Part shown: positions 1 through 61,368 of the stretch, piece after piece
Layout: every line of letters begins with the position of its first letter
How positions within the stretch are numbered: position 1 is the first letter of the stretch
From: an uncultured Dehalococcoidaceae bacterium
Lineage (GTDB): Bacteria; Chloroflexota; Dehalococcoidia; Dehalococcoidales; RBG-16-60-22
NCBI GenBank assembly: GCA_964503235.1
Contig: CAZCZJ010000003.1
Coordinates: forward strand, 1 to 61,368
Length of the DNA: 61,368 nucleotides
Direction: 5' to 3'
The notes under the pieces: model-generated
What the model saw: the letters and a program-made list of their open reading frames with translations, nothing else
Told to the model about the DNA's origin: nothing
Database searches by the model: none
Program-made: the position numbers and the translations under genes

Positions 1-793
1 CAATAATCAATACCGCCAGGACTACGGCAATTATCAGCAGATAGTCGGCAATCTTGAGAACCGCACGCTGCAAATGGCTGCGGGTTACCGCTGTTTCCAC
101 CAGTTGTGCCGTCTTACCATAATATGTATCTTTACCGGTTGTATAGGCGACTGCGTCAATCTCTCCCTGCTTCAGGATAGACCCGGAATAAACCGTATCC
201 CCCGGCTTGTGCTCTACCGGAAGGGATTCGCCGGTGAGAGCGGACTGGTCCACCTGAACCGGGTCTCCGTCGAGTAACCTGGCATCTGCCGGTATGATAT
301 TGCCGATACGGAGACGAACGATATCACCGGGTACAAGTTCGCGCGCGGGTATGTCGGACCATTTGCCATCCCGCTTGGTATTGGCATGGATAGCCAGCTT
401 ATTCTTGAGCGCGGCAATAGCGTTGCCTGCCTGGAATTCCTCACGGAAGCCTACAATAGCGTTTATTATTAACAATGCCAGAATGACGCCGAGGTCAGGC
501 CAGTGCCGCAATACCGCCGATAGGATTGCGGCAACCAGGATCATAATGGGAATAGGCCCCCAGAAATAGGCAAGGAATTTCAGGAGCGGATTTTCCTTCT
601 TTTCCGGGAGTTCATTGTAGCCGTACTTTTCTATTCGCTTCTGCGCCTCAGCTTTGCTGAGACCATCGGGCGAAGACTGCAGATTCTTTAGCAGTTCGGC
701 AACGGACAGGTCCTTTAGTTGTCCTTGAGTTGATTCAACCGTCTTGTCTTGGCCCGGTGACCTGATTTTTCTTTCTTTACTCTGTTTGTTCAT
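1..793 (-). CDS. P-type cation-transporting ATPase, N-terminal part (plasma-membrane H+-ATPase-like); partial, continues past the left edge
   Basis: Absent from the ORF track because there is no stop inside the window. Hand translation of the minus strand from ATG 793-791 (AAGGAG about 9 nt upstream) gives MNKQSKERKIRSPGQDK..LSVAELLKNLQSSPDGLSKAEAQKRIEKYGYNELPEKKENPLLKFLAYFWGPIPIMILVAA..VPGDIVRLRIGNIIPADARLLDGDPVQVDQSALTGESLPV. This is the typical N-terminal/actuator pattern of P-type ATPases. Confidence 0.85.
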   Translation of the reverse strand, partial: MNKQSKERKIRSPGQDKTVESTQGQLKDLSVAELLKNLQSSPDGLSKAEAQKRIEKYGYNELPEKKENPLLKFLAYFWGPIPIMILVAAILSAVLRHWPDLGVILALLIINAIVGFREEFQAGNAIAALKNKLAIHANTKRDGKWSDIPARELVPGDIVRLRIGNIIPADARLLDGDPVQVDQSALTGESLPVEHKPGDTVYSGSILKQGEIDAVAYTTGKDTYYGKTAQLVETAVTRSHLQRAVLKIADYLLIIAVVLAVLII

Positions 794-850
794 CCCCAGC
801 ACTCCTTCTGGCCCTGTCTTTTAACAGCGAGCGCCACAGACCTGATCGAA

Positions 851-1783
851 TTAAGATTGCCGTGGTCTCACCAGCAGAAGGGGAGTATTTCCATGGTGCA
901 GAACCTTATCGGCAATACTGCCGTGGTCCCAGCGGCCAAATCCTGAATGCCCGTGCGTTGACATGGCTACCATCTCTGGATGTATCTCCTCCTCTGCCTT
1001 GATAGTCTCCTCGTCAGCAGAACCTACTCTGACCTCATAACTTGTTTCAATACCCTGGGATATTAGTTTATCATCTACGCTTTTTATGTATTTTTCAGCC
1101 ACTTCCTTCAGCGGCTTAAGTTCTTCATCGGTGTAAGGTATTTTTATAATTCCCGAGCCGCCATAATAACCCATTCCGTCATAGCCAGGGTAAATATGAT
1201 AGGGTGGTTCTACGACGTTAAGGAGACTGATCTTGGCCTTGATTTTGGAGGCAAGGGTTTCAATATAGGGGAGCACCGCCTCACTGTTCTTCGACCCGTC
1301 AAGGGGGACCAGTATATTATTCAGATGAACACTCTTGGGTACATCGGTATTAGCCCTGATAAGCAGCACCGGACATTTTAAAGCCCTGGCAACTTTATTG
1401 GCCGTATCTCCGAGTGCCCATCGCCTTATTCCGGTTCTCCCGTGCGTGGCCATCACAATCAGGCTGACGTTCTCTTTCTCAGCGTAGTCCAATATTTCCT
1501 CGGCAGGGTTGGCTAACATGCTTGGCGAACCGATGATAGCCGACTTCACCTTCACTTTTTCCCCATGTGGTAGGTCTGGAGATTTTTTCATCTCCTGCTC
1601 TACCGTCGCCGCCATTTTACTGATGTAGACTTTATGGTCGAGGTTATCCGGGGCATCGGCCGGCGTCCTTACGTGCAATAAAATAACCTCCGAACCGAAA
1701 TGTCTGGCCAGCTCTTCGGCATAGGGCAGGGCTATTTCGGCCAGTTTGGAAGTATCCAGCGGGACAAGAATCCTTTTATACAT
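851..1783 (-). CDS. universal stress protein, tandem Usp domains
   Basis: 310-aa ORF with two Usp halves. Each ends in the G-x2-G-x9-G(S/T)-type ATP motif (MATHGRTGIRRWALGDTANKV; MSTHGHSGFGRWDHGSIADKV). Confidence 0.85.
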   Translation of the reverse strand: MYKRILVPLDTSKLAEIALPYAEELARHFGSEVILLHVRTPADAPDNLDHKVYISKMAATVEQEMKKSPDLPHGEKVKVKSAIIGSPSMLANPAEEILDYAEKENVSLIVMATHGRTGIRRWALGDTANKVARALKCPVLLIRANTDVPKSVHLNNILVPLDGSKNSEAVLPYIETLASKIKAKISLLNVVEPPYHIYPGYDGMGYYGGSGIIKIPYTDEELKPLKEVAEKYIKSVDDKLISQGIETSYEVRVGSADEETIKAEEEIHPEMVAMSTHGHSGFGRWDHGSIADKVLHHGNTPLLLVRPRQS

Positions 1784-1832
1784 TTAATTTCCTCCTATTA
1801 AAAACATAATTATTGTTCAGGACATAGTCAAA

Positions 1833-2747
1833 TTACTGTGGCCTCACCAGAAAAATAGGGCTGGTAATGCCACGAAGTATCTTATCCGTGATATCACCAT
1901 ACTCCCAGAGGCTAATGCCTGATGAACCATGTGTTGCCATAACAACCAGATTCGGATGATTATTGTTCGTGTATTTTGTAATTTCGTCTGCTGGTTTACC
2001 CATAAGCACTTCTTTTTTAACATTAAGTCCAGCATCGGCAAGGCGTTTCTCCACTTTTACCAGGTATTGCTCAGCTTCCTGCTTAAAATGATTTATTATC
2101 CGCTTTTCATGTGCCTCCGAATCGGGTTCCGGGTAGTCGGCAGTAATGAATGGTTTTTCATAAACTCTGAGTAAAACTACGTTCACCAGTTCAGCACCAC
2201 GCTGCTTTGTTAACGCTTCTACATGCGGAAGTACTGATTCAGCGAATTTTGAGCCGTCGAGGGGAACCAGCAATGTCCTCTTGGGCCATTCATCATGGAT
2301 AATCTCCTCGGGGATATTGGCCCTGACCATCCAGACGGGGACCTCCGATTTCCGGAGGACCTTATCAACCGTGCTTCCCAAAGCCCAGCGCCTTACCCCG
2401 GAACGGCCATGAGTCGCCATCAGGATCAGGTCAATATTGTTTTCCTCAGCATAACTTAGGATTTCCTCAGCAGGATGGCCGTCAGCCACTTCGGCTCGTA
2501 CCTCGACCGCCTTTCCTCCTGAGGGTATGCCTGTCTTTTTCTGTACTTCTCTGGCTTGTTTCTGTACTTTTTCTGACGCATGTTCAAGATATGCACGGCA
2601 CATAAATTGTGAATCCGTTTTAGTCGATTCGCATACATGGAGTAAATTCAGTTCCAGGTCCAGTCTACCCGCAAGCTCCTTGGCGTAAGGTAGAACTACT
2701 TCGGCGAGTTCCGAGCCGTCAAGCGGGACCAGCATTCTCTTGTACAT
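1833..2747 (-). CDS. universal stress protein, tandem Usp domains (paralog of 851-1783)
   Basis: 304-aa ORF with the same MYKR(I/M)LVPLD start and the same two-domain layout (MATHGRSGVRRWALGSTVDKV; MATHGSSGISLWEYGDITDKI). Confidence 0.85.
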   Translation of the reverse strand: MYKRMLVPLDGSELAEVVLPYAKELAGRLDLELNLLHVCESTKTDSQFMCRAYLEHASEKVQKQAREVQKKTGIPSGGKAVEVRAEVADGHPAEEILSYAEENNIDLILMATHGRSGVRRWALGSTVDKVLRKSEVPVWMVRANIPEEIIHDEWPKRTLLVPLDGSKFAESVLPHVEALTKQRGAELVNVVLLRVYEKPFITADYPEPDSEAHEKRIINHFKQEAEQYLVKVEKRLADAGLNVKKEVLMGKPADEITKYTNNNHPNLVVMATHGSSGISLWEYGDITDKILRGITSPIFLVRPQ

Positions 2748-2928
2748 TTTTACTACCTCCTTTGTCGTGATATATTACGATATTCCATATGAGAACCGCA
2801 ATGCCATTTATCCTGTCTCCAATTTAAGATTTCGGGCTTTCGATAAGGGTGACCGAAGCAATATTTTAGTAAATTCTTAATTATTCATTGTTGTCTACAA
2901 TTTTAAAAAATATCTGGCAAAGTTGGTA

Positions 2929-3804
2929 TTAACTAATAACCCTCCTGTGGAAGCCCTTGCACCCGGCCCAAAGGAACAGGATAGAGAATCCAACGAGCAC
3001 GGGATAAATCACATATAACTGCATGTGCGAGGCCGTGGTCAACGCGGCGCGGAAGCCCTCGGTCACGTAGATAAGCGGGTTGACGCAGACCAGAGCCTGC
3101 AGCCAAGAGAACCCGCCGACCTTGATAGCCGCCAGTGATGTCCACGGGTAGTAAGTGCCGCCGAGGAAGGTCAGGGGCAGGACGATAAATCCGAACATGA
3201 CGCCGATGTTGCGCGGTGAAATGCGGGTTCCCAGAAACAGCCCGAGACTTGAGGTCATGATACAGGTGAGTGGGATGAGCGTGAGCAGCAGCGCCCAGTG
3301 CACCGTTAGATTTGGTTGCACGCCCTTGGTGTGGACAATTGCCGCAATCGGGAACACAATTACGGCCGCAATAAGGCCCTGGATGGCTCCGGCCACGACT
3401 TTACCGATGGCCACCAGCGATACCGGCAGTGGTGCGAGTACCCGGTCTTCAATCTCTTTGGTATAGCCGAACTCGTTGGCCAGGGGCAACGCTACTGCCA
3501 TGATTCCCTGGAACATAATTGACAGGCCCACGACGCCGGCAACAAGTACGGTAGCGAATGCCGATAAACCACCCGCCGAACCTCCACCGATACCTTCGCC
3601 AATCTGAGGAAATACGTACAGGAAAACAAAGACCAGGAGGAAAGGCTGGATTAAAGTGCGGGCAATGAAGACACCCAGGTTCTTTCTCAGTACCGTGAGG
3701 TCACGCAGCAACAAGGCATTGAAGGCAGTACGGCTGGCACCTGCCGCTGACCGTGTAGGTCTTGATGTTTGAGCATTTGATACCCTGGTCATGGTGCCCA
3801 TCAA
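2929..3804 (-). CDS. ABC-2 type transporter permease
   Basis: 291-aa polytopic hydrophobic ORF. Its start overlaps the stop of the upstream ATPase gene by 4 nt (3801-3804), indicating translational coupling. Confidence 0.8.
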   Translation of the reverse strand: MMGTMTRVSNAQTSRPTRSAAGASRTAFNALLLRDLTVLRKNLGVFIARTLIQPFLLVFVFLYVFPQIGEGIGGGSAGGLSAFATVLVAGVVGLSIMFQGIMAVALPLANEFGYTKEIEDRVLAPLPVSLVAIGKVVAGAIQGLIAAVIVFPIAAIVHTKGVQPNLTVHWALLLTLIPLTCIMTSSLGLFLGTRISPRNIGVMFGFIVLPLTFLGGTYYPWTSLAAIKVGGFSWLQALVCVNPLIYVTEGFRAALTTASHMQLYVIYPVLVGFSILFLWAGCKGFHRRVIS

Positions 3805-4796
3805 TCGCGTAGCTCCTTTCCTGTCAGGTTTATGAAGACAGTTTCGAGAGTGGGCTCGGCTATAGACAAATCGATGATATTGAAACCTCCCTGTTCAGCA
3901 ATGGCAACTACCCGGGGGAGTACGCCGGCGGTGCCTTTTATGTGGAGCTGGATCGTACTATCGAGTCGCCGGCTCTCGGTCACTCCTTCGACCTGCTCTC
4001 GAAGGAGCTGAGCGAGGGCATCTATGTCACCGCTCGCTGACACGGTTACAATGCTGTCCGCGTTGACCGATTCCTTTAAGCCCTTCGGGGTGTCCATAGC
4101 GAGAATACGTCCATGGTCCATAATGGCTATCCGGTCGCAGACCGAATCCGCCTCCTCCATATAATGTGTTGTTAATAAAATAGTCTGACCTTCGGAGTGC
4201 AGCTTACCGAGGATATCCCATAAGGCGATACGGCTCTGCGGGTCAAGACCGGCCGTAGGCTCGTCGAGAAAGAGGACCGACGGGCGGTGGATAAGCGCCC
4301 GGGCTACCTGGAGCCGCTTCGCCATGCCGCCGGAAATGGTGGCTACGTCCGCTTTGGCGCGTTCGGCAAGACGGAACTCGACCAGGAACTTATTCGCTGC
4401 TTCGCGGCTCTCTCTGGCGCTCATTCCGAAAAAGCGACCGTGGTAGTAGAGGTTCTCCCAGACGGTCAGGGCTCGGTCAAGGTTGTTCGTCTGAGCCACA
4501 ACACCAATCACCTGCTTGACGAGCGCCGGATGAGCGACGACGTCGATATCGGATACAAAAGCCTTGCCGCCCGTCGGAATTACCAGGGTGGTGAGCATAC
4601 CGACGGTCGTTGTCTTACCGGCACCGTTGGGGCCGAGCAACCCAAAGATTTCCCCGCGGTGTACCTGCAAATCGAGCCGGTCAACAGCCAGAACATTGCC
4701 GTCTGAGTATCGTTTGGTCAATTGCTCGCAGCGTATGACCTCGTCGACAGTAGTGTGTTCGCCCACAATATTGATATCAGCAGCATTCGCACTCAT
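3801..4796 (-). CDS. ABC transporter ATP-binding protein (DrrA/ABC-2 exporter type)
   Basis: Walker A GLLGPNGAGKTT, signature ISGGMAKRL, Walker B VLFLDEPTAGLD. Confidence 0.9.
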   Translation of the reverse strand: MSANAADINIVGEHTTVDEVIRCEQLTKRYSDGNVLAVDRLDLQVHRGEIFGLLGPNGAGKTTTVGMLTTLVIPTGGKAFVSDIDVVAHPALVKQVIGVVAQTNNLDRALTVWENLYYHGRFFGMSARESREAANKFLVEFRLAERAKADVATISGGMAKRLQVARALIHRPSVLFLDEPTAGLDPQSRIALWDILGKLHSEGQTILLTTHYMEEADSVCDRIAIMDHGRILAMDTPKGLKESVNADSIVTVSASGDIDALAQLLREQVEGVTESRRLDSTIQLHIKGTAGVLPRVVAIAEQGGFNIIDLSIAEPTLETVFINLTGKELRD

Positions 4797-5263
4797 AACG
4801 GCGGAATAAAAACTCCTTCAACTCTGTTACATCTTTTCATTATTATGGTAGAAGAATTGTGAAATAGTCATAAAATCGCTAGTAAATAAGTTACAAAGTT
4901 ATGACATTTGGAGGATAGCAAAGACTGGTAGGAAGAAATTATCACTGGTAGTTCTTGGGATATCGGGCATAATGAACCAGACATATTTTGGACGTGAAAT
5001 GCAAGGATTATTAAAGGACGAATGATCTCCACATCATTGGAATCCGATTATAGGAATAACAGCGCTGGACCGGCTAGGGCCGGCTCTTATAATGGTTATT
5101 TTTAGTGTGATAGTCATCAAATTCTTGTTTGTTGAATAACAAGTCAAAGATTCGTTACACTAACAAAATAGAATCCATCACTAGTAGGCTCGAAAGATTG
5201 ATATAATAGAATCGAATTCATGATAATACCCAAGGTTTAACAATAAGACCAGAGTATATTAAG

Positions 5264-6292
5264 ATGAAGATTCCATTTAAACATTCTATTATTGCCTGGT
5301 TGACTTTAATCCGTTTAGGTGCCACAGCCAGGGGAATGCTTCCTTTCTTCCTCGGGACGGTCATTGCCTGGAGCGAAGGATATCAAATAAACTTCATAGT
5401 TTTTTCGCTTTCGTCGCTGGCTGTCCTCAGCATTATGGTCTCAACTTTTTTAATAAACGAATATTTTGATTATGATACGGACCATTTGAATACAGATTTC
5501 CATAGACTATCAGGTGGTTCACGGGTCCTGGTCCGCGGGCTCGTGCCCAGGAAGCTAGCTTTATATACCGCATATTGTATCTTCGGGCTTGCCGTTATCA
5601 TCGGCCTGGTTCTCTATTTTTACTTTAAAACCGGCCCATTGACCATCCCATTCGGTGTAATGGCAATCCTTATCGGATATTTTTACACGGCAAAGCCGTT
5701 AAGGCTCTCCTACAGGGGAATAGGAGAGCTGTCAATTTGGTTTACCTGCGGCTGGCTGGCAACAGTTACGGGCTATTATCTCCAAACAGGAGAAGTCACC
5801 TCTGTAATCTCTTTGGTTTCCCTGCCTGGGGCAACTTCGGTGTTCCTTCTTATTCTGATAAACGAAATTCCGGATATACACTCCGACTCACTCTCCGGAA
5901 AAAGAAACCTTGCGGTGATACTGGGCAAGCGTAATGCGCTTCTCCTTTTTTCTTTTCTCCTCGTTGGTGGCTGGCTAAATATACTGGTAATCATTCCATT
6001 TGGAATTCCCTGGACGACCGGTCCTTTTTCACTCGTTCTCTTGCCCATCATCGTATTGAACCTGATGGATATTAAAAGACTTTCTGCTAGCAGGCAAATG
6101 CTTGAGAGATTATCGGTGCGCACCATGCTTTTCGACCATCTAGTCACCTTTATTTACTCGGCTGCCTATATACTTGCCGGAATCAACGCCAGCAGCATGG
6201 ATAGAGCAATAATTATCATCATACTCTGTTATCTGGCTATCTTCATACTTGAGGGAATGAGCCTATTACTTTCTTTAAGAATACAAAGATAA
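5264..6292 (+). CDS. UbiA-family aromatic prenyltransferase (MenA-like)
   Basis: 342-aa polytopic membrane ORF with the two Asp-rich motifs NEYFDYDTD and NEIPDIHSD..GKRNL. Confidence 0.75.
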   Translation: MKIPFKHSIIAWLTLIRLGATARGMLPFFLGTVIAWSEGYQINFIVFSLSSLAVLSIMVSTFLINEYFDYDTDHLNTDFHRLSGGSRVLVRGLVPRKLALYTAYCIFGLAVIIGLVLYFYFKTGPLTIPFGVMAILIGYFYTAKPLRLSYRGIGELSIWFTCGWLATVTGYYLQTGEVTSVISLVSLPGATSVFLLILINEIPDIHSDSLSGKRNLAVILGKRNALLLFSFLLVGGWLNILVIIPFGIPWTTGPFSLVLLPIIVLNLMDIKRLSASRQMLERLSVRTMLFDHLVTFIYSAAYILAGINASSMDRAIIIIILCYLAIFILEGMSLLLSLRIQR

Positions 6293-6397
6293 AATTTCTG
6301 TATTCGTAGACACGGCGGCTACAGCCAACAGCATCGCCATTACAGCTAACGTTCTGGAAGAGATAGGCAAATGGAACGTATGGAGAAAAAGGGGGCG

Positions 6398-6447
6398 ACT
6401 GCCTTCTAAGCAGCGGGTCGTGGGTTCGAATCCCTCCAGGGACGCCA
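6398..6447 (+). tRNA. 3' fragment of tRNA-Arg(UCU), anticodon arm to CCA; the 5' half is missing, so this is a pseudo-tRNA or att-like remnant
   Basis: The fragment reads ACTGC-CTTCTAA-GCAGC (anticodon TCT), variable GGGTC, T arm GTGGG-TTCGAAT-CCCTC (one T:T mismatch), acceptor 3' strand CAGGGAC, G, CCA. No complementary GTYYYTG acceptor strand or D arm exists in the 100 nt upstream. Confidence 0.55.
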
Positions 6448-6502
6448 GCTCCGTTATAAATCCTAGAAAATTTCTGGAATACACTCATTTACGGTTACTA
6501 TC

Positions 6503-7165
6503 TTAGAGAAGATTTACAATAACCCGGAACCAGATATTGACTACCACATGAATTATAAATGCCGGCCAGTATGAATTCCCTCTATATACCACGTAGCCGA
6601 GATAGATCCCGACTAAAATGGTACTTATTGTTTCCATCTCCGGTTTTCCGAAATGAAGGAGCACGAAAGGAATCATCTGGACAAGTATGCTTATCTCTCC
6701 CAGTTTTTCTTTTAATCCGAAAAGGAGAAAGCCGCGATAGAGAAATTCCCAGGCAAACATGTACACCAGCGTCTCGAGAGAGTATTTAAGCAGGTCGAAT
6801 TTCTCTATAGTGTAGTACCCCTCCAATGTGGAAAAACGAGAAGAGATATAGAGTACCGGGACAGCTATGACGATGGATAAGATAACATGAAAGCCCCATA
6901 TCTTCCAGTTGCCCAGCCTGAATCCAAAGTCCAGGGGATTTTTCCGCAAGAGAATAATTATCGTTAGCAGAGGCAAAATCGCGAAATATATCAGGGAACT
7001 CAACCACTGGGGTGAAACAGGATGGTATTCATCCAGGGTTAGGAAAAGGGTAGCCGAACAAAATACCACTACCTCCGGATAATACCTCTTTAAGAAGGAG
7101 TAAATACCCTTAATTTCATTCTTGGCGAATTCGAGCATAACCGTTTTCATTATGAAACTTTTCAA
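6503..7165 (-). CDS. CPBP family intramembrane glutamic endopeptidase (CAAX protease/Abi family)
   Basis: 220-aa membrane ORF with motifs WEFLYRGF, FVLLHFGKP and FIIHVVVN. Confidence 0.75.
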   Translation of the reverse strand: MKSFIMKTVMLEFAKNEIKGIYSFLKRYYPEVVVFCSATLFLTLDEYHPVSPQWLSSLIYFAILPLLTIIILLRKNPLDFGFRLGNWKIWGFHVILSIVIAVPVLYISSRFSTLEGYYTIEKFDLLKYSLETLVYMFAWEFLYRGFLLFGLKEKLGEISILVQMIPFVLLHFGKPEMETISTILVGIYLGYVVYRGNSYWPAFIIHVVVNIWFRVIVNLL

Positions 7166-7395
7166 GTACTATGGCAATTACACCCGTCTTTGCCTGAAAC
7201 TAATGGACAAATGTGTTACTATATGCACAAAGGACAGCCTGCAACCCGCTCTTTCCCCAGGGGATTTCAGAAAGGTGTGGCTACCATCGCAAAGAGAATC
7301 TTGATTATCGAGGACGACCCGAGCTTTTCGAGGGCGATTAATCATATCGTAGAGAATTATCAGGCATACACGTACTCCTTGTTCAGGATTACTCT

Positions 7396-7641
7396 CTAAA
7401 ATCGGGGGTTTCTCGTGCCACCGGTTACCCGTCGGTCAATTTTCGTAATACGGTTGATGGCTGAATTAAGAACATCGATTTCTTCCCGGGTAAAAAGCCG
7501 CCAACCACGACTGTCCCTCCGCTCAATGCTACCGAGAATATCTTTTTGCAGCCACCGATATAATGTGTTTCTGCTGACACCTATCATGCGAAATACTTCA
7601 GCGGTTCTGTAGTAGGTCTTGCCATCCATTATTACCGGCAT
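7396..7641 (-). CDS. small MerR/excisionase-type helix-turn-helix DNA-binding protein
   Basis: Contains YYRTAEVFRMIGVSRNTLYRWLQKDIL..RDSRGWRLFTREEID. I moved the start to the internal ATG 7641 (MPVIMDGK), which has GGAG about 10 nt upstream. The track start at 7683 would run into the conserved promoter-like repeat. Confidence 0.7.
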   Translation of the reverse strand: MPVIMDGKTYYRTAEVFRMIGVSRNTLYRWLQKDILGSIERRDSRGWRLFTREEIDVLNSAINRITKIDRRVTGGTRNPRF

Positions 7642-7667
7642 TTGTAAAGGCTCCAACGATTCGATGA

Positions 7668-7750
7668 GTATACCTAAGTACAATCTAGTTAATTCAACTT
7701 ACAACGGCATTACAATAAGACAGTTGAACCTTACAAAAATGACACAAAAG
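7668..7750. repeat. copy A of an ~83-nt promoter-like module, also present at 13240-13322
   Basis: Hand alignment with 13240-13322 gives 41/47 identities over the first 47 nt (GTATACCTAAGTA.AATCTA..TAAT..AACTTACAACGGCAT) and 62/83 overall, ungapped. It lies immediately upstream of the minus-strand HTH gene. Confidence 0.7.
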
Positions 7751-7956
7751 GGATTCATCAGGTTCGGAGTTTAATCAGTATTCCGGACTGACTACTATCA
7801 TCGATAGATATCAGTTGGAAAGATTGATATGACAATCGAGGAGAGATACCGGATTCGAACTATCGCTTGAAAAAAGCCAAGATTCGCCTCCGCAAAAATG
7901 AAGCGGAAAGATAACGCGGAAACTATATTCTGGCGTCGGACCGGAATCACGTCTAT

Positions 7957-9321
7957 TTACAGTGTACGGTAATAAAAGCCCCTTGCTATTGCTTCTTCAC
8001 CATCGAAGGCCCTTCGTATATCAACTAGAACAGGAGCGGAGTTCATGTGCCCTTCGAGTCCTTCCAGGGTAAGCCCATCACCATTTCCCTTAAAGATGTC
8101 ATGAACCACAGCCAGGATAATGCCGTCAAATTTGCCTTCATCTTCCAGTTTCTTTAACATCTTTATGCCAAATTCTTCTTCAGCTTCGATAGTGTCCAAT
8201 AAGGGATCATAGCCAAAGGTCACAATGCCGTAGCTCTTTAATTCCTCTATCATATGTTTCTGCGGAGTTTCCCTGGTATCCGAGACATTCTCCTTATAGG
8301 TCAGACCCATGATGAGTACCCTGGACCCCTTAATTACCTTACCTGCATCATTCAGGGCTTTGATGGTCATTTCAGCCACGTGTTTAGGCATAGAATCATT
8401 TATCGCCCTTCCTGCCGAGATAACTTGAGAGTGGTAACCTAGTTCCTGGGCTCTGCGAACCAAGTAATAAGGGTCTACGGGAATGCAGTGTCCGCCGACA
8501 AGGCCTGGAGAATAGCGGTGAAAATTCCATTTAGTTCCGGCGGCATCAAGAACCTCTTTGGTGTCCAGGTGGAGTTTTTCAAATATAAGAGACAACTCAT
8601 TCACCAGAGCGATGTTCAGATCTCTCTGTACGTTTTCAATAACCTTAGCTGCCTCGGCAGTTTGGATATTCTTGGCTTTAAAAATATGCGGGATTATTCG
8701 GCCGTAGAGCTCGGCGATAAGTTCCGTCGTTTCCTCATCAATTCCCGAAACGACCTTACAGATCTTCTCTATAGTATGCTCTTTATCACCGGGGTTAATC
8801 CTCTCGGGGGCATAAGCTACCTTGAAGTCCTCGCCACATTTGAGCCCGGACTCTTTTTCCAGAATTGGCTTAACAATCTCTTCGGTAACACCGGGGTACA
8901 CCGTTGATTCCAGAATTACTGTGCTTCCCTTTTTTAAATTTTTACCTACAGTGGTCGCTGCGCTTTCAACGCAGGAAAGATCCGGTTCCTTTATTTCCGT
9001 TACCGGCGTGGGCACACATATGATGATGAAATCTGCTTGTCCTATTTTTTTCGGTTCATTAGTAAAAAGGAGTCTGGGATTATCATATCTTTGACGTAAA
9101 TCATCTACTCTCTTAGCATTGATATCATAGCCGATTACTTTTAGGCTTTTTGCAAACGATTCAATCAAAGGCAAGCCTATGTATCCTAAACCAACGATAC
9201 ACACAGTAGCTTTATCCACCTGAGCTTTTACGATTGAAACACGTGCTGGATCGGTTTTGCCGGGAACAGTGTTATTAGAACGTGTTTTTCTATAGCTTCG
9301 CTTTGGCTTTTGGATAGACAT
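7957..9321 (-). CDS. nucleotide-sugar 6-dehydrogenase of the UDP-GlcNAc/UDP-ManNAc class (WbpA/TviB/WecC-like)
   Basis: Rossmann motif VCIVGLGYIGLPL and catalytic GGHCIPVDP. AAGGAG lies upstream of ATG 9321. Confidence 0.85.
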   Translation of the reverse strand: MSIQKPKRSYRKTRSNNTVPGKTDPARVSIVKAQVDKATVCIVGLGYIGLPLIESFAKSLKVIGYDINAKRVDDLRQRYDNPRLLFTNEPKKIGQADFIIICVPTPVTEIKEPDLSCVESAATTVGKNLKKGSTVILESTVYPGVTEEIVKPILEKESGLKCGEDFKVAYAPERINPGDKEHTIEKICKVVSGIDEETTELIAELYGRIIPHIFKAKNIQTAEAAKVIENVQRDLNIALVNELSLIFEKLHLDTKEVLDAAGTKWNFHRYSPGLVGGHCIPVDPYYLVRRAQELGYHSQVISAGRAINDSMPKHVAEMTIKALNDAGKVIKGSRVLIMGLTYKENVSDTRETPQKHMIEELKSYGIVTFGYDPLLDTIEAEEEFGIKMLKKLEDEGKFDGIILAVVHDIFKGNGDGLTLEGLEGHMNSAPVLVDIRRAFDGEEAIARGFYYRTL

Positions 9322-9405
9322 TTTTTATCTCCTTATCTCTAATGCAGTAAGTTTTACCAGTCCCCTAAACAGACTACCTCATCAATAAAATTTTGAGCAG
9401 GATAT

Positions 9406-9443
9406 GTTAGATCTGGGTTTATCATTTGTAAGAATTTAGTAAT
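9406..9443 (-). promoter_or_regulatory. phased direct-repeat array; pentamers read CTAAC/TAAAC/CTTAC/ATTAC on the minus strand at exact 11-nt steps
   Basis: On the plus strand, GTTAG at 9406, GTTTA at 9417, GTAAG at 9428 and GTAAT at 9439. The array sits 85-120 nt upstream of the minus-strand dehydrogenase start (9321) and in its orientation. Confidence 0.45.
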
Positions 9444-9628
9444 AACTAAACAGGCACTTCCGCTATAATCTCCTGAGGTCGTATGTTAATAGTCGACACC
9501 AAACCTTCCATGCAGAATTCTTTTCATTATAACACTTCCATCTTTTTTTACCTGATTTCAATATTTTTTTACCCATACCACAGACCCCGAAAATAGACTG
9601 TTTAGGCTTCAGTTACAAGACGATTTAA

Positions 9629-9657
9629 TTCTAACCGAATCTTAACTTTAGCCTTAC
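9629..9657 (+). promoter_or_regulatory. phased direct-repeat array beginning with TTCTAACC
   Basis: TTCTAACC at 9629, with pentamers CTAAC 9631, TTAAC 9642 and CTTAC 9653 at 11-nt steps. It lies 140-170 nt upstream of the epimerase start. Confidence 0.45.
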
Positions 9658-9797
9658 TACAATCCAACCCCAAACAAGGGATAATATAAAGTCTTGAGTA
9701 TTTGGTATAATAAGTCATAACACTGGTAAAACAATGTCAAATAGGAGACTATGAACCTGAAAAGTCGTATCGCATCGTTAAAAAGGGCAATACAAGA

Positions 9798-10742
9798 ATG
9801 AATAAAGCAGTCGTTACCGGCGGCGCCGGATTCATAGGTTCACATATCGCGGAAGAACTGAGCAAACGCGGCTATCAGGTTACGATAATCGATAATCTGT
9901 CTACCGGCAATTTATCAAATATTGAATCGATTCTCCGTAGCAGAAATGCTGAGTTTGTTCAGGGTAGTATAGTTGATTTGCCGGTACTGCGTAAACTGTT
10001 CTCGGGTACAGACTATGTCTTCCATCAGGCGGCGATACCCAGCGTTCCGCGTAGTATTAAGAATCCGAAAGCGTCCCATAACATCAATGCTACCGGTACT
10101 CTGAACGTGCTACTAGCTGCCCGCGATAAGGATGTTAAAAAAGTGGTCTATGCTTCGTCTTCATCAGTTTACGGTGATACCCCAACTCTTCCCAAGGTTG
10201 AAGATATGACTCCAAATCCCCTATCGCCCTACGCTATATCCAAACTCACCGCGGAGTACTACTGCAGGGTATTTCACGAAATTTACGGACTGCAGACCGT
10301 TTCTTTGCGGTATTTCAACGTTTACGGTCCGAGACAGGATCCTGATTCTCCGTATGCCGCTGTTATTCCTTTATTCATAAATCTGGCACTAGCGGGAAAG
10401 TCACCGGTGATATTTGGCGATGGCAAGCAAAGCAGGGATTTCACCTTCGTAAAAGATGTAGCCGAAGCTAACATCCTGGCAGCCGAGAGTGAAGCTACTG
10501 GTATCTTCAACATCGGTAATTCTCAAAGAGTCACTATCAACCATTTAGTACGACTTATCATCAAGCTAGTAAGAAATAGATCCATAAAGCCAATATACAA
10601 GGATATGAGGGTTGGAGATATTCTACATAGTCTAGCCGATATCACCAAAGCCAAGGCTTTTGGTTATAATCCCAAATACAGCCTGGAAGAGGGCCTTAAG
10701 GAGACGATTAATTCGTTTCAGGAGATGCATGGGTTAAGCTAA
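9798..10742 (+). CDS. NAD-dependent nucleotide-sugar 4-epimerase (WbpP/TviC-like SDR)
   Basis: Contains GGAGFIGSH, YASSSSVYG and YAISK (the YxxxK motif). Confidence 0.85.
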   Translation: MNKAVVTGGAGFIGSHIAEELSKRGYQVTIIDNLSTGNLSNIESILRSRNAEFVQGSIVDLPVLRKLFSGTDYVFHQAAIPSVPRSIKNPKASHNINATGTLNVLLAARDKDVKKVVYASSSSVYGDTPTLPKVEDMTPNPLSPYAISKLTAEYYCRVFHEIYGLQTVSLRYFNVYGPRQDPDSPYAAVIPLFINLALAGKSPVIFGDGKQSRDFTFVKDVAEANILAAESEATGIFNIGNSQRVTINHLVRLIIKLVRNRSIKPIYKDMRVGDILHSLADITKAKAFGYNPKYSLEEGLKETINSFQEMHGLS

Positions 10743-10851
10743 TCCGCTATATAGTTAATTGGAATAATTCAGATTAATCAAATACTGCTACAAATCAGCA
10801 CAAAATAAAGGTGCACGAATTGCATGATTAACCCTTATTATCGAGGTTGGC

Positions 10852-11124
10852 ATGAGAATTCAACTTAAAGGTAGAGGTCACGTGCCAGCAATTGTTACCG
10901 GTAACGAATTTGGCATCAAAATCCTGCGAAACATGCAACAGGAAACCGATTTCGATGGTATTACCCTAGACGTCGCTCATGATATTTTCAGGGAGGCCGG
11001 GCTTGAGATTAGCCTGGATAAACCGGTTAATGTAACTAACGAAAGGCCGGTTTTAATAAACGTAAAAAGATACCTCGATGGCTCTAAAGCGCGTGAAAAA
11101 GGCTTTTACTGCCGTACACTGTAA
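10852..11124 (+). pseudogene. C-terminal fragment (~last 75 aa) of a nucleotide-sugar dehydrogenase paralog
   Basis: The fragment reads NEFGIKILRNMQQETDFDGITLDVAHDIFREAG..RPVLINVKRYLDGSKAREKGFYCRTL. This aligns with the C-terminus of 7957-9321 (EEFGIKMLKKLEDEGKFDGIILAVVHDIFKGNG..APVLVDIRRAFDGEEAIARGFYYRTL). No Rossmann or catalytic part precedes it. Confidence 0.6.
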
Positions 11125-11942
11125 TGAATAAACGGTTTACACTCAAACGTACCGCCCTGAGCCTGACTCTTACCCTTATTATCCTAGGTATTATCTTTAT
11201 CGGACTCGATATCCTTGATATCAACGAAGACTATAGACTGCATTGGCCAATAGCGGTCATCAATACCATATTCATAAGCGCAGTTGGCCTGTTGACGATA
11301 TATTCCGCTACGAAGAATTATCTTCACTCTGGTTCGCTAGAGATACTAGCCCTGGGCGGTGGCGTCCTGGCTCTGGTTTTCAGTATTACCCTTTACGGGT
11401 GGCTGACAAATACGGACCTTGATACACGTATTACCGCGTATGACAGCGGCGTATTATTAGCCTCGATTGTTTTTTTAGCAGGAGCGATCCTTGCTATAAA
11501 GATACAGGGCCCTTCCGGATGGAAGACCGGGTCTAATAAATTAAGTGTTACAATTATCTATGCCGCTGTATTTCTGCTTATTACGGTTATCACCTGGCTG
11601 GCATATCAGGACATTATTACGGTTTTTACACATGAATTTACCGAGCACTTTACCGCCAGAGACATCGTGCAGGGAATAGCCGCAATTTTCTATGTGAGCG
11701 CCGCACTGATTTATCTGAGGAAATACCGTGGTTCACAGGCTAATATCTACTTCTGGTATTCTCTGGGCTTGATACTCTTTGCCGCGGGGGTAATCTTCAT
11801 ATCACGAGGACCTCTGGAAGGCCGGATTGCCTGGCTGGGTAGAGCATCTCAGTACATTGCCAGTATCTATTTCCTCGCTGCCGCTCTAAGTGTTTACAAG
11901 CGGCCAGGCGCTAATGGAGTGGCGAGTAAAAGAGAATCATAA
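11124..11942 (+). CDS. polytopic membrane protein of unknown function (about 7 TM)
   Basis: 272-aa hydrophobic ORF. Its ATG overlaps the stop of the preceding fragment (TAATG). I recognised no catalytic motif. Confidence 0.55.
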   Translation: MNKRFTLKRTALSLTLTLIILGIIFIGLDILDINEDYRLHWPIAVINTIFISAVGLLTIYSATKNYLHSGSLEILALGGGVLALVFSITLYGWLTNTDLDTRITAYDSGVLLASIVFLAGAILAIKIQGPSGWKTGSNKLSVTIIYAAVFLLITVITWLAYQDIITVFTHEFTEHFTARDIVQGIAAIFYVSAALIYLRKYRGSQANIYFWYSLGLILFAAGVIFISRGPLEGRIAWLGRASQYIASIYFLAAALSVYKRPGANGVASKRES

Positions 11943-11962
11943 AATACGGGTACAGCAGGCCG

Positions 11963-13201
11963 CTAATTCACCAGATCCGAAGCCAGATGCAGATAGTCCC
12001 TGAGCAGGCGGGGCATGAGGTATTTACTCCTCACCGATTCTTTTCCAGCTCGGCCTATTTGTCCGGCTAATACAGGATTCTTCAGTAGAGTGACAATCCG
12101 CTCGGCGCAGTCCGACGGGCTATAAACCAAAAAACCGGTTTCTCCGTCGCTAATTTGATGCCGGATACCCCCACAATTACCACCGATTACCGGCCTTTGC
12201 TTCCACATAGCCTCCGCAACCGTTAGTCCGAAGCCTTCACGAATGGACTTCTGCAGTACAACGTCTGAACCGGATTGAAAGGCGTTCACTTCTCTGTCAC
12301 CGATAAGCTGCGGAGCGGAAAAGATATGGATATCAGAATCGTTTCCGCAGTATTCCTGCAAATTTTCCAGAATTTCAAAAGCATCAAAATCGTCTATAGC
12401 CGTCATGGCGCCGACAAAGGCGAGTTGGAGTCCGGGTATCTCTTTTTTCGCCAGCCTGTAGGCGTCAGCCACGCCCCACGGGTCTTTCCACTTATCGAAG
12501 CGGGATACCTGCGAGATAATGGGCCGGTTTAAGTCTAGACCCAGCTCAGCCATTATCTGCCTTGCCCGTGAATATGTCATTTCCCGGTGCTTTGGCTGCA
12601 GGGGGTCAATAGCCGGTGGAATTACCACGACTTCAGTGGGATTATTGCCGTTAGGGAAATACTCGGGCATGCTGGCTATTATCCTTTGATATTTTGTCAT
12701 ATAAGGAAAAAGCATTTGGCGGGCTTCTTCGTTGGGTTGGGTAGTGTCAACGTGGCAAATCCATACACCGATATCGGAATTCATAAAGGACAGCATGGGT
12801 AAAACCTGAGCATCATGAATAAACCACAGGTCGGCGTTAACTCCCATTGATTTCAAAGATTTAACCGCTTTCTCATTTCGTGCCTGATAGCAATTAAAGT
12901 CGGCGGCACTGGGTATAACACTTCCTCCCTGGAGACAGTGATGTAAGGTCTTACTTACGCTAAAGAATGAGTCATCGGGTAGCAGGGCATACCATTCCGC
13001 CTGAACACCAACTCCCTGCATAAGCGGTACCAGCGACTTGAGTATTTCCGCTACTCCCCCACCCTGAGCGGTAGCATTAATATGTATTACACGCAATCCC
13101 CGCAGCTTCTCGGCAACTCTAGTTACATCTGATAGTAAACCTTCAGATACGATACCGTGATAACCATCGAGTTTGACTGCCTGGGTAGAGACTATCTGCA
13201 T
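11963..13201 (-). CDS. GT4 glycosyltransferase, TreT (trehalose glycosyltransferring synthase)-like
   Basis: N-terminal RVIHINATAQGGGVAEILKSLVPLMQGVGV resembles TreT-type enzymes. The E-x7-E region reads EGFGLTVAEAMW. AAGGAG lies before ATG 13201. Confidence 0.7.
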   Translation of the reverse strand: MQIVSTQAVKLDGYHGIVSEGLLSDVTRVAEKLRGLRVIHINATAQGGGVAEILKSLVPLMQGVGVQAEWYALLPDDSFFSVSKTLHHCLQGGSVIPSAADFNCYQARNEKAVKSLKSMGVNADLWFIHDAQVLPMLSFMNSDIGVWICHVDTTQPNEEARQMLFPYMTKYQRIIASMPEYFPNGNNPTEVVVIPPAIDPLQPKHREMTYSRARQIMAELGLDLNRPIISQVSRFDKWKDPWGVADAYRLAKKEIPGLQLAFVGAMTAIDDFDAFEILENLQEYCGNDSDIHIFSAPQLIGDREVNAFQSGSDVVLQKSIREGFGLTVAEAMWKQRPVIGGNCGGIRHQISDGETGFLVYSPSDCAERIVTLLKNPVLAGQIGRAGKESVRSKYLMPRLLRDYLHLASDLVN

Positions 13202-13239
13202 GTAATACTCCTTTATAGCAGTATGTTGGCAAACGATGG

Positions 13240-13322
13240 GTATACCTAAGTAAAATCTAAATAATCTAACTTACAACGGCATAACACAAAGGTAAGTAAA
13301 TCTCACAAAATCAGCACAATAA
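13240..13322. repeat. copy B of the ~83-nt promoter-like module (see 7668-7750)
   Basis: See copy A. This copy starts 39 nt upstream of the GT4 start codon. Read in gene orientation it offers TTAGAT..19 nt..TATACC, where copy A offers TTGAAT..19 nt..TATACT. Confidence 0.7.
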
Positions 13323-13478
13323 CAATCTAAACAATATGGATGTTGCTCAATTCTTTAGTCAGCAATTCTACCTTAATAACTACAGGTAAGAATACGGTAG
13401 GATAAAGGCAGAATTCGATTAGATATGAAGGTAAGCCATAGATACCGGACAGCTGACTGACAGGTTATTGGCGGTTCA

Positions 13479-14444
13479 TTAATGGTAGTCTTTATACCTT
13501 CTGGTTGCCCTCTGTTCCAGCGGCAAGGAGAAGCTAAAAATACTGCCTCCCTGGGACCTGTTGCCGGCCCATATACGGCCGCCGTGGCCCTCTACTATCA
13601 TTTGACTGATATACAGGCCAAGGCCAGCACCAGGGGTGCTTTTTATTATCTGGTTATCCACACGATAGAATCGTCGGAATATATTCTCCAGGTCTTCTTC
13701 AGGCACTCCCAGTCCATCATCCGCAACACTAACAACCAGGGAGGGAAAGCTTATCGCAGGAGCATCTCCAAAGATACTGCAAAGGTCCTGTTCATCGCGA
13801 ACCAGCCGAACATCAACCGTAATTTCACCACCCTGTGGTGAGTATTTAATAGCATTATTGATAAGATTAGTTAAAACCTGTTCTATCTTTTCCGGTTCGG
13901 CTTTTACGAGAGGCAAACGCTCTACAGGGGTGATTCGTATTACATGTTTGTTCGTCTGACTCTGCATCTCGGGTATTAATTGCTGGAGTAAATCATTTAG
14001 ATAAACGGAATGGGTTATCCATGTATCAGAGTTTTCAAGATGAGAAATGTCTCTCAGATTCTCCAGCAGGCGAAGCATCCTGTTACTGGCTGATTCTATA
14101 CCGCGGAGATATTGCTTCTTCTGCTCCTCCGTAATGGACTCGCTGAGTTCCAGTAAAGTCCCGGTATATCCCTTGATAACAGTAAGAGGTGAGAGTATCT
14201 CATGCCATAACACCGAAAGATCATCCGTAGTAGTATGCGTTTTCTTATCATGTGTAGCGGCATCATAGGTTACCGGTAGACCGTCTTTATCCTTATACAC
14301 CATCAATTCCGGTTCGCTTCTATTACCACCGTCACCAAACATATACCTTTTCCCGGTTCCTTCTTTCTCCGGCAAGTTACCATCATCGCTATAATGAGTG
14401 CGGAGTAGATTTTTCTTTTGCCTAGCCGAAAGATTATGCTTCAT
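13479..14444 (-). CDS. sensor histidine kinase, cytoplasmic (no TM segment)
   Basis: H box WHEILSPLTVIKGY, N box NLINNAIKYS, G1 DDGLGVP, G2 GAGLGLYIS. Confidence 0.85.
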   Translation of the reverse strand: MKHNLSARQKKNLLRTHYSDDGNLPEKEGTGKRYMFGDGGNRSEPELMVYKDKDGLPVTYDAATHDKKTHTTTDDLSVLWHEILSPLTVIKGYTGTLLELSESITEEQKKQYLRGIESASNRMLRLLENLRDISHLENSDTWITHSVYLNDLLQQLIPEMQSQTNKHVIRITPVERLPLVKAEPEKIEQVLTNLINNAIKYSPQGGEITVDVRLVRDEQDLCSIFGDAPAISFPSLVVSVADDGLGVPEEDLENIFRRFYRVDNQIIKSTPGAGLGLYISQMIVEGHGGRIWAGNRSQGGSIFSFSLPLEQRATRRYKDYH

Positions 14445-14453
14445 CGCTTTATG

Positions 14454-15170
14454 TTAAGACCCTAACGCCTCGACTTCTTCACTAGCCCGGGCAAAGTAAT
14501 AGCCAACCCCTCGTTCGGTTAATATTAACTTTGGCGTATGGGGATTCTCTTCTATCTTCTGACGCAGGTACCGGATATAAAGTTTGACGAAGGATTTATC
14601 GCCGATATAATTAGGGCCCCAGGCTTTTTCCAGCAGCTGCTCATGAGTTACTATCCAACCGCGGTTTTTAATCAGGCATGATAAGATCCTGAATTCCGTC
14701 GGCGATAGTTTCACCCGCTTTCCCCTAACATATACCTGACGGCTTCTCCATTCTATTTCAATCTCGCCATTATGGAAATTACTCGGTTCACTATCAATAT
14801 TAGCTGAGCCGGTCCTTCTCAGGACAGCCTGAACTCTGGCTATCAGTTCACGAAAATCAACAGGTTTGGTAAGATAATCATCGACACCGAGGTCAAACCC
14901 CCTTAGTTTATCGGCTTTCTTACCATTTACCGTTACCATCATTACGGGAATATCACTCATATCCCGGATCCTGCGGCAGACTTCCCAGCCATCCATCTTG
15001 GGAATATTAGCATCCAGAAGCACCAGGTTGGGTCGGTTGCTATAGACATGGCGCATACCTTCGGCGCCATCCTGAGCGGTGAATACATCATACCCGGCAT
15101 TCTTGAGCCACATGCGGGTCAGGTTAGAGAATTCAATATCATCTTCAATTAGTAATATTTTGCCTCTCAT
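14454..15170 (-). CDS. OmpR/PhoB-family response regulator
   Basis: Receiver domain (KILLIEDD, LVLLDANIPKMDG) plus a winged-helix output domain (LSPTEFRILSCL..ILTERGVGYYF). Confidence 0.9.
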   Translation of the reverse strand: MRGKILLIEDDIEFSNLTRMWLKNAGYDVFTAQDGAEGMRHVYSNRPNLVLLDANIPKMDGWEVCRRIRDMSDIPVMMVTVNGKKADKLRGFDLGVDDYLTKPVDFRELIARVQAVLRRTGSANIDSEPSNFHNGEIEIEWRSRQVYVRGKRVKLSPTEFRILSCLIKNRGWIVTHEQLLEKAWGPNYIGDKSFVKLYIRYLRQKIEENPHTPKLILTERGVGYYFARASEEVEALGS

Positions 15171-15258
15171 CTATCTATCCTCCTACTTTGCCACTGACCT
15201 CTTTACCCACTTTTTCTACATCGATTACAATATCTGGTTAGAAAATTCAAACCGTCGG

Positions 15259-15280
15259 AAATTTGCCATATGGCATATTT
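15259..15280. promoter_or_regulatory. 22-bp near-perfect palindrome AAATTTGCCATATGGCATATTT
   Basis: The core GCCATATGGC is a perfect palindrome and the arms have one mismatch. It sits about 90-110 nt upstream of the response-regulator start, inside a 577-nt divergent intergenic region. Confidence 0.4.
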
Positions 15281-15479
15281 AGGGTACAATTAGCTTAAGG
15301 TTAAAGTTTCTGAGGAAGCTAATATAAGGATAATATGGAAGTGGCCAGATGTCAACATCACTTTTTATACCTTTTCCCACCAATTTCCAACTTTAGTCAT
15401 GATACTTAAGTACTAAACCGAACAAACATCATAATTGTAAACATTTTTATTCCGATAGTCAACTAAAAATGTCTGTTTG

Positions 15480-15521
15480 TTAACCTAATTTTTACCAATA
15501 TCTTACATGTTTCTAACTTAC
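15480..15521 (+). promoter_or_regulatory. phased direct-repeat array
   Basis: TTAAC 15480, TTTAC 15491, CTTAC 15502 and CTAAC 15513 at exact 11-nt steps, plus CTTAC at 15517. Confidence 0.45.
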
Positions 15522-15647
15522 AATAAAAGCACCTGAAATTTCAAGTCAATCGCTAACCAAAATCATCTTTGATTCCCATCTATCGCGAATTATTTGCTTA
15601 CTCAATCATCTATATTCGATTATTAGAGCACTAGAAAATGCTAGAGA

Positions 15648-15687
15648 TTCTAACCATTTTCTTACTACCCTCTGACATCAATCTAAC
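15648..15687 (+). promoter_or_regulatory. phased direct-repeat array beginning with TTCTAACC
   Basis: TTCTAACC at 15648, with CTAAC 15650, CTTAC 15661, CTGAC 15672 and CTAAC 15683 at 11-nt steps. It lies 60-100 nt upstream of ATG 15748. Confidence 0.45.
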
Positions 15688-15747
15688 GCCTCCTTAATAT
15701 CATTATTTTGTCAGCATTTATTACCTATTGGATTACTGAGAAACACC

Positions 15748-18258
15748 ATGACTGCGAGCGAAAGTGGCATTATTACCCGGAAAGCGGGAAAAATCCTGGC
15801 GGTCAATTCCGACCCGGAGGTTATTCGTATCCTGGGCGTAAATCTGACGCATGCCAACCTTGAATTCATCTCGGCACAGAGCGGGGTTGAGGCAATCGAC
15901 AAGACCTTCTCGGAGAGACCGGACATCATACTCCTAGGCCCACCACTTCCCGATATAGGGGTGAGGGATATTTACCAGCGGCTCCAGAAGTCCCCACAAA
16001 CAAATCAGATACCCATTATTGTCATCAGTTCCACAAAGTCAAAGCACATTGTTCCCAATGAAGCAGAAAACGGGTCTATCCACTATATCACCAAACCGTT
16101 TGATCCGAACGATATAGTAAATCTGGTGCAGACACATTTAAAGCAAAAGAAAAGGATGGAAAACGTTCATCCGCTTACCGGACTGCCGAACCAGACCCAG
16201 GTGGCGCTGGAAATGACCGAGCTTATCAATCAAAAAAAAATATTTGCTTTTATCTATATTGTCATTGATAACCTGGCAATATTTAATAAAGCTTATGGCT
16301 ACTTACAAGGCGACCGCTCTATCAGGCTCCTAGCCGATACTATTACAGAAAATATCCGTATCTTCGGTAATCGGGATGACCTGGTCGGGCATGTCAATGG
16401 TAATAAATTCGCTATAATCAGCGCACCACAAAAGGCAAAGACCTTGTGCTATCGGATTAACGCCGAGTTTAACCGACGGATCAGAGACCTTTACCCAGAT
16501 GAGGATATGGCAAGGGGCTACATCTCTTATGAAAATCCAGATGGTAAAAAAGAACAAAATCCCATAATGAGTCTTCGTATCGCCCTGGTTACCAACCAGA
16601 AACGCCCTTTCCGGCATTATCTTGAAGTAAGTGAAACCATCGCCGAACAGATGGACCACCTCAAGCGTTTCCCCGATGATAAATCTCATCTCAATCTTCA
16701 AGCCAGCGACACCGAGTCGGAAATGGCGGCGGCCCCCGGATGTGTGTCAGGCATACAGCGAGAAGAATTGAGAGTATTATCCGGCATTTTAGACTGGCTG
16801 GACTTCACTATCAGGGAGCTTGATAATCCCCTGGCTATTACCAGGCATAATATAGATTCTTTATCAGATCTTCATATTAAAAGTCTCGGACCCGAGCAAA
16901 AGAAAAGCATCCAGATAATCCGTGAAAAACTTGACCAGCTTAGCCTTATTATCGAAGGATTATCATGTTTAACCAGAATCAAACGGCCTACCGCTGACGC
17001 TATCTTCGAAGAGGTAGATATAGCCAATACTCTGGATTGGGTTATAAATCAGATACGAGAGACGTTAAAGCAACGTAAGATAATAATAAATATAGACGTC
17101 GCTGACAAACTCGGGCCAATCTCGATTGATAGGAGGACTCTTACCGAGTGTCTCCTTTATATAATTAGTAATGAAATCCAGTTCCTGCCCTCGAAGGGTC
17201 ACCTGAAGATACGCGGCGCTGAGATAAACGAAGAATTCCTTACTATATTGATTATCAATCCCAGCCACCATACATCCCAAAGTAGGACAGGAGTAAAAAA
17301 TCTTGATGAAATAAAGAATAGTATTTATCCCGCCAAGCTGATGCTTCAGGGGCTGGGTGGAAAGCTGAATATCACCAGTGAAAAGGAAGAAGGGATAACA
17401 TACACCCTCATCGTTCCCAAAAGATGGCATAGCTGGATGCAGGAAACCAGTTCACTGCAACAGGCAACCGAAACAAGCAGAAAAGAGGCACAGTCCGAGC
17501 TGGTAAATATCCGCTACCTACTATCGCCACTCTCAGAGCAGGTACCTCCAGCCATGAAGGATAGCCTGGAAAAAATAAGGGGAAGAATCCAAGAGTTAGG
17601 GGTACTCTGCAATCGCACACTGTTCCTGACCGAAGACCTAAATAGCCGATTGGAAATCCAGCAGGAGTCCTTGCTACAGCAAGAATTAGAACAGCTAGCC
17701 AGCGTAGAGGCAATTCTGGCGATGGGTAGAGAGATAGTCAGGTCGATGAACCTCGAATGGGTCTTTAGCCCGGAAAGAGCCGAGTTTGTGTCCAAGTACG
17801 CCTTAAGCATTGCTAGAGAATACAAGCTGTCAGAAAACGACTGTCAATCTCTACGGTATGCAGCCATGATAAACGACCTGGGACTAGTATTATCTCCCCA
17901 GATTTTGATTGAGCTTATGCTGGTATCCGCTGAAGAAGCGGTCAGAATACAAGAACGGTTCAGTCCAATGTGGAAGGCACTCTCAGGCATTCCGTTTTTA
18001 AAGACAGCCCTTCTTTTTATCCGGCATATATATAATATGTGCGGTGAAGATGGCAGTTATTCCGATGCCAAATGCTTAGAAATTCCGCCGGGAGCAAAAA
18101 TTCTATTCGTCGTGAGTTCTTTCGAGCGTCTTACCTCAGGTCTGCCGTCACAGGAGAAATTAAGCCCGAGTCAGGCAATAAACAAAATCACCAATAAATC
18201 AGGCTGGTGCTTTGACCCTGATATCCTAAATACTTTTTTACAGCTATGGCGTCGGTAA
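15748..18258 (+). CDS. multidomain signalling protein (REC, GGDEF, HisKA/HATPase-like, HD-GYP-like) with every catalytic motif degenerate
   Basis: - REC: DIILLG has Gly where the phospho-Asp should be.
- GGDEF: HPLTGLPNQ..FNKAYGYLQGD is present, but the signature reads NGNKF.
- DHp: IRELDNPLAI has Arg where the phospho-His should be.
- HATPase: no DxGxG G1 box.
- HD-GYP-like: AAMINDLGL (ND instead of HD), RHIYNMCGEDGSYSD instead of HHE..GSGYP. Confidence 0.7.
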   Translation: MTASESGIITRKAGKILAVNSDPEVIRILGVNLTHANLEFISAQSGVEAIDKTFSERPDIILLGPPLPDIGVRDIYQRLQKSPQTNQIPIIVISSTKSKHIVPNEAENGSIHYITKPFDPNDIVNLVQTHLKQKKRMENVHPLTGLPNQTQVALEMTELINQKKIFAFIYIVIDNLAIFNKAYGYLQGDRSIRLLADTITENIRIFGNRDDLVGHVNGNKFAIISAPQKAKTLCYRINAEFNRRIRDLYPDEDMARGYISYENPDGKKEQNPIMSLRIALVTNQKRPFRHYLEVSETIAEQMDHLKRFPDDKSHLNLQASDTESEMAAAPGCVSGIQREELRVLSGILDWLDFTIRELDNPLAITRHNIDSLSDLHIKSLGPEQKKSIQIIREKLDQLSLIIEGLSCLTRIKRPTADAIFEEVDIANTLDWVINQIRETLKQRKIIINIDVADKLGPISIDRRTLTECLLYIISNEIQFLPSKGHLKIRGAEINEEFLTILIINPSHHTSQSRTGVKNLDEIKNSIYPAKLMLQGLGGKLNITSEKEEGITYTLIVPKRWHSWMQETSSLQQATETSRKEAQSELVNIRYLLSPLSEQVPPAMKDSLEKIRGRIQELGVLCNRTLFLTEDLNSRLEIQQESLLQQELEQLASVEAILAMGREIVRSMNLEWVFSPERAEFVSKYALSIAREYKLSENDCQSLRYAAMINDLGLVLSPQILIELMLVSAEEAVRIQERFSPMWKALSGIPFLKTALLFIRHIYNMCGEDGSYSDAKCLEIPPGAKILFVVSSFERLTSGLPSQEKLSPSQAINKITNKSGWCFDPDILNTFLQLWRR

Positions 18259-18309
18259 AAATAAATCCTATCGAGAATATACCCCGATTACGAAAGGGAT
18301 ACATGGTTT

Positions 18310-18347
18310 CTAACCTAATCCTAACGTTATCTTACTTTTAATTTAAC
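18310..18347 (+). promoter_or_regulatory. phased direct-repeat array preceded by TTCTAACC (18308)
   Basis: CTAAC 18310, CTAAC 18321, CTTAC 18331 and TTAAC 18343, with steps of 11, 10 and 12 nt. It lies 50-90 nt upstream of the ugd start. Confidence 0.45.
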
Positions 18348-18394
18348 TTGATTTAGTGAAAATAGAAATAATAAACACGGGAGTAGTTATTCAC

Positions 18395-19735
18395 ATGAGC
18401 AATATCAGTGTTATCGGAGCTGGATACGTCGGTCTATCAATAGCCGCCTGTTTTGCAGAACTGGGACACAAGATTACTCTATTAGAAATTAACTCCGATA
18501 AATTATCTGCTTTAAAAAACGGGATAATGCCCATCAGCGAACCGGGCTTAACCGAGATGTGGCAACGCAACAGGAAAGAAGGCAGGATTAACATTACCGG
18601 TCATTATGAAGATGGTTTATTGGATGCTGAATTTGCTTTCATCGCTGTTGGTACACCCGCCGCCAGTAATGGGAAAGCCGATTTGAAATGGGTAAGGCTG
18701 GCAGCAAAGAATATTGCCGAAGCAGCGAGTGGACCAATGGTTGTGGTGATTAAAAGCACCGTACCAATAGGCACAGCCGAAATCGTCGATAGAATTATCA
18801 CCTATAACGGCAGCAACGGTCATAGTCTTCCGGTAGTGTCTAATCCGGAATTTCTGAGGGAAGGTGCCGCGGTTTATGATTTCATGCACCCCACCCGGGT
18901 TGTTATCGGCTCGTCAAGCCCAGAGTCCATTGAAGCTGTAGCCAAGCTATATAAACCGCTTGATTCACCACTGGTTACCTGCGACAACAGGACAGCCGAA
19001 ATGTCAAAGTATGCCTGCAACGCGTTCCTCGCCACCAGGATTAGTTTTATGAACGAAATCGCTCTTCTCTGTGATGAGTACAGCGTCGATGTCGTCAAGG
19101 TGGCAAAAGTAATGGGATTAGACCCGCGTTTTGGCAGCGGGTATTTAAATGCCGGGCTGGGATGGGGAGGCAGCTGTCTACCCAAGGACCTTAAAGGGCT
19201 TATCCACATGGCAAAAAGCCGCGGATTCCCGGCACGTTTGCTTCGCGCCGTCCAGCAGATAAATCAACAGCAGGTTTATATAGTAATGAGGAAGCTTGAC
19301 CGGCTTTTGGGTTCTCTGGAAGGTAAAACCATTGGCATTCTGGGACTCTCTTTTAAACCGAACTCAGACGATATAAGGGATGCACGCTCACTAATGGTTA
19401 TTTCGCTGCTAGAAAACCAGGGGTGTCGCGTTAAAGCCTATGACCCGGACCCGGTAGCCATGCGGAATGCAGCTAAACTCAAGCTTGACGTTATCTATTG
19501 TGCCGACGCTTATGATGTCGCCAAAGACAGTGACGCATTAGTACTCGTTACCGAGTGGGACGAATTCAAAGAGCTGGATATGCCCGCAATGGCTACGATG
19601 ATGAATCAGCCTATTATTATAGATGGTCGTAATCTTTATGACCCCGATGAAATGATTCAAGCTGGATTTCTCTATGAAGGAATCGGCCGTTGCAGCCAGT
19701 GTATGCAAGAAACCAGAATTGGCATCGTTCAATAA
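18395..19735 (+). CDS. ugd: UDP-glucose 6-dehydrogenase
   Basis: ISVIGAGYVGLS Rossmann motif and catalytic GGSCLPKD. I prefer ATG 18395 (GGGAG about 11 nt upstream) over the GTG at 18356 given in the track. Confidence 0.85.
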   Translation: MSNISVIGAGYVGLSIAACFAELGHKITLLEINSDKLSALKNGIMPISEPGLTEMWQRNRKEGRINITGHYEDGLLDAEFAFIAVGTPAASNGKADLKWVRLAAKNIAEAASGPMVVVIKSTVPIGTAEIVDRIITYNGSNGHSLPVVSNPEFLREGAAVYDFMHPTRVVIGSSSPESIEAVAKLYKPLDSPLVTCDNRTAEMSKYACNAFLATRISFMNEIALLCDEYSVDVVKVAKVMGLDPRFGSGYLNAGLGWGGSCLPKDLKGLIHMAKSRGFPARLLRAVQQINQQQVYIVMRKLDRLLGSLEGKTIGILGLSFKPNSDDIRDARSLMVISLLENQGCRVKAYDPDPVAMRNAAKLKLDVIYCADAYDVAKDSDALVLVTEWDEFKELDMPAMATMMNQPIIIDGRNLYDPDEMIQAGFLYEGIGRCSQCMQETRIGIVQ

Positions 19736-19764
19736 ATGAAGTAGATAAAAATAAACGGATAAAG

Positions 19765-20526
19765 ATGGAATTGAGTCAGATTATGACTAGCAAACACGAA
19801 ACAGACAACAGAATAAAAACCTCAGATACACCAAAAGACGAGAACGTTCAACCTAGAGTTGTCGTTGCCAAGAAGAATAGCGGACGTCGTATTTTTAGAT
19901 ATCAATGGTGGAAAGGACTGATTGATTTCCTGTCTGCTTTTATCGCTCTAGTAATTCTAACGCCCTTGATGCTTCTGATTGCTATCGCGATAAAGATAGA
20001 TTCACGCGGTGAGATTATCTACCGTCGGGAGCAGGTGGGAAAAAACGGTCGTAGATTTACGGGCTATAAATTCCGTACCATGAGGGCTGACAACGATGAC
20101 AGTGAATATAAAGAGTACCTGGTGAAATATATACTGGAAAATGCACCGTACAAGGTAGACCATAACGGTCAGCTGGTATATAAGGTTACCGGTGATCCCA
20201 GGGTCACCAGATTCGGCGCTATGCTTCGCAAGACAAATCTGGACGAACTCCCCCAGCTTATTAATATACTTAAGGGTGAAATGTCCATTGTCGGTCCGCG
20301 CCCGGATATTCCGTTTGCGGTAAATATGTATGATAAACGGCACCGGCAGAGACTGCTGGTTAAACCAGGTATCACCGGCTTATGGCAGGTGTGTTGTCGT
20401 AAAGGCCTCTCTTTCGAAGAAATGGTACGCCTGGATATTGAATATATAAATGGACAATCGCTTTTACGGGATGCCAAGATTTTTATATTAACTATCGGCA
20501 CCATTCTCAGAGGCGACGGTAGTTAA
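19765..20526 (+). CDS. polyprenyl-phosphate sugar phosphotransferase (initiating phosphoglycosyl transferase, WbaP/PglC family)
   Basis: WKGLIDFLSAFIALVILTPLMLLIAIAIKIDSRG, FRTMR, DPRVTRFGAMLRKTNLDELPQLINILKGEMSIVGPRP. The internal ATG 19765 was chosen to avoid overlap with ugd. Confidence 0.85.
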   Translation: MELSQIMTSKHETDNRIKTSDTPKDENVQPRVVVAKKNSGRRIFRYQWWKGLIDFLSAFIALVILTPLMLLIAIAIKIDSRGEIIYRREQVGKNGRRFTGYKFRTMRADNDDSEYKEYLVKYILENAPYKVDHNGQLVYKVTGDPRVTRFGAMLRKTNLDELPQLINILKGEMSIVGPRPDIPFAVNMYDKRHRQRLLVKPGITGLWQVCCRKGLSFEEMVRLDIEYINGQSLLRDAKIFILTIGTILRGDGS

Positions 20527-20549
20527 TTGACAAATAAAGGGGGTAGTAA

Positions 20550-21605
20550 ATGATAAATATCGGTGTTGTAGGTTGTGGCTACTGGGGACCAAAACACATA
20601 AGGGTCTGCCACGAACTAAGAGATGTAGCACTTACTTCAGTGTGCGACATTGATGAAAACCGACTCCAACCGGTTCAGAGTCAGTATCCGACTGTTCACT
20701 CTACTACAGACTACAAAGAATTTCTTAAAACCAACCTGGATGCTGTAATTATAGCCACACCCGTTAATACACATTATCAACTGGCCAAGGAAGCGCTTCT
20801 GAGTGACAAACATGTTCTAATAGAGAAGCCAATAACTGCCACCAGCCAGGAAGCGTTGGAGCTTATAAATCTGGCCGACAAGCATAATCTGGTGCTTATG
20901 GCAGGACACACTTATGAATATCATCCCGCCGTGGACTTCCTGAGAGAAATGGTCAATAATGGCGACCTGGGAGATATTTATAGCATCGATGCCGCCCGCC
21001 TCAATCTCGGCCTGTTCCGGACGGATGTGAACGTTCTCTGGGACCTGGCACCGCATGATATCAGTATTATTTTATCAATACTCAAAGAGAATCCCATCGC
21101 GGTGAGCGCCCGTGGTACGCACCACATAGACCCCAATACGTATGATATTGCCTACCTCGAAATTATGTTTCCCAGCGGGGCTATGGGGCATGTCCACGTG
21201 AGCTGGCTTCATCCGCGGAAAATCAGACAGACTACTATCGTCGGCAGTAAGAAAATGGCAGTCTACGATGACGTTTCGGAAACGGAAAAAATACATATTT
21301 ATGATAAAGGAGTGGCTACTCCCAAGGAATACAACGGAAACAGTAACGGAGGTACCAATGGTAAATTCTCCGCCTGGCCACCCAATTATCGCTACGGTGA
21401 CGTTGTCATACCTTTTGTTTCTAATGCCGAACCTCTTAAGCTTGAAAGCAGTCATTTCGTTAGCTGTATCGTCGAAGGGAAAAAACCAAGGAGCGATGGA
21501 TGGGTAGGACTTAAAGTCACCAGCATTCTGGAAGCATCCGAAAAGTCTCTGGCAAATGGAGGGCAACGGGTGAAACTGGACCTAGCGGCTATGGCGATTA
21601 CCTAG
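20550..21605 (+). CDS. Gfo/Idh/MocA-family oxidoreductase (WbpB-like sugar-nucleotide 3-dehydrogenase)
   Basis: N-terminal INIGVVGCGYWG Rossmann motif and EKP motif (LIEKPIT). Its position directly ahead of the acetyltransferase and aminotransferase genes supports the call. Confidence 0.8.
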   Translation: MINIGVVGCGYWGPKHIRVCHELRDVALTSVCDIDENRLQPVQSQYPTVHSTTDYKEFLKTNLDAVIIATPVNTHYQLAKEALLSDKHVLIEKPITATSQEALELINLADKHNLVLMAGHTYEYHPAVDFLREMVNNGDLGDIYSIDAARLNLGLFRTDVNVLWDLAPHDISIILSILKENPIAVSARGTHHIDPNTYDIAYLEIMFPSGAMGHVHVSWLHPRKIRQTTIVGSKKMAVYDDVSETEKIHIYDKGVATPKEYNGNSNGGTNGKFSAWPPNYRYGDVVIPFVSNAEPLKLESSHFVSCIVEGKKPRSDGWVGLKVTSILEASEKSLANGGQRVKLDLAAMAIT

Positions 21606-21638
21606 AAACCACAGCTGCAAATAAACAAGGAGAAACTA

Positions 21639-22307
21639 ATGAGAGACGAGATGCAGTCCACAAGTGGAATAGAAGTTAACAACCAGATGGTTAGACTCGG
21701 GGAGAAATCTGTCATTGATGATGGTGTGGTGTTGGGATATTTACCGGTAAGAGGCGGGCATATCGTTTTAACCATCGGTTCCGGGGCTCGCATACGTCAG
21801 GGCACCATTATCTACGGAGGCAGCCGCATAGGATTCAACCTGGAGACTGGTCACTATGTCATTATCAGAGAGGAAAACGACATTGGCGATAACTTTCGCA
21901 TCTGGAATAACTCCGTTATAGATTACGGCTGTCACATCGCCAATGATGTGAAAATTCATAACAAAGTGTATGTAGCCCAATTTTCTACTATTGAAGATGA
22001 TGTTTTCCTGGCTCCCGGGGTAACTCTGGCGAATGATCTGCATCCGGGTTGTCCACATTCTCACGAATGCATGCGAGGTCCTTATATCAAGAAAGGCGCC
22101 CAGATAGGCATTAATTGTACCATTCTCCCGCGGGTGGTAATCGGGGAGCACGCTGTTATCGGTGCCGGAAGCGTGGTCACCAAAGATATCCCTGACGGCA
22201 CCGTTGCGTACGGTAATCCTGCCCAGGTGAAAGGTGATATTGATAGTCTCACCTGCAGCACCGGTCTTGGAGATAAGCCTTACAGTCATCTTACACGGAG
22301 GGTTTAA
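21639..22307 (+). CDS. hexapeptide-repeat (left-handed beta-helix) N-acetyltransferase, WbpD/WlbB-like
   Basis: Imperfect hexapeptide repeats run throughout (IGDNFRIWNNSVIDYGCHIANDVKIHNKVYV..IGEHAVIGAGSVV). Confidence 0.8.
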   Translation: MRDEMQSTSGIEVNNQMVRLGEKSVIDDGVVLGYLPVRGGHIVLTIGSGARIRQGTIIYGGSRIGFNLETGHYVIIREENDIGDNFRIWNNSVIDYGCHIANDVKIHNKVYVAQFSTIEDDVFLAPGVTLANDLHPGCPHSHECMRGPYIKKGAQIGINCTILPRVVIGEHAVIGAGSVVTKDIPDGTVAYGNPAQVKGDIDSLTCSTGLGDKPYSHLTRRV

Positions 22308-23431
22308 TGCGTATCCCGTTAGTAGATTTAAAAAATCAGTATCAAAATATTAAAGAAGACGTGCTATCCGAAATAAGCCAGGCTCTGGATAGTATGCAGT
22401 TATTTTTAGGTAAGAACGTCCAGGCGCTGGAGTCTGATTTTGCAGGTTATTGCGGCACCGAGTTCGCTATCGGGGTGAGTTCGGGAACCGATGCCCTGCA
22501 TATAGCGCTTCGCGCCTGCGGGATTGGCCCGGGGGATGAAGTTATCACTGTTTCACATACCTTTATTGCTACCGTTGAAGCCATCATCCTGGCGGGTGCC
22601 AAGCCAGTACTCATCGATATCGATCCCGAGACCTACAATATGGACACTTCGCAGGTTGAAAAAGCTATTACAAGTAAAACCAAAGCTATCATCCCGGTAC
22701 ACATATACGGATATCCGGCTGATATGGACCCGATAATCGAGATAGCACGGAATCACGATTTGAAAATTATTGAAGATGCCTGTCAGGCGCACGGGGCTGA
22801 ATACAAAGGCCGTCGGGTCGGATCATTAGGTGATATCGGCTGCTTTAGTTTCTACTTTACCAAGAATCTTGGAGCCTATGGTGAGGGGGGTATAATCACC
22901 ACTTCCGATCCTGATATAGCCCGGCGATGCCGGATGCTGCGGGATCACGGGCAGAATGAAAAGTATCATCACGCCTTAATCGGCATCAACGGAAGGCTTG
23001 ATGAATTGCAGGCGGCTGTACTGAGAATAAAACTACCACACCTCGAAAATTGGATTGAAAAAAGGCGAGTCCTGGCACAGGCTTACAATGAAGGACTACC
23101 AGAATCACTGATAAAACCACAAGATATGCCTTGGGCAAAGCATGTATACCATTTGTACGTAGTCAGGACACCGGAGCGAGACCAACTTCGTGAATGGCTT
23201 GAAAGCAAAGATGTCGGTGCCGGTATGCATTACCCCATCCCGGTTCATTTACAGGAAGCCTGGCGTGCTTGCGGAGGAGGTGAATTATCCTTACCCGTGA
23301 CGGAGAAAATAACCAAAGAGATAATATCGTTACCTATGTATCCTGAGTTGACTTTAGAAGAAGCTGGTATTATTTGCTCCTATGTTCGGGAGTTTATTGA
23401 TTCAAAGCTGGGAATAAAGGCAGAACGATAG
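22307..23431 (+). CDS. DegT/DnrJ/EryC1/StrS-family PLP aminotransferase (WbpE-like)
   Basis: Typical family pattern: GVSSGTDALHIAL, IIPVHIYGYPADMD, FSFYFTKNLGAYGEGG. The start overlaps the previous stop (TAATG). Confidence 0.9.
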   Translation: MRIPLVDLKNQYQNIKEDVLSEISQALDSMQLFLGKNVQALESDFAGYCGTEFAIGVSSGTDALHIALRACGIGPGDEVITVSHTFIATVEAIILAGAKPVLIDIDPETYNMDTSQVEKAITSKTKAIIPVHIYGYPADMDPIIEIARNHDLKIIEDACQAHGAEYKGRRVGSLGDIGCFSFYFTKNLGAYGEGGIITTSDPDIARRCRMLRDHGQNEKYHHALIGINGRLDELQAAVLRIKLPHLENWIEKRRVLAQAYNEGLPESLIKPQDMPWAKHVYHLYVVRTPERDQLREWLESKDVGAGMHYPIPVHLQEAWRACGGGELSLPVTEKITKEIISLPMYPELTLEEAGIICSYVREFIDSKLGIKAER

Positions 23432-23616
23432 CTATTATGAGTTAATGCTGGCCAATGCCAGTATGAAGAATTAAAATTAAAATGATGATATAATATAGAA
23501 CGAACCAGCTATCTTACAGGGAATATCAGGAGGTAATTGATATTAACACCAAAGATGAACTACCGAAGAACCAGGTAGCTGAGAAAGAGGACCAGGCTAC
23601 TAAAAAGAAGTTAGCC

Positions 23617-25239
23617 ATGGTTCCTATCCTGAGCCGACGTTCGATTGTAATACTCGTTGTTGGTTTAGTGGTTGGGTTATTGATCGCGTTTGGTTATTGG
23701 CTTGTCAGTCCTGCTTTTATTTCTACCGATGACGAAACCGGGGTGGGGGGGGCGGATTCAACCGGCACAGGCACAGGATTGCTGGGATTTTTGGGAATAG
23801 AAACCGGCGGTCCCTACCGGAGCACCGTCAGCATTCAAATCGTGAACCCCGGCTCTACTTATTTATCTCTATCTTTCCTACAGCAGTTAGGTGAGTATTA
23901 CGCTGCTAAAGAAAACACCCTGCCGTTCTATGAATTCCTTAGCCAGGAACTGGAAAAATATCCTCTTGAGACTGCATATACTATTGATGAATTGAGAACA
24001 ATTATCAAGACGGAATATGATTTAACAAGCGAGCTTCCCTCTATTAAAGTTAGTGCAACCGCTGATACCGAGGAAGAAGCTGCGTTTTTCGCGGAACTGG
24101 CTCCCCAAGCTTTCCTTGATTATCTAATTGCCGAAGAAAAAGAGAAGCGAGACAAAGAATATAACAATACCTTAGAGGAATTAGAGACAGTTAAAGAAGC
24201 ACTTTACGAAGCCCAGCAGGAATTAAATACTCTCAAATCGCCGGATATCCTCGATAACCCAAGTTATATATCACTAAGCGCCAAGGTAAACGCACTGCAG
24301 CAAGAATTTGATAGCCAACTAAGTTTGCTAACGCTGGAATATTATGGAGATACGGACATCAAGGATGAGTATGAAAATACCCTGCAGGAAATTGATAATA
24401 TTGTCGCTGAACTTATTAAAGCCGAACAAGACTTGCGGGCTGCTAGCGGACAGGATTCCAGCAACCTGTCAGACAATGCAAATATATTATTGTTAGAGAG
24501 TAAAATCAGAGGTTTGAAGAGCCAGCTGGACCTTCTAATAAGCGGTGATGGAGAAACGATCGGTTTGAGTCAATATATTTCGAATGGTATCAGTTCAGGT
24601 ACCGCGTATGATAATCTCGTGGCCCAGATAGAAATAACGGCTGAATCCCTTGCCGAGGCTAAACAAGAATATGATGAACTCGTTAATTCATCGGTTCAAC
24701 AATCCACGGTAATTAGCTTAGAACAACGAATAGCGCAGATAAAGGTAGATACTCTGAGTGCCGAATTGACAGCCTTGCAGGAAAAGCTTGCTACGCTTTA
24801 CAAGTATATTATCGATCTCAATAACGAAGACGGAAGCGCCGAATCGAGATTTAATACAATCTCACTCGCTCTCAACGATGCTAAAAAAGAACTTGAAACA
24901 CTTGAAAAACAATTGGGATATGATCGACTTTACGCTGATATGGAGTTAATGATAGCTGAGGATAGAGTCAGTAATTATAACGACAGGATAGCCGACCTGA
25001 ATGAACAGCTCGGGTCTTTATTAAGCAACAATGTTGAATCATTAGAAACCGGATATCTCGTCGTAGGTAACCCCTCTATTCCCTTTGTCGTGCTCCCGGA
25101 ACGATCCACGGCAAGTACCACTTTATTAATGGGCGCTATCGCCGGGGTGATTGTCGCCTGGATAGCGATGAACTCCAGGTGGTTTATCAACGTGGTATTT
25201 AAATCTGGCTCGGCTAAACCGGAAGATGATGAGGACTAA
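23617..25239 (+). CDS. Wzz-like polysaccharide co-polymerase / chain-length determinant, without a kinase domain
   Basis: N-terminal TM (IVILVVGLVVGLLIAFGYWLV), a ~430-aa coiled-coil-rich periplasmic-type region, and a C-terminal TM (LLMGAIAGVIVAWIAM). The start is uncertain; see noticed_but_rejected. Confidence 0.65.
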   Translation: MVPILSRRSIVILVVGLVVGLLIAFGYWLVSPAFISTDDETGVGGADSTGTGTGLLGFLGIETGGPYRSTVSIQIVNPGSTYLSLSFLQQLGEYYAAKENTLPFYEFLSQELEKYPLETAYTIDELRTIIKTEYDLTSELPSIKVSATADTEEEAAFFAELAPQAFLDYLIAEEKEKRDKEYNNTLEELETVKEALYEAQQELNTLKSPDILDNPSYISLSAKVNALQQEFDSQLSLLTLEYYGDTDIKDEYENTLQEIDNIVAELIKAEQDLRAASGQDSSNLSDNANILLLESKIRGLKSQLDLLISGDGETIGLSQYISNGISSGTAYDNLVAQIEITAESLAEAKQEYDELVNSSVQQSTVISLEQRIAQIKVDTLSAELTALQEKLATLYKYIIDLNNEDGSAESRFNTISLALNDAKKELETLEKQLGYDRLYADMELMIAEDRVSNYNDRIADLNEQLGSLLSNNVESLETGYLVVGNPSIPFVVLPERSTASTTLLMGAIAGVIVAWIAMNSRWFINVVFKSGSAKPEDDED

Positions 25240-25399
25240 TTACTGTCAATAGTTAAGACTCAAAGCACCAAGCATTAGTGACCTGCTCCCAATAGTAATA
25301 CCACTCTTTAGGTCGTTGTCACAGCCAGAGAAATCCCTTTTTCCTGTAGTAGCTGATTTTACGTACTTGGTGAATAATAAATAATATCATATTAGTACT

Positions 25400-26617
25400 T
25401 CATTTCCATCTACTCAAGAATTTGCCGGCATTCAGGCACAGGGCTGCTCCGAATACCAGCGGTATCCAGGCTATAGTCCTTAGCCACACGAATCTTTTAT
25501 CTTCACCACGGTACTTAGCCAGAACGGCGATGGACTGATCTGTTCGACTCATCATCAAGCTGCGAACCAGAGTTAAAGTCTCATATCTGAGCTTACTCCA
25601 CTTAACCGGTGAACACAGAGTTCTATTATTCATCAAGAGATTGACTAACCTGCGTTTCCATACAGCTGGCTTCAACGCCTCCATAGCTAATACCGGCACC
25701 CGAGCTCCGAGAAGCTCCCGAGCCCATTTTAAAGAATAGTAAGTAGTCGGTATTATTCCCCAGGAACCGGCCGACTCTATAATGAGGTCCCAGTTTAAAG
25801 TGTCTTGATTTATTTTTAGAAATTCGGTGATGTCGCCCAGATATTTAAGTTGTTGTCCGTCTTGCGCTAGCAGATTATTGGCTACATATAAAAGGGTGTC
25901 TTCAGGCGAGAGTACCGTAGCAGCACCCCCTTGAAATTCTTGGATTCGAGCACGGCGCCATATATCAGATTGGGGAACATTGATAAGCTTGGGGTCATTC
26001 AAATCCCAGTGGAGTTCGATCATCAGGGGAAATCGGTTTTTTTTATAAAATACACGATGAAAAGGATGTGATACTTCTGCCGGTAGGGCTGATGGCGTAT
26101 AACCCATTTCTAGGATCAGAGACGCAGCCTCAAGTATATTCTCATCTGACACTAAAATATCTATATCGGTGGTGGTACGTAATATAGGATTGACATAGAG
26201 TTGTTCGGCGAGGACGATACCTTTGAGCGTAATCACCTCGATTCCATGCCGGCGGAAAGCGGACAGGACTTTACCGAGTTCGTCAGATAGAAACATGTTG
26301 CGATAAATATTATTCTGGTAAATCCGTCCCAGTCTTTCCGAGTAGGGTACGGGTACGTAGCTTTTAAATTCGTCTTGGGCCAGATTATGCGCCAGCAGTG
26401 GGGTAACACCGTGATATTCAGCCAGATAAAGTAGATATTCCCAGTCAACAGTGCCCGCCAGAGCCTGAGCCAGCCGCTCCCTGTTTTTTAAATCAACCTC
26501 GGCTCTAACGCCGAGAAGCAGGATTTCTCTAGCCGCCCGTTTACCCGCCGGTGATGATTTGGGCTTAGCCACTTTCTCGGGTATGGTTCGATTTTTCGTA
26601 CCAGCTGTATTAAGCAT
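25400..26617 (-). CDS. nucleotidyltransferase-family protein (PF14907-like, uncharacterised NTase)
   Basis: 405-aa ORF with the pol-beta-type pattern RTTTDIDILV followed by ..IELHWDL, as I remember it for this family. Confidence 0.6.
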   Translation of the reverse strand: MLNTAGTKNRTIPEKVAKPKSSPAGKRAAREILLLGVRAEVDLKNRERLAQALAGTVDWEYLLYLAEYHGVTPLLAHNLAQDEFKSYVPVPYSERLGRIYQNNIYRNMFLSDELGKVLSAFRRHGIEVITLKGIVLAEQLYVNPILRTTTDIDILVSDENILEAASLILEMGYTPSALPAEVSHPFHRVFYKKNRFPLMIELHWDLNDPKLINVPQSDIWRRARIQEFQGGAATVLSPEDTLLYVANNLLAQDGQQLKYLGDITEFLKINQDTLNWDLIIESAGSWGIIPTTYYSLKWARELLGARVPVLAMEALKPAVWKRRLVNLLMNNRTLCSPVKWSKLRYETLTLVRSLMMSRTDQSIAVLAKYRGEDKRFVWLRTIAWIPLVFGAALCLNAGKFLSRWK

Positions 26618-26637
26618 ATTCTTTCACGAATATATAG

Positions 26638-27441
26638 TTAATATTGTATCAGGCTTCCTTCCATCTTAGCTTTTTTCAGAGCTCTCCTGAAAACGAGGAA
26701 TGATAAGGGTGTCAGAACGAGGGTAAAACCCAGAAGTATAAATATGTCATACCGGAGTTCGTATATCGATTGACCCTGGAGCATGGCCAGTCTCATAGAA
26801 TCTAAAGCGTATGTTAGAGGTAAGACCTTGGAGAGCGGTTGCAGCCAGTCGGGCAGCACGGCTACCGGATAGAACACGCCCGCCAGCAGACTGGATGCGC
26901 CGTTGAGTATTATCGCCACCGGGTCGCCCTTCTTTACAATGAGCACCAGCGCTGCCGAAAGCACACCGAAGCCGGTGAAACTGGCTATCGACAGAATCAT
27001 TATCAGCAATGCCCCACCGACATTGGCTCCACCCAGGTCGGCCCCGAAGACAAATGCCCCGACGACCAGATAAAGGGCCACACGAAATATCGTCAGCAGG
27101 TATCCCCACAGTGATGAAGAAATAAGGATGGCACTGAGACGGGTGGGACTGAGGAGCATTATTTCCAGGGTACCCATGACCTGGCCCTCGCGGATGCTTG
27201 CCGCGAAGCTGGAAAGAGATAGTCCTAAAAACCCGGTGAAAGCCAGCCCGATAAGGACGAAAGAGAAGTAGTTGCCACCATATACCTCCAGCTGCGGGGC
27301 TATAGACCCGCCGAAAAGTTCGGATAGGAAATAGAATATAGCCACACTGAAGAAGACACCGCCGATTTGCAACATGAAAGAGAAGCGGTAGCTTATTGCC
27401 TGTGAAAAATCACGCTTGATAAAGGCAGCCGCAACAGACAT
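26638..27441 (-). CDS. ABC-2 type exporter permease (Wzm/TagG-like)
   Basis: 267-aa ORF with 6 TM. Its ATG overlaps the stop of the ATPase gene at 27441. Confidence 0.8.
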   Translation of the reverse strand: MSVAAAFIKRDFSQAISYRFSFMLQIGGVFFSVAIFYFLSELFGGSIAPQLEVYGGNYFSFVLIGLAFTGFLGLSLSSFAASIREGQVMGTLEIMLLSPTRLSAILISSSLWGYLLTIFRVALYLVVGAFVFGADLGGANVGGALLIMILSIASFTGFGVLSAALVLIVKKGDPVAIILNGASSLLAGVFYPVAVLPDWLQPLSKVLPLTYALDSMRLAMLQGQSIYELRYDIFILLGFTLVLTPLSFLVFRRALKKAKMEGSLIQY

Positions 27442-28481
27442 CAGCTATTCTCCTTATCCGTTTCGGTATGCAAGGCGTGCAGGAATATCTCTTCAAGCGG
27501 CAGCGGGTCCAGCTGGCAGTCCATTATTTCGGCGCCGCTGTTTACCGCTACTTTCATGATATGGGGTAATACCGCCGCACGATTTGAAATCATCAATTTC
27601 AGTTTGACCACACCGTCGCGTCTTTCGGTCAGGTTGCAATCAATTACGCCATCAATAGCCCTGAGTTGCGGCAGGATTGTCTCGGAGTAATTCCCAACCT
27701 GTAAAACACACTCCTCCTGAGTTTGAAATACAGAACGTAATTCACTCACCGTCCCCAGAGCCTTGAGATGACCATGGTCCATAATCGCCAGTCGGTCGCA
27801 AAGTTGTTCGGCTTCATTCAGGTTATGCGTAGCCAGGACAACCGTTTTTCCCTCACCAGCTATCTTCTCCTTCAGGAAAAGACGTACCGCTTGAGCGCTG
27901 ACGGGGTCGAGACTCCGGGTAGGCTCATCGACGAATAAGAGACGGGGCTCGCTGAGCAGGCCCCTGGCTATGGCCAGTTTCTGACGCATCCCGGTAGAGT
28001 AATTTTGAAATCTGGTATCGCCCTCATCGGCCAGTCCAACGAGGTCCAGCAGTTCGTTGATACGGGCACCGACCTGCTTTTTCGGGATATGATACAGAGA
28101 AGCGTAGAACCGAAGGTTCTCGCGACCGGTAATACGCCAGAAAAAGCTCCTCTCCTCGGCGCTGACCAGTCCCACCGTTTCTTTTACCGATTGTTCTTCC
28201 TTGATGATATCATGTCCGAAGACCTGCGCCGTACCCGAGTTAGGTAGTACCAGGCAGCAGAGCATTTTTATCAGGGTGGTCTTGCCAGCGCCATTGGGTC
28301 CGAGCATACCGAAAAACTCCCCCTCCTTAATCTCCAGGCTGACGTCTTTCACCGCCTCGACCCATTCCCTGTGTCTGAAAGGCAGCAAATCGCGGTACCC
28401 GGAAGTACGGGGAAACCTTTTGGTAATATTGGTGATGCTGACAGCGGTACTCATACCACCCGCTTTCGTCCGATAATCCAC
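27441..28481 (-). CDS. ABC exporter ATP-binding protein
   Basis: Walker A GMLGPNGAGKTT, signature YSTGMRQKL, Walker B LLFVDEPTRSLD, plus a C-terminal extension. Confidence 0.9.
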   Translation of the reverse strand: MDYRTKAGGMSTAVSITNITKRFPRTSGYRDLLPFRHREWVEAVKDVSLEIKEGEFFGMLGPNGAGKTTLIKMLCCLVLPNSGTAQVFGHDIIKEEQSVKETVGLVSAEERSFFWRITGRENLRFYASLYHIPKKQVGARINELLDLVGLADEGDTRFQNYSTGMRQKLAIARGLLSEPRLLFVDEPTRSLDPVSAQAVRLFLKEKIAGEGKTVVLATHNLNEAEQLCDRLAIMDHGHLKALGTVSELRSVFQTQEECVLQVGNYSETILPQLRAIDGVIDCNLTERRDGVVKLKLMISNRAAVLPHIMKVAVNSGAEIMDCQLDPLPLEEIFLHALHTETDKENS

Positions 28482-28963
28482 TGAATCCTGCCCAGGGTTT
28501 GCCTTAGAGTTATTTGTAGCGGGACGCGATACCGGACCAGTAGCGTGATAAGTCGCGTGTTCAGGTAATTCAGTTTACCCGATAATTTCAGCGCTTTACC
28601 GTTCCTTTCTATCTGAATCACCCTCCCGAAGACCTGCTCTACAGTTACCGGCTCATCGGATTGACGCATACTATCGCCGTTGGTTAAAAATGAGCCTGAG
28701 CCGTTTCTCTTGATAAACCGGTGCACTATAAAGGTGCCTGATGGCAAACAATAGAAGGCAATATCACCCGGATTAAGCTTGTCGGCATTTACCACCTCAA
28801 TCAGAAGAATATCTCCGTGTTTGATAAAGGGGTACATACTCTGGCCACGGCATTTAACCCGTAAGGGAAGACCCACAGATAGTTCTTCTTTGGGAACGTC
28901 ATCCGGAGAGATAGAGATTTTTTCGATAATCTTATCACTACCACAATATGCGTTTATTGGCAT
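28451..28963 (-). CDS. S24/S26-family serine peptidase, SipW/archaeal-type signal peptidase I-like
   Basis: CRGQSMYPFIKHGDILLI (Ser motif), FIVHRFI (His motif), FLTNGDSMRQSDEPV. The internal ATG 28963 was chosen because the 26 codons upstream overlap the phased repeat array. There is no obvious N-terminal TM. The 3' end overlaps the ATPase gene by 31 nt. Confidence 0.6.
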   Translation of the reverse strand: MPINAYCGSDKIIEKISISPDDVPKEELSVGLPLRVKCRGQSMYPFIKHGDILLIEVVNADKLNPGDIAFYCLPSGTFIVHRFIKRNGSGSFLTNGDSMRQSDEPVTVEQVFGRVIQIERNGKALKLSGKLNYLNTRLITLLVRYRVPLQITLRQTLGRIQWIIGRKRVV

Positions 28964-29015
28964 GATTAAAGCCGTACCCCGCTTATCTATGAATTGGAAA
29001 TATACTAATATACTA

Positions 29016-29063
29016 GTTATTTTATGTAAGATGCAAGTCACAATTGTGTAAGAATTTGGTAAA
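29016..29063 (-). promoter_or_regulatory. phased direct-repeat array, minus-strand orientation
   Basis: On the plus strand, GTTAT 29016, GTAAG 29026, GTAAG 29048 and GTAAA 29059, with steps of 10, 22 and 11 nt. It lies just upstream of the peptidase operon. Confidence 0.4.
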
Positions 29064-29065
29064 AA

Positions 29066-29085
29066 TTACACGTATTTACGTGTAA
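29066..29085. promoter_or_regulatory. perfect 9-bp inverted repeat TTACACGTA-TT-TACGTGTAA
   Basis: Read directly from the sequence. It lies in the 233-nt divergent region between the peptidase operon and uppP. Confidence 0.45.
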
Positions 29086-29196
29086 AATCGTTTAGCATGT
29101 GAGTGACTCTTAACGGGAATGACCTTGTTACCGGTTTGATGAAATGATACAATTCACATTATTGGTTAAGCATACCGCTAGTTTCAAGAGGCTTTC

Positions 29197-30000
29197 GTGG
29201 GACTTATCCGAGCTTTAGTTCTGGGTATTGTACAGGGTCTGACTGAATTCCTGCCGATAAGTAGCTCCGGTCATCTGGTATTATTGCCGGCGGCTCTGGG
29301 GTGGGACTCCCCGACTCTGGTATTCGACGCTACCGTACACCTTGCCACGCTGATAGCCGTGATAGCGGTCTTCTGGCGTGACGTGGGTGTTCTAATCGTC
29401 GCCTGGTGGAAAGGTGTGTGGGGTGGTCAGCCTCTAAAAACAGTTGAATCCAGAATCGCCTGGTGGATAATAGTAGGCACGATACCCGGTATTTTAGCGG
29501 GAGTGTTTCTGGAGGGTACATTCGAGTCCTTATTCTCCGAGCCGCGAGCCGTCGGCGGCTTTCTTCTGGCTACTGCCTTGCTGCTTGTTTTAGCCGATAT
29601 TCTGGGTAAGCGTCAGCGAGGTTTTACGGATATTACCTGGTGGAATGGACTTCTCATCGGCATAGGTCAGGCGGCTTCTATTTCCCCCGGGCTTTCCCGG
29701 AGCGGTACCACTATATCCGTGGGAATGTATTGCGGACTAACTAGGGAAGCGGCGGCACGTTTCTCTTTCATACTGGCAATACCCATTATTCTCGGCGCCG
29801 GATTGGTCAATCTGGTTGAACTGGTTCAACATGGCGATATATCTGCCGAAGCCCCCGCCCTGGTTATAGGATTTCTCGCTGCCGCTGTTTCCGGATATGC
29901 GGCTATTAGATTCCTCTTGGCTTACCTGCGCAAACGGCCTTTATTCCCCTTTGCCATATATTGCGTGCTGGTAGGTATTCTGGCGATAACCTTACTCTAA
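29197..30000 (+). CDS. uppP: undecaprenyl-diphosphate phosphatase
   Basis: GTG start. LVLGIVQGLTEFLPISSSGHL and SRSGTTIS are the hallmark BacA/UppP motifs. Confidence 0.9.
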   Translation: MGLIRALVLGIVQGLTEFLPISSSGHLVLLPAALGWDSPTLVFDATVHLATLIAVIAVFWRDVGVLIVAWWKGVWGGQPLKTVESRIAWWIIVGTIPGILAGVFLEGTFESLFSEPRAVGGFLLATALLLVLADILGKRQRGFTDITWWNGLLIGIGQAASISPGLSRSGTTISVGMYCGLTREAAARFSFILAIPIILGAGLVNLVELVQHGDISAEAPALVIGFLAAAVSGYAAIRFLLAYLRKRPLFPFAIYCVLVGILAITLL

Positions 30001-30066
30001 AAAGCGATATAATACCCGGTGGTAGGGGTTGACGTGAAGCCTGAAATGGAATGCAAAATAGGTAGC

Positions 30067-30363
30067 TTATCGGCGATCCCTGTCGTCTCTTCGTCTTTCG
30101 CTCAGTCTTCTTATCTGCATGGTAAGCACGAAAACGGCAAACAGGGTTATGATTAATGAGGCACTAATCTCTATCCAGAGAATGAGAGGGTCTCTTTCTA
30201 TAAAGTAAACCGCCCCGTAAGCGGCGATGACAATCATGTGAATGAGCCAGGCAATAGCCAGTGCTATTAGCAGCATTTGACTTATCAGGACAACCGAAGT
30301 AAATTTCAGTCGTCGCCGCATTGATAGTGGCTTGTTATCAGTTTTCCGGAACCACTTTAACAT
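30067..30363 (-). CDS. small two-TM membrane protein with an Arg/Asp-rich tail, function unknown
   Basis: 98-aa ORF starting 10 nt downstream of the 1316-aa gene. It has two hydrophobic spans and ends RRLSERRRDDRDRR. Confidence 0.45.
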   Translation of the reverse strand: MLKWFRKTDNKPLSMRRRLKFTSVVLISQMLLIALAIAWLIHMIVIAAYGAVYFIERDPLILWIEISASLIITLFAVFVLTMQIRRLSERRRDDRDRR

Positions 30364-30373
30364 TAATTACCTG

Positions 30374-33300
30374 TTACTCGACATATCCTCGAAGCATCTC
30401 ACGTCGGCGATAGATAACTATTGCTAATACGGTTAATAGTACAATCAAGGTTCCGCCGATAATGATTCCGAGAGACCCCCAGCTTATTCCTTTTGTTAGT
30501 GACTCCTCGATAAGGGTAAACTTCTCAAATTGTATGCTGTGAACGACTCCGTTTGGCCCCTGGAGCTCCGCTTCGAAGATATAGGTCCCCATACTCCAGC
30601 CTTCTGAAGGCACATAACTGAGATAGCCTGAATCCTGGTCGGCTTCTACCTGGTTCAGCGTTATCAACGGTATCTCTTCCCAGAGTTCACCGTCGCGGAA
30701 TACTTTTAGAACTAACATGGCTCCCGCGTCGAGATTCTCGGAGTTCTTTATCTGGTAGTCTATCCTGGTAGACTCTATCTTACTTGTTCCGGGATTATAA
30801 GTCGGGGTTATGTCAAAACGACTGATTTCAGGCTTTGGCATCGTTATGATTTCAACATCAACATTTTCGGTGGATTTTACCGTAAAAAAGACAACCTTCT
30901 CACCAATGCTTATAGCGTGTTCTCCTTCAGTCTCCGGGGTAATGGTGAAGATGATGATTTCACTATCACCCCCGGCAATGTCGACATATTTACTGTCTAC
31001 GAACTCATTGTCCATTTTCAGAATAGCCTCGTAAACACCAGGCAGGTCTCCGATATTGCTTAGCAGAGTACTAATCTCGACTCTTTCACCGAGATAAATT
31101 ACTGACGGGGTGATAGTGATATTACTGGTTATGAATTCTGCCGGAGCTTCGTATGTTTCTGCGGTGAATGTCTTCTCGACAACGCCTATGCTTATCCTAT
31201 GTATTCCGGCAATATCGGGTACGGTGCTGAAAATTACTGTACCGATATCACCGCCATCGAGTGTTATAAGTTCCGTAGCATACACTTCGTCATCCAGCAT
31301 CAGACAGACTTCATAGTCCCCGGTCAGGTCTCCGGTATTAACAACCGTAGCCTGTATATCAACATTACTACCACAGGTGACGATATCTGGATATGTAGAG
31401 ATATCGGCTATCTCAAAGCTTGCCGGGTGGGTATAAGCAAGCAAAGCGTACGTAGAGAAATGTTCTAAATTAGCTGAAACTGTATTATCCGCCTGATTGG
31501 TACTGGAGGGAATTGCCTGCCACTCTCCGGTAATCCGATCGAAAGTACCTATTATCAGGTTCTTCTCGGCCACGCCATAAGGGACCTGGTTATCGGAATA
31601 ACTCATAATAAGATTGACAGTTGGCTCAAATTTAGCCCCATCAGGAGCGATATCGTATACCGAACCCACGATTACCGCATCATCAGGTGGCGGTGGTACG
31701 CTCCCTATCATTTTTTCAATTACAATATTTATCAATCGTACTCCCATGCTATTCGTGCCGACAGTTTCTTTAGGGATGTTGATTTTAACACTATTATCGG
31801 ATGATTGGGCAATAACCTCTATATTGAATTTCCCGGATGAAGTAACGAAGTTAAAAACACTGGTTATTTCTACATTATCATCATCATCATTACCACTATC
31901 GCTGCTGCCTCCACCGCCACCAGCGCTAGTAATATTTATAGTGACTACAACACTATTTGAGTTTACCTCTCCATCATTAGCCCGGTAAGAAAAAGAGTCC
32001 GGCCCCGTATAGCCTGGGTCAGGAGTATAGTTGAATGAACCGTTAGGATTGAGTGTGAGACTACCGTGGCTGACACCGCTAATAGGAATTACTGTTAACG
32101 AATCTCCGTCTACATCATTATCATTACCGAGAATACCGGGTGCAGGAACGCTCAGGGTGGTATCGGGTTCGTTGCTATAATAATCACTTACCCCTACCGG
32201 GGGTTGATTCTCACCTTCGCTCCGGATGGTGAAGTTGTAAGATTCCTGGTTCATGACATTAGGCGTTGCTTTAAGGTCGCGCGCGTTTATCATGACATCA
32301 ACAACCTGCTCGTAGTCGAAGTCGACGGGAGGATTATAACTCAGCGTATAATCATATTTATTACCGGTGATCGTGGGGGATACTGTCGAACCTTCCACGC
32401 GCATTACTATAGAGCTCTGGTCGACACCGGTCCCGGTATCTCTAATATGAACCACGATATTCGTATTGGGTGCTGCAGTAGTGCTGTATTTTTGTGGATT
32501 GTGTCCGGAGGTATAGGGTGGTGTATTATCTTCAGCAGGTACTCCGGTGTACTCATACGCACCTATATCCGGTCCGCCACCGCTGTAAGGCCAGGGGGAA
32601 TTGGCATCATTGAACCCCTGGAGGGCTACACCAGCATTTACACATGGAGAGTCGGCTCTTAACTGGAAATTACCACTAGCTGCGTTGGCAAACCCGGCAT
32701 CGGCGGTTGAAACGCCGTGCATTTCCTGTCCGGTTTTCGATTGTAGAATTGCAAGGGTATTAGCTCCATCAGCACCATATTTAACGAAATAATTGTTATC
32801 AGGAACATCAGTAGACCACAAGAAGTCGTAGTCAAAGTCGCATGGGACATTTATGCTATTCTTTAACTCTATCACATACCTTCCACAGTACACGATATTG
32901 TTTCTGGAGACTATGTTGCCAATATCATCATTAGTTTGTGTAATTCCGTTATTAGCATCCACCATGTAGTAAGTATTATGGTAGTAATAAAGTCTGCCGT
33001 AACCAGTGGTTTGTTTGCCTGTCTTGGTGGCTTTGGAGTCTAAACGTCCAGAGGCATTCCAGACTACATTTCTGAATACATAAGCGGGGCCTTCCAGCAC
33101 GGGGCAGGTTGCGATACCTATATCACAATCCTCTATGTAGTTATTCCAGATTCGTGTGTTCTTATCGCCGCCTTCAATTTGGAGCCCGTCGTCAGCCGCC
33201 CGGTAAATCTTGTTACCGTAAAAGTCGCAGCTTTCAAGGTAGTCTTCCGCGCTGTCCACATCTTCAGGATATGTACTGACGCCGTCCCAGAGCTGATAAC

Positions 33301-34324
33301 CGGCGGAGCTAATAGTGTTATTTCTTATAACAATTCCGTACTGTGCCTTGACCAGACCAACACCGCTACTTAGACCCTCACCCCCTGTAGTCCAGTCGAA
33401 GGAGCAGTTCTGGACGAGGTGATTATAGCAAACAATATTATCCCTTTCGGGTGTTGGAACCTCTAGAGATTTACCCTTAAAACTAACCGCCCCATATAGA
33501 TTGGTATAGCCATCACCATGAGCTATGCCATATTCAGTATGGTTATTATGAAATGTGCAATTTTCTATGATGCTGTCGTGGGATACGGATAGATAAATCG
33601 CGGGGTAGAGACTGTCTCTGAAGTTCAGGCCTTTGAACCGGATATAATTTTTTTGAAGCCCGTAGAAAAGAATTCCGATTGTCCCATTACCGGTTATGAT
33701 AACATTCTCGTTATTGTACGGCATGAATGTAATCCAGCCGGTAGAAGTGCCTGAAACCGAAAGCTCCACCTCCTCGGAATAAGTTCCTCCCCTGATAAGA
33801 ATTGTAGAACCCGGAGAGGAAACATCAGATGCCTTTTGTATCGTCCGGTAGGGACTGCCGATTGAGCCGTTCCCCGTCGTGTCATTGCCATTTGTAGCTA
33901 CATAAATATAATTGGTACCAATCGGGGGGTTATCATTCCTTGTTGCGGTGGTTGTGGAAACGGAACCACCGCCGCCGTTAGCATCAATAAGAGTAACCCT
34001 GATTTCATACTGGGTATTAGCCGTAATCCAGAAGATATTTCCCCGGTACTGGCGTTCGGCCCGGTCGACATACATCTCGGGAGCCGTCTTCCAGGTTCCG
34101 CCTGATGGCCGGTATTCCAGGACAGCGCTGTTATTCTGGTTGTTGTCTCCGGAATAGTTAACGGTGACCCCGATACATTCGAAGGTAGGAATCGCGGAAA
34201 TGCTGCCCGGCGTTGTCCCGTCACCGGCGGCTGCGAGCACTGCGGGGGTAAACTCTATTGAGAATACTATGACCATAATCAGGATTATTATAGAAATACG
34301 GTGAAGCCTGAACTTGGACGTCAT
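30374..34324 (-). CDS. large cell-surface protein: signal peptide, FN3-like domain, right-handed parallel beta-helix (pectate-lyase/DUF1565-like), cadherin/VCBS-like Ig domain, tandem CARDB domains, C-terminal TM anchor
   Basis: - N-terminal hydrophobic leader ending AVLAAAGDG.
- YIYVATNGNDTTGNGSIGSPYRTIQKA..ILIRGGTYSE, the beta-helix entry motif.
- GILGNDNDVDGDSLTV..FNYTPDPGYTGPDSFSYRANDG.
- Two CARDB-like repeats (VVNTGDLTGDYEV / LSNIGDLPGVYEA).
- The C-terminus reads LGIIIGGTLIVLLTVLAIVIYRRRE. Confidence 0.8.
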   Translation of the reverse strand: MTSKFRLHRISIIILIMVIVFSIEFTPAVLAAAGDGTTPGSISAIPTFECIGVTVNYSGDNNQNNSAVLEYRPSGGTWKTAPEMYVDRAERQYRGNIFWITANTQYEIRVTLIDANGGGGSVSTTTATRNDNPPIGTNYIYVATNGNDTTGNGSIGSPYRTIQKASDVSSPGSTILIRGGTYSEEVELSVSGTSTGWITFMPYNNENVIITGNGTIGILFYGLQKNYIRFKGLNFRDSLYPAIYLSVSHDSIIENCTFHNNHTEYGIAHGDGYTNLYGAVSFKGKSLEVPTPERDNIVCYNHLVQNCSFDWTTGGEGLSSGVGLVKAQYGIVIRNNTISSAGYQLWDGVSTYPEDVDSAEDYLESCDFYGNKIYRAADDGLQIEGGDKNTRIWNNYIEDCDIGIATCPVLEGPAYVFRNVVWNASGRLDSKATKTGKQTTGYGRLYYYHNTYYMVDANNGITQTNDDIGNIVSRNNIVYCGRYVIELKNSINVPCDFDYDFLWSTDVPDNNYFVKYGADGANTLAILQSKTGQEMHGVSTADAGFANAASGNFQLRADSPCVNAGVALQGFNDANSPWPYSGGGPDIGAYEYTGVPAEDNTPPYTSGHNPQKYSTTAAPNTNIVVHIRDTGTGVDQSSIVMRVEGSTVSPTITGNKYDYTLSYNPPVDFDYEQVVDVMINARDLKATPNVMNQESYNFTIRSEGENQPPVGVSDYYSNEPDTTLSVPAPGILGNDNDVDGDSLTVIPISGVSHGSLTLNPNGSFNYTPDPGYTGPDSFSYRANDGEVNSNSVVVTINITSAGGGGGSSDSGNDDDDNVEITSVFNFVTSSGKFNIEVIAQSSDNSVKINIPKETVGTNSMGVRLINIVIEKMIGSVPPPPDDAVIVGSVYDIAPDGAKFEPTVNLIMSYSDNQVPYGVAEKNLIIGTFDRITGEWQAIPSSTNQADNTVSANLEHFSTYALLAYTHPASFEIADISTYPDIVTCGSNVDIQATVVNTGDLTGDYEVCLMLDDEVYATELITLDGGDIGTVIFSTVPDIAGIHRISIGVVEKTFTAETYEAPAEFITSNITITPSVIYLGERVEISTLLSNIGDLPGVYEAILKMDNEFVDSKYVDIAGGDSEIIIFTITPETEGEHAISIGEKVVFFTVKSTENVDVEIITMPKPEISRFDITPTYNPGTSKIESTRIDYQIKNSENLDAGAMLVLKVFRDGELWEEIPLITLNQVEADQDSGYLSYVPSEGWSMGTYIFEAELQGPNGVVHSIQFEKFTLIEESLTKGISWGSLGIIIGGTLIVLLTVLAIVIYRRREMLRGYVE

Positions 34325-34795
34325 AAATCCACCTCTTGGTTTGATAACTCCGTCAATCTCAATTTCATAATATATTAATCCGTCTCAATGAGTCAATAGT
34401 AAATTAGTAATGAATTTAGGTGTGACTGACCTTTCCTTCCAAAACAGTAGCACGCTGAATTAGAGTCAAAGTATCGAGTAGGACTCATCATGACTGTTAA
34501 GAAGTACACCAAAGGAGTATTCTGAAATAACGGCTGGACTCTAGACAATGATGCGGCTAATGATGGGGTAAGGTCATGATTATTAGTATATGTGATAAAA
34601 TATTTTTAAAAATTCTCCACTTTTCCTTTTATAACTCGCGAACAAATCCCATCAGTTCCTCGGTTATTATTAATATGCAATATGCCATATTTTAAAACCA
34701 AGATAGAATAGATATAATAACATCTTCTTGTGTTTTTTGATTACACCCGAAAATGCTCCCGATACCCGCTGCCGACTTTTAAAGCGGCGACGCGG

Positions 34796-34820
34796 TTATA
34801 ACCTAATTCTTACAATTAAC
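34796..34820 (+). promoter_or_regulatory. weaker copy of the phased-repeat motif (TTATAACCTAATTCTTACAATTAAC)
   Basis: ATAAC 34798, CTTAC 34808 and TTAAC 34816, with steps of 10 and 8 nt. It lies 50-75 nt upstream of the ORF start at 34871. Confidence 0.3.
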
Positions 34821-34870
34821 AAACCAAAATCTAATGTTTAATGCGTAAGATATTTATAATTGGATCCTGA

Positions 34871-36112
34871 TTGAAGATAAAAATGTTGATAGATGAGTCT
34901 GGTGCCATAAAAATGGGCGATCTTATCACAGGAATAGATACAGGTGATGTATCAATAGAGGAAGTAAATGATACCGATACTTTCCGATCATTGAAAGATT
35001 CCTGGAATGAACTATTACAGCAATGCCCTGATAATGATATCTTTCTTACATGGGAATGGCTGTTCCACTGGTGGAAACACTATGGTGGCGATAAAAAGTT
35101 AAGGATCTTGTTAATCAAAGAAAGAGACAAAATTCTTGGTATTGCGCCCTTCATGCAATCGAGATATCGTATCGGCTGGTTCAGTGTTAACGTGCTGGAG
35201 AATATATGTTCCGAAAATTGCGACTACAGCGGTATCATTCTTACCGAAAAAAAACATGAGTCTATAGCCCTGCTCATGGATTATCTGGCAAGAATAATAA
35301 AAGATGAAAAATTAATCATAAGAATATACCACATTCCGGAAAACAGCGTTTTTCTTTCTATATTGCGTGAACAATATCCATCGCATTCAGATTCTCTTTT
35401 CCTGAATGAAAAGATTATAAGTTTCTGTCCCTATATCGAGCTTCCGGCGACCTTTGAGGAATACTTTAATGCCCTCAGTAAAAAGAAGCGCGCCAATGTA
35501 AGGCGCGCCAGGCGATCCCTGGAGCAAGACCATGTGGTCGAATTTAGAAATTATTCAGAAGATGACGATTTAAGGAGCCAACTCCAAGTTCTCTTTGAGT
35601 TTCATCAAAAGAGATGGCAGGAGAAAAATATTATCAGTAAATTTACAACGTCGGAAGCACGAGGCTTCTACATGGATGTATCTCAGGCTTTCATTAAAAA
35701 TAAATGGTTGAATTTTTCTTTCCTCAACGTAGACGGGAAAACAGTCTCAGCAGAATGGGGATTTGATTACAATAAAGAGTCCTACTATATGTCAGGTGCC
35801 TTTGACCTTCACTATTCAGGCTACAGCTTGGGGACTCTGCACCTGATGAAATTGGTAGAGAATGCAATCCAAAATGGCCAGAGAAAATTCGATTTTCTAA
35901 AAGGAGATCAAGCCTACAAGTCTCGCTGGGCAACCAGTAAAACAGCTAACATCAGGATAACCATAGCTAAAAGTGGACTTGTGGGCAGGTACCGGGCCAA
36001 ATTATTTCAGATGCTGATAAAATATCGCAATGTAAAAGAGCGCGGCTTCGGCGAAAATATTACCCTGCTTTTTAGGAAGCTGCGCTACCGAGGAAAGCCA
36101 AGCGACGATTAA
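34871..36112 (+). CDS. FemAB-superfamily / CelD-like GNAT-fold acyl(aminoacyl)transferase (Acetyltransf_6-like)
   Basis: FLTWEWLFHWWKHYG.., LSKKKRANVRRARRSLE, F..HQKRW.., FDFLKGDQAYKSRWAT. The start is uncertain: TTG 34871 in the track, with ATG 34883 or 34913 also possible. Confidence 0.65.
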   Translation: MKIKMLIDESGAIKMGDLITGIDTGDVSIEEVNDTDTFRSLKDSWNELLQQCPDNDIFLTWEWLFHWWKHYGGDKKLRILLIKERDKILGIAPFMQSRYRIGWFSVNVLENICSENCDYSGIILTEKKHESIALLMDYLARIIKDEKLIIRIYHIPENSVFLSILREQYPSHSDSLFLNEKIISFCPYIELPATFEEYFNALSKKKRANVRRARRSLEQDHVVEFRNYSEDDDLRSQLQVLFEFHQKRWQEKNIISKFTTSEARGFYMDVSQAFIKNKWLNFSFLNVDGKTVSAEWGFDYNKESYYMSGAFDLHYSGYSLGTLHLMKLVENAIQNGQRKFDFLKGDQAYKSRWATSKTANIRITIAKSGLVGRYRAKLFQMLIKYRNVKERGFGENITLLFRKLRYRGKPSDD

Positions 36113-36124
36113 AGATTTGATTCC

Positions 36125-36739
36125 TTAGAACGCGAACCTGTTCCTCAGTTTTTCGCCGAGTTTCCTGCCTTTGATATATAACCCGTTAAATTTTCTGAGC
36201 AAGGCAGTTTGAAGGCTTTGAGCCTTTACCTCTCCATACCTTTCATAGAAAACGATATCTCCAAGGGGTTTCCTCGCAAAGACTTTGTCCTTTACCTCAG
36301 CTCGATATCCTAACGGTGTATAAGCAATAACTCTGATTTCATCGGGGACTCCCAGAGCTTCCTTCACCTGCTTCTCGTCGAAAGCTCCTATCCAGCAGGT
36401 CCCCAGCCCCAAGTCAGTGGCGGCCAGTATCAGGTGTTCCAGGGAAATCCCGATGTCCAGCATATAGGTGTCCGTGCCGGGCTTGCGGCCGGATTCTTCA
36501 GGGTTGATACACGCTACGATGATGATCGGCGCCTCGCTGAGCCATTTATTTTCTTCCCCGGCAAGCTTTGCTTTAATGTCCTGGTCTGTGACGATAATGT
36601 ACTGCCAGCATTGACGATTTTTAGGTGAGGGCGCCAGCCGGGCCGCTTCCAGAACGGTTTTCAGGTACTCATCGGGTACCGGAACAGATTTATATTTTCT
36701 GATACTACGCCTTTTTTTTACTACTTCCATGAATTCCAT
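36125..36739 (-). CDS. nitroreductase-family flavoprotein
   Basis: RRSIRKYKSVPVPDEYLKTVLEAARLAPSPKNRQCWQYIIV. Confidence 0.8.
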   Translation of the reverse strand: MEFMEVVKKRRSIRKYKSVPVPDEYLKTVLEAARLAPSPKNRQCWQYIIVTDQDIKAKLAGEENKWLSEAPIIIVACINPEESGRKPGTDTYMLDIGISLEHLILAATDLGLGTCWIGAFDEKQVKEALGVPDEIRVIAYTPLGYRAEVKDKVFARKPLGDIVFYERYGEVKAQSLQTALLRKFNGLYIKGRKLGEKLRNRFAF

Positions 36740-36799
36740 AACAATCTCCTCCAGGTTTTGCTCGGAAGCCGGACTTGCGCCTCCGACAAATTGCCGCGC

Positions 36800-39196
36800 T
36801 CAACCGATGTGCCGGTACAGGAACGAGCCAGCTGCCATGCAAACCCACTTGGGCATTACATACGAGAATAACCGCATTGCCCGATATTTTACGCTGCTCT
36901 CGGTAACGTTGAAAAAGCCCCTTTTAACCGGAAAATAATAGTAAGGTGATGGAATCGCTTTTGCTCCCCACCTGCTTTTAAAGGTGCGGAGTCCTTCGTC
37001 TTCCGGTGAGCAACGCCCGAAATCAAAGTATTTATAATTATGGGCACAGGCATATTTGATTGCCTCCCAGATTATCAGGTGGTTGGGACGTTTCTTAAGG
37101 TATTTCTCGTCGGAAGCATTGTATTTATAATAAATGGTATCACCGTGGCCGAGAAAGACGACCCCGGCCACGGTCTTGCCTTCACATTCAGCTATCCCCA
37201 CGAAACCTTGGTTCTGCGAGATGACATTACGGAAAATACTTTTAAAGAAATTGCGCGGTTGCGGGAATACCCCGAGTTTCTTGCGCGTCGCCACATGCAA
37301 CTTGTAAAAAAGTTCTATATCTGCTTCGCTACTCGTCAGGCGAACGGTAACGTCGCGTTTCTCAGCCTGGTGGATACATCTTCGGACACTGTGGTGAAAC
37401 CTGGCGCTTAATGCCTTTAGGTCCGGCTCCAGTTCCAGCAGGTATCTGGTATAGTAGTCATAACTTATCAGTTTAAGCTTGGCTTCGGGAGATTCATTTT
37501 GCCATCCCCTGATTTCTACGTAAGAAGGGGCACCCTTACCCGTGTTAAGCTCGTTCTTGGTTTTGTTCAGTAGCAATTCAATATCCGCTTTGTCCCCGCC
37601 CAGGGGCCAGCAATAGTCAGAGAAGGGAAGGCAGACCAGCCTTCTCCCTGTGAATTTACACCGGATAAAGTAAAAGGGTATCGCCGCTCTCATCTGACCA
37701 TCCTCATTCTCGGTGATGTGGTATCGCGGCGAATAGTCATAAGTTTCTTTAATCACCCGGGCCCAGGCGGAAGTATGAAAAACTGTGCTGTTTTCCTGAC
37801 CGGTAACGAACTCGTCCCACATACTATCGGTTGTTGGATCGATAATCCTGACCGGGGTAGTCCTTTCGTCTTGGATAGGCTGAATCTGGCTGTACTTCCT
37901 GAAGGAAAGGAGGCTCCGTATCTTCTTTAGGAGTCTGCTATTTAATACTCCTGTCCTTTTCCAGAATCTAAGAAACAGGATGAATTCCACAATAAAGGGC
38001 AAAGGGTCATCGAGCGACGCAACCGCAAATTGTTTTTTCCCTTTAAGAGAATTCAGATATTTGCTCAAGCTCATCTTCCCTTTTAGAAGCTCGATAGCCA
38101 CGGTAGGAATATCCGTTATCAGGCGAATCCACTTAACTCCAACGCTATAACCATCCTGCTTCACCTTTTCTCCCAGAGTATCCAGATATGAAAGATAAGG
38201 CAGGTCTACCCCGGCGCCGATGGCTATGCTATGCCAACCCCAGGGCCTGGGATTTATTTCAATCAACTTGAATTGCCCATCTCTTGAATCCAGCATGAAT
38301 TCGACTTCGGATAGGCCGGAGTATCCCATTGCAGTAAGAATTTTCTTACTTGTTTCTACCAGCTGAGGTAAATATACGGTCTGAGCGTAAGTGGTAGCAT
38401 GGCCGAAATCCATGGGATGCTGTCTTGGACGCCGCACAGCTACATGAGCCAATAGCTTCCCGTCGCTGCATAAAGAACCGACCGAGAACAGGCCTTCGGT
38501 TCTCCCGGGTATTAATTCCTGTACCATGAGTGTTTGCGAAGGGTTGATTTCCGGAACCATTCTCGTATATTCGTCAATGAGCTGTTTTTTATTTTCAACA
38601 CGAATCGCCTTTTTCTGAGTCCTACTATAGAAAGGCTCTTTTATCGATGGTTTGAGAATGGCCGGAAATCTCACTTCCAGCTCTCTCACTTCCTCGATAC
38701 TGCGTGGATAACATGTGGCGGGTATGGCAATACCCACCTTCTCCGCCAGCTGGTAGGTCAGCATCTTATCATAAGCATATTTGACTATGTCCCATTCCGG
38801 AGTTGTCACCCTGTAATATTCTTCCAGTTGTTGCTTGTGTTGAGATAGGAAACAAACTGTTTCATCATCGTTGGGATATATTATCCATCCGTTAAGATTG
38901 TCTCTTATGGCTAGGTCAAGCAGGAACTTCAGGAAAATTGAATCTTCATTTACATAGGGACATTTTAGAAATTTCGTTTTATATCTTGAAAACCGGGCGA
39001 TACACTGCCTGTTACTAAGCACATAGACCGGGACACCCCGTTCACCAAGGCTCCTCACGATGCCGAGAGCTTGAAAAGTGCCTCCAATAATAACCGCCCC
39101 TACTTTTTCTTTCTGGTTGTCAGACATAGTTGACTTCTTTTTATTCAAATGGCTTTCTTTCATATTCTTCTTCACCGTATGATTCAATATCGCCAT
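36800..39196 (-). CDS. fusion protein: N-terminal ATP-grasp carboxylate-amine ligase and C-terminal FemAB/CelD-like transferase
   Basis: - N-terminal half: VIIGGTFQALGIVRSLGERGVPVYVL.., FPAILKPS.., LMVQELIPG.., SEVEFMLDSRDGQFKLIEINPRPWGW, the ATP-grasp pattern.
- C-terminal ~350 aa: FHTSAWARVIKETY.., FHHSVRRCIHQAEK.., LHVATRKKLGVFPQP.., YKYFDFGRCSPEDEGLRTFKSRWGA. Confidence 0.75.
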   Translation of the reverse strand: MAILNHTVKKNMKESHLNKKKSTMSDNQKEKVGAVIIGGTFQALGIVRSLGERGVPVYVLSNRQCIARFSRYKTKFLKCPYVNEDSIFLKFLLDLAIRDNLNGWIIYPNDDETVCFLSQHKQQLEEYYRVTTPEWDIVKYAYDKMLTYQLAEKVGIAIPATCYPRSIEEVRELEVRFPAILKPSIKEPFYSRTQKKAIRVENKKQLIDEYTRMVPEINPSQTLMVQELIPGRTEGLFSVGSLCSDGKLLAHVAVRRPRQHPMDFGHATTYAQTVYLPQLVETSKKILTAMGYSGLSEVEFMLDSRDGQFKLIEINPRPWGWHSIAIGAGVDLPYLSYLDTLGEKVKQDGYSVGVKWIRLITDIPTVAIELLKGKMSLSKYLNSLKGKKQFAVASLDDPLPFIVEFILFLRFWKRTGVLNSRLLKKIRSLLSFRKYSQIQPIQDERTTPVRIIDPTTDSMWDEFVTGQENSTVFHTSAWARVIKETYDYSPRYHITENEDGQMRAAIPFYFIRCKFTGRRLVCLPFSDYCWPLGGDKADIELLLNKTKNELNTGKGAPSYVEIRGWQNESPEAKLKLISYDYYTRYLLELEPDLKALSARFHHSVRRCIHQAEKRDVTVRLTSSEADIELFYKLHVATRKKLGVFPQPRNFFKSIFRNVISQNQGFVGIAECEGKTVAGVVFLGHGDTIYYKYNASDEKYLKKRPNHLIIWEAIKYACAHNYKYFDFGRCSPEDEGLRTFKSRWGAKAIPSPYYYFPVKRGFFNVTESSVKYRAMRLFSYVMPKWVCMAAGSFLYRHIG

Positions 39197-39226
39197 TCGT
39201 TATACATCCCCTCGGTTGTACACTCG

Positions 39227-39946
39227 TTAATTCGGGACGTCGTAAACCTCACTTCGGTCGCTTTTATCCTGGTGGTATTTCCTGAACGTAAAGAATAATA
39301 ATTTAAATCCCGGTGCATATCCAAACCGCTTAAATCCTGTCCTTTCGGCTCCTTTTATGGAGGCTATGTTGTCTTCTTCAATATAGCCTATTACCCATTT
39401 ATAGCCCCGCTCCTTGCAGATTCGCAAGCGGTCAATAATGATTGAAGGATGGAGTCGGTTACCCCGGAACTTCTCAAAAGTATAAGCTCCTGCCAGAATA
39501 ACCTCATCTTCCCGGAGAGTGTGGAACCATTTTCTAAACCCACCCTCTACTTTTTTATCATCCGTTGGGAATATAGTAAACGCTATGGTACATATCTCAT
39601 TGGTATCCACCGTCCTGGCAACATAGCAGTTTTGGTAGCCGTCTTCGAACATCCACTTACGAAATAGTACCTTTTCAACCATCTTCTTGCTTTCCGCTTT
39701 GGCTTTCTCCATTACCTCTTCCATGTCTTCTTTGGTGGCCAGCTTAAGAGTATATTTAATATTGGCTTCGATTTTTGGCAGTTCGAACTGCTCCAGATTC
39801 AAGGATAGACCAATCTGGTTAGACCGGCTGTATATATGCTGTTTCAACTTCTTCAGAAAAACTCTGAGGCCAGCGATTTTTAATAGCATGACTCCGTAGT
39901 ACATCAAGCCCAGGATTCTCTTTAATATTGCTTTTATTTTTTTCAT
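39227..39946 (-). CDS. GNAT-family N-acyltransferase (tentative)
   Basis: The C-terminal half has GNAT-like beta4-alpha3 features (AGAYTFEKFRGNRLHPSIIIDRL..GYIEEDNIASIKGAERTGFKRFG). This is a weak, motif-level call. Confidence 0.5.
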   Translation of the reverse strand: MKKIKAILKRILGLMYYGVMLLKIAGLRVFLKKLKQHIYSRSNQIGLSLNLEQFELPKIEANIKYTLKLATKEDMEEVMEKAKAESKKMVEKVLFRKWMFEDGYQNCYVARTVDTNEICTIAFTIFPTDDKKVEGGFRKWFHTLREDEVILAGAYTFEKFRGNRLHPSIIIDRLRICKERGYKWVIGYIEEDNIASIKGAERTGFKRFGYAPGFKLLFFTFRKYHQDKSDRSEVYDVPN

Positions 39947-39960
39947 CTTGGATGCATCCG

Positions 39961-41271
39961 TCAGCTCTTGAATTTGCTCTCCAGAATCCTCATTATAAAA
40001 TCCGTTATTGTTATGGAGTCGATATCTCCGGTTATGGATAACGCGCTTCTGGCCCCATCAGGCCAACGCCAGTACCTGAGCAAACAGGCATTCGATTGTT
40101 CGATTTTTTTTGAAAGAGCCTTTTCATCAGCCTGGTTGAACTTCTTTAAATCATCGAGATATATCCCGCACTCTTCCGGTTTTTTATTGAATTCTACAAT
40201 ATATCCTTCGCTCTGTAAAAACTTGACGGCTGTAGTAGAAGACCCTGCTGCTATGCCGATAACAGGTCGCACTGGACTTTCCAGGGAAAAATCTCTATCC
40301 CTGATGTACAGATAACTATCTAACCACCGGTCTGCAGATACGTTTACTTTACCGTTTTTTAATAATATTGTGGCTCGCTCGGAGCACTCCGCTTTTACTC
40401 CGTATCTGCCGTCACTCCGGTGTTCAATTTTGAAAGTGAACTTGTCTCTCTCCCGCCACCACTCGGCGATCTCTCTTAAAGTGGCTATCCAGACCGGCGG
40501 ATTTAATTCTCTGGCCTTTCGGAGTATTTTCACCAAACCGTTTTCACAGTGTATAATCCTTTCAGGATGTAACGAGAAATTAAACAGCTCACCGCTGTCA
40601 TATATCCGCTGCATGATTTCCACCCAGATATCACTGATTTTTTCCGAGTCGGTAATACCCATTCGTTCCACCAGTACTTCATCGTCTGGAATAGAAACCG
40701 GAATTTCTATCAACCCGTCTTCGAATCTAGGCAAAGATAAATACTTTTCGGCATCCAGCGGCTGGTAAAACTCCTTCAGGAGACTGAGGTTGTCCTTAAC
40801 ATACGTCGAGTAACTGTCGATATCGTTTACCGGCCACCACAAGGCGCGGCTGCTATCGTACAGGAAACCCAGGTCACTCAATATCGGCGTCGTGTGTTCA
40901 TTGGTCCGCAGAAAGGGAGCGCGAAAACCGACGAAAGGAACCTGGCATCGATTGAAGGTATGCATCGCTCTCTCAAAGTGATGGCCCATTTTTTCGTTAT
41001 CGACTACCTTATAGTCGATGTGTACGTATCCGTGTACCGCGAACTCGACTCCCCGATAGCTTAATTCCTTGATGTATCCCGGGTGTCTTGCCAGCACCAC
41101 TGCGGTAAGGGCAAATGTCGGGATACAGCCGGCGCTATGCGTTACATCGAAATATCTTTTAAGACAGCGTTCAAACTTCTTCGAGGAAATGCCGAAGCGG
41201 CACGCTACCGTAATAATCCTCGATATTAAATTTCTGAGTCCCCTTGATTTTGATAAAAAGCTTAATTTCAT
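39961..41271 (-). CDS. polysaccharide deacetylase-like protein (NodB-type N-terminal domain plus a C-terminal domain of unknown function)
   Basis: IPTFALTAVVLARHPGYIKELSYRGVEFAVHGYVHIDY and FVGFRAPFLR resemble the carbohydrate-esterase-4 pattern. The canonical TFDDG motif is not obvious. Confidence 0.6.
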   Translation of the reverse strand: MKLSFLSKSRGLRNLISRIITVACRFGISSKKFERCLKRYFDVTHSAGCIPTFALTAVVLARHPGYIKELSYRGVEFAVHGYVHIDYKVVDNEKMGHHFERAMHTFNRCQVPFVGFRAPFLRTNEHTTPILSDLGFLYDSSRALWWPVNDIDSYSTYVKDNLSLLKEFYQPLDAEKYLSLPRFEDGLIEIPVSIPDDEVLVERMGITDSEKISDIWVEIMQRIYDSGELFNFSLHPERIIHCENGLVKILRKARELNPPVWIATLREIAEWWRERDKFTFKIEHRSDGRYGVKAECSERATILLKNGKVNVSADRWLDSYLYIRDRDFSLESPVRPVIGIAAGSSTTAVKFLQSEGYIVEFNKKPEECGIYLDDLKKFNQADEKALSKKIEQSNACLLRYWRWPDGARSALSITGDIDSITITDFIMRILESKFKS

Positions 41272-41374
41272 CTCGGCCGCGGCATCACCACCAAGTCAGC
41301 AAAAAGCTGGAGTTCGGCTCTCTGAGAGCCAATATTCCCTATACTAACTCTTGTGCCATTACCTCCTTAAATAT

Positions 41375-44300
41375 TCACGCTTTGTTGCTCAGTCGTCCCA
41401 CTGCCGCCTCAATACTTTCATTTATTTTTTCCGCCAATAGCGGTACAAAAGGCTCGGCGAGCATCTGCCTGGGATAAACCGGCAGTTTATAAAGCTCAAT
41501 CCCCAAGGGGGCTATTTCACCCCAGTTCACTTCCGGCAGAGTATTTTCTTTGTATTCCTTAGCCGGAACAATATTTACAATCGGCCAGGGATAGGCATCT
41601 TTCGGCACGTATTCATTGGCTGCCCTGTTGTTAGTTTCTTCTAACAAATAGAGCAAAGAATGGTACCCGTTATCTTTACGAAACTCGAACCCGCTTGATT
41701 TTACCGTCTCAATTAGCAACGCTAGCCTCTCTTTAATAAGGTCCATCCTCCGTTTCATGAAATTTTTTTCTCCGGATAGTAATCTTCCCCGGTTAAAATT
41801 GATTTTCTGAAGATAGTAATAAATCTTATCAAGTATCGACCGGTCTGGCATATTACCCCAATTGTAGGTCTCCATAAAAATCAACATAGCCACTTCCTGC
41901 CCCCGGGCACGCAATCGCTGAGCCATCTCCAGCGCCACCGTACCGCCCATGCAAAAGCCACCCAGCAAATACGGGCCGGCGGGTTGAACAGCCAGAATCT
42001 CCTGCAGGTACTGCTCCGCCATGTCCTCAATACGGGTGTGAAAAGGCTGTTCTCTATCCAGCCCGCGTGATTGCAGCCCATACACCGCCTGTTCCGGCTT
42101 TAAGTACCGCAGCAGGTCAGAATAGATTAAAATATTACCTCCGCCGGCGTGCGCGAGATAAAGAGGCAATCCGGAATCTCCAGGCTTCATCTCTACCAGG
42201 CATTGCCAGGAATCCGCGCCCCCACTGTCGCGGATAAGCTTGGCCAGTGTATCAATCGTAGGTGCTTTATAGAGAGTGGCTATGGGGAAATTTTTCTGGA
42301 ATATCCTCTCGATTTTGCTGAACAGTTGAACGGCTATCAGGGAGTTGCCGCCCAGATCAAAAAAGTTATCGGTGTTGCTCACATGCCTGACGCCGAGTAC
42401 ATTCTGCCATATCGCGGCGAGAGTCTCTTCTACACTTGTCTCGTGATTTTCAAAAACATTCGCTGGCGGCTTATTCCTCGATTCCTGCACTGGCCGAATC
42501 GCTTCATCCCCCTCATTTATCGAAACGGCTTCGCCGGAGGCTATTTCAGGTATCTGTTGGCCGGTGTCAACCCAGTAGCGCTGGCGTTCGAAGGGATAGG
42601 TCGGCAAAGATACGCGATGCCGGAGCTCGTCTTGGTAAAAACCGTACCAGTCCACTTCAAGTCCGGCCATCCAGAGCTGCCCGAGCGTGTTCAGGATATA
42701 AGCCATATCTGAGGTTGCCTCTTTCGGGTGATGCGTCGAGGCGAGTATAACGCTTTCCGGTGTTGCCGCCGGATGCTGCCTGGCCAGTGTGCTGAAGGTG
42801 TTACCCGGCCCGACCTCAAGAATAACCCTGTCCGGTTCTTTTAATAATTCCTGCAGGCAATCGGAAAACCGTACCGTCTGCCGCAGTTGCCTGCCCCAGT
42901 ACTCCGGATTGGTGGCCTCCTCCGAGGTAATCCAGGTGCCGGTAACGTTGGAAAGGAATGGAATCTGCGGCGCATTCAGTTTGACCTGCCCTACCTCTTC
43001 GACAAGGGCACTCACTACGGGTTCCATCATTCCGGAATGAAAAGCATGAGAAGTGTGTACGTGACGGCAGGTTACCTCTTTATCGGCTAGCTGCTTTTCC
43101 AGTGCGCCAACAGCCTCTTTTTCTCCGGAAACAACGCAAAGCGAAGGCCCGTTGATAACCGCCAGCGATAGCCTTTCATCAAGTAACTGTCGCACCTCTT
43201 TTTCGGGGAGAAACACGGCCAGCATCGAGCCTGCAGGCATTCCCTGCATCAACCGGCCCCGGGCAGCCACCAGTGCCAGGGCGTCCTCGAGAGAAAACAC
43301 CCCCGCCAGGCAGGCGGCAACATATTCCCCGATACTGTGCCCTACCATCGCCGCCGGGTGCACACCCCAGGATTTCCATAGCTGCGCCAGGGCGTATTCG
43401 ATGGTGAACAGCGCCGGCTGGTTCATGGATGTCTGCATCAGCTTTTGCGTCGCGTCGGCGGTAACCGGTCCCTCCGGATACATTATGTCACGTAAGTCCA
43501 GTTTAAGGTGGGGTCGGAGAATCTCCGAGCAGCGGTCTATCTGCTCCCGAAAAACCGGCTCGGTATCATAGAGTTCCCGCCCCATGCCGACATACTGGGA
43601 GCCCTGCCCTGAGAATATGAACGCCACGTCGCGTTTACCTTTATCTCCGGTGGAATCCAGCACCCGTTTCTTATCAACCATCCTCAGGGTTTCTATAGCA
43701 TCGTCGATATCCTGACAGACCAGCATACGCCGGTGATTAAACTGTTTCCGCCCGATCTGGAGCGTATAGGCGATATCGGCGAGGTTAGCTCCCCCGTGAT
43801 TCCTCAGGTATTCCTCCAGGTTTACCGTCGCAGTCTCCAGAGCCGTGGCCGTCCGGGCTGAGAGGAGTAATAACTGCCAGCCCCGCGACTTTCCTGAATC
43901 ATCTACTCTGGGAGCTTCTTCCAGGATGACATGGGCGTTGGTACCACCAACACCGAAAGAACTCACCCCCGCCCGGCGCGGTATGCTGTCGGGTTGCCAC
44001 TCCGCTAATGCCGTATTGACGTAGAAAGGACTGCTCGCAAAATCAATATCATGATTTGACTCTTTATAGTTTATATTGGGAACCAGCATTTTCTTATGGA
44101 GCATCATGGCGGTCTTTATCAGCCCCACTATACCGGCGGCGGCGTCCAAGTGCCCGATGTTAGCCTTGATAGAGCCGATTGCGCAGGATTTTTCCACGGT
44201 AGCCCGGTTATGAAATGCCTGTGTCAGTGCCGCGATCTCAACGGTATCCCCCAGATATGTCCCGGTACCGTGGGTTTCAATATAGGAAATGGTTTCCGGC

Positions 44301-45223
44301 TTGACATCTGCATTGGCCAGAGCCATGGCGATAACTTCGGCCTGACCATCGACACTGGGAGCGGTAAAACTGACCTTGTTAGCGCCGTCATTATTCATGG
44401 CGAGCCCTTTTATAACGGCGTAAATCTGGTCTCCGTCTCTTAGCGCATCCTCAAGGCGTTTCAGCAAAACGACTGCGGCACCATTACTGAAGACGGTACC
44501 ACTAGCCTGCGAATCGAAGGGCCGGCAATGGCCGTCGGAAGATACTATCTCACCTTCCTGATATAGATAACCACTGTTCTGCGGACAGTTGACAAAGCTG
44601 CCGCCAGCTAACGCCATGTCACACTGGTAGCTCATCAGGCTGTCAAAGCTCTGGCAGACAGCTACCAGCGACAATGAACAGCCGGTATAAAGACTCACGC
44701 TCGGGCCCCTGAGATTTAATTTATACGAGACACGTGTGGCTAAATAGTCAGGGGCATTTGCCAGATTAGTCTGGTGTTCACCGAAAGTCTTGATCAGATT
44801 TCGGTTACAGGCTATGATATTGGAGAAATAGGTATTGTATCCCGTACCGCCATAGACAGCAATCAACCCTTTATAAGTATCGGGATTATAACCCGCGTCT
44901 TCAAGGACTTCCCAGGCGCACTCAAGAAAGAGACGCTGCTGTGGGTCAATTAGTGAAGCTTCTCGGGGGCTGATGCGAAAGAAGCCGGCATCGAATTTAT
45001 CGACATCATTAATCATCCCCCTGGCCCTGACATAGTTAGGGCTGTTTCTTAATTCTTCACTTATGCTCGCGTCCAGGTCATTATCACCCATAAAAGTGAT
45101 GGACTCGACGCCCTCGCACAGGTTACGCCATAGCTTTTCGGTATCAGGCGCGCCGGGGAATCTCCCCGCCATACCGATGATAGCGACTCCAGATAAATTA
45201 GGATTACCCATAGAATCGGTCAT
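41375..45223 (-). CDS. type I polyketide synthase module KS-AT-T-TE, with no KR/DH/ER
   Basis: - KS: DPQQRLFLE, TGCSLSLVA (Cys), HGTGT, NIGHLDAAAG.
- AT: FIFSGQGSQYVGMG, GHSIGEYVAA, HAFHS (malonyl-type motif).
- Carrier: FFDLGGNSLIAVQL (PCP-like).
- TE: GPYLLGGFCMGGTVALEMA, where Cys (codon 41951-41953) sits in place of the GxSxG serine. Confidence 0.9.
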   Translation of the reverse strand: MTDSMGNPNLSGVAIIGMAGRFPGAPDTEKLWRNLCEGVESITFMGDNDLDASISEELRNSPNYVRARGMINDVDKFDAGFFRISPREASLIDPQQRLFLECAWEVLEDAGYNPDTYKGLIAVYGGTGYNTYFSNIIACNRNLIKTFGEHQTNLANAPDYLATRVSYKLNLRGPSVSLYTGCSLSLVAVCQSFDSLMSYQCDMALAGGSFVNCPQNSGYLYQEGEIVSSDGHCRPFDSQASGTVFSNGAAVVLLKRLEDALRDGDQIYAVIKGLAMNNDGANKVSFTAPSVDGQAEVIAMALANADVKPETISYIETHGTGTYLGDTVEIAALTQAFHNRATVEKSCAIGSIKANIGHLDAAAGIVGLIKTAMMLHKKMLVPNINYKESNHDIDFASSPFYVNTALAEWQPDSIPRRAGVSSFGVGGTNAHVILEEAPRVDDSGKSRGWQLLLLSARTATALETATVNLEEYLRNHGGANLADIAYTLQIGRKQFNHRRMLVCQDIDDAIETLRMVDKKRVLDSTGDKGKRDVAFIFSGQGSQYVGMGRELYDTEPVFREQIDRCSEILRPHLKLDLRDIMYPEGPVTADATQKLMQTSMNQPALFTIEYALAQLWKSWGVHPAAMVGHSIGEYVAACLAGVFSLEDALALVAARGRLMQGMPAGSMLAVFLPEKEVRQLLDERLSLAVINGPSLCVVSGEKEAVGALEKQLADKEVTCRHVHTSHAFHSGMMEPVVSALVEEVGQVKLNAPQIPFLSNVTGTWITSEEATNPEYWGRQLRQTVRFSDCLQELLKEPDRVILEVGPGNTFSTLARQHPAATPESVILASTHHPKEATSDMAYILNTLGQLWMAGLEVDWYGFYQDELRHRVSLPTYPFERQRYWVDTGQQIPEIASGEAVSINEGDEAIRPVQESRNKPPANVFENHETSVEETLAAIWQNVLGVRHVSNTDNFFDLGGNSLIAVQLFSKIERIFQKNFPIATLYKAPTIDTLAKLIRDSGGADSWQCLVEMKPGDSGLPLYLAHAGGGNILIYSDLLRYLKPEQAVYGLQSRGLDREQPFHTRIEDMAEQYLQEILAVQPAGPYLLGGFCMGGTVALEMAQRLRARGQEVAMLIFMETYNWGNMPDRSILDKIYYYLQKINFNRGRLLSGEKNFMKRRMDLIKERLALLIETVKSSGFEFRKDNGYHSLLYLLEETNNRAANEYVPKDAYPWPIVNIVPAKEYKENTLPEVNWGEIAPLGIELYKLPVYPRQMLAEPFVPLLAEKINESIEAAVGRLSNKA

Positions 45224-45226
45224 GTA

Positions 45227-47176
45227 TCAACTTCCCTTAGATGATAGCCTCTGGCGTGAAAAGGATTTTCTTCTTCGTTGCGCCCGCTCCTGGATATTAT
45301 GAAAAGACGGCTGGCTGCCCCGGTTCTGACTCAGGTATTTCGCCATTGCCCTGATATTGGGATATTGAAATAGCTTGACGACGGGCATCTCGATTTGGAA
45401 TGTCTCCCGCACCAAGGTGATTAATTTTACGGCTAAAATAGAAGTACCACCCAGGTCAAAAAAGTTGTCCTCGATGCCGATCTCTTCAAGACCTAATACG
45501 CGGCACCACAAATCGTTCAGGACTTTCTCCTGGTTCGTGGAAGGACTAATATAGGTCTGCTCCATTTCGGGTCGTGCCCGGTCAGGTTCGGGAAGTGCCC
45601 CCCTATCTATTTTACCATTATGTGTTAAAGGTAACTCGTTTAGCGTTACAAATACGGCCGGCAACATATAATCGGGCAGTCTACCCGCCAGGAATCGGCG
45701 TAGTGACTCCACCGTGGGTTTTTGACCCGCTGGTGGCACGATATATCCGCCAAGACGCATATTCCCGAAACCATCTTGTTTAACGGTAACCGCGGCGTCC
45801 CGTACCTGCGGGTGTTGCCTGAGAACAACTTCGATTTCACCGATTTCAACCCGGTTCCCGTAGAGTTTGATCTGTCCATCGAGTCTGCCTTCAAACCGGT
45901 AGTTGCCATCGGGCATCAAGTTACCCTGGTCGCCCGTTTTGTAGATTATTTCCTGTCGGTCTATCACCAGGGGATTCTGAACAAAGGAAACTTCATTTAA
46001 TGCCGGCGCATCATAGTAGCCCTTTGTCATAAAAGGTGTCTTGATATAAATCTCTCCGGTTTCACCAACCGGGCTGAGCTTACCGTTATTGATAACCAGC
46101 GCCTCCGTATCCGGTATCGGTTTGCCAATCGGTACTATCTCGCCAGGTGCAAAATTATTATCGCTGATACGATAGAACAACTTGGCGAGAGTTGTCTCGG
46201 AAGGCCCGTAAAGATTAACAAGCTCGACACGGTTCCCGCAGACCTGCCTCCAGCAAACAACATCATTTCCGTACAATGCCTCACCGGCTATCAGAGCATA
46301 TTTCAGATCCGGCAGTGCGTCACTATCGCTGTTTGTTTCCTTAATCTCTCTTGTCAGCAGGCGAAAAACGGTCGGGACGATGTGCGTTAGTGTTATGCGG
46401 TTATCCCGCATCCAGTAAAGCAGCTTCCTTGGATTATGTCTGGTTTCTTCATCCGGGATGCACAGAGTGCCGCCGGCGAACAATGGCACGAAGATATCCC
46501 TCAGGCTCACATCGAAGGTCACCGCGGAAAGCAGACTTATCCGCACGTCCTGATTTAAATTGAATTCACCAATCTCCCAGTGGATAAAGTGGCTCAGCCC
46601 CTTCTGGGAGCCGAGAATAACTTTTGGTTCTCCGGTGGAGCCGGAAGTGGTAACAAGGTAGCAACCGTCATCCGGCCGGGAAGCGATGGGTGGATTGTCA
46701 TCCGGAAAGCTGGCATTATTTGTTATGGCGTTGCCGCCGGGTAGGTTTTTCAGATTCAGGTTGCCAGCCTCGTCAATAACCAGTAGATAACTCGGATTGA
46801 TAGGTGGTTTAAATCTCTGTAGCTTTGCCAGGATTTCATTCTCAAGAACCGTGCTGGTGATGAAGATATTCGGCTTTGTCTTACTCAGGATATTACCCAG
46901 GCGTGCATCCGGGAACTCCCTGTTCAGCGGCATGAATACGGCGCCGGCCTTGAGTGCGCCCAGTACGGCCATCACATACTCAATCGACGCATTAAAATAA
47001 AGCCCGATAATTTCCTGAGCACCTACACCATTCTTGATTAGAGCATGCGCAATCCGGTTAGCATTGGCGTTTAGCTCGCTATAAGTGACGCCGCGCGAAC
47101 CATCATCAATGGCCGTATTCGCCGGAAATCTCCCGGCGGCTCTTTCAAATAAACTGTGTATTATCCTGTTATCCAT
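45227..47176 (-). CDS. stand-alone NRPS adenylation-thiolation (A-T) didomain
   Basis: A3 LVTTSGSTGEPKV, A4 FDVSL, A5 NLYGPSETT, A7 YKTGDQG, A8 GRLDGQIKLYGNRVEIGEIE, A10 NGKIDR. T domain FFDLGGTSILAVKL. There is no C, E or TE domain. The stop lies 3 nt before the PKS start. Confidence 0.9.
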   Translation of the reverse strand: MDNRIIHSLFERAAGRFPANTAIDDGSRGVTYSELNANANRIAHALIKNGVGAQEIIGLYFNASIEYVMAVLGALKAGAVFMPLNREFPDARLGNILSKTKPNIFITSTVLENEILAKLQRFKPPINPSYLLVIDEAGNLNLKNLPGGNAITNNASFPDDNPPIASRPDDGCYLVTTSGSTGEPKVILGSQKGLSHFIHWEIGEFNLNQDVRISLLSAVTFDVSLRDIFVPLFAGGTLCIPDEETRHNPRKLLYWMRDNRITLTHIVPTVFRLLTREIKETNSDSDALPDLKYALIAGEALYGNDVVCWRQVCGNRVELVNLYGPSETTLAKLFYRISDNNFAPGEIVPIGKPIPDTEALVINNGKLSPVGETGEIYIKTPFMTKGYYDAPALNEVSFVQNPLVIDRQEIIYKTGDQGNLMPDGNYRFEGRLDGQIKLYGNRVEIGEIEVVLRQHPQVRDAAVTVKQDGFGNMRLGGYIVPPAGQKPTVESLRRFLAGRLPDYMLPAVFVTLNELPLTHNGKIDRGALPEPDRARPEMEQTYISPSTNQEKVLNDLWCRVLGLEEIGIEDNFFDLGGTSILAVKLITLVRETFQIEMPVVKLFQYPNIRAMAKYLSQNRGSQPSFHNIQERAQRRRKSFSRQRLSSKGS

Positions 47177-47189
47177 TTTTATCCTGAAA

Positions 47190-48533
47190 TCACATAAAAT
47201 CCGTTTTTACTTTCGAGATTACATAGTGCCGCTTACCCGCCTCGGTGGGTTCGATATTATCTACCTGTATTACGGATATGTTCATCATACCGCCGAAAGA
47301 TGGCTGCAATTCATTACGGATATCTTCTAACAGAGCCGGAGCAACTCTTTGCCGACATAATAGACGTACCTCTAAATGTTCTCTATCTGGTTGATAAATC
47401 TGGAATTGCTGTACCCCATATTGATATTTGGATATAATTATATCATCGACGATTACTGAGTGAACAATCTGGCCGTCAGGTCTTACAAGAAGATCATTAT
47501 TCCGTCCGACTATCTCTTGGAGGACAGGCATACCCCGCCCGCAGGAACAGCCCCCGGTTTCATAAATCCCCACGTCGCCGTTTTTATATCTGATAAATGG
47601 CATGGCGTACTGGTTCAAGGCCGTGACGACCACCTCTCCCATCTTTCCATCATCGACGACCTGCCCACTTTCTACCAGTTCAAGGTAGCGCTCTTCGTTC
47701 ACGTGGAGACCTCCTTGGGGACACTGGTAAGCATAACTGAATATCTCCAGGGAGCTGTAATGGTCGGCCACCGGTGCGTGAAAAATCTCCTCGAAAAGAC
47801 CCCGCATTGAAGGCGTTATTTTCTCAGCCGTGGTTTCTATGAGCCTGGGTTTAATAGACGTGATATGGCGCTCTTTAAGATAATGAGCGAATACGGATAG
47901 TGCCTGCGGATAGACTCTGATTATTTCTGGTTGCCACCTGATAAGCATTTCGGTAAACGCTTGCATTTTGTTTTCGGTCATCGTCCGGGCATTCAAGTAC
48001 CGGTATCGCTTGATTTTGGCAGCCAGGCGGTCTTTCCATTTCCACTCCGGATAATCCTGTAAGGAGCCTGTAATCCAGGCCATCTTATTTCCCCGTCTTA
48101 CCCCGTACCAGCCGCGGCACCGGGCTTCAACGGCATAGCTCCAGTACGCCGCGGAGCTATCCATGATGAACCGCATCGGTTCTCCGGTAGAACCGGATGT
48201 TTTCCCCTCGAAGACACCTCCTCGATAAACGGTTGAAACGAGGTCTCCACGATGGTTTTTCACATCAGTCCTGGTTAGGAAGGGGAGAGCCTGAAAGTCT
48301 TTCAAGCTTTTAATGTCCTGCGGGTGAATACCTTCACGCTGGTAGCGCTGACGGTAAAACGGCACGTATTCATAGGCGTAGCTCACCAGCCGCTGGATTT
48401 TCTTTAATTGTACCTCTTCCAACTCGCCCCTTGTAAGCCATTGGGAACTTTCCAGCTCCTTCAGACAACGCCGGATTTCCTGGTGCCCCGGTAACAGGTA
48501 CTTCCTTAAAAACTGGTAAACACTCGAATACAT
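47190..48533 (-). CDS. CapK/PaaK-like adenylate-forming ligase (phenylacetate-CoA ligase family), copy 1
   Basis: 447 aa. Canonical AMP motif GKTSGSTGEPMRF, plus the family features YRQRYQREGIHP..LPFLTR and C-x-CGRG. Confidence 0.8.
   Translation of the reverse strand: MYSSVYQFLRKYLLPGHQEIRRCLKELESSQWLTRGELEEVQLKKIQRLVSYAYEYVPFYRQRYQREGIHPQDIKSLKDFQALPFLTRTDVKNHRGDLVSTVYRGGVFEGKTSGSTGEPMRFIMDSSAAYWSYAVEARCRGWYGVRRGNKMAWITGSLQDYPEWKWKDRLAAKIKRYRYLNARTMTENKMQAFTEMLIRWQPEIIRVYPQALSVFAHYLKERHITSIKPRLIETTAEKITPSMRGLFEEIFHAPVADHYSSLEIFSYAYQCPQGGLHVNEERYLELVESGQVVDDGKMGEVVVTALNQYAMPFIRYKNGDVGIYETGGCSCGRGMPVLQEIVGRNNDLLVRPDGQIVHSVIVDDIIISKYQYGVQQFQIYQPDREHLEVRLLCRQRVAPALLEDIRNELQPSFGGMMNISVIQVDNIEPTEAGKRHYVISKVKTDFM
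48273..48403. repeat. 131-nt patch ~95% identical to 49690-49820, inside paralog 1
   Basis: Hand alignment shows 7 mismatches in 131 nt, including a 48-nt perfect run (CTGAAAGTCTTTCAAGCTTTTAATGTCCTGCGGGTGAATACCTTCACG). Confidence 0.85.
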
Positions 48534-48609
48534 AATCCCTATTTACGTGTCGTCTATTTCACGTGCCTTATTCTCTTTGCCTGATATTCTATAGGTACAG
48601 CAAGTGTAA

Positions 48610-49950
48610 CTAATAGCCATCCGGCTTAACTTCCGAAATAATGAATCGATGCTTGCCCGCTGCTGTCAATTCAATGTGGTCTACCATCTTTACAGATATT
48701 TGCATTTTCTTACCGAAATATGGCTGTAATTCATTCCTGATATTTGTTTCCAGCTTGATTGCATTTGGTTTCTGCTTGCATAACAATCGAACCTCGAGGT
48801 GTTGCTGATCTGGTTGATAAATCTGGTATCGGTATACTTCCGGTATTTTCTCTACGACGTCATCAACACTGGTCCAATGAATAACCTTTCCATCAGGGTT
48901 CACAAGTAAATCGCAGTCTCGTCCTACCACCTCACGGAGAACCGGCATACCCCGACCGCACCTACAGTCCGTGGGATCGATAATCCCCACATCATTGTTC
49001 TTATACCTGATAAAGGGCATAGCATACTGGTTTAATGGTGTGACAACAATATCTCCCATCTGGCCGGGAGGGACAACTTGGCCGCCGGATACCAGTTCGA
49101 GATAGCGGTTTTCTATTACATGTAGGCTCCCCTCAGGACACTGATAAGCAATAATGCCTGATTCCCAAGAACCATAACCGTCGGCTATCGTTGCTTGAAA
49201 AACGTGCTCGAATAACTGCCGTTGGTGATGTGTCATTTTCTCAGCACAGACCTCGATTAGCTTAGGTCTGATAGACGGCAATTTATGTTCCTTAAGATAT
49301 CTGGCGAAAATGTAGAGAGCTGTCGGATATGCCCTAAACATATCCGGCTTCCATCTTGATAACATCTCGGCGAAGTCCCGCATTTTCAAATCGTCCATTG
49401 TACGGCTGTTTAAATACCGTCGTCGACGTATTTGAGCACGGAGACGTGAACGCCAGTTCCAGCTCGGAAAATCTTTTTGATTGCCCCAGACCCAAGCTAT
49501 CTTGTCCCCCGGTGTGATCCCATACCAGCCGCGGCACCGGGTTTCAACCGCAGAGCATTCCATTAATGAAGACTTGTCCATTATAAAACGCATCGGATGC
49601 CCGATGGAACCACCAGTAGTATACTCGTAAGTACTGCCTTGATATACCGAAGATACAAGTAATTTCAGGTTATTATTCACATCATCCCGGGTTAGGAAGG
49701 GGAGAGACTGAAAGTCTTTCAAGCTTTTAATGTCCTGCGGGTGAATACCTTCACGTTGATAGCGCTGCCGGTAAAACGGCACGTTTTCATAAGCATAGCT
49801 CACCAGCCGCTGGATTTTCTCGAGCTGTATTTCTTCCAATTCGTATCTTGTCAGCCACTCTGTTTTTTCCAACTCCTCCATGCAGCGCCGGATTTCCTTA
49901 TGCCCCGGTAGCAGGTACTTCTTTGATAACTCGTAAAGATAGGAATACAT
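48610..49950 (-). CDS. CapK/PaaK-like adenylate-forming ligase, copy 2 (divergent AMP motif)
   Basis: 446 aa, collinear with copy 1. The N-terminal ~95 aa are nearly identical. The AMP/P-loop motif reads TTGGSIGHPMRF rather than TSGSTGEPMRF. Confidence 0.8.
   Translation of the reverse strand: MYSYLYELSKKYLLPGHKEIRRCMEELEKTEWLTRYELEEIQLEKIQRLVSYAYENVPFYRQRYQREGIHPQDIKSLKDFQSLPFLTRDDVNNNLKLLVSSVYQGSTYEYTTGGSIGHPMRFIMDKSSLMECSAVETRCRGWYGITPGDKIAWVWGNQKDFPSWNWRSRLRAQIRRRRYLNSRTMDDLKMRDFAEMLSRWKPDMFRAYPTALYIFARYLKEHKLPSIRPKLIEVCAEKMTHHQRQLFEHVFQATIADGYGSWESGIIAYQCPEGSLHVIENRYLELVSGGQVVPPGQMGDIVVTPLNQYAMPFIRYKNNDVGIIDPTDCRCGRGMPVLREVVGRDCDLLVNPDGKVIHWTSVDDVVEKIPEVYRYQIYQPDQQHLEVRLLCKQKPNAIKLETNIRNELQPYFGKKMQISVKMVDHIELTAAGKHRFIISEVKPDGY
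49690..49820. repeat. 131-nt patch ~95% identical to 48273-48403, inside paralog 2
   Basis: See 48273-48403. Confidence 0.85.
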
Positions 49951-49993
49951 ATTACCTTCTCTCCTGGCTATAGTATTTAACGATTAAGTTTAA

Positions 49994-50809
49994 TTATTGA
50001 AGAAAATAGTACCGGTTATAATACCCCGCTCTCCGCCACGGGTCAATAAATAATCTAATAAACCATCTCTGCCTTAGCAATATGAAATTCATTTTCGCTA
50101 ATATGGATAGACTGAGGGAAAGAAGGCCCCTTGAGAGGCTGTTCTTTTGTAACAAGGATGGAAGTTTATCGTACAGGTTATAAAGTAAGGAGGGAAACAT
50201 ACTATAGTTATTATAAATCAGCTTAAATCCGCTGGTCTGTAGTAATTTGCTATATTCATCGTCGGTACGGAAAACGCACGGATTGCTACTATCTCCATAC
50301 CTTCGCTGCTTCAATGCGACTGAATCTCTCGTTATCAATAACCCATCTTTGTTTAAATGATGCCTTAATTGTTTTAGCAGATCTGAAACCGAATCATCAT
50401 CCATATACATCAGGCAACCACCGATATGGATTATATCAAAGTTTCGATTTTCTAAATAAGAATAGTCGGTTATATCTTGACACAAGAACGTTACGTTGCT
50501 AATCCCTTTATCACTGGCAAACTTATTTGCATACTTTATGAATGTCGGCGAAAAATCAATAGCGACAACGCTTTTACATTTTTTCGCGAAATCTATTGCA
50601 TAACTTCCGATATTGCACCCCAGGTCCAGAACAGACATAGATTGATCAAACTTTACCAGACGGAATAAGTGTGCTATCTGCATCTTGTAACGGTAGTTTA
50701 AGCGTACTTGGTCGTCGGACATGGTAGTGCCTATTGCATAATAATTGGAATGGATGTTCTTTGCCTTCTTTTCCCAGAATTGCTGCATATCATTACAACT
50801 AGGTTCCAA
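49994..50809 (-). CDS. class I SAM-dependent methyltransferase
   Basis: Motif I VLDLGCNIGSY, and post-I VVAIDFS. Confidence 0.8.
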   Translation of the reverse strand: MEPSCNDMQQFWEKKAKNIHSNYYAIGTTMSDDQVRLNYRYKMQIAHLFRLVKFDQSMSVLDLGCNIGSYAIDFAKKCKSVVAIDFSPTFIKYANKFASDKGISNVTFLCQDITDYSYLENRNFDIIHIGGCLMYMDDDSVSDLLKQLRHHLNKDGLLITRDSVALKQRRYGDSSNPCVFRTDDEYSKLLQTSGFKLIYNNYSMFPSLLYNLYDKLPSLLQKNSLSRGLLSLSLSILAKMNFILLRQRWFIRLFIDPWRRAGYYNRYYFLQ

Positions 50810-50877
50810 TTTAGCCTCTCCAACAACATCTGCTACAACGTAATTAAAAAAGAATCTGATATTTTATATATTTTGAA

Positions 50878-51624
50878 TTAAGGTTCCCATTCGAAATATA
50901 CGGGTTCAAAATATTGTCCTTCTTTAACAAACGCAGCTTGGTATCCCTCATTGACGTTCAAATCGCAAATTGACCACCGGGCGGCAGCTTCTGAATCTCC
51001 TTCAATACTTACCAATCTAGCCGGCTCATCCCGCGCCAGCGATACATCGAATTTATCCAGCGGGTAAGACAGGCCGTCTCCGGTAGCTTTAATAAAGGCC
51101 TCCTTGCGCGTCCAGCAGTTGAAAAACGCCTGCCTCTTCCCACTCTCAGGCAGTATGCGGAAAACCTCGTTCTCTCCCGGAGAGAAGAAACTCATAGCGA
51201 TTTGATCCATCTCAGGCATGTCTCGTATCCGCTCGATGTCAATACCTATTTCACGGTTCCTGATAAAAGCGTATATTGCCAGCCCCTCCGAGTGGGATAA
51301 ATTAAAATGAATCTTTTTCCGGTTAAAATCATCGGCGAGTGCCGGCTTGTCATTCTTCCCATAAGAAAATAGCACTCTTTCTGGTTCAACCCCAAGATAA
51401 CAACCCAGTAGTATTCTCAATATCCCCCGTCGTACGATAAACCGGTTTCTCTCCTTTTCAAAATGAAATCGCCCGGCCCTTTTTCTCTCACCGGCAACCA
51501 GCAGACTGTGATACGGCGATATCGTTCTATCCAGAAAAGCACTCCAGATATGGACTTCGTCTCTGGCTAATTCAAGGTCTGTCGATTTGACTATATTTAA
51601 TTGACGGTTCATCTTTATATCCAC
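50878..51624 (-). CDS. Sfp-type 4'-phosphopantetheinyl transferase
   Basis: FNLSHSEGLAIYAF, IGIDIERI, WTRKEAFIKATG. Confidence 0.85.
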   Translation of the reverse strand: MDIKMNRQLNIVKSTDLELARDEVHIWSAFLDRTISPYHSLLVAGERKRAGRFHFEKERNRFIVRRGILRILLGCYLGVEPERVLFSYGKNDKPALADDFNRKKIHFNLSHSEGLAIYAFIRNREIGIDIERIRDMPEMDQIAMSFFSPGENEVFRILPESGKRQAFFNCWTRKEAFIKATGDGLSYPLDKFDVSLARDEPARLVSIEGDSEAAARWSICDLNVNEGYQAAFVKEGQYFEPVYFEWEP

Positions 51625-51795
51625 TGAAGGGGAAATCCCAACACCTTTAGCATAAAATCATAAGGTTAGAAAAAAGTTAGGTTTGGGTTATAAGACGGAT
51701 AAAATGTAGATGAAGTGAGCCATGGGGCTTGAATCCATTCTCGCCATTCAAATACAAATTCATAGAAATATTCTTGTTAAAATGATTTATGTCAA

Positions 51796-52818
51796 TCATA
51801 CATCTAAAATAACCTTTATTCTTCGAAGAAGGTGATAACTCCCTGAGACGCTGGCCTTAAAGAACAAAATATTCTCACCTACTGCTATCCGCTTAAGTTT
51901 ATATAGAAATGAATTTTCATCGTTGAAGCCCTTTTCAACCGTAACCGCCGATTCGTAACCATAGCTCTTCACCTTAGAAATTACCCTGTCATTGTACGAA
52001 CCAGCCGGGTAGCAAAAATGATCTACCTTACGTCCAATGTTTCTCTCGATATCAAGTTTCGAGTTATATACTTCATCTTCCAGTTCCTTATCTGTGACAA
52101 GATTAGTACAGTTAGGATGCCTTCTGGTATGGCTGCCAATTTCAAGAATGTTGGGATCTAATCCCTTGATTTGCTCCCAATCGGCCATAATAAATTCTTT
52201 GGGAATATTAATTAAATTGTAATTGCCGAATTGCTTAAGATGTTCCAGCCTTTCTTTATCCGGGAGTGTACGCAGTTTCGCTTTAATGTCCTTCATTGCA
52301 TGCCCAATTGATATCCTATCACCCAGTATGTAATTGATTACTTCTCCTTTGAAGATAAACTTAAAATCCTTAGTGTTTTGATTTCTAATCACCGTTTCTA
52401 CAAAATCCGTCCACAATAGCTCATTTGTCCCGACTAAATCAGATACCAGATAGATACAGCCCTTGGCACCATAATCTTTCATTATTGGATAGGCATTTTC
52501 TACAACATTTCTAAACCCGTCATCGAAAGTGAGAACCACAAATTTATCCAGTCTGTTTTTATTTTTTATGGCATCTAATAAGTCTGTCATACTCACGAAG
52601 ATATATCCCTGGTTCTTGAGATACTCTAAATGTTTTCTGAAAAGCGACTTAGGAATGTGTCTCTCGTCGAAACCTCTCAGTAGGTCAAAGGTATCGTCAC
52701 ATATGCCGTGATACAAGAGAATAATCACCTTGTGTCGGTTTAATGTCCGGCATAGGGCATTTATCCCCAAGATGTCCAACGCCAATAGTAGCAATATACG
52801 CAAATACAGCCTAATCAT
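51796..52818 (-). CDS. polysaccharide deacetylase (NodB/CE4)
   Basis: N-terminal TM, VVLTFDDGFRNV, GCIYLV, HTRRHPN. Confidence 0.85.
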   Translation of the reverse strand: MIRLYLRILLLLALDILGINALCRTLNRHKVIILLYHGICDDTFDLLRGFDERHIPKSLFRKHLEYLKNQGYIFVSMTDLLDAIKNKNRLDKFVVLTFDDGFRNVVENAYPIMKDYGAKGCIYLVSDLVGTNELLWTDFVETVIRNQNTKDFKFIFKGEVINYILGDRISIGHAMKDIKAKLRTLPDKERLEHLKQFGNYNLINIPKEFIMADWEQIKGLDPNILEIGSHTRRHPNCTNLVTDKELEDEVYNSKLDIERNIGRKVDHFCYPAGSYNDRVISKVKSYGYESAVTVEKGFNDENSFLYKLKRIAVGENILFFKASVSGSYHLLRRIKVILDV

Positions 52819-52912
52819 CCCTATTTATATCTCGATCATGCTTATATATATGACCCTACCCCATTTTTTTTGATCCTCACCCAAAAACTGTAGCGGCATT
52901 GGTGAGAGAATT

Positions 52913-53101
52913 TCAGTTTTCTTGACTCTGCCCAGCATATTGCTTGGGCATCAGATTGTCAAGCAAGCCATGCGGTCTCTACTCATTGTAGTCACACCAC
53001 CAAGATTCGAATTTCTCCCTGGCATCCTCCATGCACAAAAACCAGTTTGCGTTCAAATACTCGTTCCGGAAGCTACCATCAAACGATTCGATCTCTATTC
53101 C
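52913..53101 (-). mobile_element. remnant of an IS3-family transposase (C-terminal end of OrfB/rve), disrupted
   Basis: Hand translation of the minus strand gives GIEIESFDGSFRNEYLNANWFLCMEDAREKFESWWCDYNE*RPHGLLDNLMPKQYAGQSQEN*. This is the classic IESFNG..R.E.LN...F.....A....E.W..DYN..RPH..L pattern with an in-frame TAG, and the frame is closed upstream. Confidence 0.7.
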
Positions 53102-53383
53102 CGTGCTCCCGGAGCGGACTCAGGCTCGAAACATCTTGATGATTGGGGCCATAGTAGGGGGAGTTGTTACCTTGGCATTATTGAACTAAAGATGGCTCAT
53201 AAGGGCAGTTATTTCAGCTAACCCTAATGAAGGTGAAAATAACAAGCCTGAAGATTGATAATTATAATTTGCATCTCATTTTGTATCAAGTTAGGATAGT
53301 ACTGGTCGATGCTCTATTTTGAAAGAGAAATAAGTTGGAATCAGCATCCAGCAAGATTTGAAGGTCCATTGAAAGCGAATGAT

Positions 53384-53423
53384 TTCTAACCTGATTCTTA
53401 CTTTTATCTTACTGGGTAATAAC
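53384..53423 (+). promoter_or_regulatory. phased direct-repeat array beginning with TTCTAACC
   Basis: TTCTAACC at 53384, with CTAAC 53386, CTTAC 53397, CTTAC 53408 and ATAAC 53419 at exact 11-nt steps. It lies upstream of the plus-strand GT/Wzy/Wzx block. Confidence 0.45.
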
Positions 53424-53650
53424 CTCCGGATGAAAAAATTACAATAATGGCGATGGAAGGCATAGCCATCTATGAAAAACTTTAGTGCTTTCTACAGTCC
53501 CACCTGAACAGGGCAAGGCTAGGAATACGTTGCCACCGGGTGCTATAACCAGTATATTCCTCGCCGGGGGTATATTGAATTATAATATGGACTGTTTAAA
53601 GCGATGTCTTCATCCAGCACCGCTAAACCCGAGGGAGATGATAAAGAGAA

Positions 53651-53794
53651 ATGAATAAAACGGTCTTGGTTACCGGTGCCGCCGGACTCATCGGTTCCCA
53701 TCTATCAGAAAAGTTGGTCCAGCTCAATTATCAGGTTATCGGGCTGGATAATTACGATGATTTTTATTCTCCGGCTTATAAGATGGTATGAAGG
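53651..53794 (+). pseudogene. N-terminal 47-codon fragment of an NAD-dependent epimerase/dehydratase
   Basis: [46 protein letters not shown] parallels the N-terminus of 9798-10742 (MNKAVVTGGAGFIGSHIAEELSKRGYQVTIIDN). It stops where the next GT gene starts. Confidence 0.6.
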
Positions 53795-54792
53795 TTTTAG
53801 CAGTTACCAATATGTACCCGACTCCCCAGGCACCGGCCTTCGGGCCTTTTATCAAAGCCCAGATAGATTCCGAAAGGAAAGAGGGTATCGATATTGATGT
53901 GCTTTTTATCAATGGTGATAAAAGCAGGTGGAACTATTTATGGGGCTTTTTTAGATTCTGGGCACGGCTCCTTACCAGGCGTTATGACCTGATTCACGCC
54001 CATTACGTATTTATGGGAATCCTGGCCAGGTTTCAGTTTCTGTATCCAGTCGTTTTGACGCATACCGGGGCCCAGGTATTTAGAGGCTGGCAGGCTAAGC
54101 CAAGCCGTATCATCTCTCGAATGTGCGACAGGGTGATCGTCCGCACCCTTGAGATGAAAGAAAAGATGGGTATAGAAAAGGCTGAAATCATACCTGCCGG
54201 TGTTGACTTCGATCTGTTTAAACCCATGCCGCCAGAAGAATGCCGCCGGCAGCTGGGTCTATCCCAGGATAAAAAGCTGGTTCTCTGGGCCGGAGCGTAT
54301 GCCAGACCGATAAAAAGGTACGATATCGTCGAGAAGGCGATAGCTATTTTACAAAAAAATATGTCCGGGGTAGAGCTGGTATTAGCCACCGGCCACCCGC
54401 TCGATGTAGTGCCGCTATATATGAACGCCTGCGATGTATTACTACTGGTCTCTAACGCCGAAGGTTCACCGAACGTTATCAAGGAGTCCATGGCCTGCAA
54501 CCTGCCTATCGTGTCCGTGCCGGTAGGAGATGTACCCGAGATAATCGGTGATACCGAAGGTTGTTATCTATGCACGCAAGATCCTGAGGATGTTGCTGAA
54601 AAACTCCAAATGGCTCTCCTGTGGGGAAAAAGGACCGAAGGCCGCGATAAAATAAAACACCTTGAAATAGGTGCCGTTAGCCGGAGGATTATCGCAGTGT
54701 ATGAGGGGCTGCTAAAGGAAAAACAGGAACATATGCTATCAAGATTATGGTCATGGTGCCGTAACGGAGAGAAGGTAACTAAGGGGCAATGA
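53788..54792 (+). CDS. GT4-family glycosyltransferase
   Basis: [26 protein letters not shown] (E-x7-E). Confidence 0.85.
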
Positions 54793-55946
54793 AAAGAGTA
54801 TGTATCATCAGACAAAAATATTATCCGATGCAGAGAAACCTGCGCCGTAACGCGGAGACTCTAGTTAAAGAAGGGTACCAGGTAGATGTTATCTGCGTCG
54901 GCAGAAAGGGACAACCACGGCACGAGATGGTCAATGGTGTGAACGCACACCGCATCCACTATTCATACCATCGGAACAATGCCTTATGGTATATCTTTGA
55001 TTATTTCAGTTTTTTTATACTGGCGTCTCTCAAGCTGGCGCGGCTATCCATCAAAAAACGTTTTGACGTGATAGAAGTCTGTAACATACCTGACTTTCAT
55101 ATATTTGCAACCCTCTTCCCCAAGCTTCTGGGAAGTAAAGTTACTTTTTACATGTTTGAGAAGACAGAGGCATTGTTTGCTACCAATCTTGGGCTAAGCC
55201 GCAAACACATATTTACCAGAATCATAAATTTCATCACGAAAACGGTCATGCATTATGCTGACCATATAATTTTTACCGATGTTGTGGTACAGAAAGAGGC
55301 AATAGAGAATTTTGGGATTCCAGGCAGCAAAACAACCCTTGTTTTAAACGTACCCGATGAATCCGTCTTTAACCTTGAACCTGTTAATGACGCCGACGAT
55401 AATCACCATTTCAATATTACCATAGCAAGCTCGATTTTAAAACGGTACGGGTTACAGACAATGCTTCAGGCGGTACCATTACTCCTTAAAGATATTCCCG
55501 AGTTAAAAGTACATATCATCGGAGGCGGCGAATTCCTTCCGCGTATTCGACAAATGGCTCAAGAGATGGGAATAGAGCCGTATTTAGATATTATCGGGCC
55601 TATCCCTTACGGAGAAGTATCATCCTATATTGCACGGGCTGATATCTGTGTGGCGCCCATGATCGGTGATGTCGGCACCCCCAATAAAGTCCTCGAGTAT
55701 TTTGCTCTGGGAAAAGCAACAGTGTCCACTGATCTGCCCGGGCTGAAGGCTCTATTCGATGACGACTCTATATTATATTTCCAATCCGGCAATGAGGTGG
55801 AATTAGCCGAGCGGATTCTGGAGTTATATCATAACCCGGAGAAGCGGGCTGCTATGGGTCGCCTGGCTCAGGAGTTCCATCGTAAACACAGTTGGCCGAT
55901 AATGAAGCAGGCATACCTGGGAGTATACAAACGACTAATGGACTAA
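54789..55946 (+). CDS. GT4-family glycosyltransferase
   Basis: GT-B C-terminal pattern GTPNKVLEYFALGKATVSTDLPG. It overlaps the previous gene at ATGA. Confidence 0.8.
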   Translation: MKRVCIIRQKYYPMQRNLRRNAETLVKEGYQVDVICVGRKGQPRHEMVNGVNAHRIHYSYHRNNALWYIFDYFSFFILASLKLARLSIKKRFDVIEVCNIPDFHIFATLFPKLLGSKVTFYMFEKTEALFATNLGLSRKHIFTRIINFITKTVMHYADHIIFTDVVVQKEAIENFGIPGSKTTLVLNVPDESVFNLEPVNDADDNHHFNITIASSILKRYGLQTMLQAVPLLLKDIPELKVHIIGGGEFLPRIRQMAQEMGIEPYLDIIGPIPYGEVSSYIARADICVAPMIGDVGTPNKVLEYFALGKATVSTDLPGLKALFDDDSILYFQSGNEVELAERILELYHNPEKRAAMGRLAQEFHRKHSWPIMKQAYLGVYKRLMD

Positions 55947-55948
55947 AT

Positions 55949-57316
55949 ATGGAAGTTTCGGTTAAAAAACAAAGTATCCTACAACGGCCGCTGGGTATTA
56001 CTCTGATTGCCTTAGGAGCGGCCATATTGTGGGTTGTCTTCCCCGGCGACGCGGCGCCGCTGGTATTCCTGGCGGTAGCGGTATTATTCATCATCGGTCT
56101 CAGAGAGCCGGTCTGGGCGGTAGCCGCCTTGCTTGTTTCCCAATTATCAATCCCTGGCTATTATATTGGGCCAATCAGCCTGCGTCTTTTATTGTTACTT
56201 TTAACTGGAATTTTAATCTGGCGCGCGCATATTCAGGGGAAAATACAACTCGGAAAGAAAGCCAAGCGAATCATTATCCCGATAATCCTTCTTATCGCGA
56301 TAGTCGCTATCTCGAATTTGTTCAACTCAAGCATTGATTTTGTATACAAAGAACTCCGATATTTGTTAGCAGGACTGCTTATCGTTATCTTCCTGCCGGC
56401 GGTAATCAAAAACGTCAGAGACCTCAAGCTGCTTTGTGGTGTTGCCATTACAGCGGTTACCATCTCGGTGATAGCCGCTCTGTATCAGAGTGTGGCTCAT
56501 TCCGGAAGAGTTCGTGGCATTTCGGAAAGCTCACTTCAGTTATCTTATATCCTCAGCATGGTATTCCTGGTCATCCTGGCAATATTGATTGTAGAGGGGA
56601 TAAAAAAAGAGAACCGGAGACTTTTATTACCGGCAGTATTGATGCTACCGGCTTTATACTTAACATACACACGTTCGGCACTCTTTGCCCTTTTTTTTGG
56701 GCTTGTGGCGCTGTTTCTCTTTTTAAAAACACGCATCAGGGGCGAGATCATAATGCTGGCTATCCTAGGCGTTACCATTTATTTATCCGCAAGCGGCTTT
56801 ATCGACAACTTCTCTTTCGGCGCCCGGAGTGAGGAAAATCAGGAGGCAAGCAGCGTTACACGAAAGATACTCTGGCAAACGGGGCTTGCCATCGCGATGG
56901 ATAACCCCGTCCTGGGTATCGGGGGTGCCCAATACAAAGAACTCTCTCTGGAATATACGTCTGCCATCGACCCATCTCTCCTAGAGGATAGATATTGGAC
57001 TTACCAGACTCTGGGCCTAGGAGAGTTCCAGATTCACAATGATTTTCTTAGAATGTGGGTCTACTACGGCACAATAGCCTTGGTGGTCTTTCTATGGATT
57101 TTTCTTGTAATCATGCGGAACTGCATTGAGTCATTCCGGACATCAAAACGGAAATTCATCAAGGGGCTTTCTGTCGGTTTAGCAGCCGGACTTATATCTT
57201 ATTCTATTAATGCTTTTTATCATAACGTGCTAGCGGATTTCTCTCTTTTGTGGCTCATAGCCGGCTTTTCCCTGGCGACAATTAAACTAGCAGACCAAGA
57301 GAATAATGTGCTCTGA
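55949..57316 (+). CDS. O-antigen polymerase/ligase-family membrane protein (Wzy-like)
   Basis: Polytopic, more than 10 TM, with a Wzy_C-like segment YLTYTRSALFALFFGLVALFLF and a large loop before the last TMs. The internal ATG 55949 was chosen to avoid overlap with the GT gene. Confidence 0.7.
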   Translation: MEVSVKKQSILQRPLGITLIALGAAILWVVFPGDAAPLVFLAVAVLFIIGLREPVWAVAALLVSQLSIPGYYIGPISLRLLLLLLTGILIWRAHIQGKIQLGKKAKRIIIPIILLIAIVAISNLFNSSIDFVYKELRYLLAGLLIVIFLPAVIKNVRDLKLLCGVAITAVTISVIAALYQSVAHSGRVRGISESSLQLSYILSMVFLVILAILIVEGIKKENRRLLLPAVLMLPALYLTYTRSALFALFFGLVALFLFLKTRIRGEIIMLAILGVTIYLSASGFIDNFSFGARSEENQEASSVTRKILWQTGLAIAMDNPVLGIGGAQYKELSLEYTSAIDPSLLEDRYWTYQTLGLGEFQIHNDFLRMWVYYGTIALVVFLWIFLVIMRNCIESFRTSKRKFIKGLSVGLAAGLISYSINAFYHNVLADFSLLWLIAGFSLATIKLADQENNVL

Positions 57317-57341
57317 TATGCTAGGAATGAAGTGACAAATA

Positions 57342-57605
57342 ATGCTTGACGTTAAGAACAAAGAGAAATTACAGATGATGTTTTACCCAACGGCAAAGGA
57401 TGTCATTATTGGCCCTGTAAGAAGAGCAACGGACCAATACGTACAACCCGGGTCTAAAGTGTTTAATGCAGGCTGTGGGAAAGGAACATGGTTGCTACGG
57501 AAATATCGCGGTATCATGGGCAGCTGGACAGGTGTTGATGTTCAGCCTCCAAAGGAAACCATGATGAACGAGTTTGTTTCATGCGATCTGGAGAACATAC
57601 CATAA
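57342..57605 (+). pseudogene. truncated N-terminal part of a class I SAM methyltransferase (87 codons)
   Basis: KVFNAGCGKGTW (motif I) and WTGVDV (post-I) are followed by a stop after DLENIP. About 170 nt of non-coding sequence follows. Confidence 0.45.
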
Positions 57606-57800
57606 TTCACTCGGGCGAAACCGATTAGGTCACAGATATCAGGTGTGTACCACAAGCCATAAAAAAGCCATGAAGAACGTAAGGCTTAAAAGTATATGCG
57701 GTAACGATTACCTGCCAGCCGCAGTCATCTTGGAACATTATTATTGTAGCTACCAGAAGTTAGTTTTGGTCAAGCAGTGCTGCCATATCAAGGAAAATCG

Positions 57801-58955
57801 ATGAAAAACCCGAGAATCAAAGTAATGTTCCCGACAAACTATCTGGGAATCGGCGGGGCTGAGCAACAACTATTGGAGTTGGTGAAAGGAATTGATAAGG
57901 AACATTTTGAACCGATAGTTCTTACTCTTTATCCGGGGGGTCCCCTGGATAAGGAGATAAGGGCAATCCAAGGGGCCAGCTTGATTTCCGTTAATAGAAA
58001 GGGTAAATACGATTTCTGGACAGTATTCAAAATACTCAAGCTTCTCCGGCAAAAGGAAGTGGATATCATTCAACCATTCCTCATTCCGGCTACTTTCTAC
58101 GGGCTGCTGGCTGCTTTGATAAACCGTACCCCGGTAAAGATAATGACGGAACGCGGCGGATTTCGCTCCCCTGGTAGTCTTGGATTCCGTATTTATCAAA
58201 AAATACAGGATAGATTAACGCGCTTTGCCGATTGGGTCGTCGCTAACAGTGAAGCGGGTAAGAGCTATCTGATAAGCCGGGGCATCAATCCGGCTCGTAT
58301 AAAAGTCATCTACAACGGTATTAATCTCAGCCGTCTTACTCCGGACCCGGTGAAAGTCGCGCGCCTGCGGGAACAACTCAATTTGCCGGCGGACGGAATG
58401 GTCGTCGGAATGACGGCTAATCTTCAGCCGGATAAAGACTACGTGACATTTCTCCGGGGGTCCAGGATTATACATGAAATGATGCCGCAGGCACGGTTCG
58501 CCATTCTGGGCGAAGGACCTTTGCGGCCGGACATCGAAAACCTGGCTAAAGAGCTGGGGTTGAAATCTCTGGTGACATTCTTCGGGCACCAGCGGGACAT
58601 CGCCTCTTATATATCCTGTTTCGATGTAGCCTGCCTGTGCTCGGTACATTCGGAGGGATGTTCGAACGTAATTTTGGAATCCATGGCCATGGGAAAACCG
58701 GTGGTGGCCTCGGATGTGGCCGGGAACAGAGAACTGGTGGAACACGGCGACAACGGGCTTTTGGTCCGCACCGGTGACCCCGGGGCTTTTGCCGAGGCCG
58801 TCCTTACATGTCTCAGGCAGCCGGACCTGGCGCGAGAGATGGGAGAACGCGCCAGGAAAATTGTCGTGGCACGGTTTAGCCTCGACCGTATGGCGCGTGA
58901 TTACGAAACGCTGTACGAACAAACCCTACTGGTAAAAAAGAAGGGGAAGGATTGA
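57801..58955 (+). CDS. GT4-family glycosyltransferase
   Basis: GGAEQQLLELVKG at the N-terminus and EGCSNVILESMAMGKPVVAS (E-x7-E). The start is taken at MKNPRIKVMF. Confidence 0.85.
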   Translation: MKNPRIKVMFPTNYLGIGGAEQQLLELVKGIDKEHFEPIVLTLYPGGPLDKEIRAIQGASLISVNRKGKYDFWTVFKILKLLRQKEVDIIQPFLIPATFYGLLAALINRTPVKIMTERGGFRSPGSLGFRIYQKIQDRLTRFADWVVANSEAGKSYLISRGINPARIKVIYNGINLSRLTPDPVKVARLREQLNLPADGMVVGMTANLQPDKDYVTFLRGSRIIHEMMPQARFAILGEGPLRPDIENLAKELGLKSLVTFFGHQRDIASYISCFDVACLCSVHSEGCSNVILESMAMGKPVVASDVAGNRELVEHGDNGLLVRTGDPGAFAEAVLTCLRQPDLAREMGERARKIVVARFSLDRMARDYETLYEQTLLVKKKGKD

Positions 58956-59024
58956 GGACACCTTAACCGGGATACGATCGTCATACCGTCTCGATAATCT
59001 AAAACAAAATATCCTGGAGAAAGT

Positions 59025-60575
59025 ATGGGTATAGCCAGAACCATAGCCAGAAATACTATATACGAATTAATAACCAATGTGTCTGAACTGGGGATAGCTT
59101 TTGTTGTAGGAATAGTACTAACGCGAGGCTTAGGCCCAGAGCAGTACGGTCTTTATGCTTATACAATATGGCTTCTCGGTCTCGCATCGCTTGGCACTAA
59201 TCTTGGTTTTGGAGAAATGAGCCGGAGGTTTATTCCCGAAGCAATGGGGCGCCAGGACACCCGCGAGGCAGCCGGTTTTGTGCAACTCTCATTTATATCC
59301 AGAATCACGGCTTCTATAGTTGTGTTTCTAGCTATTCTATTTTCATCCGGCTATTGGGCACGGGCAAGCGGTGATGAAGGTAATCAGCTATTATTTATTG
59401 TTGCTGCTTGTACTATAGTGCCCGCCACGATACAACAAGCAATCATCGGGGTATTTAAAGGGTTCCAAAAATTCGAAAATTCTCTTTACATCACTATGAT
59501 TATGAGTCCCGTGCGTCTCGTGCTGGTCATAATATTTATGGCTCTGGGTTATGGTGTGATGACGGTGATTTTGATAAACCTCTTTACGCTGATCCCGAGT
59601 CTATTAATGGGAATCTTCCTGTTACGAAAGTTAGTGCCACTAAAAATGTTGTTCTCGCCATCACTCCTCTCCAGCGATAGAAAAAAACAGGCGTTGAGAT
59701 ATTCTTTATTAGTGGCAGGTATGTTAGGCTTGGGTTATTTAATCGGCAAAGACACTGAAATCTTCTTCCTGGGATTATACCGTACGGTTGAAGATATTGG
59801 TTTCTTTAAATTAGCCTATACTATTGCACCGATGACTTCGCTCTTTCCAGCAGCTTTTGGTTTTGTGCTTCTTCCGGCCCTCGCTGAGCAGTTCGGTAAG
59901 GGAGCTATTGAGCAATTAAAGGAAATATATCTTACCTCCACGCGGTACCTGATGATAGTGGCGTTACCTACGGCTGTGGGTGGGATTGCCCTGGCTGACT
60001 CGTTCATTACAGTCATATACGGACGGGATTATAATCCTGCGATTACCCTTTTCCAGATCATCTGCGTGCCTATTGCTATTGACAACATAGCTAATGCTGG
60101 CAGTGTCTGCATCCGCAGTATAAACCGCCCAGGTTTTCTTCTTATAACAAGGGTAATTATTGCCCTAAGCAACGTTGGCTTGAGCCTGTTACTTATCCCG
60201 AGATATGGCATATTAGGAGCGGCTATTGCCAGTTCAATATCCCTGGCAATAAGCCTCCCATTTTACTCCATTTTCGTTTCAAGAAGAATCGGGGTCACCT
60301 GGCCGATACGGGATACTATCAAGATAGTCGCAGCCTCAATAATCATGGGCGTGGTAGTTTACGCTCTTCATAGCCAAATAAATGATGTTCTCAGTCTGGC
60401 TCTTGGCATACCGCTTGGCGTAGTCATATATATTGTAGCTATATTTGCTTTCAGGGAAATAAATGCACAAGATATTAAAAATCTCAGCGGTATCCAGAAT
60501 TCTCTACCCTCGGTCCTGAGAAAATACTATATTTCCCTCCTAGGATTGATGGAGAAGGTTATTACAAAGAAATAA
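59025..60575 (+). CDS. oligosaccharide-unit flippase (Wzx; MOP/polysaccharide biosynthesis protein family)
   Basis: 516 aa, about 14 TM, with the N-terminal pattern ..ARNTIYELITNVSELGIAFVVGIVLTRGLGPEQYGLY typical of PST flippases. Confidence 0.8.
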   Translation: MGIARTIARNTIYELITNVSELGIAFVVGIVLTRGLGPEQYGLYAYTIWLLGLASLGTNLGFGEMSRRFIPEAMGRQDTREAAGFVQLSFISRITASIVVFLAILFSSGYWARASGDEGNQLLFIVAACTIVPATIQQAIIGVFKGFQKFENSLYITMIMSPVRLVLVIIFMALGYGVMTVILINLFTLIPSLLMGIFLLRKLVPLKMLFSPSLLSSDRKKQALRYSLLVAGMLGLGYLIGKDTEIFFLGLYRTVEDIGFFKLAYTIAPMTSLFPAAFGFVLLPALAEQFGKGAIEQLKEIYLTSTRYLMIVALPTAVGGIALADSFITVIYGRDYNPAITLFQIICVPIAIDNIANAGSVCIRSINRPGFLLITRVIIALSNVGLSLLLIPRYGILGAAIASSISLAISLPFYSIFVSRRIGVTWPIRDTIKIVAASIIMGVVVYALHSQINDVLSLALGIPLGVVIYIVAIFAFREINAQDIKNLSGIQNSLPSVLRKYYISLLGLMEKVITKK

Positions 60576-60601
60576 CTCACTATATAGTAGAAGGTTTAAA
60601 G

Positions 60602-61368
60602 ATGAGTTTATTTTCGATAAGGAACTTCAAATATATTCCTCTTTTTGGTAATAGAATTGGGTATATTGGTTGGTTAGGGCATGGAAATTTGGGTGATGAG
60701 GCCATGTATAAGGCTACTCAAATGGCTTTCAATCGTAATGATATCTTACTATATAAATATCATAATAAAATGCAATACTTAGAGAATATCATGAAAAAGC
60801 GAATCTATAAATTCGTCATGCTTGGAGGAGGGACTCTAATAAACACCCGGGGTTCCGGGGGGCAGCTTCGCCTTGCTCAGAATCTGAATTACCCAACTGC
60901 TGTATTTGGGTCTGGAGTCAGGAACCCTGAATTTTGGGACAGAATTCCTGGCGAATCAAATCTACTAGGTGAATGGATTACTATATTAAAACAATGTGAG
61001 TCTGTTGGAATAAGGGGGCCCATTTCACAAAGCATTTTAGAACAAAATGGATTTCATAAAGCAGAAGTCATTGGGGACCCGGTATTGTTTTTAGCTCGAC
61101 CGAACATTGAAGAAAAGGCAATGAATAAGAAATTGGGGCTTAACATCGGGACTTCATACGGAAGAATATGGGGTAAAGAAGAAGAGGTCTTAGATTTTAT
61201 CGTTAAATTTGCACATATTATGATTGATAAGGCGTGGGAAATAACATTCGTTCCAGTTTGGGATCAGGATTTACCATATATCGAAGAAGCTGTGCGGCGA
61301 ATTAATAAACACATTAACATTTTTCTAAAGTACAAATCGTTAGAAGATACTTTAAGATTTATTGAGTC
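60602..61368 (+). CDS. polysaccharide pyruvyl transferase family protein, partial (runs off the right edge)
   Basis: Absent from the ORF track. Hand translation from ATG 60602 gives MSLFSIRNFKYIPLFGNRIGYIGWLGHGNLGDEAMYKA..LGGGTLIN..GIRGPISQSIL..IGDPVLF, the PS_pyruv_trans pattern. Confidence 0.7.
   Translation, partial: MSLFSIRNFKYIPLFGNRIGYIGWLGHGNLGDEAMYKATQMAFNRNDILLYKYHNKMQYLENIMKKRIYKFVMLGGGTLINTRGSGGQLRLAQNLNYPTAVFGSGVRNPEFWDRIPGESNLLGEWITILKQCESVGIRGPISQSILEQNGFHKAEVIGDPVLFLARPNIEEKAMNKKLGLNIGTSYGRIWGKEEEVLDFIVKFAHIMIDKAWEITFVPVWDQDLPYIEEAVRRINKHINIFLKYKSLEDTLRFIE

Follow-up and report, generated by a model that had tools for sequence, protein, structure and literature searches.

The intergenic regions of a glycan locus from an uncultured Dehalococcoidaceae bacterium carry CTTAC and CTAAC pentamers that recur at steps of about 11 nt. 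The locus lies in a stretch of 61,368 nt of contig CAZCZJ010000003.1, referred to here as the window. Are these repeats genuine arrays, and do they tie the locus to a single regulator?

The phased repeats

Same-strand [CT]T[TA]AC pentamers in the window show peak spacings of 11, 22 and 33 nt (13, 10 and 6 pairs, respectively), against 0-2 pairs at 9, 10 and 13 nt and six at 12 nt. Eleven of the 13 pairs spaced by 11 nt fall within the 8.8 kb of non-coding DNA. Chains of at least three pentamers with an exact 11-nt step start at 9631, 15480 and 53386. The phased repeats are genuine four-unit 11-bp direct-repeat arrays. Nine clear ones and one weak one are present between 9402 and 53427, all of them intergenic and each oriented toward the downstream gene (Table 1); chance would give ~0.07 such arrays across the non-coding DNA of the window. 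Four 11-bp units stand head-to-tail, each with the core TTCTAAC(C), consensus TTCTAACC, followed by an A/T-rich linker of 3 bp, and their strength runs strong-strong-weak-strong across the arrays. The A/T content of the linker is 0.82 after unit 1 and 0.75 after unit 2, compared with 0.62 in the flanks.

A 3-unit PWM found 9, 6 and 6 arrays in non-coding DNA at thresholds of 14, 18 and 22, compared with 1, 0 and 0 in the 52.6 kb of coding DNA and 0.065, 0.02 and 0 in first-order Markov simulations of the non-coding DNA; five of the window arrays formed the training set, so their own window scores are circular, and evidence independent of training comes from the spacing histogram, from the arrays outside the training set and from the other loci. 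The 8-mer TTCTAACC occurs on the plus strand at the four positions first reported (9629, 15648, 18308 and 53384), and two further copies on the minus strand (15236-15243 and 51664-51671) had been overlooked. As a total of six, against 2.35 in shuffles, is attained or exceeded in 2 of 100 shuffles, the 8-mer count alone is weak evidence.

Much of the initial annotation survives this analysis. The distances of 87-270 nt from the 8-mers to gene starts are right, given a UDP-sugar dehydrogenase start at ATG 18395, and the minus-orientation arrays near 9406-9439 and 29016-29059 were recovered by the PWM as A1 and A6. Phasing at 'exactly 11 nt' holds for the spacing peak but not for the array at 18308, with its steps of 11, 10 and 12 nt; the pattern C/T-T-T/A-A-C breaks at 15672 (CTGAC) and 53419 (ATAAC) and fits two of the four units of the minus-strand array at 9445. 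Of two proposed weaker copies, that at 34796-34820 (+) was borne out as A7, but that at 34398-34425 (-) lacks PWM support. The repeated modules at 7662-7747 and 13234-13319, a real 86-nt duplication of 77% identity, do not contain the phased arrays once ascribed to them. A strong array at 51661-51704 (-) and the weak one at 13383-13427 (-) had been missed.

Table 1. Arrays and regulatory features of the window
Feature	Position	Strand	Description	Target or role
A1	9402..9445	-	Units TTATTACTAAA TTCTTACAAAT GATAAACCCAG ATCTAACATAT; 6-nt gap, then CAAAAT; 4-unit PWM score 22.5	UDP-sugar dehydrogenase gene 9321..7957, downstream of array
A2	9629..9672	+	Units TTCTAACCGAA TCTTAACTTTA GCCTTACTACA ATCCAACCCCA; GATAAT 7 nt downstream	Epimerase gene 9798..10742 and hypothetical gene 11124..11942
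A10 (weak)	13383..13427	-	One 10-nt step; TAAGGT after 6 nt; 3-unit score 16.4	GT1/TreT-like glycosyltransferase gene 13201..11963
A3 (distal)	15478..15521	+	Units TGTTAACCTAA TTTTTACCAAT ATCTTACATGT TTCTAACTTAC	
A4	15648..15703	+	Units TTCTAACCATT TTCTTACTACC CTCTGACATCA ATCTAACGCCT; -10 hexamer TATCAT at 15698-15703	Promoter of gene for degenerate receiver-GGDEF-HD protein
A5	18308..18363	+	Steps 11, 10, 12 nt; GAAAAT at 18358-18363	Operon 18395..25239: UDP-sugar dehydrogenase, initiating sugar transferase, oxidoreductase, acetyltransferase, aminotransferase, hypothetical gene
A6	29022..29065	-	Units TTTTTACCAAA TTCTTACACAA TTGTGACTTGC ATCTTACATAA; TAGTAT after 6 nt	Operon 29041..25400: signal-peptidase-like gene, ABC transporter, nucleotidyltransferase
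A7	34796..34839	+	Units TTATAACCTAA TTCTTACAATT AACAAACCAAA ATCTAATGTTT; TAAGAT after 6 nt	Acetyltransferase-like gene 34871..36112
A8	51661..51704	-	Units TTTTATCCGTC TTATAACCCAA ACCTAACTTTT TTCTAACCTTA; TATGCT after 6 nt	Heads long minus-strand operon 51624..36125: phosphopantetheinyl transferase, methyltransferase, adenylating enzymes, PKS, deacetylase, ATP-grasp/FemAB-like genes
A9	53384..53427	+	Units TTCTAACCTGA TTCTTACTTTT ATCTTACTGGG TAATAACCTCC	Operon 53653..60575: glycosyltransferases, Wzy-like polymerase, flippase
Sigma-70-type promoter	15434..15462	-	TTGACT, 17 nt, TACAAT	Reads toward regulator operon
Response regulator	14454..15170	-	OmpR/PhoB family; receiver domain and winged-helix Trans_reg_C domain	Proposed array binder
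Histidine kinase	13479..14444	-	HisKA and HATPase_c domains only	Partner of regulator
Signalling protein	15748..18258	+	836 aa; degenerate receiver, GGDEF, HisKA-like and HD-GYP-like domains	Conserved first target gene

Promoter geometry and conservation

In the window and 16 related Dehalococcoidia loci taken together, 61 arrays were compared: a -10 hexamer of the form TANNNT begins exactly 6 nt past unit 4 in 35 of them and at 7 nt in five more, and each of the other offsets has 0-8. The distance from the end of the unit 4 core to this hexamer is 9 bp in most arrays. The fixed 6-nt offset places the arrays in the -35 region, as are the PHO boxes of PhoB. At A1, A2, A5 and A9 the -10 is only of the xAAAAT type or lies at a shifted offset. 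The 61 arrays showed no information content beyond the array and the -10, and no recognisable -35 hexamer was found in the array-bearing promoters. None of 62 arrays lies inside a long ORF, and 60 have a co-oriented ORF start no more than 450 nt downstream.

The one full TTGACT -35 in the region belongs to the regulator's own promoter, which is beside an array and not under it; 15 nt separate its start from the edge of the distal array. The element TTGACT-17/18-TAnAAT adjoins this array in 12 of 17 loci, with a weaker version (8/12 match) in L016. The distal array lacks a -10 at the usual offset, and the regulator gene is not preceded by any array in its own orientation; the distal array is likely to be an autoregulatory or upstream site.

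Conservation in related genomes, which the initial annotation had offered as a check, is seen at orthologous promoters. All 16 loci with an ortholog of the regulator (L001-L016; 70-95% identity) have arrays ahead of orthologous glycan genes, while the flanking intergenic sequence has diverged. Ten or more other loci, and many metagenome contigs, have an A4-class array with TATGAT at an identical offset. Arrays orthologous to A5, with TAAAAT or TACAAT at the 6-nt gap, occur in L001-L003, L006 and L007, and those orthologous to A6 in L001, L008 and L009; A10 has counterparts before the same glycosyltransferase gene in L007 (15550+) and L014 (20493+), and A2-type and A8-type arrays precede the orthologs of the epimerase and phosphopantetheinyl transferase genes in L010 and L005, respectively.

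In 16/16 genome loci the arrays share synteny with the regulator/kinase pair, a co-occurrence confounded by phylogeny among organisms that are all uncultured metagenome-assembled genomes. The neighbourhoods of 64 other OmpR-type regulators, 983 kb in all, contained no array, those in other Dehalococcoidales and Chloroflexota included. A metagenome scan by DNA pattern alone returned the same set of target genes, and of ~18 contigs found in this way with enough flank to judge, 12 have the regulator ortholog adjacent. Since six of them (L100, L102, L126, L148, L168 and L172) carry arrays without an adjacent regulator, the regulator need not be local.

The candidate regulator and its rivals

The product of 14454-15170 is the sole winged-helix regulator found among the 42 ORFs of the window. 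Its partner kinase, annotated as 287 aa in public assemblies, lacks transmembrane segments and any recognisable sensor domain. The recognition helix of the regulator, DKSFVKLYIRYLR, varies little or not at all among regulators of 63-100% identity. Two contigs found solely by DNA pattern encode a regulator of 47% identity with an array ahead of its gene; the helix in L130 (HYVKLYIRYLR) is near-identical to DKSFVKLYIRYLR, and that in L084 is HYVKIYISYLR. More than 60 array-less regulators have helices of other sequence. Among the regulators compared, the recognition helix tracks the array motif. The PHO-box architecture, the 16/16 synteny, the regulator orthologs adjacent in 12 of ~18 contigs found by pattern and the helix support the proposal of the initial annotation that the arrays are candidate operators of an OmpR/PhoB-type regulator, probably this one, and binding by the regulator of the same cluster appears most likely.

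Several known systems bear comparison. SARP-type activators of Streptomyces use heptamer repeats spaced by 11 nt beside the -10, and thus share the DNA geometry, the winged-helix fold class and the pathway-specific control of a biosynthetic cluster; unlike in those systems, no SARP/BTAD-domain gene is present in the window, and its winged-helix protein has a receiver domain. The four-unit arrays would fit two tandem dimers, as in the activation complexes of Mycobacterium tuberculosis PhoP (152.7 bits in a PDB search), although motif and regulon differ. The PhoP of Bacillus subtilis, with the repeat TT(A/T/C)ACA, is global and has tua as one of its targets, whereas the pair here is embedded in the glycan locus and all the arrays seen are within it. 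At tua the likeness is to an OmpR-family activator of a uronic-acid surface-polymer operon with repeats of 11-bp period (PMC4415409). The PHO boxes of Escherichia coli PhoB and Synechocystis SphR share the 8-bp core with an A/T-rich 3-bp linker, the 11-bp head-to-tail repeats, the number of units (two to four or more) and a replaced -35, the site ending ~10 bp upstream of the -10. For PhoB, the bound repeats are 8 bp long, have a linker of 3 bp and stand 10 bp ahead of the -10, and SphR recognises three or more such repeats, of consensus CTTAACCT (PMC1906773); PHO boxes are 11-nt direct-repeat units bound head-to-tail (PMC4415409). The core here, TCTAACCT, equals the cyanobacterial one at 6/8 positions. 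Unlike those of PhoB and SphR, the targets here are glycan genes and not phosphate-uptake genes, and the host is an uncultured Dehalococcoidia bacterium.

This likeness underlies the main rival to the local regulator, a live alternative despite being unlikely, in which a global phosphate regulator would use the arrays as PHO boxes; it could be of the PhoB/RegX3/SphR type, with its gene elsewhere, or the local pair could itself serve as the Pho system of the organism. Phosphate limitation would then turn the glycan locus on, much as the B. subtilis Pho regulon switches on the teichuronic-acid genes (PMC4415409). The two UDP-sugar dehydrogenases and weak TuaB/TuaC-like matches in the locus would suit such a reading, as they suggest a phosphate-free uronic-acid polymer, and on the unrelated contig L105 a four-unit TTCTAAC/GTCAC array lies immediately 5' of pstS-pstC. 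However, pst, phoU and phosphatase genes are absent from the window and the 16 related loci, and also from downstream of every Dehalococcoidia-type array in the metagenome sample. The phosphate regulator RegX3 is the nearest solved structure to the regulator, but it is barely ahead of KdpE, PhoP, RpaA and MtrA; the regulator is no PhoB equivalog (175.6 bits against a cutoff of 296.2), is no nearer PhoB than YycF, RpaB or MtrA, and has a recognition helix that departs from the canonical RTxDVHI type at most of the positions that contact bases. PnpS and PhoR are among the best NCBIfam matches of the kinase, which nevertheless lacks the transmembrane and PAS parts of PhoR. The arrays may also be bound by another regulator that has the DKSFVKLYIRYLR type of helix but whose gene lies elsewhere in the genome.

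It is rather improbable that the local regulator acts mainly as a promoter-occluding repressor, leaving the locus silent until it is dephosphorylated or removed. Binding at arrays that overlap the -35 region might exclude RNA polymerase just as easily as attract it, and OmpR-family proteins such as PhoP and ArcA repress certain promoters (PMC11825685; PMC4173790). Against this, the lack of a recognisable -35 and the restriction of information to the repeats and the -10 are the signature of an activator-dependent promoter, and the only full TTGACT -35 adjoins an array instead of lying beneath one. We give very little credence to an architecture that needs no bound protein, whether phased bent DNA or UP-element-like DNA, or to an ops/JUMPStart-type antitermination leader, two of which the initial annotation had listed. 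A/T-rich linkers and an 11-nt period would be in keeping with the former, and antitermination is common in long polysaccharide operons. The conserved positions, however, are specific C and A bases (TTCTAAC) and not A-tracts or A/T phasing, and the 983 kb around 64 other regulators, Chloroflexota genomes included, have no arrays. A leader is disfavoured because the -10 hexamer stands at a set distance beyond the arrays, which places them outside the transcript, upstream of its start; moreover, the window has no NusG/RfaH paralog and no Rfam match.

A proposed glycan regulon

The arrays are thus best regarded, with reasonable though not full confidence, as operators through which the OmpR/PhoB-type regulator 14454-15170 would exert class II activation of a glycan regulon. 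Beyond the demonstrated motif, phasing, orientation, fixed -10 distance, conservation at orthologous promoters, co-occurrence with the regulator and match between recognition helix and motif, that the regulator physically binds the arrays is inferred, and so are the sign of regulation and its signal. Two tandem dimers of the phosphorylated regulator would occupy each array, which in most cases spans roughly -19 to -62 and would substitute for the -35 element, and the bound protein would recruit RNA polymerase as at PhoB and PhoP promoters. The distal array, without a -10 of its own, adjoins the canonical divergent promoter of the regulator and kinase and probably serves autoregulation.

The kind of regulon would be ordinary, its operators being of the PHO-box type; the motif is previously undescribed. 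About ten promoters from 9.4 to 53.4 kb would be wired into a single regulon for a surface glycan or glycoconjugate, comprising UDP-sugar dehydrogenases, a WbpA/B/D/E-like diacetamido-uronic-acid pathway, an initiating transferase, glycosyltransferases, Wzy/Wzx, an ABC exporter and a PKS/acyl-modification operon.

Phased arrays and their promoter geometry

The initial annotation had singled out intergenic pentamers phased at exactly 11 nt, four groups of which carry the 8-mer TTCTAACC. The 8-mer is indeed present on the plus strand at 9629, 15648, 18308 and 53384, and two further copies occur on the minus strand (15236-15243 and 51664-51671). As the total of six, against 2.35 in shuffled sequence, is too weak alone, spacing and weight-matrix statistics were used instead. 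The window has 13 same-strand pairs of [CT]T[TA]AC spaced by 11 nt, 10 spaced by 22 nt and 6 by 33 nt, compared with 0-2 at spacings of 9, 10 and 13 nt and 6 at 12 nt. Non-coding DNA, 8.8 kb in all, holds 11 of the 13 pairs with the 11-nt spacing. Chains of at least three pentamers at exact 11-nt steps begin at 9631, 15480 and 53386. The phasing is strong, but the array at 18308 has steps of 11, 10 and 12 nt, and two of the pentamers listed as C/T-T-T/A-A-C read CTGAC (15672) and ATAAC (53419).

An 11-mer weight matrix (PWM) was derived from 17 units of the window and used in a scan requiring three consecutive units. At thresholds of 14, 18 and 22, the scan found 9, 6 and 6 arrays in non-coding DNA, versus 0.065, 0.02 and 0 in first-order Markov simulations of that DNA and 1, 0 and 0 in the 52.6 kb of coding DNA. 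The PWM is circular for its five training arrays; it also recovered arrays outside the training set at 51693 (-), 29065 (-) and 34796 (+), the last having been proposed as a weaker copy. Its companion at 34398-34425 (-) found no support in the scan, and a strong array at 51661-51704 had been overlooked. Requiring four units gives nine arrays; a weak tenth lies at 13383-13427 (-) (see the table).

Features of the window and of related or matching contigs
Feature	Position	Strand	Remark
Array	9445	-	
Array	9629	+	
Array	15478	+	distal array
Array	15648	+	
Array	18308	+	
Array	29065	-	
Array	34796	+	
Array	51704	-	
Array	53384	+	
Array	13383-13427	-	weak
Response regulator	14454-15170	-	OmpR/PhoB family
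Histidine kinase	13479-14444	-	partner of the regulator
Regulator operon promoter	15462-15457; 15439-15434		-35; -10
Receiver-GGDEF-HD protein	15748-18258	+	836 aa
Duplicated 86-nt module	7662-7747		ahead of small HTH ORF (start ~7641)
Duplicated 86-nt module	13234-13319		ahead of GT1/TreT-like glycosyltransferase (start 13201)
86-nt module in closest relative, L001	11851-11971		
16-codon ORF	9752-9802		
IS3-type transposase remnant	~52900-53100	-	C-terminal, broken by stop codon
Epimerase fragment	53653-53790	+	truncated, N-terminal
Second-clade array, L084	1253-1292		
Second-clade array, L130	3555-3594		
Second-clade array, L112	4563		
Second-clade array, L185	5339		
Array, unrelated contig L105	1378-1421		59% GC
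Kinase, L172	4069-5640		523 aa, extra N-terminal domain

The window and 16 related Dehalococcoidia loci that carry an ortholog of the regulator (L001-L016) together have 62 four-unit arrays, of which 61 are unique. The consensus of units 1-4 is TTcTAACCnaa / TtCTaACntnn / nTcTnACntnn / TTCTAACnnnn, with mean scores of 9.5, 7.8, 3.4 and 8.3 bits. The linkers are 82% A/T after unit 1 and 75% after unit 2, the flanks 62%. Long ORFs contain none of the 62 arrays, and downstream of 60 of them a co-oriented ORF (120 aa or longer) starts within 450 nt. The most telling feature is the hexamer TANNNT, which played no part in array selection: it starts exactly 6 nt past unit 4 in 35 of the 61 unique arrays and at a 7-nt gap in another 5, with 0-8 arrays at each remaining offset. 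Outside the repeats and this -10 hexamer, the alignment of the 61 arrays holds no information content and no separate -35 signal. Nine bp thus separate the 8-bp core of unit 4 from the -10, which places the array over the -35 region. One class of promoter, TTCTAACCgTT TTCtGACTtgt CTCcGACAttg TTCTAACTnnn followed after 6-7 nt by TATGAT, is shared by the array at 15648 and at least 10 other loci.

PhoB sites consist of 8-bp repeats with an A/T-rich 3-bp linker, placed 10 bp upstream of the -10 (PMC1906773), and PHO boxes are direct-repeat units of 11 nt that are bound head to tail (PMC4415409). The arrays have the features of this type of site: an 11-bp same-strand period, a core of 7-8 bp with an A/T-rich linker, an even number of units (four, in the window and the 16 related loci) and a position that replaces the -35, with the core ending 9 bp from the -10.

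The candidate regulator and its distribution

The only DNA-binding protein found in the locus by Pfam and NCBIfam annotation is the OmpR-type regulator, composed of receiver and Trans_reg_C domains. Its partner kinase is a soluble protein of 321 aa with HisKA and HATPase_c only, a hydrophilic N-terminus and no sensor domain. The regulator does not qualify as an equivalog of a named family (score/cutoff in bits: YycF 202/340, RpaB 198/330, PhoB 176/296), and its nearest solved structures, RegX3, KdpE, PhoP, RpaA and MtrA, score almost equally.

Orthologs at 70-95% identity are confined to Dehalococcoidia metagenome-assembled genomes (L001-L016), and the protein is also present in JGI and SRA assemblies. 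All 16 loci contain arrays at threshold 18, while 64 loci around other OmpR-type regulators (983 kb, including other Dehalococcoidales and Chloroflexota) contain none. By tblastn synteny, the regulator/kinase pair is always divergent from a dehydrogenase-transferase-oxidoreductase-acetyltransferase-aminotransferase operon, upstream of which the 836-aa receiver-GGDEF-HD gene is usually found. Arrays stand ahead of orthologous genes in different genomes even though the surrounding intergenic sequence has diverged, the targets being the receiver-GGDEF-HD gene, dehydrogenase, sugar transferase, epimerase, signal-peptidase/ABC operon, deacetylase operon, GT1 gene and PPTase. The receiver-GGDEF-HD gene is the most conserved first target across genomes and metagenomes.

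Metagenome contigs were also scanned with the DNA pattern TTCTAACCN3TN4ACN9ACN6CTAAC, which yielded 119 stretches, ~45 of them of Dehalococcoidia type. Genes downstream of the latter are again those of the glycan locus: the receiver-GGDEF-HD protein in at least 25 cases, and otherwise dehydrogenase, sugar transferase, aminotransferase, sugar nucleotidyltransferase or GT2 glycosyltransferase. Of ~18 contigs with enough flank to judge, 12 have a regulator ortholog (54-89% identical) divergently adjacent, and this, with the synteny in 16 of 16 loci, marks the protein as the probable cognate regulator; it is missing beside the array in L100, L102, L126, L148, L168 and L172. The sub-lineage L100, L102 and L172 has kept the array-bearing promoter and lacks the adjacent regulator, L172 retaining only the kinase in a longer form. 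Many other matches were set aside as non-specific. Some are pure 11-nt satellites of higher-GC contigs with units beginning TTCTAACC, such as TTCTAACCGCG, TTCTAACCCCA and TTCTAACCAGG (L082, L087, L094, L116, L119, L122, L140, L147, L151, L169 and others). The rest are a separate conserved 44-nt element, TTCTAACCAAGTTTAAACGTTATTCTAACGTTATTCTAACGTTA then tttctacgtcgcttagtcc, in twelve low-GC contigs unrelated to the Dehalococcoidia loci (L107, L113, L118, L137, L141, L164, L167, L179, L181, L188, L190 and L198).

The same search revealed a second clade (L084, L130, L112 and L185), in which four-unit TTCTAAC arrays precede the gene of an OmpR-type regulator sharing 46-47% identity with that of the window, among signalling genes that include GAF-PAS kinases and further regulators. 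The recognition-helix region DKSFVKLYIRYLRQKIE is invariant or nearly so in array-linked orthologs of 63-100% identity, and near-identical helices occur in the regulators of L130 (HYVKLYIRYLRQKIE) and L084 (HYVKIYISYLRQKIE). In more than 60 other OmpR-type regulators, which have no arrays, the helix is different and typically reads RTxDVHI(K/R)RLR. Helix and motif therefore go together, even in a clade found from DNA alone.

The distal array is not followed by a -10 at the usual distance. A canonical TTGACT-17/18-TAnAAT promoter directed toward the regulator operon begins 13-16 nt off the upstream edge of this array in 12 of 17 loci, and L016 has a weaker match. This arrangement suggests that the regulator is autoregulated from an upstream, inverted array. 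A generic sigma-70 scan of the window gave 25 matches versus 20.9 in shuffles, which is no enrichment and is useful only for the regulator's own promoter.

Proposed activation and its alternatives

The arrays are probably bound by the phosphorylated local regulator, which is predicted to activate about ten promoters and so make the glycan locus one regulon. Two tandem dimers would occupy each 44-bp array, the bound protein would allow transcription from promoters that have no -35 element, and the shared arrays would tie the locus together. Repression of these promoters is disfavoured because they have no -35, and we consider it improbable. The initial annotation had also entertained phased bent DNA or a leader for antitermination like ops/JUMPStart. 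Several results together speak against both: the conservation is base-specific, and the -10 lies downstream of the arrays at a PhoB-like geometry, which makes them promoter-embedded activator sites rather than transcribed leaders. In addition, no NusG-family gene is present among the 42 ORFs of the window, and no match, hence no known leader RNA, emerged from an Rfam scan of it. Such readings are very improbable indeed. Control by a SARP was rejected since no window ORF has a BTAD or SARP domain.

The main competitor is that the arrays are Pho boxes of a global phosphate regulator. The unit matches the Pho box CTTAACCT at 6 of 8 positions, the uronic-acid chemistry of the locus recalls the teichuronic-acid switch of B. 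subtilis, and the unrelated contig L105 has a four-unit array (TTCTAACCGGC TTCTAACGGAA GCGTCACGTTT GTCTAACGCGA) between a porin-like gene and pstS-pstC. The L105 array appears to be a genuine Pho box whose core is similar. Against this, the regulator fails as a PhoB ortholog (TIGR02154, 175.6 bits against a cutoff of 296.2, with YycF, RpaB and MtrA scoring higher) and its kinase lacks the architecture of PhoR (membrane anchor and PAS domain). Neither pst nor phoU is found in the window or related loci, and no phosphate gene is near any array of this lineage in the loci and contigs covered. Regulation by global phosphate control is accordingly unlikely. In the part of the genomes covered, ~400 kb of related loci in 20-kb stretches plus the metagenome matches of Dehalococcoidia type, no array was seen at a phosphate-acquisition promoter. 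A cyanobacterial origin, with SphR Pho boxes and a DIF-type TCCGGA motif at 53425, was rejected as all regulator orthologs are from Dehalococcoidia; the Pho-box resemblance is kept only as a comparison.

The glycan locus and its predicted regulon

Annotation with Pfam and NCBIfam identifies the window as a surface-glycan locus. It encodes two UDP-sugar dehydrogenases and an epimerase; a WbpA/B/D/E-like set of initiating sugar transferase followed by oxidoreductase, acetyltransferase and aminotransferase; GT4 glycosyltransferases, a Wzy-like protein and a flippase; an ABC-2 exporter and undecaprenyl-diphosphatase; and a large cadherin/Ig-like surface protein. A long operon adds a phosphopantetheinyl transferase, a methyltransferase, adenylating enzymes, a KS-AT-ACP-TE polyketide synthase, deacetylases and ATP-grasp/FemAB-like enzymes. 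Every signalling domain of the 836-aa protein is degenerate: the receiver lacks its phospho-acceptor Asp (LLGPPLPDIG), GGDEF is NGNKF and the HD of HD-GYP is ND.

Several smaller elements accompany these genes. Each of the two 86-nt modules (77% identity) directly precedes the ribosome-binding site of its minus-strand gene. The initial annotation had seen the same phasing inside them, but as arrays they were rejected: their PWM scores are low, their pentamers are on the strand opposite the genes and they are conserved only in the closest relative. They match no Rfam family and might serve as a common leader or promoter element. The 16-codon ORF has a good ribosome-binding site (MNLKSRIASLKRAIQE), ends by overlapping the epimerase start codon (ATGA) and may be a leader peptide or provide translational coupling. 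The transposase and epimerase remnants, located between the deacetylase gene and the array at 53384, suggest that this edge of the locus was once rearranged.

Dehalococcoidia have unusual, often wall-less envelopes, and to our knowledge almost nothing is known of transcriptional control in their uncultured members. A full-text literature search returned nothing relevant on the motif, the regulator subfamily or the regulon in Dehalococcoidia, all of which appear to be undescribed so far. The kind of element is already textbook, as is the PHO-box-type class II activator mechanism, so the value is descriptive rather than conceptual. It is conceivable, if doubtful, that a sensor-less soluble kinase, an OmpR-type regulator with the unusual helix SFVKLYIRY and an all-degenerate receiver-GGDEF-HisKA-HD-GYP target form a new feedback module. 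This could switch Dehalococcoidia to a uronic-acid-rich, acyl-modified surface glycan, possibly sparing phosphate like the teichoic-to-teichuronic switch of Bacillus. What the arrays offer is a concrete and testable regulon: the operator is defined at 44 bp, the promoter geometry is predicted, a regulator and its helix are proposed as candidates, and some ten target operons mark out a surface-glycan and acyl-modification locus of ~45 kb. The motif can serve in annotating promoters and the limits of operons, and in delineating the glycan regulon of related metagenome-assembled genomes.

Follow-up and report, generated by a model that had tools for sequence, protein, structure and literature searches.

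A carrier-protein assembly line with a cysteine thioesterase-like domain as a candidate acyl-decoration module of a Wzx/Wzy-type glycan locus

Introduction

A carrier-protein assembly line encoded among genes for glycan assembly raises the question of whether its product is attached to the glycan or released as a free metabolite. Such a line is present in the stretch of 61,368 nt analysed here (the window, to whose positions all coordinates refer), and we found no published description of a line of this kind in a glycan locus. At a probability of about 0.5, our reading is that the block is an accessory acyl-decoration module of a Wzx/Wzy-type glycan locus and not a stand-alone natural-product cluster.

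Results

The ORF check confirmed the layout given in the original prediction, with 11 minus-strand ORFs exactly where listed at 36125-52818, separated according to their coordinates by gaps of 3-171 nt, and one further plus-strand ORF at 34871-36112, giving a total of 12 (Table 1). HMM searches against Pfam and NCBIfam supported the domains assigned to the 12 proteins, the GNAT call falling below the cut-off. As had also been claimed, these searches returned no call within the block for condensation, KR, DH or ER domains, or for an exporter or a regulator. One edge of the block is marked by a 46-aa epimerase gene fragment and a 970-bp non-coding gap.

Table 1. Coordinates of the block genes and of the neighbouring glycan genes
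Feature	Position	Strand	Basis
Glycan precursor genes (five)	18356..23431	+	Pfam, NCBIfam
Second FemAB/CelD-like (Acetyltransf_6) protein, convergent with the operon	34871..36112	+	Pfam, E 1.4e-28
FMN nitroreductase-family oxidoreductase	36125..36739	-	Pfam Nitroreductase, E 1.5e-32
ATP-grasp ligase (~1-420) :: FemAB-family transferase (~430-798)	36800..39196	-	Pfam ATPgrasp_Ter, FemAB, Acetyltransf_6
GNAT-like acyltransferase	39227..39946	-	Pfam Acetyltransf_3, E 0.007, below cut-off
Cytoplasmic CE4/DUF2334-like amidohydrolase, long form	39961..41271	-	Weak Polysacc_deac_1/DUF2334 (Pfam, NCBIfam)
Single type I PKS module, KS-AT(malonyl)-T-TE-like	41375..45223	-	Pfam
TE-like alpha/beta-hydrolase domain, Cys nucleophile	41378..42196	-	Alignments
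Stand-alone NRPS loading A-T didomain	45227..47176	-	Pfam AMP-binding, AMP-binding_C, PP-binding
PaaK/CapK-like adenylate-forming ligase 2, paralogue of ligase 1	47190..48533	-	NCBIfam
PaaK/CapK-like adenylate-forming ligase 1	48610..49950	-	NCBIfam DVU_1553, PaaK, F390, all below cut-off
SAM-dependent methyltransferase	49994..50809	-	Weak NodS and N-terminal alpha-N-methyltransferase (Methyltransf_PK) similarity
Sfp/HetI-type 4'-phosphopantetheinyl transferase (PPTase)	50878..51624	-	Pfam ACPS, AASDHPPT_N
CE4 polysaccharide deacetylase, PgaB/IcaB-like	51796..52818	-	Pfam Polysacc_deac_1, E 1.3e-22
Divergent glycan-assembly operon	53788..60575	+	Pfam; gene calls in L173

The claim that almost all flanking genes serve glycan assembly stood for a phosphoglycosyl transferase, WbpB/D/E-type genes, UppP, three GT4s, a Wzy_C protein and Wzx. 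It did not stand for Wzz, no Wzz/PCP domain being detected in the flanks by HMM searches, and the region that separates the sugar genes from the block also contains non-glycan genes, which encode NTP_transf_5, an ABC-2 exporter, an S24-like peptidase and a 1316-aa beta-helix/cadherin surface protein. No HMM matched the 540-aa protein at 23617. The precursor set comprises a UDP-sugar 6-dehydrogenase, a phosphoglycosyl transferase, a WbpB-like 3-dehydrogenase, a WbpD-like hexapeptide N-acetyltransferase and a WbpE-like aminotransferase, which together predict a 3-amino sugar. Of the WbpA/B/E/D-type genes proposed earlier, the B, D and E types held as family-level calls, and the "WbpA" gene at 18356 scored best as a UDP-glucose 6-dehydrogenase (TuaD model, 483 bits). 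For these reasons the 2,3-diacetamido uronic acid of the original prediction is only one possible sugar. A TviB/TviC-like pair lies at 7957-10742. The divergent operon beyond the block encodes, in order, two GT4s, a Wzy_C-family polymerase or ligase, a third GT4 and a Wzx flippase.

The core of the block is a short thiotemplate line. Its PPTase, which matches the HetI model with 206 bits (below the cut-off of 370) and whose position next to the PKS is conserved in the related loci L081, L083, L088, L089, L090 and L172, would prime both carrier domains. The A-T didomain scores 341 bits with TIGR01733 (cut-off 317), and manual motif mapping of its A domain gave a specificity code of approximately D-V-R-H-L-A-L-L-A-K, predicting a Ser-like pocket in which position 239 is Arg. 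The window shares the A4 motif FDVSLRDIF and the A5 motif NLYGPSETTLAK with L083, L087, L088, L098 and L172. Only 3 nt separate the end of the A-T gene from the PKS gene, whose module contains no reductive domains. Its KS carries the Cys (TGCS), HGTGT and GH motifs, its AT has the GHSIGE and HAFH motifs of the malonyl type, and full-length homologues (~1280 aa, 50-65% identity) are numerous.

The module ends in an unusual TE-like domain, whose nucleophile is a Cys because the motif reads GGFCMGG. Alignments showed that this domain does not have the canonical GxH catalytic His, in place of which LPVYPxxMLxEPF is found, while the Ser-type relative L085 retains GNH. Both the Cys and the loss of the His are conserved among relatives: GxH is absent from the tail in 75/89 of the Cys type and present in 10/12 of the Ser type. 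The AlphaFold model shows a TE topology at moderate confidence only (pLDDT 68), and Foldseek placed AB3403, also a Cys TE, on top, followed by the Pks13 TE among others. The Pks13 TE hands its product to a sugar. In L086 the NRPS that comes after a Cys-TE module begins with A-T and lacks a C domain, an order that may hint at amide formation via the Cys domain.

Two CE4-like enzymes accompany the line. The first, at 51796, gives partial PgaB/IcaB matches, has the LTFDDG and HTRRH motifs, and possesses an N-terminal hydrophobic segment, so that it probably works outside the cytoplasm, on polymer. The cytoplasmic one matches PDB 3rxz (E 3e-10), contains HGxxH, RxP and HP motifs, and appears to carry its DxD motif at the C-terminus, which would correspond to a circular permutation; it is a candidate sugar N-deacetylase with 659 homologues found. 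Long-form orthologues occur in L081, L088, L171 and L172, and a distant short form (309-382 aa) adjoins the PKS in L083, L087, L089 and L090. The gene beside the PKS is CE4-like, in long or short form, in 8/8 close loci, which fits the proposed N-acyl swap on the sugar.

The remaining genes encode putative tailoring enzymes and a nitroreductase. In L088 and L172, an orthologue of the methyltransferase, a candidate N-methylase of the starter amine or of a sugar amine, immediately precedes the A-T gene. For ligase 1, the top solved structure is a phenylacetate-CoA ligase (PDB, E 6e-28) and the precomputed Pfam call is CapK_C; ligase 2 had no Pfam-A match at E 0.01. A ligase 1 homologue is absent from all other compared loci, and paired CapK-like ligases were present in this window alone among these loci, so the pair is accessory. 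The weak GNAT call is supported by homologues in L081, where the N-terminal part of a GNAT::FemAB fusion is 69% identical, and in L171, where the gene lies between deacetylase-like and ATP-grasp genes. The ATP-grasp::FemAB fusion matches TIGR03019 (pepcterm_femAB) with 133 bits, below the cut-off of 260, and its FemAB part matches FemX and FmhB in the PDB. In L088, L090 and L171 the ATP-grasp half has a gene of its own, and fusions tie the tailoring enzymes to one another, with GNAT::FemAB in L081, ATP-grasp::FemAB in the window and FMO::ATP-grasp in L160. The nitroreductase, with weak BluB, RutE and SagB-type matches, is kept with the block in L081 (73% identity) and L172 (64%).

The association of this line with glycan genes recurs elsewhere. 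In L083, L087, L088, L098 and L172, homologous pairs of A-T and KS-AT-T-TE(Cys) genes occur amid WbpB/D/E, phosphoglycosyl-transferase, GT4, Wzy and Wzx genes; in L081, L089 and L090 their neighbours are FemAB, deacetylase, DegT or GT genes. The five precursor genes of the window have counterparts of 77-94% identity in L088, where they border a related PKS block. The A-T and PKS genes of L083 and L087 are situated on one strand between phosphoglycosyl-transferase/WbpB/WbpD and GT4/Wzy/Wzx genes, indicating likely co-transcription with the glycan genes, and only a short gap separates WbpE from the PPTase gene that comes after it in L083. Minimal versions consist of a stand-alone T-TE(Cys) and a PPTase, in a WbpBDE/phosphoglycosyl-transferase/CE4 locus (L131) or beside a GT2 gene (L150). 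The statistics cover loci of 15 kb or longer. Deacetylase, FemAB or ATP-grasp homologues were found in 17/30 Cys-TE loci versus 0/58 Ser-TE or TE-less PKS loci (Fisher test, p 2e-10), and at least two glycan genes in 9/30 versus 0/58 (p 2.5e-5), p-values that overstate confidence because the loci come from two collections and are not phylogenetically independent; the tblastn panel used detects only relatives of the window's own glycan genes. The proposed link between thiotemplate line and glycan therefore recurs in related loci and is absent from the Ser-TE and TE-less ones; it does not extend to the Cys-TE lines of L086, L096 and L142, which sit in ordinary NRPS/PKS clusters, or to several others that lack KS-AT. 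None of these lines has a glycan gene within 10 kb, indicating that the domain is not restricted to glycan contexts.

A parallel with exosortase loci had been drawn in the original prediction, and it proved real at the family level: TIGR03019 (FemAB), TIGR03006 (deacetylase) and TIGR03098 (ligase) gave sub-threshold matches in the block, which falls below the cut-offs of the XrtA-associated families, and in L160 an F-A-T-TE(Cys) protein directly adjoins an exosortase gene.

Discussion

Beyond domain identification, we infer all steps of the following mechanism. The A domain, with its Ser-like pocket and Arg239, would load a small alpha-amino acid, and a single malonyl extension by the KS would give a 4-amino-3-oxoacyl thioester that passes to the active-site Cys of the TE-like domain. 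Since this domain has no water-activating His, the chain would be released by an amine rather than by water. The accepting amine could belong to an amino sugar of a repeat unit carried on a nucleotide or on undecaprenyl. Either the cytoplasmic CE4-like enzyme encoded next to the PKS would expose this amine, or WbpB and WbpE together would make it; such a scheme would follow the deacetylate-then-reacylate logic of NodB/NodA and LpxC/LpxD. The free amine would be capped by the methyltransferase in the window, and by a formyltransferase domain, a starter C domain or a hexapeptide acetyltransferase in other loci. The GNAT, the ATP-grasp::FemAB fusion, the second FemAB and the two CapK-like ligases may add or cap amino-acid or amide substituents, and the membrane-anchored CE4 enzyme may edit the exported polymer.

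An amino acid, one malonyl unit and a terminal TE are a classic route to tetramate or pyrrolinone rings, and this architecture would suit a free diffusible molecule (a pyrrolidine-2,4-dione or methoxypyrrolinone, a 4-amino-3-oxo acid or a decarboxylated aminoketone) encoded in a glycan locus on account of co-regulated biofilm or envelope traits. PKSs of ~50% identity in ordinary NRPS/PKS clusters (L085, with an O-methyltransferase, and L086), the methyltransferase and oxidoreductase of the block, and the ABC-2 exporter ~8 kb away agree with this possibility, which we nevertheless consider unlikely. The His-less Cys domain defines the glycan-linked clade, the L085 relative having a normal Ser/His TE; a lactam ring could not close once the starter amine is capped, for which the window, L081, L087, L088, L089 and L090 each have a candidate function; none of the compared loci keeps a small-molecule exporter alongside the block; and the one-strand interleaving with glycan genes in L083 and L087 also argues against a free product. 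Somewhat more doubtful is a division into two independent sub-modules, in which the deacetylase, GNAT, ATP-grasp and FemAB decorate the glycan with amino acids and the PPTase, methyltransferase, A-T and PKS make another product or supply a different acceptor (lipid, surface protein). L171 carries the first of these sets without any PKS, so the two halves may act independently; L083 has the PKS with neither FemAB nor ATP-grasp, the 21 kb covered for L172 show none, and block composition is mosaic across the compared loci. However, the constant CE4-like neighbour of the PKS and the co-occurrence of FemAB or ATP-grasp with Cys-TE far above background connect the two sets.

Another candidate acceptor is an envelope molecule other than the glycan, such as a peptidoglycan precursor; the FemAB-like proteins would then act on lipid II, as for Gram-positive cross-bridges. 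The FemAB domain does match structures of FemX and of lipid II:glycine glycyltransferase, and UppP is nearby; yet FemX is matched weakly (E 1e-4 to 1e-3), the EPS-associated TIGR03019 gives the best family match, the window contains no mur or PBP genes, and it is WbpB/D/E, phosphoglycosyl-transferase, GT4 and Wzx genes that consistently surround the block, which makes this acceptor improbable. That the block came together by chance, or is a horizontally acquired cluster in decay that no longer has a function, seems hardly credible: the epimerase fragment and non-coding gap at its edge and a GC content of 0.40 to 0.55 across it would fit decay, but the 12 ORFs are intact with catalytic motifs present, an identical form of the arrangement exists on independent contigs, and divergent versions recur across many loci.

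For the acyl-decoration reading, the recurrence of this pairing in many uncultured bacteria suggests an undescribed route by which tailor-made acyl groups are placed onto sugars.

The block encodes a PKS module, an NRPS didomain and putative amide-forming enzymes

The block consists of 11 minus-strand ORFs between 52818 and 36125, separated by 3-171 nt according to the ORF coordinates, and of one convergent plus-strand ORF. The gene coordinates of the original prediction match the ORF list exactly, and its domain assignments are supported by the Pfam and NCBIfam scans from which the block domains were called, if weakly for the GNAT and the second deacetylase-like protein. In transcription order, the genes code for a CE4 polysaccharide deacetylase, an Sfp/HetI-type PPTase, a class I SAM methyltransferase, two PaaK/F390/CapK-like adenylate-forming ligases, an NRPS A-T didomain and a KS-AT-T-TE protein (the PKS), followed by a weakly matched CE4/DUF2334-like protein, a weakly matched GNAT, an ATP-grasp::FemAB fusion and a nitroreductase, and then by the convergent gene, which encodes a second FemAB/Acetyltransf_6 protein. 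The identity of the two ligases is backed by the top solved structure and a precomputed CapK_C call. A FemABX domain is present in the fusion protein (FemAB 42.3 bits for a Pfam cut-off of 24; Acetyltransf_6 73 bits), and the convergent protein reaches 100 bits with Acetyltransf_6, above the Pfam cut-off. The methyltransferase gives weak NodS matches (NodS model 39 bits, cut-off 300). The family matches of the nitroreductase include malonic-semialdehyde reductase, so that 3-oxo reduction is one possibility for this enzyme. The same scans detected no C, KR, DH or ER domain, no exporter and no regulator within the block. The absence of a dedicated regulator, as originally predicted, also stands after a tblastn search, which found no match in the window to the small MerR/HTH_17 regulator lying beside related blocks in four other loci (L081, L088, L171 and L172). 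The positions of the features discussed here are collected below.

Positions of the features in the window and in the compared loci
Feature	Sequence	Positions	Strand
Two tandem double-Usp genes and second ABC-2 permease/ATPase pair	window	851-4796	-
TviB-like and TviC-like genes	window	7957-10742
Histidine kinase, OmpR-type response regulator, RR-GGDEF-HD_5 protein	window	13479-18258
Same regulators	L171	17672-21320
Same regulators	L172	12609-17817
UDP-sugar 6-dehydrogenase	window	18356-19735	+
540-aa protein	window	23617
NTP_transf_5, ABC-2 permease, ABC ATPase, S24-like peptidase	window	25400-29041	-
1316-aa predicted surface protein	window	30374-34324	-
Second FemAB/Acetyltransf_6 protein	window	34871-36112	+
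ATP-grasp::FemAB fusion	window	36800-39196	-
Long-form CE4/DUF2334-like protein	window	39961-41271	-
PKS (KS-AT-T-TE)	window	41375-45223	-
TE-like domain of the PKS	window	41378-42196	-
A-T didomain	window	45227-47176	-
Anchored CE4 deacetylase	window	51796-52818	-
Non-coding gap (970 bp)	window	52819-53787
46-aa epimerase fragment	window	53651-53791	+
Wzy_C family protein	window	55892-57316	+
Short CE4-like form	L083	13907-14836
Short CE4-like form	L087	14424-15353
Short CE4-like form	L089	9143-10102
PKS and NRPS opening with A-T	L086	5363-19943
Stand-alone T-TE(Cys)	L131	9707-10831
Two T-TE proteins in tandem	L150	9671-12268
Exosortase and F-A-T-TE(Cys)	L160	4286-10810

The PKS has the organization of a type I modular extension module, with all its Pfam domains far above cut-off. 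According to its sequence motifs, the KS is of the condensing type (TGCS with its Cys, HGTGT, GH) and the AT of the malonyl type (GHSIGE, HAFH), and the carrier domain reads LGGNSL. The A-T protein is an NRPS adenylation and carrier didomain: its A domain scores 341.2 bits with TIGR01733 (cut-off 317.4), and the protein carries FDVS (Asp235), NGKIDR (Lys517) and LGGTSI. The carrier serines are present in both proteins. As a 13-residue insertion made automated Stachelhaus extraction unreliable, the specificity pocket was mapped by hand from motifs, giving approximately D-V-R-H-L-A-L-L-A-K in GrsA numbering. This pocket coincides with no familiar substrate code. It resembles the Ser code DVWHLSLIDK, from which it differs by an Arg at 239 and smaller residues at 301 and 331, and a small amino acid, polar or acidic, may be the substrate. 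The window A domain has its A4 and A5 motifs in common with L083, L087, L088, L098 and L172. The pocket reads Ser-like in the C-A-T protein of L081 and Gly-like in the F-A-T protein of L089.

Candidates for capping the amine of the starter recur in these loci: the window, L088 and L172 have a NodS/NTM1-like methyltransferase, L089, L090 and L160 have a formyltransferase domain, L081 has a starter C domain and L087 has an extra hexapeptide transferase. A capped starter amine would prevent self-cyclization to a tetramate and would favor intermolecular release.

The TE-like domain has a cysteine nucleophile and no GxH histidine

In the alignment of the C-terminal 270-285 residues of the PKSs, every glycan-linked PKS carries G-[FY]-C-[ML]-G-G; the window motif is GGFCMGG, with Cys as the nucleophile. 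At the catalytic GxH site, all seven glycan-linked sequences read LPV[YF]PxxMLxEPF, and Ser-type relatives have GxH at the same site (VPGNHITM in L085). The sole invariant His of the glycan-linked TEs in this alignment is that of the HxxGGN oxyanion loop, and an acid (Glu/Asp) is present after beta6. The TE-like domain does not have the canonical type I thioesterase triad, since its nucleophile is a Cys and the His is absent from the GxH position. Considering all fetched loci, GxH is absent from the last 60 residues in 75 of the 89 Cys-type domains and present in 10 of the 12 Ser-type ones. An AlphaFold model of moderate confidence (pLDDT 68, pTM 0.68), which served solely for topology and fold neighbors, adopts the TE topology and places the VYP segment after the last core strand, at the usual site of the His loop.

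The best match of the domain, both by Foldseek and by sequence, is the AB3403 NRPS, whose TE likewise uses a Cys, and other TEs including Pks13 come next. Against NCBIfam, the domain matched no family beyond Pks13, EntF and PcaDC. Apart from the lactam and lactone formers, AB3403 is the only other TE of characterized structure whose nucleophile is a Cys, and the catalytic His of ObiF1 is His1284 (PMC11298585); this residue is absent at the equivalent position in the window TE. Like the NRPS TEs AB3403 of A. baumannii, SulM, ObiF1 and MacB, the window domain combines the type I TE fold with a nucleophilic Cys. It differs from them in that beta-lactam and beta-lactone rings are the products of SulM and ObiF1, and none of the four is linked to glycan genes.

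We infer that the TE-like domain holds the chain as a thioester, which is released by an amine and not by activated water. This would fit the role of Cys alpha/beta-hydrolases such as SyrC and CmaE, which are acyl shuttles. It would also fit the organization of L086, where the NRPS after a KS-AT-T-TE(Cys, no His) protein opens with A-T in the absence of a condensation domain, as if the Cys domain formed the next amide bond.

A CE4-like protein is the constant partner of the PKS

BLAST and HMM comparisons identified the 309-382-aa proteins adjoining the PKS in L083, L087, L089 and L090 (which has two copies) as distant relatives of the 436-aa CE4/DUF2334-like protein of the window. Close orthologues of this long form are encoded in L081, L088, L171 and L172, and the long form belongs to a large family (659 matches). 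Since the short and long forms are related, all eight close loci have a CE4-like gene together with the PKS. The motifs HGxxH, RxP and HP are common to the two forms. LTHDVDT occurs near the N-terminus of the short form, while a similar SITGDIDS, preceded by a W-x-WP motif resembling that of the short form, lies at the C-terminus of the long form; the element W-x-WP...T-x-D-[VI]-D is thus N-terminal in the short proteins (309-382 aa) and C-terminal in the long ones (about 436-448 aa). The short-form HMM aligns with residues about 398-432 of the long form at 2.5 bits. At the level of motifs, this suggests that the long form is a circular permutant of the short one.

Cys-TE modules recur with glycan genes in other loci

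Numerous proteins of about 1280 aa have the same KS-AT-T-TE architecture, and we inspected the neighborhoods of the closest ones.

Gene content around the closest relatives of the PKS
Locus	Genes	Remark
L083	Wzc/Wza, phosphoglycosyl transferase, WbpB/D/E, PPTase, unknown, A-T, PKS, 309-aa protein, DegT, GT4s, Wzy, Wzx	single strand
L087	GNVR protein, phosphoglycosyl transferase, WbpB, FemAB, hexapeptide transferase, A-T, PKS, hexapeptide transferase, 309-aa protein, Wzx, Wzy, GT4s
L088	CE4-like, PPTase, MT, A-T, PKS, ATP-grasp	adjoining sugar genes 77-94% identical to those of the window
L081	PPTase, C-A-T, PKS, CE4-like, GNAT::FemAB, methyltransferases, nitroreductase
L089	PPTase, F-A-T, PKS, 319-aa protein, FemAB, DegT, FemAB, formyltransferase, sulfotransferase, GT4
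L090	FemAB, type II TE, PPTase, F-A-T, KS-AT-KR-T, PKS, ATP-grasp, PS decarboxylase, GT4, GT2
L172	PKS, A-T, MT, PPTase, then CE4-like and nitroreductase	regulators and sugar genes alongside, as in the window

Relatives of about 50% identity are mixed: the L085 protein is the terminal module of a normal NRPS, with a Ser/His TE and an O-methyltransferase alongside, and L086 is a conventional NRPS/PKS line. The Cys-type domain is also found apart from a PKS. Stand-alone carrier and Cys-TE didomain proteins of 362-395 aa are encoded in L131, beside a PPTase in a locus with CE4, DegT, WbpD, WbpB, WbpE-type, phosphoglycosyl-transferase and GT4 genes, and in L150, near a free-standing adenylating enzyme, a TPP enzyme and a GT2. 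In L160, an exosortase (EpsH) gene lies directly upstream of the gene of a 1854-aa F-A-T-TE(Cys) protein, whose A domain is interrupted by a luciferase-like monooxygenase; this locus also has FemAB and GT4 genes, and an FMO::ATP-grasp fusion downstream. Conversely, L171 has CE4-like, GNAT, ATP-grasp, PS decarboxylase, formyltransferase and FemAB genes without a PKS. The predicted fusions, namely GNAT::FemAB in L081, ATP-grasp::FemAB in the window and FMO::ATP-grasp in L160, tie the tailoring enzymes into a single putative pathway.

To the Cys-TE set, a metagenome scan with the TE alignment added 80 loci; as a background, 80 generic PKS loci were taken from a genome-collection scan with the whole PKS, whose hits mostly covered only KS-AT-T. 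Loci of at least 15 kb were compared by tblastn against a panel of window proteins and a few from related loci. A CE4-like, FemAB or ATP-grasp homologue was detected in 17/30 Cys-TE loci and in 0/58 Ser-TE or TE-less PKS loci (Fisher p 2e-10), at least two glycan genes in 9/30 versus 0/58 (p 2.5e-5) and at least one in 12/30 versus 3/58 (p 9e-5), values that are to be read knowing that the two sets come from different collections, that the loci are phylogenetically non-independent and that the panel detects only relatives of the window genes.

The block is surrounded by glycan assembly genes

Upstream of the block, the plus strand carries genes for a UDP-sugar 6-dehydrogenase, a phosphoglycosyl transferase and WbpB-, WbpD- and WbpE-type proteins, next to which lie the genes of a 540-aa protein, NTP_transf_5, an ABC-2 exporter, an S24-like peptidase, UppP and a 1316-aa beta-helix/cadherin surface protein. 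Downstream, divergent genes encode GT4, GT4, Wzy_C, GT4 and Wzx. Among the domains found in the window are Bac_transf, Polysacc_synt and Wzy_C. No Wzz/GNVR (PCP) domain was found there, the 540-aa protein giving no match at all, and the Wzz label of the original prediction has to be dropped. The gene taken for WbpA scores best as a UDP-glucose 6-dehydrogenase (TuaD model, 483 bits), and a TviB-like UDP-GlcNAc 6-dehydrogenase with a TviC-like 4-epimerase, encoded ~8-10 kb upstream of it, is a likelier source of HexNAc uronic acid. The WbpB-, WbpD- and WbpE-like genes have family-level matches only; the best match of the WbpB-like gene is an archaeal UDP-GlcNAc 3-dehydrogenase, below cut-off, and no WbpI-type 2-epimerase was called in the window. 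As the presumed WbpA is UDP-glucose dehydrogenase-like, a 3-amino sugar is a fair prediction, and the 2,3-diacetamido uronic acid proposed earlier becomes only a possibility.

The histidine kinase, OmpR-type response regulator and RR-GGDEF-HD_5 genes of the window are syntenic with those of a complete Dehalococcoidales genome (L171) and of a MAG (L172). In all three cases the trio adjoins these glycan and decoration genes, which suggests c-di-GMP/two-component control. The synteny also makes it probable that the window, a metagenomic contig, derives from a related lineage of the Chloroflexota.

Several other features of the region were noted. The "Wzy" gene belongs to the Wzy_C (PF04932) family, which also holds WaaL ligases and O-oligosaccharyltransferases, so that a ligase or protein-glycosylation role is possible for its product. 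The NTP_transf_5, ABC-2 permease, ABC ATPase and S24-like peptidase genes are inserted between the sugar genes and UppP; PqqD and ScmC adjoin the PKS block in L081 and L088, L081 having a radical-SAM/SPASM gene as well, and these observations together hint at an associated peptide-maturation or export system. The 1316-aa protein, encoded between UppP and the block, has a DUF1565 beta-helix (pectate-lyase-like) and Big_9/cadherin-like domains and could be a glycan-binding, glycan-cutting or glycosylated envelope protein. At the other edge of the block, a 46-aa ORF corresponds to the Rossmann fragment at the N-terminus of an NAD-dependent sugar epimerase (GAAGLIGSH; PF01370 is called in L173), with its 3' end just within the first GT4 gene; together with the 970-bp non-coding gap, this looks like a recombination scar. 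The left end of the window holds a second ABC-2 permease/ATPase pair and two double-Usp genes in tandem, which have no relation to the finding.

A proposed mechanism and its relation to known systems

We propose, with a probability of about 0.5, that the block carries out a carrier-protein-dependent acylation of a glycan. The A domain would load the starter, which would undergo one malonyl extension, and the chain would be parked on the Cys of the TE-like domain. It would then be released by aminolysis, the nucleophile being a sugar amine that either the cytoplasmic CE4-like enzyme unmasks or WbpB/WbpE produce. The GNAT, the ATP-grasp::FemAB fusion, the second FemAB protein and the CapK-like ligases would perform further amide chemistry, and the anchored CE4 enzyme would edit the polymer last, in the extracytoplasmic space. 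The central idea of the original prediction, that the block would be coupled to a glycan and would not be a cluster for a free metabolite, now has comparative genomics behind it. More tentatively, and with the odds rather against it, the His-less Cys TE-fold domain could be an N-acyltransferase that transfers the products of assembly lines to amino sugars which belong to Wzx/Wzy repeat units and have been de-N-acetylated, representing a widespread undescribed thiotemplate-to-glycan class; it is equally tentative that, in such a class, the domain would be fused to a type I PKS module, an NRPS module or a lone carrier domain.

Several known systems share parts of this scheme. Nod factor synthesis uses the deacetylase NodB, the N-acyltransferase NodA, the carrier protein NodF with the KS NodE, and the N-methyltransferase NodS. 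Its logic is that of the scheme proposed here: a CE4 enzyme frees a GlcNAc-type amine, a dedicated carrier and KS build a special acyl chain that is transferred to this amine, and a methyltransferase can modify the amine. The window has CE4-superfamily enzymes and a carrier protein with a KS. No NodA homologue was found in it with Pfam or NCBIfam, so that transfer would fall to the Cys TE-like domain; moreover, the window chain would be amino-acid-primed and come from a type I PKS module, and its proposed acceptor is a Wzx/Wzy repeat unit instead of a chito-oligosaccharide. The resemblance is one of logic, not of membership. Lipid A synthesis by LpxC/LpxD and the perosamine tetronate pathway of V. 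cholerae O1 (RfbK-O, in an O-antigen locus) likewise expose or make a sugar amine that is then N-acylated from an acyl-carrier-protein thioester, but they use a discrete ACP with LpxD-type or other acyltransferases and have no type I PKS, NRPS A domain or TE-like transferase. In the D-alanylation of teichoic acids by DltABCD, a cell-wall glycopolymer is decorated with an amino acid that an adenylation enzyme has loaded on a carrier protein. The window A domain reaches 222 and 215 bits with the DltA models, below their cut-offs of 476 and 560, and neither DltB (MBOAT) nor DltD was called in the window, which places the block outside the Dlt family; in addition, it differs by the PKS extension, the TE-like domain and a probably cytoplasmic chemistry.

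The accessory genes of XrtA/PEP-CTERM exopolysaccharide loci encode the same kinds of proteins and provide the best family matches for the window FemAB domain and the second deacetylase; moreover, the relative L160 has its exosortase gene adjoining F-A-T-TE(Cys). A polysaccharide deacetylase is among the proteins of EpsH loci (Haft et al. 2006, PMC1569441). The scores remain far below the cut-offs (TIGR03019, FemAB, 133 versus 260 bits; TIGR03006, deacetylase, 35 versus 276; TIGR03098, ligase, 174 versus 592), and Exosortase_EpsH had no match among the scanned window ORFs of at least 150 aa. Membership in the XrtA/exosortase system was rejected on these two grounds and on the family matches of the TE; that system also has an acyl-CoA ligase (TIGR03098) and an ACP in the place taken in the window by the NRPS A-T didomain and the type I PKS module. 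Finally, the TE of mycobacterial Pks13 is an acyltransferase with trehalose as its acceptor. Among the NCBIfam matches of the window PKS, Pks13 ranks second, and it is one of the top structural neighbors of the window TE. Both have a terminal PKS module with a TE-fold domain, which in the window would likewise off-load to a sugar instead of water. Pks13 differs by its Ser-Asp-His triad, by forming an ester with a free disaccharide, by condensing two fatty acids and by its location outside a Wzx/Wzy locus.

A non-exhaustive search of the full-text literature returned no published account of a Wzx/Wzy locus that houses a type I PKS/NRPS line. The closest publication deals with Collimonas carenaemin and describes two separate loci of unrelated architecture (PMC8313283).

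Implications

The decorations of surface polysaccharides are usually thought to be simple (acetyl, pyruvyl, amino acids), and substituents are seldom predictable from sequence. Genome-mining tools would mis-file loci such as this one as orphan NRPS-PKS clusters; a simple recognition rule would be the Cys/no-His motif with an adjoining CE4-like gene. If the proposal is true, GxCxGG and VYPxxMLxEP would be a sequence marker for such glycans, and a transferase role would be assigned to an unexplained class of Cys-type TEs, of which AB3403 is the only structurally characterized relative. It would link assembly-line natural products with glycan assembly, provide the first polyketide/non-ribosomal unit built directly into a bacterial surface polysaccharide, and imply that the sugars of uncultured Chloroflexota-like and further environmental bacteria bear new keto-amino-acyl substituents.

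Follow-up and report, generated by a model that had tools for sequence, protein, structure and literature searches.

Two adjacent genes in an uncultured Dehalococcoidaceae bacterium encode an adenylation-carrier (A-T) loading protein and a polyketide synthase (PKS) with ketosynthase (KS), acyltransferase (AT), carrier (T) and thioesterase-like (TE-like) domains. We see about an even chance that they form a complete, functional minimal NRPS-PKS line whose product is passed to a surface glycan. The predicted chemistry is well supported as far as an amino-beta-ketoacyl thioester. Because many bacteria carry this cassette within their surface-sugar gene clusters, the line probably makes a decoration for the cell-surface glycan, with transfer to the glycan suggested by gene context. 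Within the window, the whole stretch of 61,368 nucleotides analysed here, the two genes and their parts are as follows.

45227..47176 (-), A-T loading gene P0001, 649 aa (ORF and Pfam)
45611..47149 (-), adenylation domain, residues 10-522, with A4 FDVSL at 46502-46516 and code DVRHLALLAK
45332..45520 (-), carrier domain T1, residues 553-615, with the serine of GGTS (PF00550, E=6.5e-18)
45231..45238 (-), SD-like AAGGGAAG in the terminal part of the A-T gene (read in the sequence; putative function)
41375..45223 (-), PKS gene P0002 with KS, AT, T and TE-like domains, 1282 aa (ORF, Pfam and similarity to ClbI)
43904..45187 (-), ketosynthase, residues 13-440 (Pfam 13-386), with C182, H318 and H358 (Pfam and triad)
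42734..43621 (-), acyltransferase, residues 535-830 (Pfam 535-809), with GHSIGE and HAFHS (Pfam and motifs)
42233..42424 (-), carrier domain T2, residues 934-997, with FFDLGGNSL and Ser961 (PF00550)
41378..42202 (-), TE-like domain, residues 1008-1282 (Pfam Thioesterase 1020-1146), with Cys1091, Glu1118 and Tyr1250-Pro1251

P0001 matched the Pfam families AMP-binding (residues 10-388), AMP-binding_C (447-522) and PP-binding (553-615), and passed the NCBIfam amino-acid adenylation model TIGR01733 (341 bits, cut-off 317). The FDVSL motif reported in the first-pass annotation was located at residues 221-225. The specificity code, whose extraction had also been proposed there, was derived by anchoring on motifs and aligning with MAFFT and reads DVRHLALLAK, beginning with Asp235 and ending with Lys517. 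This code class was found in about 115 of 120 homologues, reaching down to 38% identity, and the code had no match among the recovered textbook codes. Asp235 and Lys517 support an amino-acid substrate, while Arg239 and His278 suggest that the substrate is polar and perhaps acidic. An alpha-amino acid had been proposed earlier; the amino acid is upheld, but the code with Arg239 is unusual and does not decide which carboxyl is activated. Therefore, gamma-amino-beta-keto is only one possible description of the predicted product.

The stop codon of P0001 (TGA, 45229-45227) and the start codon of P0002 (ATG, 45223-45221), both read directly, are separated by 3 nt as previously annotated, and the SD-like AAGGGAAG (45238-45231) is located 7 nt upstream of the ATG. 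The same 3-nt gap was found in three related loci (L089, L095 and L096), and in two others the genes either overlap by 4 nt (L092) or are fused into one gene (L003). Tight coupling of the A-T and PKS genes is thus conserved among relatives. The pair is not a one-off: it is a member of a large, conserved and uncharacterised family of more than 100 clusters, including the fused form.

The Pfam domains and intact motifs bear out the proposed layout, an A-T protein followed by a non-reducing KS-AT-T-TE module. All 107 homologues retain the condensation-competent KS triad (C182, H318, H358), and the phosphopantetheine serine of T2 (Ser961) is likewise invariant among homologues. The AT motifs GHSIGE (residues 628-633) and HAFHS (726-730), the latter earlier linked to malonyl-CoA, were located and are near-invariant among homologues; ClbI has the same motifs, and we likewise infer a malonyl-specific AT. 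GC content is 0.55-0.60 across the AT region and 0.44-0.49 in its flanks. The motif FFDLGGNSL of T2 is present (954-962), but it has little diagnostic value for the PCP-like carrier that had been read from it, as T2 scored alike against carriers placed after A domains (median 62 bits) and against those placed after AT or KR in related PKS modules (median 64 bits), and the carrier of ClbI also has GGHSL. No further Pfam domain was detected in P0001 or P0002 at E<=0.01, and C, KR, DH and ER domains are absent from both proteins. The linkers at residues 890-930 of the PKS and 616-649 of the A-T protein are too short, and therefore no domain is hidden there. These results agree with the earlier statement that C and beta-processing domains are missing and dispose of one of its reservations, a C or KR domain concealed in the linkers. 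No condensation domain was found across the whole 93%-complete genome, in which the KS of P0002 is the only type I KS.

A KS phylogeny had been proposed as a check on this layout. In a context-labelled tree, the KS of P0002 fell in a clade of six A-T-fed KSs (support 0.996) within an 18-member clade (support 0.992) containing 17 NRPS-fed and no PKS-fed KSs. The KS thus groups with NRPS-fed KSs, as the layout predicts, and this grouping carries modest weight because 85% of the sampled KSs were NRPS-fed anyway. KS identity was 72-73% for three PKSs whose A-T loaders carry the DVRH code and 55-57% for five PKSs with other loaders. P0002 is a mosaic: its KS follows the loader type, whereas its T-TE part follows a different lineage.

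Among characterised proteins, the closest relative is ClbI of the colibactin pathway (Escherichia coli pks island), to which P0002 is 42% identical over 1003 residues (KS-AT-T). The two KSs share 50% identity, the highest value among the colibactin KSs. The best solved-structure matches (8xju/8xjy/8xjz) are presumably ClbI and ClbH, judging from chain lengths. ClbI and P0002 both have a Cys-His-His KS, a GHSxGE/HAFHS AT and a GGxSL carrier, and in both a KS fed by an aminoacyl-bearing NRPS carrier works without reducing domains. However, ClbI has no terminal TE and hands its product to ClbJ, whereas P0002 ends in a TE-like domain. ClbH has an A-C-A-T organisation and is 28% identical to P0001. 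Furthermore, ClbI belongs to a toxin pathway and P0002 sits in a glycan locus.

The terminal domain, at first taken for a plain TE release domain, proved to have a Cys nucleophile instead of Ser and to lack the canonical His. It matched PF00975 (E=4.5e-25), and the best fold matches of its AlphaFold model (pLDDT 86.7) were TEs of NRPSs and PKSs. Among these, the TE of AB3403, an Acinetobacter baumannii C-A-T-TE protein (4zxh), ranked best (sequence E=4e-34; fold E=8e-17, TM 0.70). Both domains have a GxCxG cysteine nucleophile, which lies in GGFCMGG in the TE-like domain (Cys1091, codon at 41951-41953) and is shared by all 107 homologues. AB3403 retains the catalytic His (LPGDH), whereas LPVYPRQML of the TE-like domain aligns with LPGDHSSIM of AB3403, placing Tyr1250-Pro1251 where the His is expected; in addition, the TE of AB3403 closes an NRPS module and the present one a PKS module. 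The catalytic His of the loop before the last helix is absent from all clade members, while cyanobacterial KS-AT-T-TEs, by contrast, retain Ser and His. The only invariant His of the domain is H1025, in an HGxGG motif. Fold and nucleophile motif fit a canonical Ser/Cys-His-Asp TE, but the catalytic His of the triad is missing. Loss of the His could also reflect the use of another catalytic base instead of a transferase role.

Three nearby genes are associated with the pair.

50878..51624 (-), Sfp/HetI-type PPTase in the co-directional gene array (PF01648; NF042922 HetI E=5e-61, below cut-off)
49994..50809 (-), class I SAM methyltransferase accompanying the A-T(DVRH)/PKS pair (Pfam)
39961..41271 (-), CE4 deacetylase/DUF2334-like gene, immediately following the PKS gene (Pfam)

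The PPTase, which had been described as adjacent, is actually three genes upstream; L001, L003 and L089-L096 also have a PPTase upstream of the PKS. The best solved relatives of the methyltransferase are plant phosphoethanolamine N-methyltransferases (1e-16) and NTMT1, which are primary-amine N-methyltransferases. Its homologues adjoin the pair in three loci (L092, L095 and L096), a weaker homologue does so in L003, and the gene set PPTase-methyltransferase-A-T-PKS recurs among clusters. CE4 homologues (53-70% identical) adjoin the PKS in L001, L090 and L092, and a gene of the same family is close to the PKS in L096. An MBOAT was seen near the fused homologue of L003.

The window encodes a UDP-sugar dehydrogenase, Bac_transf, GFO, a hexapeptide transferase, DegT, GT4s, Wzy, Wzx and a pyruvyl transferase, including WbpA/B/D/E-like genes (2,3-diamino uronic acid), together with two CE4 deacetylases. 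Of 11 homologous contexts, 10 had glycan genes no more than 10 kb away, an uncontrolled count with no background rate for arbitrary genes. This recurrence fits the decoration role proposed in the first-pass annotation, and context suggests the transfer step. L096, a close context, is surrounded by redox and regulator genes, accompanied by a single GT and a deacetylase, and no sugar genes were seen around L094. Between L092 and the window, the sugar genes are 84-94% identical but the PKS block only 43-72%. The cassette behaves like an interchangeable part of glycan loci, variable in a serotype-like manner. It is patchily distributed (3 of 41 genomes of relatives), and a small HTH regulator of its own accompanies it in several loci. 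The window also contains candidate acyl-to-sugar transferases.

21639-22307, hexapeptide transferase
34871-36112 and 36800-39196, FemAB/GNAT-like genes

The TE-like domain is another candidate for moving the acyl group from carrier to sugar.

Following NRPS/PKS logic, the PPTase would prime both carriers and the A domain (DVRHLALLAK) would put one amino acid onto T1. The KS would accept the aminoacyl group from T1, the AT would charge T2 with malonyl, and a single decarboxylative condensation would give amino-beta-ketoacyl-S-T2. More speculatively, the co-travelling methyltransferase may methylate the free amine, and the acyl group may move to Cys1091 of the TE-like domain via thioester exchange. 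As the general-base His is missing, this domain might not hydrolyse the acyl group; it may instead hand it to an amine or hydroxyl, most likely of an amino sugar of the Wzx/Wzy-locus glycan.

The line might alternatively release a free small metabolite, a possibility that we consider rather unlikely yet worth keeping in mind. The TE-like domain would then yield a pyrrolidine-2,4-dione (tetramic-acid-like) ring by intramolecular attack of the amine, or a beta-keto acid decarboxylating to an aminoketone, and the presence of the cassette in glycan loci would stem from co-regulation or from a common envelope role, with no covalent attachment. A free gamma-amine could cyclise onto the thioester with no need of an acceptor. 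P0002 does end in a TE-fold domain, the surroundings of L096 and L094 are poor in glycan genes, the cassette brings its own regulator in several loci, and ring-forming release is described for the Cys-TEs ObiF and SulM (PMC6668435, PMC11298585). However, the His kept by these ring-forming enzymes is missing here, in most contexts the cassette is bordered by glycan genes, and exhaustive N-methylation of the amine, if it occurs, might block the lactam. A strained-ring Cys-TE of the ObiF/SulM type was rejected, since only the Cys is shared and the predicted substrate is beta-keto rather than beta-hydroxy/beta-amino acyl-peptide. ObiF (6n8e) matched the A-T protein and was not among the PDB matches of the TE profile.

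It is unlikely that the product serves as an aglycone or primer, with the GTs of the locus adding sugars to the small amino-keto acid, free or lipid-linked, as an anchor or reducing-end cap. GT4 genes directly adjoin the cassette in L003, L092 and L095, and Pks13, whose TE ranks among the best fold matches of the TE-like domain, uses that TE as an acyltransferase to a sugar. On the other hand, Bac_transf, a standard initiating transferase, together with Wzx and Wzy of the window already explains undecaprenyl-phosphate-primed assembly, and a lipid-forming module is absent. Pks13 itself (mycobacterial ACP-KS-AT-ACP-TE, with FadD32) likewise combines a single non-reducing module and a TE with a separate adenylating enzyme, and P0002 scored 615 bits, below cut-off, against the NCBIfam Pks13 model. 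Pks13 differs in its N-terminal ACP, FAAL loader, fatty-acyl substrates, Claisen condensation of two long chains and canonical Ser-His-Asp triad. A Pks13-type condensase was rejected because P0002 has no N-terminal carrier (its KS starts at residue 13), its loader is an amino-acid A domain, and its TE has a Cys and no His.

A decaying or inactive remnant gained by horizontal transfer is highly improbable: the patchy distribution, the GC island and the domain mosaicism of the PKS gene would fit it, but both ORFs are full length and equal in length to their homologues, all catalytic motifs are intact and conserved across 107 homologues, and the gene coupling is conserved.

A minimal line feeding the surface glycan has partial counterparts in other carrier-dependent glycan acylations (wfpC-G, Dlt and Vibrio cholerae O1 tetronate), where carrier machinery also lies inside the glycan assembly locus. 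D-alanylation of teichoic acids by DltA/DltC likewise uses an A domain and a carrier to deliver an aminoacyl group to an envelope polymer, and P0001 scored 214-222 bits, below cut-off, against DltA models. The Dlt system differs in having neither a KS/AT extension nor a TE-like domain, and Pfam detected neither DltB nor DltD in those window genes that were scanned. In Flavobacterium psychrophilum, wfpC-G encode an ACP, two KSs, a KR and a PglD-like transferase, for which addition of 3,5-dihydroxyhexanoyl to Qui2NAc4N has been proposed (PMC6519341). As here, carrier and ketosynthase chemistry sits inside a Wzx/Wzy O-antigen locus and is proposed to provide an amino-sugar N-acyl group (PMC6519341). 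However, the wfp enzymes are discrete type II proteins including a KR, with no adenylation domain or amino acid; their transfer step is given to the PglD homologue and not to a TE-like domain, and the pathway itself is predicted only.

Tentatively, the A-T/PKS pair, the PPTase and the amine-type methyltransferase may together constitute a widespread, undescribed module that grafts an N-methylated, charged amino-beta-ketoacyl group onto a Wzx/Wzy amino sugar through a His-less Cys S-to-N/S-to-O relay, which we regard as possible rather than probable. If true, this grafting module would represent a new class of glycan decoration as well as a new mechanism of assembly-line offloading.

The A-T/PKS line is a member of a large uncharacterised family. 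Its release domain is non-canonical, and its specificity code is conserved but has no assigned substrate. The two genes, with a purine-rich stretch ahead of the second, were located as follows:

45227-47176, minus strand: A-T loading protein P0001 (ORF, 649 aa; carrier domain T1)
41375-45223, minus strand: KS-AT-T-TE protein P0002, the PKS (ORF, 1282 aa; carrier domain T2)
7 nt 5′ of the P0002 ATG, within the 3′ end of the A-T gene, minus strand: purine-rich AAGGGAAG

The TGA stop codon of P0001 (45229-45227) and the ATG start codon of P0002 (45223-45221) leave a gap of 3 nt, as the first-pass annotation had stated. Pfam (E ≤ 0.01) detected AMP-binding, AMP-binding_C and PP-binding in P0001, and KS, KS-AT linker families, Acyl_transf_1, PP-binding and Thioesterase in P0002. 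No further domains were found in either protein at this threshold, and the linkers are too small for C, KR, DH or ER, in agreement with the earlier claim that C and beta-processing domains are missing. All of the motifs cited in that annotation were also found. The gene pair that it described is real; the architecture was interpreted correctly, and the role that it suggested is plausible.

The ten-position specificity code of P0001, DVRHLALLAK, was located with the motif anchors A4, A5 and A10 and by aligning the protein (MAFFT) to 157 A domains from the fetched loci. As a control, other domains in the alignment gave textbook codes (DVWHxSLxDK, DILQLGxIWK, DFWNIGMVHK, DLTKIGHVGK and VDWVVSLADK). 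Asp235 and Lys517 support an amino acid as the probable substrate. DVRHLALLAK matched none of the common codes recovered in the 157-domain alignment; it is nearest to the Ser type, from which it differs by Trp239→Arg, Ser301→Ala and Asp331→Ala. About 115 of the 120 homologues keep the pattern DVRH[LFM]A[LIVM]LAK, among them C-A-T forms and sequences as distant as 38% identity. The combination of Arg239 and His278 presumably resembles that of domains activating acidic amino acids via the side-chain carboxyl, such as those with DPRHSGVVGK and DARHVGIFVK, which we take to be microcystin codes. Literature searches for DVRHLALLAK, and for these two codes with their 7-8-letter forms, returned nothing. 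The conserved code without an assigned substrate exposes a gap in substrate-prediction tables. A stand-alone A-T protein with DVRHLALLAK was also seen in the cultured alphaproteobacterium Thalassobaculum sp. OXR-137 (CP139715.1, 3323316-3345142), flanked by an asparagine-synthase-like gene and a giant NRPS within a large NRPS-PKS cluster, and may offer a handle for experimental substrate identification.

In P0002, Cys182, His318 and His358 of the KS, GHSIGE and HAFHS of the AT, and Ser961 of the carrier are invariant or near-invariant among 107 full-length homologues. The closest characterised protein directly compared was ClbI of E. coli Nissle, a non-reducing KS-AT-T protein that receives from the NRPS ClbH (42% identity over 1003 residues; 50% between the KS domains). 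PDB entries 8XJU, 8XJY and 8XJZ are presumably ClbI/ClbH, judging from chain lengths only. In a tree of 120 KSs, each labelled by its upstream neighbour, the P0002 KS fell in a six-member clade (support 0.996), five members of which follow an A-T loader, the sixth being truncated by a contig end. It is nested in a clade of 18 (support 0.992), in which 17 members are NRPS-fed and none is PKS-fed. The KS phylogeny proposed in the first-pass annotation thus places P0002 among NRPS-fed KSs, a result of modest weight, since NRPS-fed KSs make up 85% of the sample. T2 had been described as PCP-like, and its FFDLGGNSL motif does resemble that of PCPs. However, T2 is equally similar to related PKS carriers and to true PCPs, so that the motif tells little and is not supported as a diagnostic sign of NRPS origin.

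The C-terminal release domain of P0002 has a thioesterase fold (model pLDDT 86.7), with the T-TE of AB3403 (PDB 4zxh) as its top match both by fold and by sequence. Its nucleophile, Cys1091, is invariant (107 of 107 homologues) and Glu1118 occupies the acid position, whereas the loop that carries the catalytic His in AB3403 (LPGDH) reads LPVYPRQML in P0002. Cys without His was found in all members of the clade of this domain. In contrast, cyanobacterial KS-AT-T-TE modules retain Ser and His, and some NRPS thioesterases have Cys and His. A profile of the domain matched 12,074 representative proteins at E ≤ 1e-30. Among the best 150 of these matches, Cys was present in 138 and most of the parsable ones lacked His; the domain terminates stand-alone, T-TE, A-T-TE-like, C-A-T or KS-AT-T, and multimodular architectures. 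An abundant class among the same 150 proteins has about 480-720 residues ahead of the domain and looks like A-T-TE. We infer that Cys1091 may act in a thioester relay and not in hydrolysis: the acyl group on it would pass to an incoming amine or hydroxyl.

Homologues of P0002 comprise more than 100 cluster representatives with 50-65% identity over the full length, including a fused A-T-KS-AT-T-TE member (P0033). The P0001 family parallels the P0002 family: at least 16 pairs of homologues have identical longest-contig sizes, which is only a proxy for sharing one contig. The lines use different loaders, among them A-T (DVRH-type code), C-A-T (Ser code) and formyltransferase-A-T (Gly code). One formyltransferase-A-T loader (L091:1508-5191; 1227 aa, Gly-type code) resembles the LgrA initiation module, which implies that an N-formyl-glycyl starter may feed the same type of PKS. 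Domain-wise comparison of the P0002 gene (window 41375-45223) with the homologues P0004, P0005 and P0010 gave discordant affinities. For the KS, identity is 72-73% to lines with the DVRH loader but 55-57% to other lines (57% to P0004), whereas the T-TE is closest to P0004 (76-77%), which comes from a same-family genome and has a C-A-T(Ser) loader, and is only 43-47% identical to lines sharing the A-T(DVRH) loader. These values make the P0002 gene a domain mosaic. For the AT, the best match (83%) is P0012, a homologue other than those that match the KS and TE best, and a GC island at 42400-44000 covers the AT domain and the KS-AT linker (0.55-0.60 vs 0.44-0.49 in the flanks); both features suggest probable intragenic recombination. 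The idea that T-TE identity follows a downstream deacetylase was rejected, as locus L090 has the deacetylase yet shows 47% TE identity.

The host genome surveyed (2.37 Mb, 93% complete) encodes no other type I KS than that of P0002, and no condensation domain was found in it; therefore, the line has no obvious missing partner. The T-TE part is present in three of 41 related genomes, including the host. Dehalococcoidales-like bacteria have small genomes with few secondary-metabolite genes, and the A-T/PKS line is the only megasynthase detected in this Dehalococcoidales-like genome. An archaeal host, considered because genomes are small and one homologue carries a Helarchaeota label, was ruled out: S19e was not found in the genome, and the host RpoB is 83-86% identical to Dehalococcoidales- or Chloroflexota-labelled proteins.

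The pair belongs to an 11-gene co-directional array at 36125-52818, the other genes of which are:

within 36125-52818, minus strand: two CE4 deacetylase-like genes, a HetI-like PPTase, a methyltransferase and two PaaK/CapK-like ligases
within 36125-52818, minus strand: an ATP-grasp/FemAB fusion, a nitroreductase and a 239-aa protein without a family match

Outside the array, the window consists of a Wzx/Wzy glycan locus with a UDP-sugar dehydrogenase, a GFO oxidoreductase, a hexapeptide transferase and a DegT aminotransferase (together a WbpA/B/D/E-like set), Bac_transf, GT4s, Wzy, Wzx and a pyruvyl transferase. Eleven loci were read for context. A PPTase lies ahead of the line in ten, and the order PPTase-methyltransferase-A-T-PKS is repeated in L092, L095 and L096. 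The A-T and PKS genes are separated by 3 nt in L089, L095 and L096, overlap by 4 nt in L092 and are fused in L003. By raw count, at least one glycan gene occurs within 10 kb in ten of the 11 contexts, and several (GTs, Wzx/Wzy, WbpB/D/E-like) in about seven. The sugar-nucleotide and initiating-transferase genes of window 18356-25239 share 77-94% identity with those of L092 (logan SRR22048037 contig), the sugar-nucleotide genes alone 84-94%, whereas the adjacent NRPS-PKS block shares only 43-72%. Such a contrast fits a putative variable decoration cassette in a conserved glycan backbone.

Several other features of these loci were observed. In the window alone, two PaaK/CapK-like ligase genes (47190-49950) separate the methyltransferase from the A-T gene, which it immediately precedes in L092, L095 and L096. 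In several loci, the PPTase-NRPS-PKS cassette is immediately preceded by a small HTH_17/MerR-like gene (L001:1464-4415, L092:1960-3900 and L094:599-3709). Next to this gene is a PqqD and ScmC-family set, which in L001 and L094 is accompanied by a radical-SAM/SPASM gene. A related NTP_transf_5/S24 peptidase/ABC block occurs at 25400-29041 of the window. A DUF1565/beta-helix surface-type protein is encoded near the cassette in the window (30374-34324) and in the fused locus (L003:18355-20328).

In the proposed mechanism, the PPTase would prime T1 and T2, the A domain would load one amino acid, and the KS and AT would add one malonyl-derived C2 unit to give an amino-beta-ketoacyl-S-T2. These steps follow from the intact motifs and textbook NRPS/PKS logic; the gamma-amino-beta-keto product expected in the first-pass annotation is one possible outcome. 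The free amine might then be methylated, a speculative step; the best solved relatives of the methyltransferase are phosphoethanolamine N-methyltransferases and N-terminal protein methyltransferases. Our main inference is that Cys1091 would accept the acyl group and hand it over to an amino sugar of the glycan. Alternatively, the product may be released as a free metabolite, cyclised or decarboxylated, or may serve as a primer or aglycone; a further rival reading takes the genes as an inactive remnant. N-acyl groups built by a carrier protein and KS have a proposed precedent in the O-antigen locus of F. psychrophilum (PMC6519341). A literature search for a described NRPS/PKS system in polysaccharide biosynthesis returned nothing specific.

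If the product is grafted on a surface glycan, the Cys/no-His domain would be a new kind of offloading catalyst. Thiotemplate lines would then supply side-chain diversity to glycans in a general and exchangeable way across many uncultured phyla, comparable to serotype cassettes.
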